DNA from: Asterias rubens
Taxonomy: Eukaryota
Assembly: GCF_902459465.1 (NCBI RefSeq)
Contig: NC_047074.1
Coordinates: forward strand, 12,958,001 to 13,022,000
DNA: 64,000 bases
Reading direction: 5' to 3'
The notes beneath the pieces were generated by a model. It was not told the DNA's origin, did no database searches, and was given only the letters and a program-made list of their open reading frames with translations. Every line of letters starts with the position of its first letter. The first letter of the stretch is position 1. The position numbers were made by a program, and so were the translations under genes. Shown here one piece after another: positions 1 through 64,000 of this stretch.

Positions 1-163
1 TAATGATACATGACATAACAAATCTGTGAAACTTAGTGATCAAGTGATCATCGAACTTACAAGTTAACAATAAGAAAACAAAAGAACAAAAAACACCCGT
101 GCTGTATAACATTGTTTGCCCTGAGATAAATTGATTTGAATTTTCTTTTCCATTTTCTGTCAG

Positions 164-342
164 GTAGTCGGGATGAAACCCAAGAGGCCCTCGGCCTTCC
201 ACAGCCCAAAATCGGCTCTGGATCACCCTTCAAGAATTTCACTCTTCGGAACCTGAAGATAAGCTCCATCTTAGCATTTGCCCGCAAGCTCCATCTGGAG
301 GATACAGCAGACGAACTGCTTAAAGTTGTCAAGACGATAGTC
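164..342 (+). CDS. Giant gene exon 1/96 (first visible)
   Basis: cag|GT..GTC|gtaagt; SRDETQEALGLPQPK..LLKVVKTIV. Confidence 0.8.
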
Positions 343-3300
343 GTAAGTTTAACTGGAAACAAAATGAAAATATAAAAGTTACTCCTATTGTTATGACCCT
401 TCCATGTTTTTTTTAATCAAACAAACCACAAAAATCCTCTATAAACATGTTTGATATAAAAAGACCCTAAAGGTCTAATGATTCAACACACATTATCAAG
501 GCTGTAATAGTTGTTTAATCAATTTGCAAGTCGGATAAATATTTATTTGGTTTTCCATTAATTAGAAACTTGTGAGCGACAAGCCGTGTGTTCTTCCCGA
601 GTCTATGACCAACGATGCTTTAAGGATTGAGCTTCAACAGAGAGGTCTGAGCTCACAAGGAGAGAGGAAGATGCTCCTCAAGCGATACAAAGAACCCGAA
701 GACCGTAAATGTTTATGACTTTCAAATTGAACAGAAGTGATAACAGGACACTTATATCCTTTGAGCGGAAGAGAACATGGACCTTGGGGCTGGGATATAT
801 CCGTCTGTTATCACCCTAACTAACATTTGATCTTCATTTTTGTTTTTTTATTTTTTTGTTTTACAAGACTTATACATATTTGTTTTTAAATGCACCAGAC
901 CCTATACACAATACACCAAATAAACAAGAACTTTTAGTTTTTCTTTAAAACATTTTGTTTATAATTGAGATGAATTCAAAACAGTGTGAACCGTGAAAAA
1001 AAGGAGTAATTTTTGTACCGCCGAGTTATGGCTTGATACTATCTTAAGTGGTTAGCGTGCACAATAGAACAATCCTTAATTATGTGTTTAAGTGAAACAA
1101 CACTCTTTTTTCACCCCGCCACAGGTTGTCCTCTACTTCAGGTCTCCCTACCTAAGAATGTATACTGTAAGATTGATGAGAGCTGCCTGGGTGTAGAATG
1201 TTGTATGAACATTAAACTCTTCATGGTGTCTCTGGCTTTCAAGGCATTCATGAGATTTGATCCCAGTGAGTTTCAGTTCATCATTGGTGTCAACTCGTGG
1301 AACTACACTGTTCAAATCCTGACGGCAGAGTGGGGTAAGTGGGAGTAATGGACCTGTTATATGCACGTGACGTCATTTTAAAAGTGCGTCCTCGTCAGGA
1401 TTCGGCTGAAGCCCTGAGCACTAACGCGAAACACACACGCAATTGTCAAAGTGTTGTGTTGAAAGAAATCATTTAACAATATTACAGTTTTTGCATTTAT
1501 TTTACTTTTTGACCCAAAGTGTTGATGTTTTTTTTTTTACCGAAAAGGTATTTATGAATGGGAATCAAAGTGTGTTGAATCGGTTTTCAACCAGTGGTTT
1601 TAACCCGCCGAGGCCTGGTTCCTGATAATTTACCTCGACTTCGTCTCGGTAAAATTATCAAGAACCAGGCCTCGTTGGGATTAAACCACTAGTTGAAAAT
1701 CTCTTCACAACACATTGATTCCCTTATTAATATTAAGCTTGTGAACTTTGACAAAGCTTCGACTTGATAACGTAGCTTTGAAATTGCTAACAGCTCTTTC
1801 TAAAAGTGTGACTGCATTTTCTGCAGGTACCAAGTCTCACCATAGAACAGTGTTAATTTTGTATTTGGTGATTATTCAGGGAAACAATGGGAGGTTCCAG
1901 TCCCCTTTGATGTACCTTTTGTTGATGACATGAAACTTCATCTTAGGTAAGTATTTCTCGTAAAGTTAAATATGGTAAATGATTCAGCATAATAATAAAA
2001 GCTGTGTTAAACTTAAAGGAGCACGTTGCCTTGGATCGGTCGAGTTGGTCTTTGAAAAGCGTTTGTAACCGTTTGTTATAAAATGCATATGATTAGAAAG
2101 ATATTTTAAAAAGGACAATATAATGATCCACACAAGTATCACTCGAAATTGCGTGGTTTTCCTTTTACCTCGTCGACTAATACGGTCGGCCATTTATGGG
2201 AGTCAAATTTTGAATGGCCGACCTTGTTAGTTCGCAAAGTTAAAGGAAAACCACGCAATTCCGAGGCAAATTTGTGTGGAACTTTCTACTTTTAAATCAC
2301 CTTTCTAACCATATGCATTTTACAAACGGTTACAAACGCTTTTCAAAGACCAACTCGACCGATTCAATGCAACGTGTTCCTTTAAGCTATTTTTGATTGT
2401 ACTGACTGTAAGTGACGTGGCCTTGCCTCTAAAATCTCGTATGTTTTGCACCAGAAACGAGTTTTGCACACTATACATGAATAGCAATTTTTCATTGTAA
2501 TCAATTGAAGGTTCAGCGTTGAAAAGACAAGAACTCAACTTCTTGTCAGCATGAGCGTGGGTTTCTGCCCTGAGAGTGGGGACGCAGAGTGCCTGGAATT
2601 CCTCGATGTGCTTCAAGATTCCGCTGTACCACTTCCCATCTACAACCCTGATGGCACATTCACTTGGCCAGAAAGTAGGTCACATTAAATCATGATTCTA
2701 ATACACTCTCGAACGTTTGTCTCAGTGGTGTAAAGCATTTATGAAACTGTTGCTGTTTGAACGAAACAATAGGCCTAGTTGTGAGATACATTTCGTAAAA
2801 TAGTATGAATTGAACCCATAGGAGAGATGCAAGCTTTCTTAAACTCATCTCACATCTCTTCAAGACGATATCCCCTTTCTCAAGGGTTGACTTTCAGTAA
2901 GTCGAGAAAATTTACTCTCAAATGAAACATAGTTGCAGGATATTTTCGAAAATAGTATTGTATCTCGTCCGGAAGATACCACTTTTCCCAATTTCCCTAA
3001 GTAGTTTTCTATTACGCTTTATCTTCTCCAACTCGCCATCGATTTCCGTATTCAGTAATACTGGGACGCGTTGACTTGGGTCGGGTGAGCTGGTCTATGA
3101 AAAGCGTTTGGAAACATTTGTAAAATGCAAATGGATATAAAGTTGTTTTAAAAGTAGAATATAACGATCCACACAAATATGCCTCGAAAATGCACAGCTT
3201 CTTTATGCGTTGTGATCTAACACGGCACGCAAATGTGTAGTATAGAGTCCACACTTTTACACTTCACAAAATGGCCAACCGTGTAGTACGCGAAGTGTCT

Positions 3301-6300
3301 ATTTAACGTGTCCCTTTAACTATTGATAAAACAGAACTGCTGAAGCTGTTTGTTTCTGTAATCCTCTTTTAGTTGACGTCGAGGAGTATTTCAGCCGTGG
3401 CAAGTTGAAGAAGTTTGTCAAAAAAACTGGAGAGGAGTTTCTTCGGGCAGGAACAGATGCAGCGATTGATTATGTTCTGAGAGAGATTGGCTTGGACAGA
3501 GTATGTTTTGTACTGCTTTCATATGTCTTCATAAATTCCTTGTGTTATGGGTTCAGATGTTTTTACCACCCTCAACCCTGCCAATGAAATTTTCTGCTTA
3601 TTTGGGGCAAGAGAATAGTAGAACCTTCATGCATAATCATCATCATCCTTCGTCCTTGGACGGAATAGTAGAATCAGATTTGATGAAGTGGTGTCAGGTT
3701 GCTTTGTCCCTCATTAGTTGTTGGGTCTCGTTTGGACTGAGATTTGTGTATTTGGTGATGGTTCTGTGTAGCTCATTTTCCTCCTGCCGCAGTTTGGATG
3801 TCCGCCAACATTACAGGAACACTTGTGCTTGGTTTTGCCAAATTTGAATAATAGGAAACCTGTGCATCTTTCTTTTCCCCGTTTGTTAAAACAGAAACTT
3901 CTGGATGGAAAAGAACCTCGTCCAACACCAGCCAGTTTGAGCGACCCTCAGCTCATCGGTGCACTTGAAGGCAGGAATCTGAAAACAACAGGAAGTAGAG
4001 CTGAGAAAGAAAATAGGCTCTCTCGGGATGAACGTAGTAAGTTTGAAAAAGATGCAACCTTTCACAAGAGGGTTAATCACTTTTGTTGGTAACAGGTCTT
4101 CATGGGAGAAATTAAAGTTAGGTCAGATGTTTTTTTTTTTTTTTTTTTTTTTTGGGGGGTATACATTTTAACATATTTTTCTCCACGCAGGTTGTGAAAC
4201 ATTTACTCTACCAGCATTCTCCGGAAAGGTCGCCGAGATTGCCTACTGCTCAATCAGTGAGAACTGCCTCCGTATTGACTGCTGTCTAGAACTGAACATC
4301 AAAGTTTTAAAGTTCAAGTTCAGCCGCTCCTTCGAAGCATTCATTGACGTCAATGCGTGTGATTTCTCGATTACAATTGCCTTTCAGCATTTGCGGTACA
4401 CCAAGTTGCTGTTGAGTTACGATTGGGGTGAGTGTTTATAAAAAGTACTGAGTAAAGTAGCTTTAGAGAAAATGTTTAGATTTGGATCAAGTGCAGCCAT
4501 TTTTTCTTTATCAAGAAGATCATCACTGAAGGATGGAACACATTGTTGTGTAACTTGCTCGGTGGCCGGACACAGTCATTGTTATATTAGCTAAAATGAC
4601 AGCAGAGGCAAACAAAAAGAGGTACCAATAGGCCGAGCCATCAGAAGAACTAAATTTTCAAAGTGTAACATTGGTATAATTTGGGTAAGCAATGTTGTTA
4701 TAAAGGATTTGAGGCATTGCATGGTGAGGTATCAATATTTGGTTTGCGGTAACACCATGCGTGTATCTACTTGCCAGGTAGAGTTTGTTCTTAGTCTTTC
4801 TTTAGTCAACTACCGCGGAGTAGATTTATCGGACGTTCGGGAGACTTCTCAGTTCTTGCTCTAGCTTGCTGTAGTCATCGTCAGGTGACTAAAGCTAGCT
4901 AGTCGAAACGTTGAGACCAATTCAGAAACTGACTCAGTGACAGTGCATGTAATTACAATCCTTTAAAGATGCTATGTCAGATTTTTGGCCGATTTGACCC
5001 CAAAATGTTGATTTTAAATTCAAAAGGTATTTTGTTGGGGGTCGAGAAAGTTACAAGCTTTCATTTGAGCGATTGCTCGAAAAAGTCCGCCAATCATTAG
5101 TGAAATAAAGTGCTCAAAATTAGTTTTTGTCGAGATCCCGACAATATATCACATGACCAATTCTTATGTGTTTTATAAGAAACGTTGTAAATTTGTTTCA
5201 TGGTTCCTGACCATTAAAAGTTAAAGGTTAAACTTGTTTCGTAAGAGCGGGTGATACTCTTTGAAATACCATTCACTCAAAAAAAAAACCCTGTTTTTTT
5301 ATAGTTTGGGGCCAAAACTCTGACATAGCATCTTTAACCTAAAGTAGTAGAGAGAATTGATATAAGTACATACAGGGGCATTGCTTGGTAACATACAGCA
5401 CAGGATAGATTGAGATGGAGAAGTGATAAAGAGGCTTTCCTCCTGCAGTGGAGTGAAACAGAATAGACGATGAGTAGTCCCAGCCAATTTTGTATTCCTT
5501 CCGCCCGGGTACTAGTCACAAAGCAGGACAGTTCGTTTGAGAAGCCTCCCGAACATCTGATAAATCTACTCCGCGTTTTCTTTTTTAATATAATAAAGAA
5601 AAACAGTTCGCTAGGAACACACTCTACCTGGCAAGTAGATACACATTTAGGGTGCTACCGCAAAACCAAAAATTAATATACAATGATATTGTGTTTTCTT
5701 TCAGGCGATGTGAAGCAACAGCAGATCGGACCATTTACACTGAGATACACAATCGATAAACTGGATGATGCAAAGCAGCTCAAGATTGACTTCGGAGCAT
5801 CGGTTTGCCCCATCAACGGGGAGGAGTGCATCTTTGACATTGACATCATTCAGGACTACAGAGTGCCGATTCCATTCTGCAACTCCGACTTTTCACTTTC
5901 TCTGCCAGGTATGCATATAACTTTAATTATGGCATTATTGGTAAGGGTTCCCTACTTAATAAAAGTTTAACATTGTACCATGAGTTAAGAACCGAGTTTT
6001 AGGCGAAACAATGAAACCGTAAAATCCTAATAAATAAGTACCTGCAAACAAAATTTGCTATAAATCTAAATTCAAACACAAAAAAACCTTATATAGAATT
6101 ACCAGACTAGTCAAAAGTGAGTTGAAATTAACAACTTTCATATTTGTTTCTTTTTTAATTGATATTGAGCCCAAAAAAATTTCTATCAGGTGCTTACAAT
6201 TGTTTTGATTTTGTGTTTGTTTTGATACGCAGGGAAGAATAGCCTGACTGATTTTATTACTCAAGTTGGTCGAAATGCCGGTCAGCAAGCCATCAACATT

Positions 6301-9300
6301 CTCCTACAGTTTATTGGTCTGAGAGATAAGATTGACGATGGACCCTGTGCCTCCACAACTCAGGATGGTATGAACAAACAATCAAGTTTTCCATTTAAGG
6401 GTGGTTTTAAACACAATGTGCCAATTTTCTACGTAAGTTCACGTATTAGTTATGTATTTGTTTCTTTGGTTTTCTCCTTTTTCAACATTTTGTTCACAGT
6501 TTCCTTTCTATAGTTGAAAAGAAAGTTTAATGGTTCCTGAGCTTATATCTGTGTTCATTGTAAACCTTGCATTTGCATTTACGAATATTTTCAGTATTGC
6601 AACTTGCAATACAACTTATAAATGAATCAAAAAAGTACTTCTTAAATATTATTAGAATTATTTTTTTATAAAATAAAAACATAACGAAAAAATATATAAC
6701 ATAAACAAATAAATACTTTGTTTTGAACCAGTCTCATTCAATACTCGTTATTTTTTCAGTGTGCACTGACGTAACTCTCCCTCGTCTTCCAAGCACATTG
6801 ACCTGTGACCTTTACGATCGCTGCCTCGGTGTGCGATGCTGTGTTGATCTGGATCTTCAAATCACTGTGTTATCAAGTAATGTATGGCTGGAACTTGATC
6901 CATGCGAGTTTTCACTATCCATGGGATTTGGAAAGTGGTCCATAACCTTCAAGATATTCGACTACCACTGGGGTGAGTATTTTGTAGCTAGTCATTATTA
7001 TCAACAGATCAGTACAGGGGTTCTCTTCAGGGGGTTTATGCAAAGTTGAGTTGGGTGCATACAGATGCAAGTTTTGGCAAGGTTTAATTAAAGAGAAACC
7101 ACTCAGAGAAATAATATCAAGTGAACAATACATGACTGACAATTAGAGAGAAAATAACATTGTTGGTAATTTGACCTTGGTATTGCAACTATTTGTATTA
7201 AGACGTGGTTTCTCTATGATACAAATTGACTCAAATAATGCCATTTCGAAACTAAGATGAATGGATAAACAAAGTATATCATTCGTTTATTATTGTTATC
7301 AGGCACCCAAGAGGAGCTAAAGATCGGCAAGGCCTTGACCCTGATTTACACCATCAACAAATTGACCGAAGACAAGGTGTTTGTGTTGGACCTGGCTCTG
7401 TCTCTTTGTCTTCCCGATTCGAGTTGTGATATAGCGCCCTCTATTGACATCTTGAAAGGAACGCGTGTACCTATTCCGTTATGCAATGAGAACGCAACAT
7501 TCGCCCTTCCAGGTATGCAAATAAAGAGATGAATAGGTTTTTTAAGCTTAACTGTGAAATTGTTCCGCCCCAACTTGAGCTGCAGTCTCTACATAATTGG
7601 GATATCCCTCAGACTTCAGACCAATCAAAATAAACCCAGCTACGGTAGCTTTTAGTCACTGCATTTATCCAATGATTTCATTGTATCCAATGGATTCACT
7701 GGATCTGAGGTTCAGGCACCTGCCTTTATCCTTGCGGTTAAAGACAGGGGCCCAGTATACATAAGGGTATGATTCAGCTAGTGAGGATCAACCTAAGATA
7801 TGGTAAACTGGTTCTTCAAACTTGGAATCTCTGTTAAGAAAATCTTAACACTTTGTGTTAATATTGATAATACATGTATTGTAGTTTATGCAAAAATAGA
7901 AGACAAAAAACACTTCAGTAAAAGATTAAACAACAGGCTCGTTAAAATGGAAATGTTGTCCATTTTTGTTTTACCATCACTAGGTCGTTTCGCACTATGA
8001 TCACGAGGGTCTACATACTAGATGTGACTCAGAATGTTTCATCATCCTTAGCAAAGACAATTTTTATATCTTCATAGGATATGAAGACACCGGACACTAC
8101 TGGTTTTTGTCAAAGACTAGTCTCCATAGTTGCTGTATCTCAACATAGGCATAAAATAACAAACCTGTGAAAATTTGAGTTCAGTTGATCGTCGAAGTTG
8201 CAAGATATTAATGAAAGAAAAAACACCCTTGTCGCACCATGGTCACACGAAGTTGTGTGCATTCAGATACTTTATGATTTCAAGACCTCAAATTCTAAAT
8301 CTAAGGTCTCGAAATCAAATTCGTGAAAAATTACTTCTTTCTCGAAAACTACGTAACTTCAGAGCGAGCTGTTTCTCACAATGTTTTATACTATCAACCT
8401 CTCCCCATTACTCGTAATCAAGAAAGATTTTATGGTAATAATTAATTTGAGTAATTACCAATAGTGTCCTCTGACTTTAAAGACACTGGAAACTGTTAGT
8501 AACCCTTCAAAATAGTTGTTCGCTCTATAAAAGTTTGTTCTGGGTTTAATGATGCATATATCAAATGTAAACAGGTGATGGGACTGTGTCAGACTTCGTG
8601 AAGATGATGGGACAGAATGTAGCCGAGTCGGGTATCGATGCTGTGCTCACCGCTCTTGGCCTGTCAGTAAGTAAACCAGACTAAATGGTACAAGGAGACA
8701 ATTTCCGTAGAAAAAATTTAATACCTTGTTATTTCAATTCATTTTCAATTCAATTCAATTCAATTCATTAAGGTTTATTAAAAAAAATCACAAAATACAC
8801 GACAGAAGTTAAAAAGACTTAAATTGGCGTGTTTACATTCATTACTGTCAACAATGACAATAAACAAAAAAAAAACTGACTTAAAAGAAGAGAAGAAACG
8901 CTCCAGGCATGAATGCACAAAAAAGATAAAAATTGGACTAAACTTGGTAAACATTCGATAAAACTGATAATTCATTATTATTAAAAATTACACAAGACAA
9001 CAAACTCTGACTTAACAAGGAGAAGAAACTGAAGGCATGAATGCACAAATTTAAAAAATTTGATCAAATTTGATAAACATTTGATAAAACTTAACCCAAC
9101 TGTTAGAGATACTTGTTGATCAAGCCACAAATTGTGTAACTTTCAATTCAATTAGAATAATTTTAGTGTCAAGTAAAAAGACAACAAGAACAATTATTTA
9201 CATATCTAAACATTGATGGAAGCTCCAAAACAGCTAAGAAAAAAACCCAGTTAAAATGGTAGAAATAGATTTACACCAACAATTTCACAGCGAGAAAAAC

Positions 9301-12300
9301 AAATATGTAATGAGTATTTTAAAATAACCGTCACAAATAAATAAAGGCCTTCAAACTTTATAACAATCTAAACAAACTGAAGTTCAACCAAACCAAACCA
9401 GCAAAGACAGTTTAACCATTTAACTGACATATTACTCCGCCCATATCGCTGCATTGACCCCATTTCCATTGATTAGAACAAACAATTTAAATCTTATTGG
9501 AATGCAGAGTAAGCTCATACATCTCGTTTTCACGTACTATTTATTTGTAGAAGTTCATTGGTCAGGAGCCATGTGTTCGCCCGCAGGTCACACAGAATGG
9601 ATGGCATAAAGGTAGGTTTGTGGAAAGTGAAAAGAGTCACCTTTAACGTTGATTTAAGATTCAAGTAAAATGGAAGCAAATTTTCTTAATTTTACACATG
9701 GTTTTGTTCACAAGTTGTAGATTTGGGATATCATCTACTAAACCTCATTACATTTCTGCAGTTTGTCCTAGAGATGTCAGACTTCCACATTTACCAAGAC
9801 ACCTCATCTGCACTCTTCCAGAGAAGTGCATGGGGTTCGATTGCTGTTTCGAGCTTCCAATTCCTGGACTGACCCCAATCAGCACCAATGTCTCCTTCAT
9901 ATTTGATCCTTGTAACTATAAGTTGTCACTCTGTCTGGGAAGCTGGAGTAAAGACCTACACATCCTCTCCTATCAGTGGGGTCAACAAGAAGAGGTCACC
10001 ATTGGCAAGGCAGTGTCTTTCAGGTAATCAGTGTAGAAATAACGAAAGATATTTAAATGTTTCAGATATTAGTTTTTATTTGCTTACAATCAAACGTTAA
10101 TTTGGTCCAATTTCCTCACAGTCTAACCATTGACAAGGTCGAGGAATCCTTCCAGATCAACTTGGATATGACCTTCTGCCTGGACGGTGACTGCACTCCA
10201 ATCCCGATCCTCAGTGATGCCATCATCCCCATACCATTCTGTAATCCCAATGCCACCTTTGAGCTTCCTGGTGATGGAAGCTTTGCTGCACTAGCAAAGG
10301 ACCTCGGAGGCAACGTCGGCGAGTTGGCGATCCAGGCTGGTCTACGTAAACTTGGAATTCAGGTTGGTGAATTAAATCAATGGACAGTGCTAACACAGTA
10401 CTTTCCCAAGCTCTGTCAAAAACGAATCACAGGCATATTACTTTGGTGGGATTGAAACCTAAGTCAATTTGTGTTTTGGTTGGACGTGGTGTCCGCATTT
10501 TGTTTTGGGGACGACGGTAGTCCTCAATACTATTGGTAATTGTCAAAGACTAGCCTTCACAGTTAGTGTATCTCAACATATACATAACATAACAAACCTG
10601 TGAAAATTTGAGCTCAATCGGTCATCGAGATTGCGAGATAATAATGAAATAAAAAAACACCCTGTCACAAAAAGTTGTGTGCGTTTAGATGGTTGATTTC
10701 GAGACCTCAAGTTCTAAATCTTTGGTCTCAAAATCAAGTTCGTGGAAAATTACTTCTTTCTCGAAAACTATGGCACTTCAGAGGGAGCCGTTTTTCACAA
10801 TGTATTGTACTATCAACCTCTCCCCATTACTCGTCACCAAGAAAGGTTTTATGCTAATAATTATTTTGAGTAACTACCAATAGTGGCCACTGCCTTTAAG
10901 CTGTGGCATAAATCAAGCTTAGTTTGTTATGTTTAGGCTATAATGTGTCCGAGTATAACGCATTTTATCGAAAAAGCGATGAAATTCTTTATACTCGGCA
11001 TATTACTCCCTGTTGGTGTTAGCTCGCATGAGTCACGGGGAGACTTGTTATCCAGTCTAGGTTTTTCCCTATTAACACGATGCCATGTCGTGTGTGTGGT
11101 ATTATGTATGGTAGTGTTGGGTATTCAGCAACCAATGGGAGCGTTGCTTATATAAGTTTGTGTTGGTTTGGTTTACATGGTTGACTTATTAGGATTGGTG
11201 TTGCAATTGAGTGGCTGAACGTTTGGCGGGAGCATAATTATTGTCACTTTGTCACAGCTCAATTTTGGAGTAACCGAGATTGCCTGGTAGCTAGGGGTAA
11301 TTCGAATTCTATATTTAGCAGCGGGTACCGCAACTTAACTAAACTCAAAACTTATCTTAAGCAGCTTACCAAATTGTTTTGAAATTGTCATCAAGTTCGT
11401 CAATTTGTGGAACTGTTTAATCTTCAGGAATTTGCCATTAATCAGCAGTGTGACCTGACGATACTTGCTCGCGCCGAAAACAGTAAGTTATTTTTCTTCT
11501 TGAGATTACAGGTTTCTAAGCGATCATTATAAACAATAACAGTACATGGGCTCTTTTCTTAAGTTTACTCCTTTTATATATTTCCCTCACAACTTAAATA
11601 TTAGGTATTATTTTAATAGGTGTTAAATTTGCATCGGGGATAGGCCCCAAAGAATGTTAATGTTGGTTTTACTCACCGATGTGTGCTAGCACTGCCGTCG
11701 ATTTCACAAAACTCTTCCTAACTTAAGACTATTTACAGGACTTAGGACGAGTCCCAACCCTGCACGGTAGCATGCAGACCTTAAGATTAATCCTAACTCG
11801 AGATAAGACGAGTCCTAACTCTTTGTGAACTCGACCCCTGTATACTTAGTACTTTCCCGAGTTCTTTGAACAAAAACACAGGCATAAACTCGGGTGTGAT
11901 TCGAACCGACGAGCTTTCATGGAGGTATTATTATATAAATAAAGCAATCTTACGTTTTTTCAACTACATCTGATATGTCTAATTCACTTTACTACAAGTT
12001 TATGTAGACACAAAATTTGTTTTCTTCTTAAATTAACAAGCCGTTCCGTCTTTCAACCCAATAGAATGCCCACTGATGAATAAACCACCTTCAACGAACA
12101 TACTGACCTGCACAGTAGACGACCAGTGTCTTGGTATCCATTGCTGCGCCTCCTTGGATCTTATCTTCACTCGACTATCTACCACAGCTTGGGCCGTTCT
12201 AGACCCTTGCGAATTCGAGCTGTCTGTTGGTTTTGGATCTTGGACTAAAAGCTTGACTCTCTTCGAATATGACTGGGGTGTGGAAAAAACAGTTGACATT

Positions 12301-15300
12301 AGTGATGCTGTTCATTTAGAGTAAGTCAAAACTGCCTAATTAGAGATATTTAGATTTCTCACCTCTCCAAATCGAGTTTTAAGAAAATTCGTCAAACCTA
12401 TGTGTTGTCAAACCCTTCGAAATAGTACCTGCAATTATGATGCGAAACTTTGAGCTGGAATAGCTTCCTCTGAAATTAATAACATTGGCTAGAAGATCAG
12501 CCATGCGGATGACTTTGAGTGCAGATCGTTTGCCAGAAACTAGAAATAAACGGACTGTCTAAAACGTGAGATATTGATCAAACTTTCAGAACTGGCTCTC
12601 ATACTTTGTCATTTTTTTTCTCGTATAAACCAGGTTCACAGTTGACAAGCTGACAGCGCAGAAAGAATTCCTGATCGACCTCTCGGTGTCCCTGTGCATA
12701 GATGGCACCTGCACACCGATCAACCTGTTACAGGGAGCCCATGTACCCATCCCGATCTGTAACACAAATGCTACCTTCTCCCTACCAGGCGACGGTTCAA
12801 TCGCTGGGTACCTGGACACTTTAGCAGGGGAAATAACTGATGTAGCTGTGGACTTGGTGCTTGACACTCTGGGGCTGAAGGTGACTTTAACCACTTTGTA
12901 CAATCATAACTTTGTAATGGGCCAAGAGACATTTATAATACAACAACAATACTAATCAGATTTCAATGCCAACATTCAAACTGTAGAGAAAACATACATT
13001 TATATTTAAATTATTTTCTTTTTATAGAATTTCATACAAACGGACTCATGTGGTCTTCCTCCAGCAACTAGTGATGACGGCAAGTGTTAATGTTTTTTTC
13101 TAAATAAATGACAAACTGTTGCATATTTATAAATCCCATAACTCGTCAGAACAAACTCTTAACCGCATTTTTGAAAGTACATTTTAACACTAAGTGTCAT
13201 CCTTACCAATAAAGCTACGTTCTATCTCCCGAAATCATTAGGTTGTCCAGTTCAGTTTCCCACTGGCCGACCCACAGTTTCCTGCCGTATAAACAGCCAT
13301 TGCACAAGTCTGCACTGCTGTCTCAATTTAGACCTCAAAGTAACCCAGCTCAGCTCTAAGGCTTGGCTGGATATCGACCCTTGTGACTTCAAACTATCAA
13401 TAGGAATGGGGATGTGGTACTTCAACATCTCACTGTTCTCGTATGAGTGGGGGAAGATGGAAAGATTCTCTATTGGACGAGCGATAAATGTGGAGTAAGT
13501 TTGTCAAAATAAGAGGAGTTTGATTATTAATTTTACCAACATCTGTCTTAGAAGCAGAAGCCTTAAAATTTGTTGAACACTAGCAATTGACAAGGAGGAT
13601 TTCCAAAATATAATGCATTTTGTTTTAAGAAATTGGTCAAACAGTGAAGAAAATTAGCCATTTGGTTTTCCACCTGTTTTTGTGACTTAAATGACAGCTT
13701 CACGGTAACGTTCAAAAACAAATTGTCGGGTGATTGGGTCGCAACAACTGTTTTTGTTTTTATAAGAACTGATGTTGGCCGTGTGCCTTAAAACAGTTTG
13801 CCTTTCTTTTTTTTCCTTTTAGAAACGAGGTTTGCTTAATGCTCACTCATTATTACTGAATATTCTCACTGAAATCAGATTTTCCATTGAAAAACTGGAT
13901 GCCTTAAAGGAGTACGAGATCGATCTTGCATTCTCTCTCCAAGTCGATGACGAGACTACGGACTTCCCCCTCATGGAGGCAAAGAGAATCCCTATTCCTA
14001 TCTGTAACAACAACTTCTCCTTGGCTCTACCTGGTGACGGGTCTGTACGGGGATTCTTAGAGGAGCTTGGAGACACTGTGGGACAGTCGGCAATTGATTT
14101 GGTTTTGAGAAAGTTGAATTTATATGTGAGTTAAAACAAACAAATTTGTTACAACTTTCACCATTGTATCAATTCGAACGTTCAGTAAGATGTTTTAAGT
14201 GATTTTACTCTTGATTTTGTTTTTGCTTTCAATTTGCAAATTTTTCCAGGATGTTGTAATTGGGGGATCGTGTGAAATACCATCAGAATCGGCAAACAAT
14301 GCACTAGGTAAAGTTTACTTATTAAGTATAACCAAAGTTAACTACCTTGGTTGAATTGACAAACAAGCACCAATACTATTTTGTTTAACTATTATTTGTT
14401 ATGCAACAAAGAACATTCAAAGACTACAAATAATATCACAATTTTTCATCACTCATCACTCGGTGTTTTCTGACTTTCTATCTCCTGTCCACGATTTCAG
14501 CTTGCCCAATGATCTCCCTCCCCACCTTGGCGAACATCATCCAGTGTTCAATCGATGACCACTGTCTTGGCATTCAGTGCTGTGTAAACTTGAACTTTAT
14601 CATCACCACACTCATGCTCCATGCTAGGATCAAAGTGGACCCATGTCACTTCCAGCTTCATGTGAACTTTGAAAGATGGGAACGTAACTTTACTCTGTTC
14701 AGTTACACTTGGGGAAAAGTGGAAAGGGAACCAATCGGTGATGTTGTGACTTTAAGGTGGGTAGGGACATTTTCATAATCTCTTTTAAATCAGATCACTG
14801 TTACAGTTGAATTAAAGAATGAACTAACAAGTAAATTTCAGTTCAGTTGATACTTTTTATGACATGTTGTCAATTTGTTTTGTAGCTATTCAGTTGATAA
14901 GCTAACGGAGAAGAAGGTATTTTCTGTTACACTTGATGTTGAACTGTGCATTGACAACGCATGCGTGACAACCTCCATCTTGGATCATGTCTGGGTCCCA
15001 ATACCCATCTGTAATATCAACGCTGTTACATTCACCCTGCCAGGTGATGGTACGGTAGCTGGATTTATCAAGGACCTCGGAGGTCGTATTGGAGATTCAG
15101 CAGTTGACTTAGTTCTGGAGAAATATGGATTGAATGTAAGAATACTTTTGCTTTCGTTCATCTCGGTCAAAGTTTCCTTTCCAAGACAGTTACTTCTCCA
15201 AAACCATGATCAAACATTGGGGAAGCAACAAACAAGAAAAGCCCCTCTCTAATATTCGATACAGCTCTGCTGTGCCCTGATCAAGCTACGGCCAGATGCA

Positions 15301-18300
15301 TGTCAAAGTCGTTCTCCATGTTTTGGGTTGAAAATCTATAAAATAAAAGCTGACACAAACATTCTAAATTAAAGAAGTTATCTTCTTGAATACCTCAACA
15401 ACAAAACAATTTAAAAGAGGCGCAACCTCCAAAAGGTGTGGCCTGCTAGCAGGAAATAAAAGCATTTACTGATAACAAATGAATTATTGTTTTAGCAATT
15501 TCTCCAGATTGAACAGTGCGAGAGAGGAACACCGTACACCTTAAAAAGCAGTAAGTGTTCTTCAATATTATACGTATGTTTAATTTCATAATGACTTTTA
15601 AACGTATATTTGGCTTGAAATAACACAATGCGTGTGTGTCTACTTGCCAGGTAAAGTTTGTTCTTTGGAGAACTGTCTTGATATATTCTTCTACGCTGAG
15701 TAGATTTTTTTCGTACTTTTTTTTTTCAGGAGAATTTTTAAAAGTTTTCAATTCGGTTATGAATAGTAAAATCTGTGCAATGCCATTACGCTTTCCTTCT
15801 GAAGGTTGTCCAGGGGTCGACCTCGAACAACTTCCTGATTTCCTCTCATGTTCCCTCACCGAGTCCTGTCTTGGCATTACATGCTGTCTGGAGATGGACT
15901 TTAAGATCGTGACACGTACAGTCAATGCATGGCTCATCTTGGATCCCTGCAACTTCAACCTGTCCATCGGCTTTGGGAACTGGGAGCAAAGTATCACCTT
16001 ATTCCACTATGCTATGGGTGACTACAGGGAGGAAGTTATTAACAGTGTGCTGAGTGTAAGGTAACTTTCACAAAACCTGTATACAATCAAACATGGTTGT
16101 AGACTCTATACTCGGGGAGGGGGATTTTGGACTGTATGGTCAACCCTTGAGTATAAATTGACCTTGGTTTCGAATACAAAAAAATGCTCTCAAAATCAAC
16201 TCCGTCTTCTATTAACAGTTTCGATTTATGTTTCTGCTTGTTTTCTGTTTGAGAAGAACATGTATATTTTCTACAAACACGTGTTTTTTTCTTTATCTTT
16301 AACAAAGGTGGCGTGTCGACAAGTTAACTGTAGAGAAGCAGTTTGAGTTGTATTTACAGCTGGTCTTCTGTTTGGATGGGTCATGTAACACTGTGACTGT
16401 GTTTGAGGGTAGCCGTATTCTGATACCGCTGTGTAACACTGAAGATTCATTTGTTCTTCCCGGTTAGTGTTTTTATTTAATCTGGTGTCAAAGTATAAAG
16501 AACACATTGGCTATAATAAACATAGTTTTACCGTACTACTTTTATCCATTTTGTATAATCTCCACTTGTTAATGTAAGCCTTAAAGGCAGTGGACACTAT
16601 TGGTAACTGTCAAAGACTAGCCTTCACAGTTGGTGTATCTCAACATAAGCATAAAATAACAAACATGTGAAAATTTGAGCTCAATCGGTCAACGAAGTTG
16701 CGAGTTAATAATGAAAGAAAAATAACCATTGTCACACGGAGATGTGTGTGTTTGGATGGTTGGTTTCGAGACCTCAAGTTCTAAACTTGAGGTCTCGAAA
16801 TCAAATTCGTGGAAATTTACTTCTTTCTCGAAAACTATGGCACCTCAGAGGGAGCCGTTTCTCACAATGTTTTATACCATCAACCTCTCGTCACCAAGAA
16901 AGGTTTTATGCCAATAATTATTATGAGTAATTACCAATAGTGTCCACTGCTTTTAAAGATCATGACAATTCAAGATATATTTCTCATGTCCTTTTTATTC
17001 AGGAGATGGCACAGTATCGGGATTTCTTGAATATCTTGGCGGCAATATCGGACAATTTGCTATCGATGCAGCAATCCGACACCTGAATCTAGGCAGCTTC
17101 CTATCAGGGAAGGCATGCTCTAATTACAGACAGGGTATGTTGAGGATTTATGTTAAAATAGAGTTGTATGAGAAATACTTTTAAAGGCACCGGGCACCTT
17201 TGGTAATTGTCAAAGACCAATCTCCTAACTTGGTGTATCTCAACATATGCATAAAATAACAAACCTGTGAAAAAATTTAACTCCATTGGTCGTCAGAGTT
17301 GCGAGAGAATAACGGGAAGACCACCCTTGTCGCACAAGCTGTGTGCTTTCAGATGCTTGATTTCGAAACCTCAACTGAGGTCTCAAATTCAGTTCAGATA
17401 ATTCTTTTAGTTGGAAATTCTTTTTTTATAAGAAACTAAGTTACTTCAGAGGGAGTCTTTTCTTACAATGTAGCATACTATTAACAGCTATCCATTACTC
17501 GTTACCGAATCTAACAATTGTTTTGAGTAATTTCCAATAGTGTCGGTGCCCTTTTAAATCAAAGTAACAGGTGATAATAATTGGTATCAATTAAGACACA
17601 ATTCCCTTTTTTTCAAAAACTAAGTCACAATGTATTTTACTTCCACGTTAATTTTTGTTATAACGATATAATGTGAAGGCATCATAATGATGTGGGAACT
17701 TTTGTTGAATGGAACACATGTTAGATATCCAGTGTTTTTGTAAATTTCCCTATGTGATATTCTCCCCCGAAAAGATGTTTGTTCAAGTGCAACTGGTATC
17801 CTTGGCGACTGCTCAATCGTTGGGGAATTCTGCACAGAGCTCAGATGTTGCCTCGACTTGGATCTGAAGATAGCTGATGTCTCGGCCTCAGCGTGGTTTA
17901 AGTTTGACCCCTGTGACCTCACCTTCACTTTAGGTCTGGAGACTTGGATGTTTCATGGATCGGTCTTTACATATGAGTGGGGTAAGACAATCAAATTATG
18001 ACCATACTTTCAGATTCTATGTTCAACTTTCCCTTTCCAAGCTCTAATGTTTCTAACCAATTACTCTCTGCGCCAACTCTCTTTTCAAAAGGTAGAATAT
18101 ATTACAATACATTGTGTTTTTATCTAATGATTTCGTTGTGTTAATAGGTGGAGAGACAATGGTTTCAATTGCTCCTGGATTGAATCTTAAGTAAGTGTTG
18201 AAAAACTCTCTCTGTTAAAAAGATGCAGTGCTTGAATTTAAAACATCCGTTAGACATTTATTCATGAAAAAAAATGCATGTAATAACCTTTCTTAAAGAT

Positions 18301-21300
18301 ATTTCTCAAAGATCACTCTGGTTGTACATTATGATCTTGTGTCTCTGAGCCAAAAAATACGGACAAACAAATAAGAAACAAACATTGTTTTGTTATTTTT
18401 TTTCAAGTGTTTCTCCAAATTTACATAACCATCTTAATCGCTTTTAATTTTCACAACTTACAGATATTCAATCACCAAACTCGATGAGTCCATGGAGTTG
18501 CAAGTAGACCTGACTCTAGAGTTCTGCGTCGATGAACTTTGTACCGACATCGATATTGTGCAGACCATACCTATCCCACTTTGCAATCAAGACTTCAGCA
18601 GTTATACATTCTCGGGTAAGTTTGTATTCAGTTCACTCAAAAGTCAATTCACAAAATGACAATGAAGTTCATAACAAAATATCTTAAATAGAGCATTTGA
18701 TTGATGTAGTGTAATGTTGTATAAAATGTATTAACCTTGCACTGTCAAACAACCATTCACCAACAAGCTGGAGTTGACGACCTCTGTTTTACTGGACACT
18801 ATTGTTAACAGTTAAAATAAAAACTTACCAAGAAACGAGCACGTGAGCTTGTTCAAATTAACACATTTTCAAGCCAAGCAAGCATTACTGACACTTTAAT
18901 ACAGCACTGTTTTTTTTTACACTTTACAGTTTACAGATTTATTTTCTTTATTCCCAGTTGATGGTTTCCTACAAACAGTGTCCGGACAAATCGTACAGGG
19001 AGTAACTGAGTTACTCTTAAATCAACTAGGCATCGACCCTGACTTCTTCAATGGTGATCCGTGTGTACAACCGAAGAGTATCCAGTCTTACCGAAGTAAT
19101 TTCTCATTGTAACTAACTTTGAAATTAGTTCTAACCAAAAGGACAATTATCAGATGTCCTTCATCTTATTGACAGTTCATGGGTTACTGTTAGGAAAATT
19201 GTAAATACCTTAATTTAGCCTGTATTTATAAAACTTTATCAGCAACGTTAAAAAATGCACGATACGAAAGTATAATCATGAGTAATTCCTGTTTCAGATT
19301 GTCCAAACATGCAGCTTCCTGGTAACCTCGACTCGAGTGTACAATGTGAAATCCTGGAGTCCTGTTTTGGAATAAAGTGCTGTCTTGACGTGAACCTCGG
19401 ACCACTCAATCACAGCTTCAGTGCCTCAATGGTGGTTGACCCTTGCCTTGGTCAGCTGAAGCTGCAGTTTGGTAACTGGAAGTACAGTAAATCACTGTCA
19501 CAGTTGGACATTGGTGTCGATAAGGAGGTCACCATCGGAAACTTTGTATCGCTCATGTAAGATTCTTTATTTTCTTCTTTGCAAAAAAAAGTTGTAAATC
19601 GTAATTTGCTTTTAATTTGTTAAAATCAAGTTATAGAACTTCAACAAATATCTTCATGCCTTTGAAGAAGGTCCGGTTTGTATCGAAAGCTAAGGCCATC
19701 TACCCTACTCATTATAATAAAGCCGCATGTATATATTGTTTTGCTTTATAGATTCAAGTTGGAACTTTTTGATGGTAATATATCATCAAGTCTGTATATG
19801 GATGTATGTGTGGGTGATGTCTGCACGGGTCGAATCGTTCTACTGGATGAATCAATATCTCCACTTCCTCAGTGCTATTCCAATGGATCGATCTCATGGA
19901 GAAAGTTACCGGGTAATTGTGTTCTTATAAAATAATCCCTTCTTCAACAGTGACAGTCAGACAGTATGATTAATAGAAATATTAACAGATGTTAAATTCG
20001 CATCTGGAATAAAGAACATTCACTGTGGTCAAAGCCATATACAACGATGTGTGTTAGCACCGTATACTCAGTACTCTACCGAGCTCTGTGCACAAAATAG
20101 CAGGCATTATCTTGCAATTTTAGAGCATTGTCATACCAACTAGACCACCGAGATTGCCTGGGCCCAAAAATTTGCTTAGCACCACAATTTCTTCCTTGAT
20201 AAAAACAGGATAACCAACCAAATTGTCGTTTGTTGCATATTGCTTGTTACATGTATTCAGCTGTTGTTTGCTTATCCTGAAAATCACGTGGAAATTTTGT
20301 TGGTAATTTTGTTTTTATCAAGGCAACAAATGTCATGCTAAGCAAATTTTTGTGCTAAGCAGCGCTATGAAATTGGGCCCTGGTAGCTATGAAGCAGTTC
20401 AATTCTATGTTTTAGTAGCGGGTTCTGCTGTAGAGATGTTTCTTCAATTCGATGCACGCCCCTAAAACATTATTTATTTTGTATATTTAAGAACTGACTT
20501 CGATTTCACAACTTGGCAATTTTGAAATTGGATTAGACGTTCTTGCGCAAGCTTTGGGACTGCCAACACGTCTACTATCGGATTTGTCATGTGTTGTCTT
20601 TCATACGAGTGGCTTCACAGGTAAGCTTCAAACAACTGTTATGCGATATTTTGGAGAGAAATTAGTTTAAAGGAACACGTTGCCTTGGATCGGACGAGTT
20701 GGTCTTTGAAAACCGTTTGTTATAAAATGCATACGATTAGAAAGATATTTTAAAAGTAGAATATAATGATACACACAAGTATCACTCGAAATTGCGTGGT
20801 TTTCCTTTTACCTCGTCGACTAACACGGTCGGCCATTTATGTGAGTCAAATATTTGACCCTCATAAATGCCCGACCGTGTTAGTTCGCAAAGTAAAAGGA
20901 AAACCGCGCAATTTCGAGGCAAATTTGTGTGGATCATTGTATTGTACTTTTAAAACATCTTTCTAACCATATGCATTTTATAACAAACGGTTACAAACAC
21001 TTTTCAAAGACCAACTCGACCGATCCAAGGCAACGTGTTCCTTTAATAATTATCTTTATTTTATTTATTAATTATTTTGATGTAATGCCACATAGGTTGG
21101 TCAATGTCTCGTTGTTGTTTATATAAAAATAGTTTAAGTATGTACGACTGTATCATAGAGTATACCACAAAAACCTCTTTATTTTGTTCAACCAAATTAT
21201 ATAAGCAGTGGACACTATTGGTAATAATAACTCAAAATATTTAAAAGCATAAAACCTTCCTTGATTACGAGTAACGGGAAGAGGTTAGGAGTATAAAACA

Positions 21301-24300
21301 TTGTGAGAGACGTCTGTGCGGCACCATAATGTAGCCCGAGCCCTAAAGGTTCGGGCTACATCTAGGTACAAGTTTGGGGCTACATTTAGGTCCGGGCTAC
21401 ATTTAGGTACATGTTTGGGGCTACATTTAGGTCCGGGCTAAATTTAGGTACAGGCTAAATTTAGGTACATGTACATAAACAAAAGAGTTATTTTCCAAAG
21501 ATTGATTTTAAAACATCAGATTTAGAATTTGAGTCTCGAAATCAAGCATCTGAAAACACACAACTACTTGTGACAAGGTTTTTTTTCTTTCGTTAATATC
21601 TCGCGACCGATTGAGCTAACATTTTCACAGGTTTGTTATTTTGTGCATATATTGAGATACACCAAGTGAGAAGACTGGTCTTTGACAATTACCAATAGTG
21701 TCCAGTGTCTTTAAGCTCCATGTAATAATATTATGATCGAGCACCCTTTTCCTGATTGCGATGGATTTGTGTATATATTAAACAGGTTGTTCACTGATTA
21801 TAAAAAATACTTGTTACTTCATCAGCACATACACAAATTTTGTGTAGATTGTTAGATGATTGTTATTTTGTATCACCCTTGTTTTTTCGTTCCAGTGTGT
21901 CCCCATCTGCCTGTACTACCCGTTCTTCCATCAGGTGGAGTTTGCCAGTATGCTGATACATGCCTTGGGGTAGAGTGTTGTTTATCAGCAGACATAGGCA
22001 GCACGACTCAGACTTTACGGGCGTGGTTGACTGTAGACCCATGTGAACTGACTGCGAGTGTAGGCTTTGAAAACTGGAGTTTCAATATTACACTCTTAAG
22101 GTGAAGTTTCTGCATAAAAGATGTCACTTTTATCCCTTTCGTCTTAAAAGGTTTACTCTAAACGAAGCTACACACCATGTACAATAATAATTATTTGCAA
22201 CGGCTGCTCACTTTTTATATCTCCTAGGAATAATCTCAAGTTAGGAGTAGTCCCAACTCTTTGTGAACTCCTTGTTTAATTGCTTTTCTTGTAGTTACAA
22301 GTGGGGCAAGCAGATCAGAGAATCACTAAGTGATGTTGTCTCGATTTCATTCACCATTGACAAGACATCAAACAATCGGAACTTTGTGCTGTCACTCTCT
22401 GTTAAATTCTGCATCGCTGAGTTATGTGCTCCTGACATTATCATCTTAGATGGCTTCGTGGCACCGATTCCTTTCTGTAATGCAACGGGGACTCTGGAGT
22501 GGCCTCAGGATCTTGGTGAGTTAAATATGTTCATTCGTCATTCCAAAACGGAAAACATTCTCGAAACTAAATCCGAAGGGATGCATTCATTTTCTTCTAC
22601 AAACACAAGTTAGTTTCTTCCGTATAAACAGACAAACTACAACGTTCGAAATTGTTTAAGCTAGAAAGATTACAATCAGGGTTGGTGATAACACTTTTAA
22701 TGGCAAAACATGAACTTGTTCATCTTTTGTGTTTCCAAGGTGGTAGTGTTACAGATTATGCGAGCAGTCTGGTGGTTAACCGCCTGGGTGTTAGCACAGA
22801 TGTCCTTCTACCTCAGTCATGTAGTGGTCCACCAGAACAGATTACATCTACGATCTCAGGTAAACAATTCCTGCGAAAGACAAACTTGTCACCTTTTTTT
22901 GAAGCTTAAAATGTGGCCCTTTTCTCAGTGATGTTCAAAACAGCCTAAAGCTTAGCATTTAGTCAAGGCACACGACCCCAAATGCCACGCAAAAAATAAC
23001 CGCACTAGTCTTGTTTTCGTGCGTGAGTGCCGCTGCCGCGTGCGCCTTGACTAATATAAAGGCTTCCTCAAGGTTTGCTTTGAAACCAATTTTCAAATAA
23101 ATAAGCCCAACCGATGATTGCTGTTTGTGTTTATCTCAGGTTGTGGTTCGCTCTCCGTTCCGTCCTCCATTGCGTCTTATTGTTCTCTGGATGAATCGTG
23201 TCTCGGGGTTGGTTGCTGCTTGACCCTTGACCTGGACATAGTTCAAAGGTCATTCTCAGTGTGGGTGAAACTCGATGTATGTGCCGGTAGATTCACCTTT
23301 GGTTTTGAGGAATGGAGTCACAGTGAAGTGTTAAACATAGCAACATTGCAAAGTAAGTCAATCTAAATGTCTTTTTATTGCACTCTCAAAAAGATAAATA
23401 CGAATAGTAAACTTGCAGGTACAACTATGTGTAAAATCTCTTTTGTAGGAGTGTTGGCTCTGAAAAAGCCGGTTTGGTCTCGACGTTTCGAACAGTATAC
23501 TCTGCTCGTCTTCGGGAGAAACAAAGTTTGTCCGATTATGGCTAGTAGATAACTCCTTTAGCAAACACAATATAATTAATCACGTTAACTTTATGTTATG
23601 CGGGAAAAAATGCCAAGATCAAAGAACAACAAATTAAACAGAAAAGAAAACAAGAAAGTGTCAATAATCTCCCCGAGTAGGCCTTTTGCAGAAATATTCT
23701 AACTTATTTTGTTTTTATTTGCTTTATTTGAAGCATATTCCCAGGAGAAAAATATCGGAAACGTTAAAATCAGGTAGGTGATATTTTCTCGAAATAAAAA
23801 GGACCGTAAATAAATCTAATTTTAATTTCACTGTTTTTTGTTTGTTTAAGAATAATAGGCCTACTACTATATATCGAAGTCACCAAACATTCTATTGCTT
23901 TTTGGTTGCTTTCTCTAGATATAATATAGAGCGCCCCCATGAGTCCGTCTATGATGTTGACCTTGACCTCGCTGTGTGCTGGCAAGGGAGATGCACTGAT
24001 CCCATTGTGGTTCTTCAAGACACGTTGTTCTCTGCTTCACAATGTGGCCAGGAAGGAAGCAGTAGCAGGAGGAGGAGAAGAAGTGTTGACGATCTGTACG
24101 TTCAAAATACCGTTTACCTGCTGCAGCTAGACGGACTGTACATTTGGAAACATTTTTGTTTTGTTGAGATGCAATATAGAGCGCCCCCATGAGTCCATCT
24201 GTGACGTTCAAAATATCTTTGTAATGGTTGTGGCTAAGTTTGTTGATTCGAGTATAAGGTTTTCAAGTATTACCGAGTTGCATATGTCGCTCAATTCTAA

Positions 24301-27300
24301 ACAACCAGTTTTAAAACCACTTGCCTCACTTAAAATTCGATGCCCTACCAAGATGACATTATTTTAAAAGTGGTGCACCAACCCTTGATTACCTGACGTC
24401 TTAATTAGACTGTGTCACTGTGTAAAGGGTATCCAAAACATGAATCTTAAACCAAAATGCATTAATAATAATTATTGAATACATGTTATTGTCGACACAA
24501 AAGTCAGAATACATGTGGTTATTGTAATGTTGAGCTTTTAAAAGGCGCTAGACACTATTGGTAATTACTCAAAATAATTATTAGCATGAAACCTTGTAAC
24601 GAGTAATGGGGAGAGATTAGTATAAAACATTGTGAAAAAAAGGCTCCCTCTGAAGTGACGTAGTTTTCGAGAAAGAAGTAATTTTCCACGAATTTGATTT
24701 CGAGACCTCGGAATTAGTTTTTGAGTTCTCGAAATCAAGCATCTGAAATCACACAACTTCGTGTGACAAGGGTGTTTTCTTCTTCCATTATTCTCTCGCA
24801 ACTTCGACGACCAATGAGCTCAAATTTGCACAGGTTTGTTATTGTATGCATATGTTGAGATACACCAAGTAAGAAGACTGGTCTTTGACAATTACCAATA
24901 GTGTCCAGTGTCTTTAAATCAATATCAACAATGTCGGTTTTTTTCTTGTTGACGACCATTATTTTGTAAGTTGTATTAATTTAATCACCGTGTATATTTA
25001 GATATCCTGTACAAAGATGTTAAATTTGAAAACAAGGGAGTACATTTTGTTTCACCATATAGAACCAATGATACAGGAGAGAATGGGAGCATCTTGGAAG
25101 ATTTCGTCGCCAGCCCAGCTGATAGGGTTATTCAATATTTCAGGAAAATTCTTCAGTCAGATTCGCCAACACTTCCATCAGAAGAGAACATTATGACGAG
25201 ACTTCAGCCAGAAAAAGATGTACCGCCAAGTGAGTGTTCTTGGTTAGTTTTGTTTAAAGGCAGTGGACACTATTGGTAATTGTCAAAGACGAGCATTCAT
25301 AGTTGGTGTATCTCAACATATGCATAAAATAACAAACCGGTGAAAATTTGAGCTCAATCGGTCATCAAAGTTGCGAGCTAATAATGAAAGAAGAAAACAC
25401 CCTTGTCACACGAAGTTGTGTGCGTTTAGATGGTTGATTTCGAGACCTCGAGTTCTAAACTTGAGGTCTCGAAATCAAATTCGTGGAAAATTACTTCTTT
25501 CTCCAAAACTATGGCACTTCAGAGGGAGCTGTTTCTCACAATGTTTTATACCACCACCATTACTTGTCTCCCCATTACTTGTCACCAAGAAAGGTTTTAT
25601 GCTAATAATTATTTTGAGTAATTACCAATAATGTCCAATGCCTTTATAGAATTTGGGTATTTTTTCATAGATTTACATTTAACTTACAGGGTTTGAAGAT
25701 AATGATAGTGGAAAGCTTCCCTTCAAATATTACTTACTGAGGTAAGTTTTTGAGAAATTAGTCAAACAATGTCATGAAAATATATTTGCAAATGCTTAAA
25801 ATAATTTTGGTCTCATGAGACCAAAATTATTTCCATGACATTGTTTTACTCATTTCCCCAAAACTACAGCACCTCAGCACGTAATTATTTCAGGTAAGCT
25901 TTCTACTATCATTATCTTTAAACTGTGTAAGTTTAGTGTAAATCTGTGGACATTTGTGTTTGTTTGTCCTACAAAAAGTACATACACCCTTTAAAGGGTC
26001 TATGTACTTTTTCCTAACAAAAAACACAATGTCCACAGATTTATATTAAACTTACACAGTTTGAAGATTATGATAGTAGAAAGCTTCCCTTGAAATTTTA
26101 CTTACTGAGGTGCTGTAGTATTTTAGAAATGAGTAAAAGTATTAATTTTCGTCTCAGTTTTAGCATGGTCATGAGACCAAAATTATTTTGTGACTTGTTT
26201 TACTCATTTCTCAAAAACTAGACAACCTTAGTTAGTATTATTTGAAGGGAAGCTTTCCACTATCATTATCGTTAAACCCTGTATGTAAATCTGTTGACAT
26301 TTTGAAAAAGTACCCGAATCCTTTAAATGAAAGAGTAGTTTGGTAACTTTGAATTATTATGCAGCTGAAGTTTCAGAGTAAGTTACAGGCTTTTTAAGAT
26401 TACAAAATAAAAACGCACAAGTGTTGCAGTGCTACTTAGTGACAATATCTTCGCACATAATATTTAAGGCAGAATGTTTGGACATTGAATCGATGTTCAG
26501 CAATAAAATTCTTGGGAAAAGTCTCGTCGGACGTTGAAAAATGTTAAACCCTATCATGAAATCGCCACCAGCTTTCTCAGTGGATCCTTTGCATTTTATA
26601 ATAGTATAATAATTTATTGGATTCCGACTGCTAAAGTAATCGATACGAAATTGAGTTTGAGTGAATTTACCAGCTTGTTTCTTCTTTTTTTCGTACCAGG
26701 GGTAGCTGGATCTGGTACTGAAAGTCGTCGAGCTTTGGGCACCTTGATATTTGGGAACGAGGACAATACGCCAGTTCCATCAAGAAAAAGGAGAGACTTA
26801 TCCGTTGCAGTAACATCTGGTAAGTTAAAAATACAAACAAATTAAAATAGGGCGCTGTTCGCACAGCTGACATGTATTGAAAGTACTGCTCCTTGTTAAA
26901 GTACTTCCAGCTCCTTTTAACATTTTTAATAATTTTAAGTCTTTTGTGGCATGTGTGCTTTTAACATATATTTATATTTTAAAAATATTTATTGTTGTGT
27001 TTGTATTATTCAAATACAATTCGGCGTTTTGTTGTGACTTTTTAAATGTTCCGAGCAGTATGAATTAGTTTTAAGCTTCATAAATTAACTAAATGTTAAT
27101 TGGCCAATATTTATTTTTGTTTGTATTTGTATGCGACAGGTGGGGCTAGTTTGTTTGACCTCAACTTGACCCCTGGAGCCGACTCGGGCGCCTGGCAGGG
27201 TGATACGATCATTGGCGGTGGACTAACATGTAAGCTTTCCATTCTTTCTTTTGTTTACCTTTTTTTTTACCTGTGGATCTTCAAAACTAAAAACTTTAAT

Positions 27301-30300
27301 AAACTTGGCCCAATTTCAAAAAAAAATGTAAGCAGCCAGTTTTGGGTTAACGGAGCTGCCCTAAGCAAAATTTATATTTCCATTAAGCTGTTTACCGTAA
27401 GCATGAGTAAATGCTGGCTATTCCATTGTTAGCACATGAGTGACATGACAAAGCAAATCATGGTGAAATACGTTTTATGTTTTTTTTACACGCAATTTTC
27501 ACTACATTAAGCACCTCATATTGCTTACCGGTTAACAGCTTTATACAATTGGGCCCTGGTCGTTATGCATTTTTTGCTGGTCCAACTTGTCCAAATATTT
27601 TTGGGGGGCACATGCGATGATAGGGGAAACTAGTATGCATATTGTAAATATTATTCCTTTCTTTTCAAATTTACAAAGTGAAAGGTCTTGATGCTCTCGG
27701 TAATCGGATTGCGAACATGACGATTGGGGAGCTAGAGGCAATGCTGGATCTGCAAAACATCGACCTTTTTACTGTCGTTCAACTCATGAAAGATCTGCGA
27801 TCTCTTTATCGAACCTTTGTAAGTGTTCTCCGTTTTAAACCTTATTCTTGTTTAATCCTTCAAAATTTACCGGTCAGTTTCCTGAAGTGGTTTATTATTT
27901 GATATTTAATTTTAAAAATCACAGGTCTTAAAGACACTGGACACTATCGGTAATTGTCAAAGACTAGTCTTCACAGTTCAACATATCATGCATAATATAA
28001 CAAACCTGTAAAAGTTTGAGCTCAATCGGTCGTCGAAGAAATATTAATGAAAGACAGAACACCCTTGTCGCACCATGGTCACGAAGGTGTGTGCTTTCAG
28101 ATGCTTGATTTTGAGACTTCAAACTCTAAATCTGAGGTCGCGAAATCAAATTCGTCGAAAATTCTCACAATGTTGTATACTATCAAGAGCTCCCCATTAC
28201 TCGTTACAAAAGAAGGTTTTACTAATAATAATTATTTTGAGTAATTACCGATAGTGTCCACTGCCTTTAAATAGAAACACAAAATTATAAGTTGTTTTCT
28301 TCTCTAATTACTCACACAAGTGGTATATTATACAAATATTGACTGCTTCGAGTGCTATGGTTAAAACTACGACTCCCGAGGTGTTCCCCGGAGCATCTAT
28401 TTGCCCGAGGCGCAGCCGAGAGAAAATGGAACAGTCCGGGGATCACCGAGGGGGTCGGAGTTTTAATCATAGCAATAGTTAAAGCAGTCAATATTGTTTT
28501 TTATAACACCCCAACAGACTATTTATCATCTCCGTACACCTAACGTTCGTACGCGCGTTTCAGATACACAGATGCACAACTGATTGGGTTCGAGGTGGGT
28601 AAAAATATGTCTGGTCACTGCACGCCATGTGCCAAAAAGAAGTTGACTGGTATTGGTGATTTTTTTTTAAACTAACAAATGACAAACAAAAGGTCCGTAA
28701 AGTAGATATATAACAATCACTCTCCTTTGTTTATATAAAAAAATGAACAAACTGATCAACTCCTAGTAAAGGAGCTATTTCTATTTTGATAAAGTAACTC
28801 ATTTTGCAAGCTGTTCACGGAATGCTTTTTTAAACCCTGCTATACTTCCTTAGTTCTTAAGAATCAGTCGAGCTTTAACATTCCACGGACAGCTATAAAC
28901 AGTGCTTTCAGTGATACAGGCATAACTTCTCTTATTAATTATCAATTAAGCCATCGAGATTGCCCGGGCAACTATAAAGAGGTTTCATTTTGTTCAGGTA
29001 AGCAGGAAAGAATGCATGTGTCGTGTGCTTCACTTTGGTTTTTAAGGCAGTGGACACTATTGGTAATTACTCAAAATAATTATTGGCATAAAACCTTTCT
29101 TGGTGACGAGTAATGGGGAGAGGTTGATAATATAATAATACATTGTGAGAAACGGCTCCCTCTGAAGTGCCATAGTTTTCGAGGCGGAAGTATTTTTCCA
29201 CGATTTTGATTTCGAGACCTCAAATTTAGAACTTGAGGTCATGAAATCAACCATCTAAACCCACACAACTTCGTGGGACAAGGGTATTTTTTTCTTGCAT
29301 TGATATCTCGCAAGTTCGATGACCGATTGACCTCAAATTTTCACAGGTTTGTTATTTTATGCTTGTGTTGAGATACACTAACTGTGAAGGCTAGTCTTTG
29401 ACAATTACCAATAGTGTCCACTGCCTTTAAGTGCCAGTTGTTGTTTTGTTTTTAAATTATAAACCTTGGTCAACTTTGGGTTGACTCATACTGTATGATA
29501 CTAGACAAATATCTGCAAAGCTCAGTACCCTTATGGTTGCCTTATGTTTGTTTATATTTCTGACAACAGATCAGCGAATTCATTGATGTAATTATGAACG
29601 GTAATGCACATGATGCGTTCAATCAATTTGACATCGTTCTGAGTGGGGTGATTCCATTTCCAAGAAGGGAATTAGTTTTCTTTCAACATGAATGGGAAAC
29701 TTCAGTTGGTGGAATCATCATGTTAAGATTTAGTAAGTAGCTAGCCTGTCTCTTGCTCATGTAGTACCCTTTTCCCGCACCAAAAATCCATATCCTGTGT
29801 TTTAAGTTTCTAAAACCATTGGACACTTTCGGAACAGAAAAAAACAAAAATCACAGATTTACAAATAACTTACAGGGCCTACAGAAGGTAATGGTAAAAG
29901 ACTTCTCTTGAAATATTATTCCTTGATATGCTTTACTTTTTGAGAAAACATTATAACAATTATCAATTCTCGATATCGAGAATTAAGGATTTATTTTAAA
30001 CACATGTCATGACACGGCAAAACGTGCGGAAACAGAGATGGGTTTTCCCGTTATTCTCTCCTGACTCCGATGACCGATTGAGCCTAAATTTTCACAGGTT
30101 TATTATTTAATAAATAAGTTGTGATACACGAAGTGTGGGCCTTTGGAAAATACTGTTAACCGAAAGTGTCCACTGGCTTTAATATACTTTTATTTATTTT
30201 GGTTTTACACATATATGCCGATGTGTGTATAAGTAATACGCTTAGTACTTTTCCGAGTTCTGTAAAAAAGAAAACAAGAAAAGAAAAAGAAAAAAAAATC

Positions 30301-33300
30301 AAATTACTCGGGTGGTATTCAAACCCAATACCTGTGCATGTATAGAGCAGTGTCATACCAAATGAACCACTGAGATTTACCGGTAGCTAGAGGCAGTTCG
30401 AATCATATAGTTTTAGCAGCGGTTGTTGCTGTACTTTGTTCAGATGCATAATAAAAGGTATTTTATTATTTGAGTCATAAGTTACTTCTTTCGCAAACAC
30501 TACGTTACTTCAGAGGGAGCCGTTTTTGCAATGTTTTATACTACCACAGCTCACTCCATTGCTCGTTACCAAGTAAACGAGTGTAAACCAATAGTGTCCA
30601 GTGCCTTTAAAAAAACGAAAGTGACCACGGTTGTAAAAGTAATGTGTTCTTCAATGCAATTTTTATTTTATTTTACCCGCATTAACAAAATAATGGGAGT
30701 GATTTGCTTTATATAGGAATCGAAGCTGGTGGGTTTTTCGACTTGAAGATACCCGTGTCAGTTGCCCTCGTGTCAATGAAAGCCAAGGTAATGTATCGTG
30801 CACTGGTGTGTTGAGATAAAGGTAACTATTATAATTAATGGTTACCCAACTTTTATGAGTCGTTTGTGTAGGGAGCAATGTAAAGAAACTATTTTTATAA
30901 TTTTAGCCCCGAGTTATATTAATGCTGTCCTTTATTTAAATAAACTCAAATAAATATAAAGTAACAATATAATTATGAAATAGATGTGATAGCCTTAGTT
31001 TGTGTATAAACAGGGTGGTATAACACCAATGGTTGGTTGCTACGTTAGTGCAAGTGTTTCAATCGGCTTCATATTGTATGGCGAGCTGGAACTCAAGGCA
31101 GACGTCCTACACACAAGCTTTCCTACAACTGCAGAATTAATCTTTAGTAAATTCCCGCTGGATGTTGGGTAAGTCGTTGTTGTCGTTGTTGACGTTGCTG
31201 CACATAAAAACCTAACTCCCCTATTCGCCATGCCCTCATAAAGAATGATTAATATAATTTTGATTTTGCATACTGGCAGCTAAAATAGGTAAGAGGAAAA
31301 CTGTTCACGACACCCCGGCAGAAACCTTTTTTTGTGTGTGTTAAGTTTACCCTTCCAAAGTAGAAATTATGGTATATTCCCGGAAAGTTTACATGATTCT
31401 TTTTAAAGACACTGGACACTATTGGTAATTGTCAAAGACCAGACTTCTCACGTGGTGTATTTCAACATAAGCATAAAATAATAAACCTGTGAAAATTTGA
31501 GCTCAATTGGCTGTCGAAGTTGCGAGATAAAATGAAAGAAAAAAACACCCTAGGTCACTAGAAGTTTTGTGTGAAAAATACTTCTTTCTCGTAAACTACG
31601 TCCCTTAAAGACACTGGACACTATTGGTAATTGTCAAAGACTAGCCTTCACAGTTAGTGAAGCATAAAAAAGCACAAAATAACAAACCTGTAAAAAATTA
31701 AGCTCAATCGGATGTCGAAGTTGCGAGATATTAATGAAAGAAAAAAAACACCCTTGTCGCACCATGGTCACATGAAGTTGTGTGCGTTTAGATGGTTGAT
31801 GTTTTATACCCTCAACCTCTCCCCATTACTCGTTACCAAGTAAGGGTTTTTGCTAATAATTAGTTTGAGTAATTACCAATAGTGTCCACTACCTTTAATT
31901 GACAATATCCAAAGTTGTATGTTTCTATATTTGCCTTTAATCTCCAAGTCTGTGTTTGTCATCCTTAGACTCAGATTGGACATAGTGATGATCCCCTTAA
32001 TAATCCGTCTGTCAGGTAAAGTCACACTGAGTATCCCTTTCTTCGGTATAAAGAAGACGCTCTACAAGAAGGATCTGTGGCGCTACCAAGCCAACCCTAT
32101 CCATTCAAATATTTTCAATACTCGCACCAAAGAGCCTGATGAGTCTCCGCCAGAGATTATGGTCTACTCCACACCTGTTGTAAGTCACGTAAAATCTTGG
32201 TTTTTTTTTTCTCAGCGTCAATGCAGATAACTTTTCTTCTGAATGATTTGTTTTATAAATGGCCATATTGGAAACTTTTTTTAATTTTTTACCAAGAATA
32301 CACAAGTTTATTGAGTCCATTATTTATTAAAGGACAACCCTGATGAAACTACTAGCTGCTCACGGGGTACCATTGCGGCTTTTCCAATCCATCAATACTG
32401 TACTACTGTATTTTAAATTATGTGGAAATGGAAACACATCTTGAAGCAAAAATGAAATGAATGAATTTTGGAACAACACTTAATTTGATATACAAATTGA
32501 CATTAATTTTCCAAATGTAGAATGAACCATCCTCATCAGTTCAAAACGCAACACAGGGCTAGATAGCTCCAGTTAGCAGAGTGCCGACACTTTAAATAAG
32601 AGGTTACAGGTTCAAGTCCACCTATGGTCAATTGTCTTTTCTTCGACTCAAAATTATTACTAGATTTTACATTCAAATTGGATTTTGTTTTTTACACTAA
32701 AGCATATGGGCAAAAGGTCTAAGTTGCATCTCCTAAACTATGCAATTCACTCCCTAATAGCATACAAGAAAGTAGTCTTGGTTCAAGACTCTCCTGGATT
32801 TGTCACAACAGGGCGCGCTATCACCCCCAACGCGCTATCAACCACGAACCGCTATCACCCGAGAACCGCTATCACAGGAGAGTCTTGGCACATTCGTTAA
32901 ATCTCCCCCCCCCCAAAAAAAAAGGGGCGGGCTCTGCGGGAAACCTACGCACGCGCATTATGTTTCCCCCCGATTTTGGGGGGAGAATTAACGAATGTTC
33001 CAAGACTCTCCTGTGATAGCGGTTCGTGGTTGATAGCGCGTTGGGGGTGATAGCGCGCTTTCTTGTTACAAATCCAGGAGAGTCCTGAACCAAGACAAGA
33101 AATCTGCTCTCTAGAGCAGGTTCAAGTTGAAGCTCTCTGGGTAATTGTCTTTTGTTCTCCTCGAAATCAATATTAGATTTTACATTCCATTGGATTTTTG
33201 TCTATTCCTAAAGGAGGACCCCCACTCCGGAAAGAGGTCAGTAAACATTGCAGAGCCAACCAGCCATTGCAGCGTTGAGCAGGTGCCTGGTCTAGACTAC

Positions 33301-36300
33301 ACAGAGCCCGCCTTTCAACTTGAGGTGGTCGCTGCTGATGACAAGAGTCTAGTGACGTTTTTCTATCAGGTTGGGACGGTACCTGGAGGGAGTGACGTAC
33401 TCCCTGAGACAGAATATGGAGGACCATCAGCCATCATTTCACAGGTGATGATGCCTTGAGAATCACAACCGAGCCTTAGCTTAATTTGGTTCAAACCAGT
33501 GATCATTTTGCCCCCATTTTCTTTTAGATTAAAGTTAGTATCTTATCTTTTTGCCAACTCCAGAGGTATCTGAGACAGTTGTTTCATAATGATAGAACCG
33601 CTGCTCTGCACCTTACCTTGAAAACACCAATTTCAAACGCTGTACAAAACATTTGAGTATATTTAGTGACAAATCATTCTCTATTAATTTGACACGAGCC
33701 TGTTTCAATTTCAATTTTAATTTCAATATTGGTTCATTTTCATATAAAAATACAAGACCAAATAAAAAGTCATAGACTAATGGCATTTGGTTAACAATAA
33801 AATTACATCAAAAATCCAATACAAGTTAACATGATAAGACAATAATTATTATTAAAAATATTACTATAGTGGTTTATTTTACTTAATTTAGTCTGATTTT
33901 TAAGCCTGAAAGTTTTAAAGATTTGTTTGCATCCTGTTCTGTCCACAGACCCTACTCGGTGGCCACCCACTTCACTTCACTGTCTACGCCATGAACAACG
34001 GTGGAGGTACCTCAACCGCAACCTGCAGCCTGCCGACCTTTGACGTCACCCTCCCAACGGGTCGTATTACTCCTGACTTCACTTCCACCAGTCACCCACA
34101 CATCCTTCGTGCCTCAGCAGTGGTGTATGATGACTCTGTCATTTTGATGCAGAAAGAAGGAGTTGGGTTTGGACCCGAGATCTGGGGTGATCAGATTGTA
34201 CCCTGGCACACGATTGACGTCACAGAGCGAGAACAACTTGGAACCTCAAGTAACTATAACAAAGACATATGTCACTTTCTCTTGACAATTTCATGCAATT
34301 ACAAAATCGGCTTTACTCATGTAAACGTAAGGCCCTGAAAGATTGCAAAACATGTTCAGGGGTGGATTTCACAAAGAGTAGGACTAGTCTTATCTCGAGT
34401 TTAGGACGAGTTACTAGTCCTAACTTAGGACTAGCTGTACGTTTTTGGTATCTCTTAGGACTAGTCCTAAAGTTTGGACTAGTCCTAACTCTTTGTGAAA
34501 TCCACCCCAGCTTTGGTTGCAATCGACCCATAAGCAACTGGTGGTTGAACTATTTGACTCAATGAGATATAATATACCGAACTGTTCATATATTTGTGGT
34601 CATAGCAAAACAGAAAAAGAATGTTTTAAAATACTCATGTCTAATTATTTATCATTTTTCAATCACTTGTTACAGTCAACGACTTTCACTATTTTACCAC
34701 CGCCAAGAAAGGACGCCTCATCTCAACACCAACATCAACCATCACTCACATTAATCCTAACTTCTGTGCCCGTGACTGCCTCGCTCTTCCAGAGACAAAG
34801 TGTCTAAGTATCAACTATGACTACGATTCCAAGATGTGTGAACTCCTTGAAGAGATCGAGGGCCATGGGGTCGAAGTTCATGAGGTACATGTTGCTATAG
34901 ATTTGTATAATTTAATATTTATACAGTAAGTTTTCAGGCTAAAACTACACATCGATGTGTTTATCCTTACCAATGCTGAATATACCTTTAACAAGTAACT
35001 GTACCTTGTAAGTATAATGTTGTTCCTGCTGATTTGTTTGCATTTTGAATCAAGTTTGACAAGTTCACTCATTATGAGCGTCTCGGTATTGGACACGCTG
35101 TTGAGTTTAACCACGAGTCCCTCCTGCTCGATCACAACAACATCTACTACTTCAACATTGAGCTCCTGAACTATGTAGCGTATGAGAACATCGTGTCATC
35201 TGTGGGTATCGTGGCAGACTTTACAGCTCCAGAGCCTGGTTTGATCGGCAATGCATCGAGGGACGAGGTGGTACATGAGTCGTGTGTTCAGTTTACTCCT
35301 GATGAATGGGAGAGACGATGTATTGAGGAAACACCTCTTGATAATCATAGGTAAGCCAAGAAACCTCGATACTTCTGCTTTGGTCCAGGGAAAACTAAAC
35401 AGAGAATTTGGTTGGGTTTTGCGTGATCTTGGTTAAATCCAACTGGGTTCCCAGTTAAACCAAATAGTCTCAGACCAACCGCGACCGTATTTAAATAAAT
35501 TTGGGATCCCGGAAAATTAAAACTTGTGTCCCGGTCTGTCAAACCCGAATCCCGGGGGAAATCCAACGTGTTAAAATTGACTTTGCATATACACTGGTCC
35601 AGTGGACCAATCATCATGTTGTTCCAGTGAGCTATGTCCCCACATGGGCAGTAAACGGCAGTGCCTATATTATGCGCAAAGCACAAAGGTTTATGCAATC
35701 ATAAACGTTTGATTTTTGAGGAAGTTTCAAAGTCTTTTTTAGGAATGTGTTCTTTCAAAAGTCTCTTATCTACTAAGACCGCATAATTATGTAGTGTTAT
35801 CCCCATGTTAGAGTTAAACGTAAAGGCAGGACATTTCTTGCTTTATACGTACATAAAATGTACGTGTCTAGTGTTTTTCTTTTTTCTTTTTTGTATATAA
35901 GATACATTATCGATGGGCCTGGTTCAATGACTGTCTTCAATGGTGAGATGGAATTGGTGGACATGCTGTATACAAGAAGCAATGGCTACATGGCAGGTAA
36001 CCTGACTAAATAGATCAATGCTAAACCATCTTTTTTGAAGATTTTTACAAAAGTTAAAAATATAGAATCTGTAGTTTTAAATTTAGATCGCTTTTATATC
36101 ACTTTCTCTCATTTGTAAACTGCTGATTTGTAGCAGAATTTGTAAATGTGTTTTTACTTCTTATCTAAGCAAACTGGGATGGTATCCATGATAACGAGAC
36201 TGGTATCCATGGCTACACTTGGTCCATTGGTTACAACGTGTGTAATGATGACGTCAGCAGCCATATAGATCCTCATGCACACCTGTTTGATGAATCACAA

Positions 36301-39300
36301 TGGCACCACCAGGGACTGGTAGTCAACGTCAATCTTCCAGGTAGATCTTCATCTAATCCATTTGGAAATAACACCTTACAATTCTGGAGCATGTTTGGGA
36401 ACCTTGGGTTGCCTTGTCCGTAGACCATGCATGACGTAATTTGAGTATGGCGCCCTCACCTAGAGACCAAAGGGAGTTTGTTCATTGGCCAACCCTGTGC
36501 GTTGTGCGAACAAATCTGTGGGTTTTGTTTCCAACATAATTATATCTTCAAATATGTCACATTTCAAGTGAGATAACGGCTTGCATTGATTCATCATCGG
36601 TTCACCTGTAAAAAGAATTCACAAGGTCAATGGGAGACTTTTAGGGACACTAGGCAGCAGCAGACTCACCAGTAAATCCATTCTCGGCAAATATGCGCAT
36701 GCTAAGAATTACGTCAACAATTGAATTTTACATTGCAGGTCTGCTGCCACTTAGCGTTCTTAAGTCTCCCATTACATAACATGCGTGATTGAAAACGAGC
36801 ACCCAAAAATGCTCAAAAAGTTCAGATATGTAAAAACGGGCAATTCATCTGTTTTGACTAGAAGCAGTATTGCACATTTTCTGCAAATAGTGATGCGAGT
36901 AAAGGGAGGAAAGTATTTGAACATTTTGCAAGTTTTTTGTCTATTTTTTATCTACCCAGATGGTGCCTATTTTATCAGCGTACGTGCACTCAATAAGGTG
37001 GAGTTTGGCGGCCCGATGGCACTGACTGTATGCCACAGCATGCCCCTCATCATTGATAACACTCCGCCAATAATTGACAGCATTAGTAACATCACTTATG
37101 AATCATCGATTGGAAGAATTGCATTGCAAGTTAACGCAAGGTGAATTTGTGTTTAGAAAATCTCAGAAGTTTAATTATTCACTGTAAAGTTGTCAATGTT
37201 CAATCTAGTTAATTGCTAGAAATTACTGTACAGTCTACTGACAAATTTTCTCAAAAAAAAAAAAATCTTGAGGTCAGGTGAAATGATTGTTTACTTCTCG
37301 AGAATTAAAGCATTTTAGGACGCACAGCTTTTCTAACCGAGACACAAAAAAAATAACTAGAGTTGGACTGGATTATCTGGATTGACATGCCATGTTTTTA
37401 TCAACTGAGTTTGAGCTATAGTATTAGCGGTCTCACCTAGTTTGGCAATATTGTTGATGGAGCTTTAAGTCACAAGCCATACCATCTGTAACTGCCTTCA
37501 GCCAACTGCATCCAATATAACGATACAATTTGGGAAAACAGCAGCAGAGGGTTAAATTTGAGGTGATGTTTGTTTTTGTGATAACTATCAAGTACTAAAC
37601 CAGAAACAACATTAAATCATTTACAGCGATCCTGATTCTCATCTGTTTGAGTACCACGTGGCAGCCGGAAGATCACCGAGGGATATATCTCTGCATGACT
37701 GGGAAGCCCTCGCTGTTACTCAACAACTCATCATCGACTTCAAGATTCCAAATGGCATACCATGCTGGCTGATCGTCAGAGCTGTCAATAATGGTACTAA
37801 GTTACAGCTAAAAATACACCAGCTTAAGTAGTAGTCCAAGCCAATTCATTATACCTTCCGCCCGGGGAGTAGTAAAATAGCGGGGCATTTGTTTTCAAAA
37901 CTGAGCCGTCTCCCGAACATCCGATAAATCTACTCCGCGGTATAGAATAAAGAAATACAGTTCTCTAAGAACAAACTGTACCTTGCAAGTAGATGGTGTT
38001 ACCGCAAACCAAATATATATTTCAAAATAAACCACATAATATGCAAAGTAAATTGTTGTACTAGGTGCTGGTGTCAATTACAAATAACTGATACCCTATT
38101 GGCATTATCGTGGCAATATACGTAGATGATCAGAGGGTTGGCTGTGTTAAATCCAAGTCACAATCGAACTGCCTGTCATTCTCTTGTATTTTTCCTCTCC
38201 GTAGTTGACCTTCGAACTGTAGAGCATGCTGATGAACCATTATTAGTTGATGACACGCCACCAATTGCTGGAGACTTACTCGACGGACCCTATGCAGGAC
38301 GAGATCTTGTTTTCACTAAAGATAGGAATGAGGTAATCAGGGAATTCCACTAACTTCATATTAATGTTTTGTACAGGGAGACTTCCATCAACATCTTTTG
38401 TATTATTTTGTTAGTTTGTACTACCCTTTCCAGTAAATCTGGTTAACAATTTTGACACACATTACCGTTAAGTTTATGTAGCCAGATAGACCTTTAGTAA
38501 TCTCTGTAGCTAAGAAGTTGTTTAAATGAAGTCTCTTATAACAACACACTTTCATTCCATGTTTCAGTTTGTGTACAAATTTGTCTCCACGACCGTAACT
38601 AAATCAAAGGACTATTTATCTTAAATAAGCCTGGCACAGGTTTAGTATTTTAAACAAAATTGGTCGTTGTCTATTCTATCTGTTAATGTGACGTGTTCAT
38701 TTCTTTAACAGATTTGTGGAAACTGGTACAACTGGTTTGATCCCGAATCTGGAATTTCCTCGTACCTTTGGGCCGTTGGAACCCAACCTCTAACGAGCAA
38801 CGTCGTGAACTTTGTCAAAGTGTCTCGCCGAGAGCATGGGACCTGCTCCGGGTATGTCACCCTCCAGCACGGCGAGACCTACTACTCAACGCTTGTAGCA
38901 TTCCACGGTGGTTATGATAAGTTGAATGTCTCGGCTTCATCAAATGGAGGTGATTTTTTTTCACTGCATTTTATGCTAATCTCAATGCAGATAATGGGAG
39001 ACTTTGAGGCGCTAGGTGGCAGCAGACTTACCAGGAAAATTTCCATTGTTTACGTAGTTCTGAGCATGCGTACATAACCGAGAACAATGGATTTTACCTG
39101 TTAAGTCTGCTGCCACCAAGCGTCCTGACCTCATTAAATTTACTTTGGAAGAAATCTGTATTTTATTTCCGATATTTCATTAATCCTGCCAGACCTTAGC
39201 CTTTACTCAAGGCGCACGCAGCACCCCCTACCCGATGTCAAACACGACATCAGATATCACGCACGAAAAAAGACCAGCGCGAGCGTGTGCCTTGATTAAA

Positions 39301-42300
39301 TAAAGGCTAGCCAGACCCATGCAACTGTATTAGCTACGTGCAGTGTCAGCAGAGAGTGACCCTCATAAAAATTCAAACATTAAATACAAAAAAAATTCTT
39401 ACTCAAATACTTTAAGCAAAACCTTGCCACATAGGAGAAATATGTACAGCTTATTTTCTCGAATGAATTAAAATTCAAGACAATTTAAAAAGAAATAAAT
39501 GGTGGTTCACTTCCTCAAAACTTCTTTGAAAGTTTAGTTTTTTTAAAGTTAAAAACTTTCTCCTATGTTCTGCAAGTGACTGTTGATCTAACTCCACCCG
39601 TCCAAGGAAGCGTCTACGACGGCCTCCTTCCAGGCCCAACGGACCTGGAATTCTCTTCCAAACCAGCCACAGTGTCGGCTCAGTGGCAGGGATTCTCTGA
39701 TCCTGAGTCTGGTATCGAAGACTACCAAGTCACAGTCTACCGTAAACATAGTGACAGGTAGGTCTTGTGAAGAGAAAAAGTCGAAATGTAATGTCTGTTG
39801 TGAAGAGAAGAAGTTGACTAAATTACTGTTGTTTTGGCAAATAGGGACTCCAACCAGCTAGGTTCTACACAGGTAATGGGCAAACCTTAGTCAACCTAAA
39901 ATATGTACAATAAATGTGCGACGGCAGGTTCTTTTGTTTTGCAAATGTATTTAATCCCAGAACAAAAGGTTGTCACATTGACCCCTGTGATAACTTTCTT
40001 GGTTCAAAATATGGATCGGTCTTATATGATAAGTGACGATGATGCAAATCATGAGACGAACTGTATGACGTGCATGACCTCACCCCAGTGAGTGTAAGCT
40101 GGCAAGTGGTGTGGTAGACTAAAAATTCATTCAGACCCCAGTGCAGCGCCTGCAATGTGGTCACTCCTTAACAAGATCTGATCTACTTGTGGTTAAAGGG
40201 GCAGTCTGCTTTAAGCCATGTAAGTCTTTAAAAGTTTTAAACAATGCGACAGTAGGGACAAAACACATTTGTCACAAATGTTTAATTACCTTCAAGACAA
40301 ATGATTGAATACGACATGTCTGATTTTAAATACAAAACACAAGTCAACATAGTTTTTATTTTATTTTTATTCATTTTGTCAGTGAAAATGCAACCAATGA
40401 CTTTGAGGTTATCCATGAAGCCGAGTCAGTTGGTAATGACGTCTCTTTAATCGAGTGGCATCATTTCCATCTACACCACAAGGATCAGGTGTACGTCAAT
40501 CTACGTACAATCAACCAGGCTGTCAATCACATTGATACTCCAACCAATGGATTCCTGGTGGATTTGACTCCTCCTATGCTACGATCCCTTGGAGACGGGC
40601 TTGTTGTTGGACAGGATGCAGACTTCCAGGTTGGTTTATAGAATATTTTGTGAACTCACCAATTTCTACTTCAGTTCTCATTAATGTCTGATTGAGATCC
40701 AATTCTTCCCTAAGGGTAACTGGTGAACTGAATGAACAAATGCTATACATGGTATGTACTTGGGTGTCGTGCACTTGGTTTAAACTCTGGTGGTTAAGTC
40801 ATTAGGGTGTGGGTTCGAGTCCCAGTTACGGTACTTTGTGTCCATGAGCAAGACACTTAACTATACCTCCTGTGTTCATGGGCTGATTAAGCTTGATATG
40901 CTACATATTTGGCAGCACAGGGTGTATCTTTCCAATGGCCCAGTGACCAGGGGTATTTACTGTTGGAGGACCATGAGCGTCACATAGGAACAGTTCAACC
41001 AGAGATCGATTTAACACAAATGTTATAACTGAAATTTACACACAAAGAGATAAGATTGATGTTGAGTTGATCTTAAAGTTTGAATCAATCATAACTGCTA
41101 AGTGAGATGTCACAATACAAATTAATATCTAAATGTTTTAAAGGTAAATCCTGGTGTTTTTGGAAATCAAGCTATGTGCTCGATGTAACCCTAACACACA
41201 AGTTATACGTCTTATGTATATTGCCTTAATTATATTTATCGATTACTACAGACACACAGTGATAGCCTTGCTGTTCACTGGAGCTACTTTGATGACGAAT
41301 CCGGCATTGCTTTGTTTGAGTTGGCTATCTACGAAATGAGACATGGTAAAAAACGAAAGATTTTCCCAGCAGGTAACGTTTTAACTATTATCTTATGACA
41401 AGAACAAACTTTAACAAATCAAAATCAAACCGTTGTATTTGTTTTTAAAGTTTTCATTTAAGAGGGCTATTTGAATTGTCAACCAACAAGATTCAATCAA
41501 CAAGCGCTCAAACCTCGTTTACATAACTTTTTATCCATTTATCTGATGTATGAGCAGTATTTTTTGTCACCTTTCAGACTTGGATCTAAACACACGACAC
41601 TTCCATGGCCTGCCTGTTATTTTTTTTTCATAAAAAAAAACATCGTTAGTGCTTACACAATCATATATAAAGTAATACAAAGACAAAAAAAAATATCCCT
41701 ATTTTGCCAAATTCAAATTCTTACCAATGTATTTCTTCGACTGTTGAGCACCACCTTTTTGTTTCAGACTTGGATCCAAATAGCTTTGAGCCGTTATTAG
41801 ACGTTACTACCGAATCCCACGTGCAAAGTGGATTGTCACTTCGTGCAGGTGCCATCTATATCACACGAATCAAGGCACGAAACCAGGCTAAACTGATAGC
41901 ATCACATGAGACGAGTGGTATCAGGGTAGACCCTACCCCACCTGTGGTAGGTGCATATTGTTATCATCAGACTGCCATCTAATTGACAGTTAGAAATACT
42001 CACTACAATAACTATTTTAAAGATGCAAAATTCCTCACACTTTTTAAGCAGGTCACAACTATTCAACACTTTGTTGAGACCAAAATCTTCTGAACATCAA
42101 TTTAAGCTTTTTTTACCGGTTCATACAACTTTAAAGTAAGTATTGAAAGTTATTGTTAAAACTTAAAATCAAACTTTCCACAGACGTGTTTACGATCCCG
42201 ATCTTGTTTGATGGCAATTAAGCACTTTATGTAACACACCATAAAGTGTAGAAGATTTGGATTGATCGGCCATCTGGGTCACGAGAACATTTTGAAAAAC

Positions 42301-45300
42301 GATAACACATTTTGCATAATGTCAAAAAAAAAATATATATATAAATTTAATTTCAATTTCAATTTTTCAATTTTTGAAGAAAAAAAAACGCTCAATGAGC
42401 AATAAACTCCAAACGGGAATATGACATTTCAGACAGAAATATTTCAAGGGATGTTCTCTTCTATCATAATTATTAGAACGTGGAAGATTTACGTGAATGA
42501 TCTTAGACGAGTTGTTTTTCTTACAAACTCTGTAATGTTCCTTTAACTTTGAAGATGAGATACGTACGAGGTGGGAATCTTGATGGAGGGGCTGAAGAAG
42601 TTATCAATGGATTCTTAATCCAGAACAGCCTCTCTACCATTAAGGCATCTTGGCTTGGAGTTGATGGTCAAAGCGGTATTAAGAACTACTGGGTCGCAGT
42701 TGGAACAGCTTCAAGTAAGACTCAGTGCTTTGAATTTTAGTAGAATTCAAGATCTCTTGAATGAGCTCAAATTGTACAAAGCAAAGTAACATACATGCAA
42801 AATTGTTTTGCTCAAATTGTGCAGAACAAGGCAATTTCTACAAAGGGTAAGTAACACAAAGCTTGGTGGGCTTATGCAATAGAACGATGGACCCCACGAA
42901 TATTTCTTTGTTTAACTATGGAGGAATGTAAAAAAAAAAAAAAAAAAAAAAAACTACCGTTGAAGTCTTTGTCTTGGTGTTTGTTTGAATTTTAGGGATG
43001 TTCGGAGGATTGGTTTTAAAAAAACTGGCCACCTTTGGTAATTGTCAAAGACCAGTCTTCTAACTTGGTGTATCTCAACAAATGCATCAAAAACAAACCT
43101 GTGAAAATTTGATCACAATTGGTCGTCGAAGTTGCGAGAAAAAAAAATGGAAGAAAAAAAACCTTGTCACACGAAGTTGTGTGCTTTCGGATGGTTGATT
43201 TCGAGACCTCACGCGCGACGTAGTGACTTCTTGTTTTCTTGCGAATTAACTTATATTCCATACCATATCCTTTTTATTCCAATTTATCATGGGTCAATTT
43301 AATGAAACTCGTATTTTGAGATTGCATTCAGACATTTTCTAACTCTTTTTCCTTAATGGAGTGTATTATAACTCGACAAGTTGTCACCCATTGTCTTCCT
43401 TATAGATGCTGAAGACATCAAACAGTTCACAGCCCTAGGGCCAACAAGGAATGGTGTCCTGCTGAACCTTGACCTCCAACTCACTGACCAATCAACGTGT
43501 AATGATGAAGAGTTTACTGCGAACTGCCGCCCTGTCTATTACGTATGCGTGAAAGGCGAGAATGGTGCGGGTGCGTTCAGTGACGTCTATTGCTCCTCGC
43601 CAATCAGAATCGTAGAAGAGGATCAGACAGGTGTGTGAATTATAAGCAAACACTAATCGCCGAGGGAGGTTTGCGAAGCTGCATCGTGCAAAATGGGCTT
43701 TATTCAACTCATATCAATCAATTTAATCTTTCACATCTTTTGAGATGTAAAAGATTAAATTGATTAAAAGTTCACGAAATTGTTGACAATTATACTTAAA
43801 AGTATAATTGTCAACAATTTCGTGAATTGCAAGACACTATAAACGGTTTGTACCCTCTTTTCCAAATTGCAGGAAACTGCAACTTCATGTTCAAACATTT
43901 TATTCATATCTTGTTTAGTATAACTTGTTCTTCGATGTTGTCCATAATAGGTTATATAACAGACGGACCAACCATGTTTCAAGATACAGACTATCAGCAT
44001 GAGAGAACAACTGTTACTATTTGGTTCGATAATTTTGAGGTAAAATTTTGATGCATAATAACATGTTTATGTGTAAATTTGAGGTTTACAAAAAGTATAC
44101 TTTTACTATAAAAAAAGTTTCTCCTCTAGTTTTATATATCAAATTCTTATATAGCGCATTTCACAATAACCGTATCAATGCTCTTTACATTAGTGCCCTG
44201 GTCATGGGGCCAATAACATCCCTGTAATGTTTCTCAGCTCCCTTGGGAGTATACAGCCCTGAGCTGTCTGTAAGGCGTTTGTGGCTTTTTCATACACCAC
44301 AATATCAACCTCGCAGGTACCCATTTATACCCCTGGGTGAAGAGAAGCAATTATAGTAAAGTATCTTGCTCAAGGACACAAGTGTCACGACCAAGATTCG
44401 AACCCACACTCCGATGAATCAGCACCAGAACTTGAATTCGATGCTCTTAACCACTCGGCCATGACACTCTACTAGTTATGATGTGAACAATTTAAAATAG
44501 TTGTTTATTTTTACAGAGCCAGTTGCATGGTATATCTTCCTATGAGTGGGCAGTCGGTACGACCCCTGGAGGAGAGGACATTCAACCGTTGACCTCAGAT
44601 GGAGTAGTGCCCGGAAGTGACCCTGATGTACCAGGTAATCGTATCCGGCTGCTTGATATTCTTCTTCTTGTAAAACTAACTTTGACAAATGATGTGCTTG
44701 GCATCAATGTATGTATCAAATTAAAAGACCACTGTGACGCTATACAGTTTCAAGTCAAGATTTCTTTCTTTCTACTTATCTTGTGTGTTCAACATCTTAC
44801 ATAGATAAGCAAAACAATAAGCACAGAGGATGGATGGAAAATAGTTACTCTATGGTAACAAAAATAAAGAGAGTCTGTCAGATTAAGCCGATCTTGTAGA
44901 AGACAGTCTAGGTTGGTTTAACCTTGCTCAAGGCAGTCGCATTATTCACTCCTACAAGACGCCGCTGTAAACCCACCTGTATACACTGTGCTTACTGTGT
45001 GTATTCACACCGCACGACCCAACCGTCATACACTGTCACATCGCTCAACGCACGACGCACGACTACTGTGCACCAGTCATCCGCACTCGTACCACTAACC
45101 CGCATGCGGAGGCCGCTAGTCGACGCATGCGGATAGCGTACGGGGGCGTCGTGTTACGCATAGTGTATACGGGTGGGTTTTTATACAGCGGTCTTTTTTT
45201 TATACAGCGGTCTTTTTTCGGAGTGAATAATTCGACTGCCTTGAGCAAGGCTAAGGTAGGTAGACTACAAAGGAATCAAGAAAAACAGGTGACAAAATTA

Positions 45301-48300
45301 TTTTCATGTGTTTTATATTTTGTGTTTAACAGGTCTTGCTGGCCAGGGTAAGGCACAGTCTCCACTTCCTCTCCAGCATGGTGTGACGTATTACAGCACT
45401 GTCCGTGCCATCACCAATGGTGACAGTGTCTTAGAAACTGTCTCCAATGGTTTTACAGTAGATGTTACACCGCCAAACATTAACATCACTGACTTTGGTC
45501 AATATGATACAACTGTTGATTTGGTGAGTGGAAGTGAGATTCAGAATTGAAAACAAAACTCGTAATTTATTGATCTTTTGTTGTGTATTGTTAAATGTTT
45601 TGTTTGAAACTTACACAAAAGTTACTTCTCTGTTTTATAAAACAATTTAAAAATCATTAAGCTTGTTAGTTATGAGGACCTTTCTTTTTCGGCTGTTTTA
45701 TTTGTTGCAAATTTCTTTAGGGCTTTGGTGGTGTCAAACTCTATCAATTCACCGATGATTTTATCGATGCCAAGTGGAATGTGGAAGACTCAGAAAGTAA
45801 CCTCATTGCAACATACTTTTCCGTGGGACAGTATGCAGGAGCTAGTGATGTGTTTCTTCAGACACAAACTAAAAAATCATACGTTCCGTCGGGTTTGGTA
45901 ACCCCTGCGTACAAAGGTGATTTAATTTAAAAAATTAAATATATAACAATCCTGTCCTCTAGAAACATTGTATGTCTCGAACAAGTTCATTTAGGCAGAT
46001 TATTTTGTCTTGCCTTAAATATTGCGCTGATGAAGTAAGCGTTGTTTTGAAATTCCTACTATATATCTTAGCATGGTGTCCCTGTTAATGTTCATGTGTG
46101 TGACCTCTTTAAGAAAAATTACAACACTGCTAGTAACTGGGATTTTTTTTTTTTATGTCAGGTTTGCCGAATATTCTGACTGTCCATGCCATCAACAGTG
46201 TTGGACTGAAGCAAACAGTTTATACTACCAGTTTAACTGTAGATACCACACCGCCAGGTGCTGGTCAGGTATGTATCCTGAGTGCAAACTATTCAACCAT
46301 TGGACATGCAGGAACAGCTGCACGGGTTGTTCATAGGCCCTTTTGTAATCCACAGATTCAGCTCAGGCTAACTTGGCCCCGTGGTTGTTTTGAAAATTGC
46401 ACGTGCTTTGCGTATGCGCTCAGGGCTTTAGACGCAAAAACGAAACCTGAAGCCGAAGCGGTTCAAAAAGGTGCCATAGAGTTAAGAGCTGTCCTAATGG
46501 CTTATACTTTGTCTCTCTCTCTGCCAGGTCATGTGCCCATCTTTCTTACACGCAAACAGCGCCCTCAAGTGCAGCTGGACTGATTTCCTGGATGGCGAGT
46601 CAGGAATTGAGTCTGTAAGGTTTCGTGTCGGGACTGCAGAGGGTCTGAATGATGTGTTTATGTCGGACAAATTACCTGGCTATATGACGCACTACAGTGC
46701 CACAGGTAAGAACAATAAAGATAAATTTTTGTTGTACTATAATTTTCCTTAATTGGGTATTCTGCCAACACCGTCTTACCTTTGAATAAATCACAAATTT
46801 GTTTTCATGAAACAATTGCTTTTCTTGTCTGTGTTTGTTATTTGAACTTTGTTGTTTGTGCTTAAACTCGGCAACCCTGTCTAGACAATATGATGCTTTA
46901 ATAAGAAGGATATTTGATTATTATTGTTATTTTTTTCAGATTTAGACTTGATGCATAACAAACTGTACTATGTCACCATTGAGGCTTTTAACGCAGTCAG
47001 CCAAAGTACATTCGCCTTCTCTGAACCCATTGAAATCGATGACACCCCGCCCTCACATGGTGTTGTGGTGGAACTTCCTGGTGTTCATAAATTGAGCCAG
47101 AACGATCTAGAGAGGCAGCCAAGCTGGGATTGCAGTAACATGGATAACTGCTTAGAGCTGGATGGAGAGTGTTTGGAGTCCATCACCCAGATTCAGATCC
47201 TCTGGGAACCCTTCAAAGATGAAGATACTCGGATCTCTAAATATGAAGTAGCATTAGGCACCACACCGGGAGGAACTCAGATCAAATCGTTCTATGAGGT
47301 GGATAGGTACCAGACTTCAGAGCTTATAACCAATCTTGATTTAAGTGATGTGCGAAGAGTCTATGCGTCAGTGAGAGGGTACAATAAAGCTGGTTTGACC
47401 AGCACGGCAGTCTCAAATGGCATCTTCGTCAGTCGATTTAGTGCAGGACTTCAGCCGCTAAGACCTTTCACAATCAAAGATGGAGTCACTTCTAATGACC
47501 TCAAAGACCGGGACTTTCAGACATCTTTGAATGAACTAAGTGCTTCTTGGGACTTCAGTGGAGACCCTTGTCCAATCAGGGAGTACGAGTGGGCTATTTA
47601 TAGAATTGACGAAGTGGAAATTCAGCCGTTGACAGATGTGGGAGGTATCTATTAAAACCAACCTTTTATGAGTTGGGATAAAATACTTCCTGTCAAATTT
47701 GGCCTTAAAAATAAAGTTAACAATTTGATTGTTTGTAGAAGCTTAGGACAAACCCTTTCTACTACTTCCAATCCCTTTACCCCACGCTGTACCTTTTGTA
47801 TTCGTGTTTTTCTTGTTTTATTTTATATGTTGGCCAAAAACACCGACATTTAATCTTTCTTTGGATACATTCAGCGTTACCTGGTTTTATGCTGGCGGAT
47901 GGTTTACTAAGTATACAATGTTTTTGATTCAAATACACTTTTTAACACAGACCGTACTTCAGGTACAAACACATTCATTGAAATGATGGACGGCGAGACC
48001 TACTACACCGTGGTGCGGGCAACCAACGCTCTGAACATACCCATCACACTCCGCTCTGATGGAATCACCGTGAAACGAGACCCACTGATACCTGGTCAAG
48101 TTTACGATGGTCTCCTTGCAGGCTTTGATCTAACCTACCAGAAAGAAACTGACACCATATCGGCAAGCTGGAGTGGCTTTGGTCAAGGAATGCCCATACA
48201 GGAGACTGTTGAATATACAGGTAAATTCCTGGTCACTAAAGCCCTTTTCACACGACAGACATAACAAGGGTCCCTTGCGAAATTTTAGCATGTTGCGAAG

Positions 48301-51300
48301 TTTTATGGACACTGGTTTGAGCACAAAGGCCACACTGAGACATTATGTCGTTCATTGAATTGTTATTTAACATACTTAACATTTTTTTCTGGTATAACTT
48401 AAGGGAATGCTGAGATGATCAAAGACCATGTTACAGAACAGGCTGTTGACTATTACGAGGTTGCAGTGGGCACCGATCGTCGCTACCCAAAGACTAGAGA
48501 CAACACAGTACCCTTCACTAATGTTGGTCAGAACACATCGGTCACCTTCAATAACCTTGATCTACAGGCTGCTACGTACTATGTGACGGTCAAAGGTCAT
48601 AGTGCAAGCTTCTCTGCTGCTGAGGTCACGTCAAGTGGGATAACTGCTGGTGTGGATAGTGAAGTTTTTGGTTAGTTGGTGTTCGTCCAGTATTCCTTTC
48701 CACTTTGCTGTATTTTTACATTGTTAACTTTGATTCTGCAGGCATTAGTTTTAGTCAATTTTCATAATAGTCATTTCTTGGCATTTTGATAAAGGAACGA
48801 TCCGATTATTTTAAATAGCGCAGAATTTGTTAAAAGGTCAGATCAATTTTGTTTTTGTCCAACCAGCTACGGAGGTTAAAATGCCAGAGTTCGTCAATTC
48901 ACTCTCCGAAGTCAAACTCCAATGGGAAGAATTCGACTCGACCTTCCCCATCCTACTCTACTATGTCGGCCTGGGCAATGCCGCTTCGGCTACTGTGTCA
49001 CCAGAGAACATGGACTGTTTGGACATGCTTCTAGCAACGGATGAAGCCAAGACTACGTTTAATGAAAGAAAGATGCATTTTATTGGCAAGGATACCTATC
49101 AGGAGATCAAAGGACTGAGTCTTGAGCAAGAAGGTTCATACTTCGTGACGGTTCTTGGTGAGTTATACTTCATTGTAAACTAACGTCTTTCCTTGCAGTC
49201 GTTCCCAAGTCACTCATTGGTTTATGTTGGTGTATTGGGGGTTTGGGAAACCCTTTGTGGGGTATTTTCCACAATATTGAACGATGGACCCCACAATGGA
49301 ACCCATTGTTCAAACTAGACCCCACAAGAAAATTATTACATCTTCATTATTCAAGCAGTGAATGATTCCAATAAAGCATTTTTATGTTTAAATCTTTTTC
49401 TATTTAAGGAATGAACGAAGGAGGGCAGTGTAACTCTTCTACTAGTCACTTCTCGGTTGATATTACTCCGCCCATTGAGGGGCGCCTTCGTGCTGGACCT
49501 TTCTATGGCATGGTCAGTATTTTTGACAATGATCAAAGTTATCTTAAATAATAGCGGAAGCAATATTTTGATATATAAGTGCAGATACATAAAGGATATG
49601 ACGAAGTAAAAAATATATCCTTTATTACGAAACCCTTCTTCATTATCGACCCGCACAGAGAAGGTTGCAACATTTGGGTTTAACTATTATACTATTTTAT
49701 TCATTTCCCCACCATATCCCAATTAAAATAATAGAAGTTTAATAAATCCAGCACAGTTGCCATTTGAAATTGTATTTTCAAATTACATCAGATCAAATGA
49801 TACAGCGGGTCGCTGGATTGAGGGCTCACCATTCATTATTATTTTTAATTTGTTTTTAAAGACTACTCTTCACAGTTGGTGTATCTCAACCTATGCATAA
49901 AATAACAAGCCTGTGAAAATTTGAGCTCAATCGGTCGTCGAAGTTGCGAGATAATAATGAAATAAAAAAACACCCTTGTGATGCTTGATCAGATGCTTGA
50001 TTTCGAGACCTCAAATTATAAATCTGAGGTCTCGAAATCAAATTCGTGGAAAATTACTTCTTTCTCAAAACTACATTACTTCAGAAGGACTGAGCCGTTT
50101 CTCACAATGTTTTATACCATCAACCTCTCCCCATAATCCCCCTCTCCTTGTAATCAAGTAAGGTTTTATGATAATAATTATTTTGAGTATGGGTACTTCT
50201 ATTTTGGAGAATGGTTATTTCACCGAATACCTAAAACAATTAAAATTTGAATCAAAAACAGTTTGTGCTGAAATATTCTTTCATTTTGACTCCTATCAAT
50301 GCTATTATTTTGTTTTCGTGACAGCTGGTGACTTACACAGCAAGCACCGAGTCCATTCATGCGGTATGGGAGGACTACATAGATGAAGAAAGTGGAATTA
50401 AATCCTTCAATATCCGTCTTCTAGAGGCTGCCTCTTGTAGAGTGGAAGACAGCGGTAACCTAACTTCAGTTCCTGGTCAGGAATGGATGGTTCTTGGCCC
50501 GGGTATCTCAGAGTTTACGTATGTAGAGTTGAGTTTAGTGGTACGTTGGTGTGTTTTTCCTCTCCACCTTATATCTTTACCAAACAGTATTTGAACTTAG
50601 ATTAGAGCAAAATGTTTTTGTTTAAATGCTCGCATGCTTGGGCAAATGTTCAAATGCAAACACAAACGACACGGTCAGTCTTGTCTAATTATACTGAAAC
50701 TATGATAGCATTAATAACTGATCTTTAAAAAGAGTTTCCCTTGCTGTTTAGACGCAAAAAAAAAATGGTTGGTCTTGTCTGATTAAACTGAAGTATGATA
50801 AGAACCAAAAATGGATCAGCTATGGATCTCATTAAAAGTCAATAAGCTTTCCTTGCTGTAGACTAAATCGTCATCATGTTATTCTCCTAAACCAACCACC
50901 CGTATTGACTTTGGTTGACTTTGTGTCTGATTAATAATAATGTTGCTGTTACTCAAGAAATAATAAGAAAAGCTAATAATATATCTCGTATTGCCTTGCT
51001 GTACTAAATTGTTACAAATTTGTTCTTGTCCTAGACCAACCACCCGTATTTTGTTGAGCTAAAAGCCGTGAACCGTGCAGGGGATGGCACTGCAACCAAA
51101 GTAGGACCAATCTTTGTGGATCTATCACAGCCCAGTTCTGGATTGGTTGTGGATGGAGACGACTTCATGATGGACCTGACTGATGCGTATAGTAGAAGCC
51201 AAGTCACTGGTGAGTACAGAACGAATCCTTAAGATTGTAATCTATTCATTTTATGTTGAACTATATGGTGACAGAAAAAGTTTCTGAAATGGCATGAACT

Positions 51301-54300
51301 TGAAGTTACTTTTACACTGTTTTCAAGAATTGTCGGTGCAAACATTTTCTAATTCAATTCGAATTCAATATTGGTTTATTTTCATATAAAAATACAAGAC
51401 CAAATAAAAAGTCATAGACTAATGGCATTTGGTTAACAATAAAATTACATCAAAAATATATGTACAAATTTGCATAAGACAATAATTATTATTAAAAATA
51501 TTAATATAGTTAAATAGACAAACAGGAATTGGGAAAACAGCTATGGACATGCGGGGGAACTTGAGGACACAATATAAAAACAAAAAAGGGAGTTTAAAAC
51601 AAAACAGCAACATTCTGTAGGCAAGGGAGGTTTGGACACAACGTGAATACAAAGGGAATGAGACGGAGCGGTTATCATGAACTAATTGAGTTAAGCATCT
51701 GGAGCATTGAGGGGACTGGCGAGTTTTTGTATCTCTGAGTTTTTATCTGAAGGTGTTCTAGTTGCCTGGTGTTTCTTAAAGTATGCTCTGACAAATAATT
51801 AAATTTACGTTCTGGGGGGGAGGAGATGGCGATGATTATCAGAAGTGAGCAGAGATTTGGCAAATTTAAGAACTAGGTGTTTACGCATTTCATTCAATGA
51901 TTCAAGTCTAAAAAAATTCAAGTGATCAAGATAAGACAAAATATTCGGATAAGCAATAATACGCAAAGCCCTTTTTTGAACTTTTTCAATAAGCTTGTAT
52001 TTCATATAAGCTTGTGATTCCCGATGACCAAACAGCAACACCAGATTCGAGTAATGGGCGAATGTATAGTTCAATAAATAACAATGAGGTCATTGGCTTG
52101 AACTTGATTTTTCTTTAATTTACTGAGTATGTTAAGTCGTCGTGAAGCCATACTGACAATCTGTTGAACTTGTTGGTCCCATTTGACATTATTTTAAATA
52201 GTAATCCCAAGAAGCTTCAGTGACGAGACAGCTTCAAGTTGCAGACCATTGACATGCAGCTGAATGGATGAAACCGGATTTCTTAGAAAAGAAATCTGCA
52301 TTACCATACATTTGGAAGGATTCAGTTTCATATCATTAACATCACACCAATGCACAAGTTCATTAACACCAGATTGTAAGTTTGACTGTTCACCTCTGGG
52401 AACAACCTCAACCACACTGAGATCATCCACATACTTCCATCGATGTTGGATATCATTGGCAGCATCATTGACCATGGCCAAAAAAGAGGATTGGTCCCAA
52501 CTTTGTGCCCTGTGGGACACCGCATGTCAGTAAAATACTGAGCGTTAAATAATTATATTCATCTGAATGAACGCTGCATTATGTTTGAAGTTGTTATCTT
52601 GTCGTAATACCAGTTAGTATTCGATCACACAAATTTATCATTGATAAATTAATTTAATACCAACCTACATTGTATACATTAGACAAGTACTTCTGTATTT
52701 GACCACAAAATGTTTTCCATGATTCCATGTATCCTTTTAATCGGGACAAATCTTACATTAGCCCGACCCAGAGGGTCCACCCTGCCCTCAATTATAACTC
52801 ATTTTAACGTCAACCTGACGTAGTGACCCCCCCTCCTCCCTAACCCATCAGCACAATATTAGATTACTTTAAATGTTCACGATTCCATTATCCTTTATCC
52901 TAGGAACAATCTTACACCAGCCAAACCCAGAAGGTCCACCCTGCCCTCTGACAGATACTTCGTTCACTGATCCAAAGTGGCAGGCCTTGGATTTCAACGG
53001 ACTATGGAACATGAGGATTGACAACTGGGATATAGAGTACCACAATCAACAGGTACGATACATGAAACTCCGGTGAACACCTGGGGGCCAATTCCATAGA
53101 GCTGCTTAAGCAAACAATTTGCTTAAGCACGAACATAGCTCGCTTATTTTACACATGTTACTTGCCAAATTGTTATGCCATATACATTGCTTGTGACTGG
53201 TATTTAGCTGTTGTTTACTTAGCATAACAACTGAGTGGACTCTTGGCCGGTAATCCGATTTTACTAAGCAAGGATTTTTTCGCTTAAGCAAACTTTTTCG
53301 CTTAAGCAGCTCTATGAAATTTGGCCCTGAAATTAACCAGCATGATAAGCACTCTGTCATAATATTTGTTGCCCTAATATTTGTGTCAGTTCGGTGTGTC
53401 ATACTTTTTAAAATCCATGCACTGTTCTGTACACTCCAATATTTAATCATCTCTATATTTTAATACGCATAATTTATTGTCTGTATTTTTTATAAACATG
53501 TATGCCATTTGTTGGCGGGGCTGGGAGGGCACATCGTTTTGATTACAGTTTTGTTTAAACTGTTGCCTTACCCTTGGCGGCCCTACAAACAAAGATCATC
53601 CGAAGATTGGAAATAAAATAACGAAAGAAAATATACTTTTGTCTAATTTGATTGGGTTTTAACTGAACATTCTCTTGTCGAAACTTGTTCACTTGTAAAG
53701 CAGTTCAGGCCAGAATAATGGTATTTTAACAAATGCTTTTCAAGTATTTCTTTGAGTTGCTTAGTATAGATAATCATGTCAGTGTCTACCTCATTTGTGT
53801 TGTTAAACATACTCTGTTTCAATATTATTATTAGCACTAGGTGAATAAGATTGGATTAGAAGAGTAATTATAGAAACATTAATTGTGAAACTTGAGCCGT
53901 CATTTTATAAAGAGTTTTAAAGATTCAGTTGCATAAGTACAAACTACCAATGATACGAGTCTTCAAGTTAAACGCAACATTGTATCAATTTATTGCTTTT
54001 CTTAGATATCTGCATCGGATGAAAGTGTGTTTCTGAAGATGGAGCGAGATACACGGGAACCTCGTATGCTCTCCGGAGCGTATGTCATAAATGCACAAAT
54101 TGTCCGGAGCTCTGAATACGAGGTAAACGTTCATCATCAGGGGAAGTGGGAAGAATCAAGTTTTATAATTTTATTAGGCGTTGTGATCTTCGAGAAGTTT
54201 TTAGTTCGGTGTCTCGGGCAAACTTCCATATTTTTTGCACAGATAGTCATACAGTCAAGAAACCCCTTCAAGTTTACATTTGTATAATAAAGGGATACGA

Positions 54301-57300
54301 TTTAAAAGTATGTAAAGTCTGAATAAATCGAGAGAAAAATATAAGCATTTCAAGTGCATATGAAAAGAACCTGGGAACTGATTATTATTATTATTTTATT
54401 TGCCATAACAGTACAACACAAAATACAAGACAAAATACCCCGAGATGGACAAGGGACAACAAAAGCAAGATCTGTTGCCCCACATCTGGGGTACACAATA
54501 AAATTAATAGAGATTTAACATAATATAGAACACAAAGCAATAATAAAAGCAGATTACTATACAACCAATAGTAAATAATAAAATATCTAATAAGAATTTT
54601 AAAAAAAATTATATCCACAACACATGATTTAATCCGTGAAACCTAATTTAATACATTTGGATCCTGACTTCATCTACAGAACATGGTGTTCTAAATTTAG
54701 AAAAAGGAAGATCAATGGAGTTTGCGGTGAAGAAATTGTGACTAGATTTTTTTTCCGTGAAACCAATTCTGAAAATACACCAAGCACACTTCTCTAAAAA
54801 AGGAGGAACTTTGAAGATGGGTGGATTTTAACAAAAAAATAAACACAACCTTAGATAAAGAAACGGTTTTAAATCTGCCAGTTTTGGACATTTTTCTTGT
54901 TCAGTTTGATCTGATGGCTGCATCATCAGACCTTCATAGCGTCACAAGTATTTTGTTCTGGGATGGTCCAGACAGAGTGGTCGGAGAGTACGACTTTGGT
55001 GGAGCTGAGAATTGGCAAGAAGGGATATGCCAGTGTTGTTATGCAATACCCTTCAATCAGGTAATGCGTTTTTTTCTAGGTATAACCAGCAATCAAATTG
55101 TAATAGACCTCTTGCATGTGACGTTTGTGTTCCCTTTTCAGGTTGCTTAATTTTATTGGTAGTGTTAAAGGAACACGTTGCCTTGGATCGGTCGAGTTGG
55201 TCTTTGAAAAGCGTTTGTAACCGTTTGTTATAAAATGCGTATGATTAGAAAGATGTTTTCAAAGTAGAATATAATGATCCACACAAGTATCACTCGACAT
55301 TGCGTGGTTTTCTTTTTACCTCGTCGACAAACAAGGTCGGCCATGTGGGAGTCAAATTGTTGACTCCTTTAATGGCCGACCGTGGTAGTTCTCAAAGTAA
55401 AAGAAAAAACACGCAATTTCGAGGTAAATGTGTGTGGATCATTGTATTATACTTTTAAAACATCTTTCTAACCATATGCATTTTAAAACAAATGGTTACA
55501 ACGGTTTTCTAAGACCAACTCGACCGATCCAAGGCAACGTGTTCCTCTAAAGTGTTTGAGTCGACAAATAGTTGGATCAGCCCCTACCTGCTTGTGTACT
55601 CATTTTCTTTCAAATCATTACAAGTGAATAGTTTTTGCATTGCCATCTCTAACTTGAGAATGAAGCATGAGTTTTAATGGTGTAAATCTTTTTTTTTTTT
55701 TTTTTACATCAGTCTGATTGCCCTGATTGTAACTGCAAAGATTTCCTGGGAATAGACGATTCAACCTCTGCTTACTCGTCAGTTAACAGCACAACAATTG
55801 ATTTGGTGACTACAGAAACGGCAGACATAACCACTGCTGATGAAGCGGCAGACATGACCACTGCTGATGAAGCGGCAGACATGACCACTGCTGATGAAGC
55901 GGCAGACATGACCACTGCTGATGAAGCGGCAGACATGACCACTGCTGATGAAGCGGCAGACATGACCACTGCTGATGAAGCGGCAGACATGACCACTGCT
56001 GATGAAGCGACAGACATGACCACTGCTGATGAAGCGGCAGACATGACCACTGCTGATGAAGCGGCAGACATGACCACTGTGAACTCAACTCAAGTTCACA
56101 CGAAAGAAGTTAAAAATGTGACACGAAAACTGTGGACCATTCGTAAGAAAGATGCAGTTGGTGACGGCATTTCTGATGAAGTTGGCGGCAGATGGACTAA
56201 ACAGAGAGCATGTGGTCTGCAACTGCATCCAAGTAAGTCACTTTTTCTTCAATTCTATCAATGTGACAGGCATGCCAGTGGGCCAATAATATGTAGACTT
56301 ACTCCTAAGTTGAAAGGCTGGCTACACATTGAGCCAGTGGTCTCCAATTGCATCCAAATTTAGTAAAAATTTATTCAGAACTCTTGTTTTTTCTTATATC
56401 CTATCATTGCGAAAGGCATGCCATTGTGATAAACATGTAGACTTACTCCTACGTTTAGTATCGTGACTGTGAAATTAAATGTTGGTGTGTTCAGCGTGTA
56501 GACTCAACTTCAATGTTTAAATTTTTGATGGCAAACATCGTCCACTTTGTGTATTGACCTATCGTAAAATAAGTGCATAAATGTTTCAAGGTTTTTACAA
56601 CAGCTATCAATATCAGAGCGCCGGTTGTTGCAGATTTGTTGTTTCCATTTGTTTTAACACGTTTTAAATTTCCATTTTTACTCATTCTATTTTTTTTCTT
56701 CTATAGATGGCAACGCATCACAGTTAGTGTTGTGGTGTCGCCATTTTGAAGATGAATGGCCGATGACGTCACAGTCTGTAGATCTTGACTTTGACCCATC
56801 CATGGAGGAACACCACTACTCTATTCACTTCAGTGTCATGCCACTTGATGCAAAAGAGGTACATTTATTTGTAACAAAGGGTTGTAAAATCGCTCCGCTC
56901 TCTGTCGCAATTAATAACAACTTTTTGCCATTTTGAGTTACTGTTTGGAAACATCGGTTTCGAGTAAACATTTACCATTCAACTTTCTATCAGGAAACTG
57001 ATGAGAAACTTAACACTATCAATTCGCATTTGTATTAGTTGAAAACTATATAATTTTCGTATTTTAACGGATTTCTTCATAGATGTTCAATGGATGACAT
57101 GGTATACAAACTCGACATTATTGTTTTTGAAAAGTTATAATAATTGTTGACATGACGGGCAACCATTTTTGATATGTCTAGTTTAGCAGTAAGCTTTTAT
57201 TCCAAAACATTGTTGATAGGACAAGTGTTCATTAAATATCTGCATCATTTTTAACTTTGCTTTAATGGATGACACGCTGTATATATCTCAAAATCTGGAC

Positions 57301-60300
57301 AAGTTTTTAACATTTCTGACGTGAAGAGCGGTCACTTTCTGTACAAGATGCAAGTGACTTTCGTTTGTTTTTTTCTTTCTTATTTTTGTTTATGTTCTGA
57401 CAGGACGAGTGGTCATTTAATGTGTACATCGATGGCAATCTTCTCTCTTCTTTGACCGGTATCCCTGTCATGTCTTCATCCACCAAACTCATCCTTCATG
57501 TCTTCAACAAAGATAACTATGTGGCTGATCTAGATGACGCCTTCAACCCACCTACTGCTACAACAACCATCAAAAATCTAATGTAATATAGTTGTGTCTT
57601 TGTTTAATATATTCATATATTCGGCTAACACATTATGAATGGACTATTCTTCTCTATGCACAGTCTGACAAAGCTGTATCACTTATCCATAATTATTGTG
57701 TAGCATAATAAACTTGATAAAGACTGAAATAGAATAATGAATACAACAACTCATTTGCTTATACAGGATGCCTCCAGATGCTAGTAGGCTCTGCCGTTAT
57801 GGGTTACCATTCAGAGCGGGTACCAGTCCAGTTTCCAGATATTTCGCTGGTGTTGGTAGTGAAGCGGGAAAAACAAACATTGTGGCGTATGAGGAGGTAT
57901 GTTTGGCCTACTTAAAATGAGGGATCTCTAGTAATATTGTTAATTATTTGTTACCAATATTGCTGCTGCTGTTGCTGCTGCTGTTGCTGTGGCTGCTGTT
58001 GTTTGTTGTTTGATGTTTGTTGTTTGATGATGTATGTTGGTTGTTGGTTGTTNNNNNNNNNNNNNNNNNNNNNNNNNNNNNNNNNNNNNNNNNNNNNNNN
58101 NNNNNNNNNNNNNNNNNNNNNNNNNNNNNNNNNNNNNNNNNNNNNNNNNNNNNNNNNNNNNNNNNNNNNNNNNNNNNNNNNNNNNNNNNNNNNGTTTTAA
58201 ATTATTCCAGATTTCCCGGCCGTGTGTACCGTGTATCAATCCATGTGATTGGTACCAGTGTAATCAGTCATGCTCCATGGAGGAAAGCTCCATTACATTC
58301 ACACTCACCAACCTGGCTCTGCCGAAGCTGGAAGTCCTAAACACCACAAGGAACGACACAAATAATACTTCATCTGCTACTGGGGAGGATGGCTTACCCT
58401 CTCCTTTCTTCCTGACAGGTATAGGTGGTTCGGTAATAATTATAAATAGATTAGTGAGAGACTTAGGGTATGGAGAAATAATTATGAACATGTGGTGGTG
58501 TTGAACCATAAAAATGTTCTACAGATCTGTGAAACTTCCCCAACGTCATGATGCACTTTACATTACTATGGGTGTTATTTCTTATGTATCTCCTCTGTTT
58601 TGTATCTCCTCTGTTAAGGAATTTTGTACAATATTATGGTCTTGATAATAGGTCAATCATGTTCAACCCTCAGATACCTTCTGAAAAAAAGTCAATCTGC
58701 CTCAGTTGTTTTTTTAATCGATTTTTGATTTTCGTCTTATGTTTAATATAGGCTTTAAAACTATTCCCCGACAACCATAGCATGTACGTCTCGCTTCTTC
58801 GGACATTGTAAAAATTAATAACACAGGCGCGTGAACTAAACTATTCTGAAATAACGAAACTACCAAACACCCTCATGAAAACCACATGTAAGTAATAATT
58901 GATTTAAGTTTAACTCTGGATGTGTCACTCCTCAGTTAAGTGTGTCCTAGGGAACGGACAAGAGGCGTCTTCATCTTCGAACGGTTTCTACATTGACGAT
59001 ACACCAGCAAAGCTTGATGTCTTATTCTACGTGGATATCAATCGCAACGCGTATGAACCAACAGAGTTCCAGTCTTCAAATTCAACAATCAAGGTCTTGT
59101 GGAGTTTCATTGACATGCAAAGTCAAGTTAAGGTACTCAATTTATCTTTCTCTGTATTGATAATATTGCTTATTTTTCACTTTTACTCGAGGGTTGGGAT
59201 TTCGGCAGGTTTTCGGACTCGGTGTGGCTGATAGCCAAGCAGTAAAGCCCGGTTCATACTTCATGCGAATGCGTATGCGGAGCGAATTTGACGTGAATTT
59301 GACATCACAACCCTCCTTTCGCAGCGATATTTGCAAGTGTGTTGAGCAAAGTTGAACTGCTGCGAATTTTTCTTTGCGAATTTGTGACGTCAACATTCGT
59401 ATCGCATTCGCACTCGCAGGAAGAATGAACCGGGCTTTAGACTATATATTTTTATTTATTATTATTTTTGCATTGTGACGTTTCTGTTTTGGTTTCCGTG
59501 TTCCTTTTAATGCCTTGGATTGTTGTGCTTGTATTTTGGGGGTTAAAATAATAAAAAATAACTAGAAAAAAAAGTGTATTTCAACCGATTGACTTTGCAG
59601 AGAAATTGTTATTGATTTTATAATCTGATTCTGACGATGTGTTATGATCGTTCCCATCATTCAGGAACATTATTGGGCCATTGGAACGTCAAGAGGTGCT
59701 GTGGACTTACAAGACTTTGTCAATGTTGGATTGAACCAGACAGCTTACAATAGCAACTTGGAAGGACAACTACAACACAATACATCATACTACGTGACTG
59801 TCAAGTGCATCAATGGAGCTGGATTGGAGACTGTGGTAGAATCTGATGGTAGGTAACGAGCAAAGACATAGGCAATGGCAAATTCCTTCATTCCGAAAAT
59901 ATTTTCTGACCAGGGATCTTTGGAATGCATTCGTTTATTCACTCATGTATGGCTCTTAAATTTTACTAATTTCATCACTCCAGGTGTGACGGTTCTCTTT
60001 GAGAAACCCTTCCTGGATGATCTACACCCCTGTCAGTTTAATGTAAATCTGTGGATATTGTGTTTTGTGTCCTACGAAAAGTACCCAGACCCTTTAACTT
60101 GAACCCTTGTTTCACTCCAGGTGTAACGGTCCTCTTTGAGAAACCCTCGGTGGATGATGTCAACACCACCTCCATGTTTAGTCAGAAGTTTGAAGAGGAA
60201 GTTTATCCACCTGACGTGCAGAAGAATGACGACCCAACAAAGACAGGAACCTCCTGGTCCAAACCTGAAGATGAGTCCATCGATCGATATGGTACAACTG

Positions 60301-63184: not shown

Positions 63185-63212
63185 GTATTCCAGTCCCTCT
63201 AAACAATCATGT

Positions 63213-63592
63213 TTTAGGGAATGTACACGTTTGGTAATTGTCAAAGACCAGTCTTCTCACTTGGTGTATCCCAACATAAGCATAAAATAACAAGCCTGTG
63301 AAAATATGAGCTAAGTTGGTCATCGAAGTTGTGAGAAAATGACGAGAGAAAAACCACCCTTGCTGGACGAATTTGTGTGCTTTCAGATAGGAATAAAAGA
63401 CTTTTGGCTACTACAGAAGTATTTTATTATTTTAGTGAGAAATTACCCTTTTCTTAAAATCTATGCCACTTCAGAGGGAGCCGTGTCTCACCAAGTTTTA
63501 TACTGTCAACAGCTCTCCAATGCTCGCTACCAAGTCAGTTTTAAAGTTGATATTTGTTTTGAGTAATTACCAAACGTGTACCTTCCCTTTAA
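63213..63592 (+). mobile_element. MITE family A, diverged TIR subfamily
   Basis: agggaatgtacacgtttggtaatt..aattaccaaacgtgtaccttccct-ttaa; family A interior. Confidence 0.85.
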
Positions 63593-64000
63593 AACAGAGT
63601 AACTCGGAAAAGTGTTATATAATTTAACTGGCCCTAACAACCCTTTAAAATGATTTTTGGGGATTACAATCAAGTTAATGCAGAACAACAAAAGTCCGGA
63701 TGGTACCCTCATTTTATGTCCATATTGGTTGACTGTATGACTCAAAGATGAGAGAAAAATAAGCTATAGGATACAACATCGTACAACCATCTTAATTGTT
63801 GTGTACAATCCTTTTACTGTTGTGTTGATTTTAGCTTTAATATTATCATATACGTATTTGTATTTTTAGTCTTGTTATGTATGTCAGATGCTGAGGATCT
63901 CGACATATAGGGTGAGGTGCTGCTCTCACCTCCACTTTTTGTCCTGTTAATTACTTAACTAATTTTCGTTTGAGTTTATTTTGTTTCCTCCTTGATGGTT

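What the first reader, a model, noticed from the sequence alone, without database searches (positions are those of the whole stretch)
164..63184. A single >5,700-aa uncharacterised modular protein gene fills the window
Seen: 96 exons join into one stop-free frame of about 5,725 codons, and neither end is reached, so the real protein is longer. The order SAP-like / 12 Cys repeats / furin sites / beta-rich region / ~18 FN3-Ig-like repeats with inserted PAN and LamG-like modules / furin sites matches no characterised gene I recognise. Inference: Cys pairing, sequons and convertase sites suggest a secreted or surface polyprotein, possibly a matrix scaffold or a pattern-recognition or capture protein. 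Most exons are missed by the ORF track, so automated annotation may fragment the gene.
Basis: partly seen in the sequence, partly recalled or inferred. Interest (0 to 1): 0.88.

Follow-up and report, generated by a model that had tools for sequence, protein, structure and literature searches.

The report
Giant membrane-anchored lipid-transfer-family gene in starfish
The window holds the middle three quarters of one real, transcribed starfish gene for a 7,554-residue cell-surface protein that databases already list but nobody has studied, and it belongs to an undescribed, membrane-anchored branch of the yolk/lipoprotein (vitellogenin, apoB, MTP) superfamily.

Summary
Observation confirmed. A gene model built here from a brittle-star ortholog and RNA contigs has 96 GT-AG exons (164-63136, + strand) and about 5,700 codons without a stop. 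It matches residues 1271-6944 of Asterias rubens RefSeq 'uncharacterized protein LOC117298318' (7,554 aa) with no mismatch. The two differences are a 3-residue donor choice and three extra units of a coding minisatellite.

The N gap (58053-58193) lies inside an intron that RNA contigs of three runs splice out (57896>58211), so the frame is continuous.

New here:
- The full protein has a signal peptide, a Vitellogenin_N head and a C-terminal transmembrane helix.
- The 'beta-rich region' resembles the lipid-binding beta-sheet of MTP and vitellogenin.
- The 190-residue Cys module has no Pfam family and no solved structural relative.
- Orthologs of 7,300-7,600 aa with 11-14 Cys modules (12 in most) occur in echinoderms, amphioxus, molluscs and a nemertean. 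None has been characterised.

Function is inferred only. RefSeq does not fragment the gene; a GenBank Patiria annotation does.

The parts
164..63136 (+). Part of one gene (Asterias rubens LOC117298318) lying in the window: 96 exons encoding residues 1271-6944 of 7,554. Positions 1-163 and 63137-64000 are intronic.
   Evidence: Model. Zero mismatches to P0241. Collinear with P0171 residues 1143-6771. All introns GT-AG.
566..704 (+). Exon encoding SAP domain 1 (core at 599-694).
   Evidence: Pfam PF02037, E 9.3e-7, 28.8 bits against a cut-off of 23.9. PF02037 is also precomputed in orthologs from sea stars, abalone, mussels, a nemertean and amphioxus.
3895..4036 (+). Exon with a second, weaker SAP-like motif (core at 3934-4005), between Cys modules 1 and 2.
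   Evidence: PF02037, E 6.6e-4, 19.7 bits, below the cut-off.
1125..24066 (+). Array of 12 Cys modules of about 190 aa, each spread over 2-4 exons. Module starts: 1125, 4191, 6760, 9762, 12065, 13242, 14501, 15805, 17775, 19298, 21896, 23140.
   Evidence: Self-similarity clusters. Alignment A1 has 5 invariant Cys. The profile finds 751 proteins. AF2 model with pLDDT 84.9. No Pfam match in 125 units. No significant PDB match. dN/dS 0.14 against Patiria over 681 codons.
24067..24081 (+). Furin-type site RRRRR|S directly after Cys module 12.
   Evidence: The exon is covered by RNA contigs. A basic site at the same position is present in all 8 orthologs checked.
24082..26782 (+). Spacer of about 88 aa between the paired basic sites (end of exon 23919-24095, exon 25063-25229, most of exon 26700-26819).
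   Evidence: RNA contigs X2 record 9 and X3 record 16. The same 88-aa spacing is seen in brittle-star P0171 (sites at 3474 and 3562).
26783..26794 (+). Second furin-type site RKRR|D.
   Evidence: In molluscs the second site lies about 380 aa further on.
27140..32179 (+). Conserved core of three helices followed by a meander of very long beta-strands, read as the lipid-binding sheet of the large lipid transfer protein family (exons 27140-27229, 27679-27818, 29570-29732, 30717-30787, 31014-31168, 31969-32179).
   Evidence: AF2 on alignment A3 gives pLDDT 95-98 for the sheet. Foldseek's top hits are MTP (E 4e-4 in PDB; 7e-5 in Swiss-Prot models), then vitellogenins and apoB. Sub-threshold Pfam hits to MTP_lip_bd and Vit_open_b-sht. 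MTP is also the top PDB hit by profile, E 0.34. The region also matches, by profile search among the fetched proteins, those of cnidarians, Capsaspora and a chytrid.
34676..34884 (+). PAN/apple domain exon, between two partial FN3-like units (33295-34071 and 34834-35249).
   Evidence: PF00024, E 7e-8, 32.6 bits against 21.4. Also found in P0171. FN3-like profile hits.
35939..51151 (+). Run of 14 FN3/Ig-like repeats of about 110-117 aa, some carrying a W..F.D.ESGI..Y motif.
   Evidence: Iterated profile search gives E 1e-11 to 5e-32 per unit. Pfam fn3 is only weak on single exons but reaches E 2.9e-12 on P0001. Atlas features point to fn3 and bacterial Ig-like families.
51152..57791 (+). Non-FN3 insert of about 450 aa, possibly a concanavalin-A-like (LamG/GH16 clan) jelly roll.
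   Evidence: Atlas features: score 0.91, 173 shared features with GH16 clusters. PF13385 is precomputed in amphioxus orthologs. No Pfam hit here. This is a lead only.
55815..56079 (+). Coding minisatellite of 27 nt x 9.8 copies (EAADMTTAD units) inside exon 55713-56232.
   Evidence: TRF finds 98% matches. The window has 3 units (27 aa) more than P0241. The stretch is short in brittle star (40 aa against 165 aa).
57792..61923 (+). Three further FN3-like units.
   Evidence: Every exon here is joined by RNA contig joints.
57897..58210 (+). Intron containing the assembly gap (N at 58053-58193), preceded by a (TGC/TGT)n microsatellite at about 57962-58052.
   Evidence: The joint 57896>58211 (GT..AG) is seen in runs X2, X3 and X6, and the contig positions run on without a break. 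Sequence read.
61984..62001 (+). Third furin-type site RRRQRR|A.
   Evidence: A basic site at the equivalent position occurs in 7 of the 8 orthologs checked; the eighth, partial P0001, ends before this region. The exon 61916-62044 is supported by RNA.

Best explanation
The window carries exons for residues 1271-6944 of a single, expressed, selectively constrained gene: Asterias rubens LOC117298318, 7,554 aa.

Shown:
- It is one transcription unit of 96 exons in the window.
- The product belongs to a family of 7,300-7,600-aa proteins conserved in echinoderms, amphioxus, molluscs and a nemertean.
- Reading the full RefSeq protein, its parts in order are: signal peptide; Vitellogenin_N; basic site; weak M23-like domain; SAP; 12 copies of a Cys-rich module predicted to be a beta-sandwich with three helices, with no Pfam family and no solved relative; basic sites; helices plus an MTP/vitellogenin-like lipid-binding sheet; FN3-like stalk with PAN and a possible ConA-like insert; basic sites; cadherin-like domain; EGF; one transmembrane helix; a tail of about 190 aa.

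Inferred:
- Its lipid-binding module is split by about 3,000 aa of inserted domains.
- Furin-type convertases cut it in the secretory pathway into about six pieces. These may stay associated, as the pieces of apolipophorin II/I and vitellogenin do.
- It holds a lipid- or ligand-binding head far from the membrane on a stalk that is probably more than 100 nm long.

What it binds (lipid, microbial surface or matrix) is unknown. I give lipid or lipophilic-ligand capture at the cell surface about 0.35.
For: - Single gene: 75 collinear HSPs to P0171 across 169-62803; a 10-kb RNA contig bridges the Cys-array/beta-region boundary; RNA joints cover every exon from 57404 to 63096; 0 mismatches to P0241; no minus-strand homology.
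- Constraint: no stop in 5,698 codons; dN/dS 0.14 against Patiria.
- LLTP head: Vitellogenin_N at E 1.6e-13 in P0241.
- Lipid-binding sheet: Foldseek to MTP at probability 1.0, and 25 of the top 30 Swiss-Prot hits are LLTPs aligned to the same region; weak Pfam hits and a weak profile hit to MTP agree.
- Topology: signal-peptide-like N-terminus and a single hydrophobic helix at 7340-7364, as in the abalone, limpet, brittle-star and nemertean orthologs.
- Convertase sites are conserved in position across phyla.
- Phase-1 introns predominate, 51 of 95, as is typical of extracellular module genes.
Against: - The Vitellogenin_N head, signal peptide and transmembrane helix lie outside the window and are taken from the RefSeq model.
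- The match of the beta region to MTP has low TM-scores (0.2). Sequence-level support is below threshold. VIA-align ranks generic outer-membrane beta-barrels above apoB. So homology to the LLTP sheet is probable, not proven.
- Nothing shows that the two LLTP parts fold together.
- Cleavage, membrane insertion and lipid binding are all untested.
- The tissues of the RNA runs are coded, so the site of expression is unknown.
- SAP, M23-like, PAN and lectin-like parts would fit a microbe-binding role equally well.
Confidence: 0.8

Rival explanations
1. Secreted matrix scaffold or polyprotein. Convertase cleavage frees large soluble fragments, such as the 3,000-aa Cys-module array and the FN3 stalk, which build or organise an apical extracellular matrix. 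The membrane anchor serves only for delivery.
For: At least five conserved basic sites. Repetitive Cys and FN3 modules typical of matrix proteins. A Thr/Ala/Asp-rich, mucin-like minisatellite. Strict conservation of 12 modules between mollusc, brittle star and sea star suggests a structural ruler rather than a fast-evolving receptor.
Against: The transmembrane helix and a 150-250-aa tail are conserved in orthologs. A lipid-transfer head has no obvious matrix role. No matrix-assembly domains (VWD, collagen, laminin N-terminal) were found.
Confidence: 0.3
2. Pattern-recognition or capture receptor. The vitellogenin-like head, M23-like (peptidoglycan-hydrolase fold), PAN and lectin-like modules bind microbial surfaces. 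SAP may bind polyanions.
For: The domain set. From general knowledge, vitellogenins bind LPS and peptidoglycan. The family is expanded into many paralogs in amphioxus and bivalves, and A. rubens has a recent tandem paralog at 89.9% identity.
Against: The M23 and lectin assignments are below threshold. dN/dS of 0.14 and one-to-one orthology with a fixed module number argue against an arms-race receptor. There is no recognised signalling domain in the tail.
Confidence: 0.25
3. Two or more neighbouring genes wrongly read, and wrongly modelled by RefSeq, as one.
For: The two halves have very different composition (Cys-rich against Cys-poor), and the boundary region is poorly conserved.
Against: A 10-kb RNA contig crosses the boundary in frame. 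Orthologs from five phyla keep the same order in one protein. Intron phases match across every junction.
Confidence: 0.03
4. Decaying pseudogene or untranslated locus.
For: None beyond its extreme length and the assembly gap.
Against: No stop in about 5,700 codons spread over 96 exons. Spliced RNA in several runs. dN/dS 0.14.
Confidence: 0.01

Closest known systems
Large lipid transfer proteins: vitellogenin, apolipophorin II/I, apoB, MTP
   Same: N-terminal Vitellogenin_N module. A long-stranded beta-sheet whose best structural matches are the C-terminal lipid-binding sheets of MTP and the open sheet of vitellogenins. Furin-type cleavage close to the LLTP module, as in apolipophorin II/I and insect vitellogenins (the latter from general knowledge).
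   Different: Four to eight times longer than these proteins (apoB excepted). Membrane-anchored by a C-terminal helix. About 3,000 aa (M23-like, SAP, 12 Cys modules) separate the Vitellogenin_N part from the sheet. No von Willebrand D domain was found. It carries a stalk of about 19 FN3-like units. No member of this branch has been studied, as far as six literature searches show.
Giant FN3-rich type I membrane proteins such as usherin, sidekick and PTPRQ (comparison from general knowledge, not tested here)
   Same: Long FN3 arrays, an interspersed LamG-like module, a single transmembrane helix and a short tail.
   Different: No laminin N-terminal, laminin-EGF or Ig head and no phosphatase domain. 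The FN3-like units are closer to bacterial Ig-like families in Atlas features. The head is LLTP plus Cys modules.
Sea star footprint protein Sfp1 (from memory only)
   Same: A very large, multi-domain secreted protein of Asterias rubens that is processed into several subunits.
   Different: As I recall, Sfp1 is built of EGF, lectin, discoidin and VWD-type domains. None of these was found here except two EGF-like motifs near the membrane. No sequence relation was tested.
Orthologs: Asterias rubens LOC117298529, Acanthaster LOC110985344, Patiria LOC119724026 and LOC119732930, Amphiura P0171, Haliotis LOC124137708, Branchiostoma LOC118406510, Lineus LOC135499666
   Same: Same domain order, 11-14 Cys modules and conserved basic sites. 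Identity to the window's peptide is 47-90% for the echinoderm members; tblastn chains to the window give about 37-40% for the abalone, amphioxus and nemertean proteins.
   Different: All are database predictions named 'uncharacterized'. The 90-aa spacer between paired sites is shared only with the brittle star among those checked.

Membership tests
[quoted passage not shown] | N-terminal lipoprotein module (Pfam Vitellogenin_N: beta-barrel plus helical domain) | tested here: met
   P0241 residues about 40-584: E 1.6e-13, 50.6 bits against a cut-off of 24. Also in P0171. This module lies upstream of the window.
[quoted passage not shown] | Amphipathic open beta-sheets that form the lipid cavity | tested here: inconclusive
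   The AF2 sheet is confident. Foldseek gives MTP, vitellogenin and apoB as top hits at probability up to 1.0, but TM is about 0.2. Pfam MTP_lip_bd and Vit_open_b-sht hits are below threshold. The profile against PDB gives MTP at E 0.34.
[quoted passage not shown] | Binds or transfers lipid | not testable with these tools
   Needs biochemistry.
SAP domain (PF02037) | Match to the 35-residue helix-extended-helix profile above the curated cut-off | tested here: met
   Window 566-703: 28.8 bits against 23.9. The second copy, at 19.7 bits, does not pass.
SAP domain (PF02037) | Nuclear, DNA-binding context | tested here: not met
   The domain lies between a signal peptide and a C-terminal transmembrane helix, flanked by Cys-rich modules, so it is predicted to be extracellular. 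Binding itself was not tested.
PAN/apple domain (PF00024) | Profile match above the cut-off | tested here: met
   Window 34645-34926: E 7e-8, 32.6 bits against 21.4.
Fibronectin type III repeats | Pfam fn3 match above the cut-off in the repeat units | tested here: inconclusive
   Single window exons reach only E 0.06. Summed weak hits in orthologs reach E 2.9e-12. An in-house profile finds 19 units. No structure was predicted for a unit.
Laminin G / concanavalin-A-like lectin clan | Profile or fold match | tested here: inconclusive
   No Pfam hit in three orthologs. Atlas features resemble GH16, which is in the same clan. PF13385 is precomputed for amphioxus orthologs at an unknown position.
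Proprotein-convertase substrates | R-X-K/R-R motifs at conserved, exposed positions in a secretory protein | tested here: met
   Sites follow Cys module 12 and precede the membrane-proximal region in all orthologs that reach these regions, i.e. 8 and 7 of the 8 checked. Cleavage itself cannot be tested with these tools.
Peptidase M23 (LytM) | Profile match above the cut-off and zinc ligands | tested here: not met
   20.7-24.4 bits against a cut-off of 28.7. This part is outside the window. Ligand residues were not examined.

The most novel reading that the evidence does not exclude
This gene represents an undescribed branch of the lipid-transfer superfamily. Its conserved core was found here from cnidarians to amphioxus, with more distant matches in Capsaspora and a chytrid, and it was not seen among the hits from vertebrates, insects or nematodes. 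In this branch the lipid-binding module is anchored to the cell surface on a stalk probably more than 100 nm long, and is split by a convertase-excisable array of a new Cys-rich beta-sandwich domain carrying an extracellular SAP motif. It would act as a surface lipid- or particle-capture machine rather than a circulating lipoprotein.
Probability: 0.35. Interest if true: 0.7.

Novelty: new variant of a known kind. Interest (0 to 1): 0.5.

Why it matters
Lipid-transfer proteins (vitellogenin, apoB, MTP, apolipophorin) are textbook soluble or lumenal lipoprotein builders. A conserved, membrane-anchored, 7,500-residue relative would widen what this superfamily is thought to do and how it arose. 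Relatives of its core were found in many marine invertebrate phyla and, more distantly, in a unicellular relative of animals.

It also supplies two unexplained parts for structural biology. One is a 190-residue Cys module with no Pfam family and no solved relative, kept at 12 copies in mollusc, brittle-star and sea-star orthologs. The other is a SAP motif in a predicted extracellular setting.

As a genome-scan result it is more modest. The gene is real and correctly modelled in RefSeq, and giant modular surface proteins are common in echinoderm genomes. Nothing here shows its function.

Tried and rejected
1. My own ab initio exon-chaining finder (hexamer coding score plus generic splice matrices). 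It found most acceptors but overshot many donors, recovering only 1 of 5 exons known from RNA, so I replaced it with ortholog-guided junction choice.
2. Pfam on single exons. Only PAN and SAP passed. Most of the protein is invisible to Pfam, even in full-length orthologs.
3. Fold search for the Cys module. Foldseek on PDB gave nothing at E <= 0.001. VIA-align's best was FAIM-NTD at Z 7.0, which is background level. AlphaFold clusters gave only family members plus weak DUF4773 hits. I do not claim a relation to fatty-acid-binding proteins, VWD or DUF4773.
4. LamG by Pfam on three orthologs: no hit.
5. An apparent 44-aa gap against P0171 at 51241-52885 turned out to be a reverse-transcriptase fragment wrongly included in the brittle-star model. 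Other orthologs run straight across it.
6. tRNA and Rfam scans of the window: nothing.
7. Six literature searches by locus names and by domain combinations: nothing relevant.

Full report
**What the window is.** It is AT-rich eukaryotic DNA (GC about 0.38) with one run of 141 N at 58053-58193. Earlier notes on this genome call it a sea star. Open frames on the + strand fall into repeated families: 12 copies of a Cys-rich piece, and a family of 13 that holds the 'FTIDKL...IPIPxCN' pieces and some of the helical pieces that follow them. Large families present on both strands are interspersed repeats in introns.

**Homologs and the single-gene question.** A profile of the 12 Cys pieces (A1) found 751 proteins in the 1.84-billion-protein library, 22 of them at E <= 1e-30. 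The long hits are amphioxus and bivalve proteins, all hypothetical or uncharacterized. Searching onward from the amphioxus hit and then from the brittle-star hit gave full-length relatives of 7,300-7,600 aa:
- Branchiostoma floridae LOC118406510
- Haliotis rufescens LOC124137708
- a Patella caerulea protein
- Lineus longissimus LOC135499666
- Amphiura filiformis P0171
- the sea-star proteins of Acanthaster, Patiria and Asterias

Brittle-star P0171 aligns to the window in 75 collinear tblastn pieces. Its residues 1143-6756 match window 169-62803 at 47.8% identity. All 4,303 HSPs from 100-odd large homologs lie on the + strand and none on the - strand.

**RNA evidence and the gap.** Only two read-laying runs were allowed.
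- On 23000-28999, one 10,021-nt contig of run X2 covers exons 23140-23352, 23919-24095, 26700-26819 and 27679-27818. The unaligned stretches between them have exactly the length of a 40-nt exon (23734-23773), the 167-nt exon 25063-25229 (seen in X3) and a 90-nt exon (27140-27229). So one transcript crosses from the Cys array into the next region, in frame.
- On 57300-63299, a 2,710-nt contig and shorter ones from three runs give GT..AG joints for every intron from 57582 to 63096. These include 57896>58211, which skips the whole N gap while the contig's own positions run on without a break.
- The gap therefore sits in an intron, after a (TGC/TGT)n microsatellite and 17 nt before the acceptor. 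It hides no exon and does not disturb the frame.

**Gene model.** My ab initio finder was unreliable. Instead I took ungapped anchors to P0171. For each neighbouring pair I chose the GT/AG pair that best preserved a global alignment to the ortholog. I added small exons found by local searches. This reproduced every junction known from RNA.

The assembled model has 96 exons, 17,096 nt and 5,698 codons with no stop, and starts at 164. Exon coordinates:

164-342, 566-704, 1125-1334, 1880-1946, 2511-2674, 3373-3500, 3895-4036, 4191-4427, 5705-5908, 6233-6367, 6760-6972, 7303-7512, 8575-8666, 9551-9611, 9762-10023, 10122-10362, 11428-11482, 12065-12320, 12634-12880, 13028-13070, 13242-13494, 13879-14125, 14250-14307, 14501-14756, 14886-15135, 15496-15550, 15805-16060, 16308-16462, 17003-17134, 17775-17981, 18148-18190, 18464-18615, 18958-19095, 19298-19556, 19752-19912, 20492-20620, 21896-22100, 22295-22515, 22740-22859, 23140-23352, 23734-23773, 23919-24095, 25063-25229, 26700-26819, 27140-27229, 27679-27818, 29570-29732, 30717-30787, 31014-31168, 31969-32179, 33214-33444, 33949-34249, 34676-34884, 35055-35350, 35902-35996, 36170-36340, 36960-37140, 37627-37793, 38205-38332, 38712-38949, 39577-39757, 40383-40629, 41252-41372, 41768-41946, 42555-42714, 43406-43630, 43951-44039, 44517-44634, 45333-45523, 45721-45916, 46162-46268, 46528-46705, 46940-47644, 47951-48220, 48404-48670, 48867-49157, 49409-49512, 50325-50540, 51035-51209, 52904-53052, 54006-54122, 54905-55060, 55713-56232, 56707-56858, 57404-57582, 57767-57896, 58211-58418, 58936-59132, 59665-59848, 60121-60291, 60704-60926, 61586-61665, 61916-62044, 62145-62295, 62665-62807, 63096-63136.

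All 95 introns are GT-AG, and 51 are phase 1.

This peptide matches P0241, Asterias rubens 'uncharacterized protein LOC117298318 isoform X2', residues 1271-6944, with no mismatch. There are two differences. RefSeq has three more residues at the exon that starts at 13028 (inferred to be a donor at 13079 rather than 13070). The window has three more 9-residue units in a coding minisatellite.

The window is therefore A. rubens or something indistinguishable from it, and the gene is already modelled as one 7,554-aa protein. Against the Patiria locus L001, 681 aligned codons give dN 0.26, dS 1.8 and dN/dS 0.14.

**Architecture inside the window.**
- SAP. Exon 566-704 is a SAP domain above Pfam's cut-off. 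Exon 3895-4036 is a weaker copy.
- Cys modules. There are twelve, of about 190 aa each. AlphaFold2 on 125 units from eleven proteins gives a confident model (pLDDT 84.9, pTM 0.75): nine strands of a beta-sandwich followed by three short helices. None of the 125 units hits any Pfam family consistently. Foldseek finds no solved structure at E <= 0.001, and the best VIA-align score (Z 7.0, FAIM N-terminal domain) is at background. Module number is 12 in the abalone, limpet, brittle-star and sea-star orthologs, 11 in the nemertean and 14 in amphioxus.
- Basic sites after the array. The array ends in RRRRR|S (24067-24081). A spacer of about 88 aa follows, then RKRR|D (26783-26794).
- Conserved beta core. 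Next comes the most widely conserved part of the whole family. Among the proteins fetched here, it also matches proteins of cnidarians, Capsaspora and a chytrid. AlphaFold2 predicts three helices and then a meander of 20-25-residue strands at pLDDT 95-98. Foldseek's best solved match is MTP (E 4e-4), with apoB-100 and lipovitellin further down. Among Swiss-Prot models, 25 of the top 30 are MTPs or vitellogenins, aligned at their lipid-binding sheets. Weak Pfam hits to MTP_lip_bd and Vit_open_b-sht and a weak profile hit to MTP in PDB point the same way. TM-scores are low, and VIA-align ranks generic beta-barrels first. I read the region as probably, not certainly, the LLTP lipid-binding sheet.
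- FN3-like stalk. Then come 19 FN3-like units. A PAN domain sits between the first two. A 450-aa insert resembles the concanavalin-A-like clan only by Atlas features, and it holds a 27-nt x 9.8 coding minisatellite.
- A third basic site, RRRQRR|A, lies at 61984-62001.

**Outside the window (from P0241).** Upstream are a signal-peptide-like N-terminus, Vitellogenin_N at E 1.6e-13, a basic site at 628 and a sub-threshold M23-like domain. Downstream are a fourth basic site at 6974, a cadherin-like/Big_9 domain, two EGF-like motifs, one hydrophobic helix at 7340-7364 and a tail of about 190 aa. Orthologs show the same ends. Basic sites occur at the same relative positions in every ortholog that reaches them.

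**Interpretation.**
- Shown: one expressed, constrained gene; its domain order; conservation of that order across phyla; the absence of any characterised relative.
- Inferred: a type I surface glycoprotein of the LLTP superfamily, cut by convertases into about six pieces. Its Vitellogenin_N part and its MTP-like sheet are separated by about 3,000 aa of inserted modules.
- Not decidable from sequence: whether the two LLTP parts reunite to form a lipid pocket, and whether the protein captures lipid, binds microbes or builds matrix. I rank lipid or ligand capture slightly ahead (0.35) of matrix scaffold (0.30) and pattern recognition (0.25).

The GenBank annotation of Patiria does break the ortholog into genes of 400-470 aa. 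The scan's two other notes on this window (SAP motifs; paired furin sites) agree with what I found. I found no note of this family on other DNA.

Noticed in passing
window 55815-56079: A near-perfect 27-nt coding minisatellite (9.8 copies, 98% matches) encodes EAADMTTAD units. The window has three units more than RefSeq isoform X2, and the brittle-star ortholog has only a short linker here. It could be a length polymorphism, or a modelled internal intron in RefSeq.
   Followed up: partly
window 8078-8461, 10463-10880, 16578-16937, 24558-24980, 25248-25628, 27916-28251, 63210-63624 and others: An interspersed repeat family sits in introns in both orientations. Contig depths in all runs are enormous (up to millions). 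No tRNA or Rfam match was found in the window.
   Followed up: partly
window 57962-58052: A (TGC/TGT)n microsatellite directly abuts the assembly gap. This probably explains why the assembler stopped there.
   Followed up: yes
window 56208-56232 and 56333-56359: The last 25 nt of exon 55713-56232 (ACGLQLHP) recur in degraded form about 125 nt downstream in the intron, in another frame and without a donor site. This looks like a small local duplication.
   Followed up: partly
window 13070 / 13079: My ortholog-guided model ends the exon that starts at 13028 at 13070. RefSeq's three extra residues imply an in-phase donor 9 nt further on, inferred at 13079. This may be a case of alternative 5' splice sites.
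   Followed up: partly
P0171 residues 5876-5920 (Amphiura filiformis RefSeq model): This stretch reads like a non-LTR reverse-transcriptase fragment and has no counterpart in the window or in other orthologs. It is probably a transposon exon wrongly included in that 'LOW QUALITY' model.
   Followed up: yes
L001 (Patiria miniata GCA_015706575.1, JADOBP010000008.1:9319212-9347742): The GenBank annotation splits the Patiria ortholog into separate small genes (472 aa and 400 aa). RefSeq models it as LOC119724026, 7,475 aa.
   Followed up: partly
outside the window (same 15.2-Mb contig by database record): A. rubens has a second copy, LOC117298529 (7,606 aa), 89.9% identical to this gene's product. 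Acanthaster and Patiria also have two or three copies.
   Followed up: no
window, all introns: 51 of 95 introns are phase 1, and Cys modules 4-7 share a regular three-exon layout. Several other modules are split further, which suggests intron gain or loss inside an old tandem array.
   Followed up: no

Follow-up and report, generated by a model that had tools for sequence, protein, structure and literature searches.

The SAP domain (Pfam PF02037, HeH/LEM clan) counts as a signature of proteins that work on chromatin or process RNA in the nucleus. The two domains described here, SAP1 and SAP2, share with the nuclear SAPs of Tho1/SARNP, HNRNPUL1, MKL1, PIAS1, Ku70, ERI1/3'hExo and DEK the motif L..L..EL..RGL...G.R..L..RL, the invariant loop Gly, the hydrophobic pattern and the helix-extended loop-helix fold, which in the present case is predicted. 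The setting is different. Whereas the usual SAP context is nuclear or cytosolic, in the orthologues these SAPs have a signal peptide on their N-terminal side and a transmembrane helix on their C-terminal side, in the ectodomain of a type I membrane protein; each occupies a Cys-bracketed loop of 39 residues, and the two form a fixed tandem pair with one beta module between them, joined to a lipid-transfer head. That head invites comparison with the large lipid transfer proteins (LLTPs; vitellogenin, apoB, apolipophorin II/I and MTP), with which the orthologues have a signal peptide and a Vitellogenin_N domain in common. No DUF1943, DUF1944 or VWD domain was detected, and the head is followed by the SAPs, 12 Cys-rich modules, a PAN domain, fn3-like and cadherin-like repeats and a transmembrane anchor. 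We know of no described LLTP with such an architecture, and our literature searches found none.

A further point of reference is MANF, an ER-resident and secreted protein in which a lipid-binding saposin-like domain is joined to a SAP-like domain (PMC6198132). MANF and CDNF thus also place a SAP-type fold in a secretory-pathway protein with a lipid-binding domain, with structural matches to the present SAPs that are weak. MANF, however, is a small soluble protein with a CXXC motif and an ER-retention signal, and its domain is only SAP-like, whereas the loops described here are canonical SAPs by sequence, contain no CXXC motif within their 39 residues, and belong to a protein of ~7,500 aa.

The gene under study fills the whole window, by which we mean the entire 64,000-nucleotide stretch analysed, and extends beyond both of its ends (>64 kb); an N run lies at 58053-58193. 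It is the orthologue of uncharacterised proteins of ~7,400-7,600 aa, with ~68% identity (gene mean 68.6%) to those of valvatid sea stars/A. planci. Orthologues, whose gene models are automatic predictions, were found in sea stars (echinoderms), amphioxus (cephalochordates), molluscs and one nemertean (ribbon worm); our homologue searches, non-systematic for absence, returned no vertebrate or arthropod homologue. The orthologous proteins begin with a signal peptide and Vitellogenin_N (61.9 bits in A. planci; precomputed PF01347 matches cover eight proteins from six species and four phyla), followed by ~700 unassigned residues, SAP1, a beta-rich Cys module, SAP2 and 10-12 further Cys modules (10 in sea stars and in the window). 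After the modules come a furin-site spacer, a PAN domain, fn3-like and cadherin-like domains in large number, and EGF; a single transmembrane helix and a cytoplasmic tail of ~270 aa complete the chain. Each orthologue has exactly two SAPs, ~237 aa apart. The window starts at the equivalent of orthologue residue ~1272, with the 5' end of the gene upstream; the signal peptide and transmembrane helix were called by hydropathy on the orthologues, both gene ends being outside the window. We place both SAPs in the ectodomain because the orthologue SAPs sit between the signal peptide and the C-terminal transmembrane helix, and this ectodomain is rich in disulfides and glycosylation sequons. An earlier note on this DNA had described the protein as apparently extracellular, which agrees with the signal peptide, the single C-terminal transmembrane helix and the extracellular-type domains of the orthologues.

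The exons around the two SAPs are as follows.

164-342, + strand: exon for the helical tail segment of the module preceding SAP1, ending in phase 0 (RNA contigs X1, X3 and X5; splice sites AG/GTAAGT)
566-704, + strand: SAP1 exon, 139 nt, phase 0 to 1, encoding KLVSDKPC-VLPESMTNDALRIELQQRGLSSQGERKMLLKRYKEPED (splice sites and RNA contigs)
1125-1334, + strand: first ('A') exon of module 1 (RNA contigs)
1880-1946, + strand: small exon of module 1, phase 1 to 2 (tblastn; fits a 61-nt gap in RNA contig X3 record 6)
2511-2674, + strand: exon of module 1, phase 2 to 1 (RNA contigs)
3373-3500, + strand: exon for the helical tail segment of module 1, immediately 5' of SAP2, phase 1 to 0 (RNA contigs X1 and X4)
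3895-4036, + strand: SAP2 exon, 142 nt, phase 0 to 1, encoding KLLDGKEPRPTPASLSDPQLIGALEGRNLKTTGSRAEKENRLSRDER (splice sites and RNA contigs)
4191-4427, + strand: 'A' exon of module 2 (RNA contigs)
5705-5908, + strand: second exon of module 2 (RNA contig X3 record 6)

The SAP1 peptide SMTNDALRIELQQRGLSSQGERKMLLKRY is encoded at 602-688 on the + strand, inside an exon whose loop-opening Cys codon lies at 587-589 and whose Pfam SAP match spans 599-694. The SAP2 peptide SLSDPQLIGALEGRNLKTTGSRAEKENRL is encoded at 3934-4020, also on the + strand, with a Pfam match at 3934-4005; codon 3919-3921 of this exon reads CGT (Arg). The earlier note had assigned each peptide to a phase 0-1 exon of its own, directly after a helical segment, and the splice sites and RNA contigs bear out both statements, the helical segments being the exons at 164-342 (72-79% identical to A. 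planci P0156 and P0158) and 3373-3500. Absence of the SAP exons, numbered 2 and 7 in that note, from the mature mRNA would have spoken against the motifs. Both are present in processed RNA, because two independently assembled RNA contigs, X3 record 6 (2186 nt) and X5 record 16 (2301 nt), join them. The order in both contigs is 164-342, 566-704, 1125-1338, 2509-2674, 3896-4023 (3896-4011 in X5) and 4191-4426, and X3 record 6 extends further, to 5704-5909.

Querying the Pfam SAP model, for which the gathering score is 23.9 bits, gave a divided result: SAP1 scored above this cut-off (28.8 bits, E 9.3e-7, model positions 3-34 of 37), and SAP2 of the window scored below it (19.7 bits, E 6.7e-4, model positions 4-27 only). 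The HMMER comparison proposed in the earlier note therefore upholds the first motif by itself and not the second. Since its own Pfam score is sub-threshold, the SAP membership of the window's SAP2 rests on orthology to the above-threshold SAP2 of other species. The A. planci orthologue reaches 41 bits over two stretches, SAP1 included, and 35 of the 39 homologous segments from other species match Pfam SAP at E <= 0.01. A profile built from the 39 family SAP segments matches the solved SAP domains of Tho1 (E 6.5e-7), MKL1 (1.3e-5) and HNRNPUL1 (3.4e-4). Atlas placed SAP1 in SAP clusters at 0.89 and gave 0.85 for SAP2, a value to be read as a lead only. A strict SAP regular expression matched none of the first 26 homologues; an iterated local HMM did find SAPs.

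These sequence comparisons put the SAP resemblance far beyond chance. A chance helix-loop-helix likeness, or an annotation artefact arising from unused exons or a fused gene model, could draw on the sub-threshold score of the window's SAP2 and on a phmmer search of the SAP1 exon as a single sequence against PDB sequences, which returned noise only, the family profile being needed. We give this reading practically no probability, given the above-threshold matches, the RNA support, and the presence in four phyla of two copies, never more or fewer, at fixed positions and with identical exon lengths and phases. The Pfam and profile matches, the RNA, the fixed pair and the exon structure effectively refute it.

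The predicted fold points the same way. In the AF2 model of SAP1, helices at 16-25 and 34-42 are joined by an extended loop (core pLDDT 92), and A. planci SAP1 and SAP2 modelled in context reach pLDDT 89-97, with the SAP2 helices at 249-258 and 267-280. SAP domains dominate the best Foldseek matches, the best-fitting of which superpose with an rmsd of 0.5-0.8 A over ~31 residues at probabilities of up to 0.98; SAP structures also come out on top in VIA (Z 4-6), and nearly all of the best PDB matches of the AlphaFold model are SAP domains. Structure prediction and superposition, also proposed in the earlier note, hence return the helix, extended loop and helix of a SAP. A Foldseek search with the SAP1-module-SAP2 model against the PDB gave no real match (TM <= 0.2, with weak lipocalin and sliding-clamp noise). 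Taken together, the Pfam E-values, the matching family segments and the predicted fold indicate that the motifs are real and that, judged by sequence and model, both exons encode genuine SAP domains.

Orthologues retain the SAPs as the same pair at the same position in sea stars, amphioxus, molluscs and the nemertean, which answers a question posed in the earlier note. The SAP exon lengths of 139 and 142 nt and their phase, 0 to 1, are identical in the window, in amphioxus and in the freshwater mussel Potamilus. By these gene comparisons, the pair, its position and its exon lengths and phases predate the protostome-deuterostome split. We have high confidence in SAP identity, topology and antiquity. 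Since the same pair occupies the same extracellular spot in sea stars, amphioxus, molluscs and the ribbon worm, we propose an old, unstudied extracellular use of the SAP fold; for upwards of half a billion years, these canonical SAPs have persisted as a pair in an extracellular, Cys-bracketed setting, at the neck of a giant vitellogenin/apoB relative.

Constraint differs between the two domains. SAP1 is the best-conserved exon of its gene region, with 83-85% identity to A. planci against the gene mean, and in related RNA contigs the SAP1 exon diverges by 2.2-2.9% as compared with 3.6-9.7% for adjoining exons. SAP2 of the window has only 46-51% identity; its loop-opening Cys is replaced by Arg and its helix-2 core Leu by Lys. 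From these substitutions, SAP2 appears to be relaxing or degenerating in the source genome, and its weak conservation in this lineage, including both losses, is easier to reconcile with a dispensable element than with an essential binding site.

Successive modules are linked by loops that run from Cys to Cys, and each SAP takes up one of these; the SAP-bearing loop is 39 residues long in 35 of 37 cases. Later repeats had been said to carry short Cys linkers at the equivalent position, and so they do: in the orthologues these loops measure 8-19 residues. The modules and other features downstream of the SAPs in the window are as follows.

6762-23336, + strand: ten further Cys-rich modules with short Cys linkers, without SAP
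6762-6971, 9764-9979, 12067-12276, 13244-13450, 14503-14712, + strand: 'A' exons of further modules
15807-16016, 17780-17980, 19300-19512, 21898-22098, 23142-23336, + strand: 'A' exons of the remaining further modules
24067-24084 and 26780-26797: furin-type sites, far from the SAPs
34672-34884, + strand: PAN/Apple domain exon of the same gene (Pfam PAN_1 31.8 bits, cut-off 21.4; colinear with P0156)

PAN/Apple is an extracellular domain type. The Cys-rich beta modules number 11-14 per protein and 12 in sea stars; Pfam searches of the Cys-rich module exons and fn3-like exons returned nothing significant. Apart from family members, most of the top AlphaFold-DB matches to the beta-rich module fold are members of DUF4773, a group of small Cys-rich proteins secreted by invertebrates (TM 0.3-0.47), from which the module differs in having no Pfam sequence match, in the TM of less than 0.5 and in being repeated 11-14 times per chain.

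The first full codon of the module 1 'A' exon (1127-1129) encodes the Cys that closes the 39-residue SAP1 loop, and the Cys codon at 4193-4195, in the module 2 'A' exon, would close that of SAP2, where the opening Cys kept in 38 of 39 homologues is Arg in the window. We infer a loop disulfide because the Cys residues are conserved and their count is even (10 per module); the flanking pair would thereby anchor the SAP as a protruding mini-domain. Such an anchored domain might be structural only, the SAP fold having been co-opted as a rigid, ligand-free spacer or hinge running from the head to the first two modules. The SAP does stand in for an ordinary short Cys loop, at a fixed length and with a near-neutral net charge, SAP2 tolerates heavy change in the source genome, and invariance is highest at hydrophobic core residues and at the Gly of the loop (L24 39/39, L20 37/39, G33 38/39). 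Surface positions are, however, also kept across the four phyla (T/S16 37/39, Q19 28/39, R27 31/39, R/K35 29/39, R/K41 35/39), SAP1 is conserved more than the flanking globular module exons, and a spacer would not require one specific fold to persist in all paralogues over more than 500 million years. We regard a purely structural role as possible but on the whole unlikely.

We favour an explanation in which genuine, ancient ectodomain SAPs, Cys-anchored at the neck where the lipid-transfer head meets the stalk of repeats, would serve as a putative docking surface for a ligand; taken whole, it falls somewhat short of an even chance. The likeliest ligand would be phosphate-rich or polyanionic, such as nucleic acid or lipid or glycan head groups, since the family keeps the basic residues that characterise SAPs binding nucleic acid (R27 in 79%, R/K35 in 74% and R/K41 in 90% of segments). 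Tho1, the closest solved relative, has a SAP that binds dsDNA (PMC4909252). A polyanion or nucleic acid is our leading candidate, though a tentative one and less likely than not to be right. Net charge in the loops is close to zero (-5 to +4), which does not favour unspecific polyanion binding, though the Tho1 SAP also carries only about +1. Arg and Lys at these conserved positions are common to SAPs at large, and their role may be structural. The narrower proposal that the pair is a putative extracellular nucleic-acid-binding module, and the protein a surface receptor or scavenger of extracellular DNA or RNA, strikes us as rather improbable; if true, nucleic acid would possibly be coupled to lipid cargo in marine invertebrates, a function already present in the bilaterian ancestor.

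The docked partner could instead be a protein of the secretory pathway or surface, for example an ER chaperone or lipidation factor recruited during biogenesis. By analogy with MANF, where saposin-like and SAP-like domains are combined as the lipid-transfer head and SAPs are here (PMC6198132), and with MANF/CDNF C-terminal domains among the structural matches (2kve, 8qaj), this would be a conceivable role. We consider it distinctly unlikely, as those matches are weak (Foldseek probability 0.16-0.20, Z 3.3-4.0) and far below those to nuclear SAPs, and the loops are CXXC-free and canonical rather than MANF-like in sequence.

For honey-bee vitellogenin, action of a released fragment inside cells has reportedly been proposed, and a paper exists on DNA binding by that protein (PMC12432429). 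With this as an analogue, the Vitellogenin_N head of the orthologues and the furin-type sites downstream could suggest that an N-terminal fragment is cleaved off and taken up, and that its SAPs then meet nucleic acid in the nucleus or elsewhere in the cell. The SAPs belong, however, to a disulfide-rich, sequon-rich ectodomain from which the furin sites are distant, and we judge such a route very improbable.

Our literature searches found no paper on the family or on an extracellular SAP. The bare SAP domain match was already known; novelty lies in the topology, the Cys-to-Cys loop, the constancy of the pair and the conserved exon structure. The work also flags a pan-bilaterian, uncharacterised family of ~7,500-aa membrane proteins. 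Some of its members are already labelled 'SAP domain-containing protein' in automatic databases.

The two peptides read as SAP-like in the earlier note lie on the + strand at 602-688 and 3934-4020 of the window sequence. AG/GT phase tracking reproduced the phase 0 to 1 exon proposed for each of them, and each is preceded, as had been described, by an exon encoding a helical segment.

Exons encoding the SAP domains and the preceding helical segments
164-342, + strand: helical-segment exon before the SAP1 exon
566-704, + strand: SAP1 exon, 139 nt, phase 0 in, phase 1 out
3373-3500, + strand: helical-segment exon before the SAP2 exon
3895-4036, + strand: SAP2 exon, 142 nt, phase 0 in, phase 1 out

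Both SAP exons are present in processed RNA, as RNA contigs join them to their neighbours. Assembled contigs of four public runs were aligned to 100-6000 (5901 letters), and two long contigs from separate contig sets, X3 record 6 (2186 nt) and X5 record 16 (2301 nt), cover both exons, running in order through 164-342, 566-704, 1125-1338, 2509-2674, 3896-4023 (X5: 3896-4011) and 4191-4426. X3 record 6 extends to 5704-5909, and a third contig (X1 record 4) has 3920-4036 spliced to 4191-4333. Inclusion in mature mRNA, on which the earlier reading depended, is thus borne out for both exons. Neither exon length is divisible by three, so skipping of a single exon would break the frame.

By sequence and fold, the encoded domains belong to the SAP family. 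Of the Pfam SAP (PF02037) matches anticipated for both motifs, the one for the SAP1 exon stood at 28.8 bits (E 9.3e-7), above the cut-off of 23.9 bits, whereas the SAP2 exon of the window fell below it at 19.7 bits (E 6.7e-4). Protein-language-model features likewise placed the SAP1 exon close to SAP clusters (0.89, 183 shared features) and the SAP2 exon with them more weakly (0.85). We aligned 39 homologous SAP segments from related proteins (alignment A2); when scanned singly, 35 of the 39 matched Pfam SAP at E ≤ 0.01. The A2 profile matched the solved SAP domains of Tho1 (E 6.5e-7), MKL1 (1.3e-5) and HNRNPUL1 (3.4e-4), as well as the plastid SAP protein pTAC3. Its consensus reads KPC..P...T..QL..EL..RGL.TTG.R..L..RL...D..C, in which L24 is invariant, L20 is kept in 37/39 and G33 in 38/39 segments. 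The predicted fold agrees with the superposition on SAP structures that had been suggested: an AlphaFold2 model of the window SAP1 exon with A2 consists of a helix (16-25), an extended loop and a second helix (34-42) with a core pLDDT of 92, and SAP domains dominate the top of its Foldseek list against the PDB (ERI1/3'hExo, HNRNPUL1, HCC-1/SARNP, Tho1, MKL1, DEK, FAN1, PIAS1 and Ku70). The best-fitting of these superpose at an rmsd of 0.5-0.8 Å across ~31 residues, and their probabilities reach 0.98; the tiny size of the domain makes for poor E-values, and VIA-align gave Z = 4-6 for the same structure set. Profile matches and modelled fold establish SAP1 as a genuine SAP domain; SAP2 is one by orthology, apparently degraded in the present genome. 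Chance or artefact is an exceedingly improbable explanation of the resemblance.

The two domains differ in constraint.

Conservation of the SAP exons
SAP1 exon: identity to Acanthaster planci 83-85%; RNA contigs of related animals differ by 2.2% and 2.9%
SAP2 exon: identity to A. planci 46-51%; RNA contigs of related animals differ by 9.4% and 6.0%
Comparison: gene mean identity to A. planci 68.6%; neighbouring-exon difference in related animals' RNA contigs 3.6-9.7%

Judged by these identities, strong purifying selection acts on SAP1. SAP2 seems to be relaxing or decaying in the present lineage, given its exon identities and two replacements in the window copy: an Arg (CGT, 3919-3921) at the loop-opening position that is Cys in 38 of the 39 segments, for which polymorphism or assembly error are alternatives, and a Lys in place of the helix-2 core Leu or Met.

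Conservation of the pair across orthologues, raised as a check in the earlier note, was found throughout: an iterated local HMM detected two, and only two, SAP segments in each family member covering the region, ~237 residues apart (A. planci 1340-1374 and 1577-1611). Exon structures were taken from the loci of a Branchiostoma belcheri paralogue and of Potamilus streckersoni and Mytilus edulis members. Amphioxus and Potamilus are identical to the window, with a SAP1 exon of 139 nt and a SAP2 exon of 142 nt that both enter in phase 0 and leave in phase 1; in Mytilus, the one SAP exon examined has these phases and a length of 148 nt. Exon lengths and phases shared by sea star, amphioxus and Potamilus indicate that the SAP pair and its exon structure are older than the protostome-deuterostome split, and the pair was retained through lineage-specific duplications in bivalves and amphioxus.

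Each SAP stands at a module boundary, with Cys-rich module 1 beginning directly after SAP1 and module 2 directly after SAP2. In orthologues, the usual inter-module linker is a Cys..Cys loop of 8-19 residues, in keeping with the short Cys linkers noticed earlier in later repeats; the first two junctions have a 39-residue loop that contains the SAP. Of 37 complete loops, drawn from four phyla, 35 have exactly this length, and most modules carry 10 Cys, an even number. With 39-residue SAP loops replacing the usual linkers, the SAP looks like an insertion into an inter-module loop closed by a putative disulfide. In an AlphaFold2 model of A. planci 1334-1617 (mean pLDDT 84.5), SAP1 is followed by a nine-strand all-beta module, then by two low-confidence helices and finally by SAP2. 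A structure search of the PDB returned no match to the beta module; in the AlphaFold DB, DUF4773 proteins were closest after family members (TM 0.3-0.47).

The host is a single + strand gene running off both window ends, with 12 copies of the Cys-rich module between 1.1 and 23.4 kb (tblastn, RNA-supported part as query), in which a Pfam scan recognised no family. A profile of module first exons (A1) gave 720 matches among 1.84 billion representative proteins, led by a 5183-aa amphioxus protein, and a word-based search from the latter returned uncharacterised giants of 3,500-7,600 aa. The family comprises chordates (Branchiostoma floridae, B. belcheri, B. lanceolatum), sea stars (A. planci, Patiria miniata), molluscs (Mytilus, Mizuhopecten, Lottia, Patella, with Potamilus and Sinanodonta added via cluster look-up) and the nemertean Lineus longissimus; its precomputed Pfam domains include Vitellogenin_N, SAP, Laminin_G_3, fn3, Big_9 and Cadherin_4/5. 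Residues 1272-6897 of the A. planci LOC110985344 protein (P0156) run colinear with the window (68.6% mean identity, 79 exon-sized pieces), which places the source among the echinoderms, probably as a non-valvatid sea star. In P0156, Pfam detected Vitellogenin_N (61.9 bits), SAP (41 bits in two stretches) and, in the C-terminal half, PAN, fn3, Big_9, Cadherin_4/5 and EGF-like matches. In the window, the same gene encodes a PAN domain at 34672-34884 (Pfam, 31.8 bits). Not far before SAP1 and upstream of the window, P0156 1064-1154 gave a weak, sub-cut-off Peptidase_M23-like match (E 5.7e-4), and a 'weak' M23 match is on record for a Potamilus member (P0011); these may reflect a degenerate LytM-type barrel between Vitellogenin_N and SAP1.

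Full-length orthologue models begin with a hydrophobic signal-like segment followed by F..F..G.EY.Y, which lipid transfer proteins typically have at their start. A single strongly hydrophobic segment lies ~270 residues from the C-terminus (A. planci 7274-7302, then Lys-Lys) in A. planci, P. miniata, B. floridae, Lineus, Lottia and Patella. Family proteins contain 2.5-2.7% Cys and 38-67 N-glycosylation sequons. Hydropathy and domain types in these predicted orthologues, both gene ends lying outside the window, support a type I membrane protein whose ectodomain of ~7,250 residues would include both SAPs; their position between the two hydrophobic segments upholds the earlier description of the protein as apparently extracellular. 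Intracellular or nuclear SAP action following processing is highly improbable.

Taken together, the data establish a real SAP fold, translated and in the extracellular part, ancient and fixed in number and position. We propose that the two Cys would clamp the 39-residue loop, such that the helix-loop-helix could protrude at the neck between a lipid-transfer head and the repeat stalk. As its function we tentatively favour docking, with a phosphate-rich or polyanionic ligand as a first guess: basic positions characteristic of SAP are kept (R27 31/39, R/K35 29/39, R/K41 35/39), the SAP of Tho1, the nearest solved relative, binds dsDNA (PMC4909252), and SAP1 is better conserved than the adjoining globular exons. 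Against this, SAP loops are near neutral in net charge (-5 to +4) and the basic residues are generic to the fold; a purely structural hinge is conceivable, if somewhat doubtful. Protein docking in the secretory pathway is rather unlikely; the analogy here would be MANF, whose SAP-like C-terminal domain likewise accompanies a lipid-binding domain (PMC6198132), and structural matches to MANF/CDNF are weak.

Irrespective of function, the feature is real, well supported and unusual: a known domain in a new setting. It differs from all described SAPs in topology, enclosing Cys pair and host protein, and the host, related to large lipid transfer proteins via its Vitellogenin_N head, lacks their other domains and is extended by a very large ectodomain of repeats and a membrane anchor. 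UniProt automatically names some members 'SAP domain-containing protein' or 'Vitellogenin domain-containing protein', so the bare SAP hit is already in databases; literature searches turned up no publication on the family or on any extracellular SAP.

Several further features were observed along the gene. Furin-type sites RRRRRS and SRKRRD (24067-24084 and 26780-26797) flank the spacer that separates the Cys-module half of the protein from its fn3-like half. Window 33000-63200 holds ~30 repeats of ~100 aa each with the motifs D.TPP..G.V.DG and W..F.D.ESGI..Y and weak fn3 or Ig-like Pfam scores, which look like a poorly described extracellular repeat family. A 27-nt tandem repeat (55815-56079, 9.8 copies, 98% matches) lies within ORF 55803-56363, in the same frame as and continuous with coding piece 56133-56234; if it is exonic, the ectodomain would gain about ten ADEAADMTT repeats. 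A run of 141 N inside the gene (58053-58193) is an assembly gap or masked run. Contig depth in the RNA runs, up to hundreds of thousands, marks intronic 1479-2463, 3055-3251 and 4631-5418 as high-copy repeats, and 2011-2395, with terminal inverted arms of ~100 nt (local alignment score 78), looks MITE-like. A dispersed intronic element, translating as ..KLCAFRWLISRPQVLNLRSRNQIRGKLLLSRKLWHFRGS.., is probably a SINE- or MITE-type repeat and not an exon.

Copies of the dispersed intronic element
8160-8414, 10648-10854, 16715-16927, 25344-25628 and 28020-28241, + strand
24565-24801 and 29057-29254, - strand
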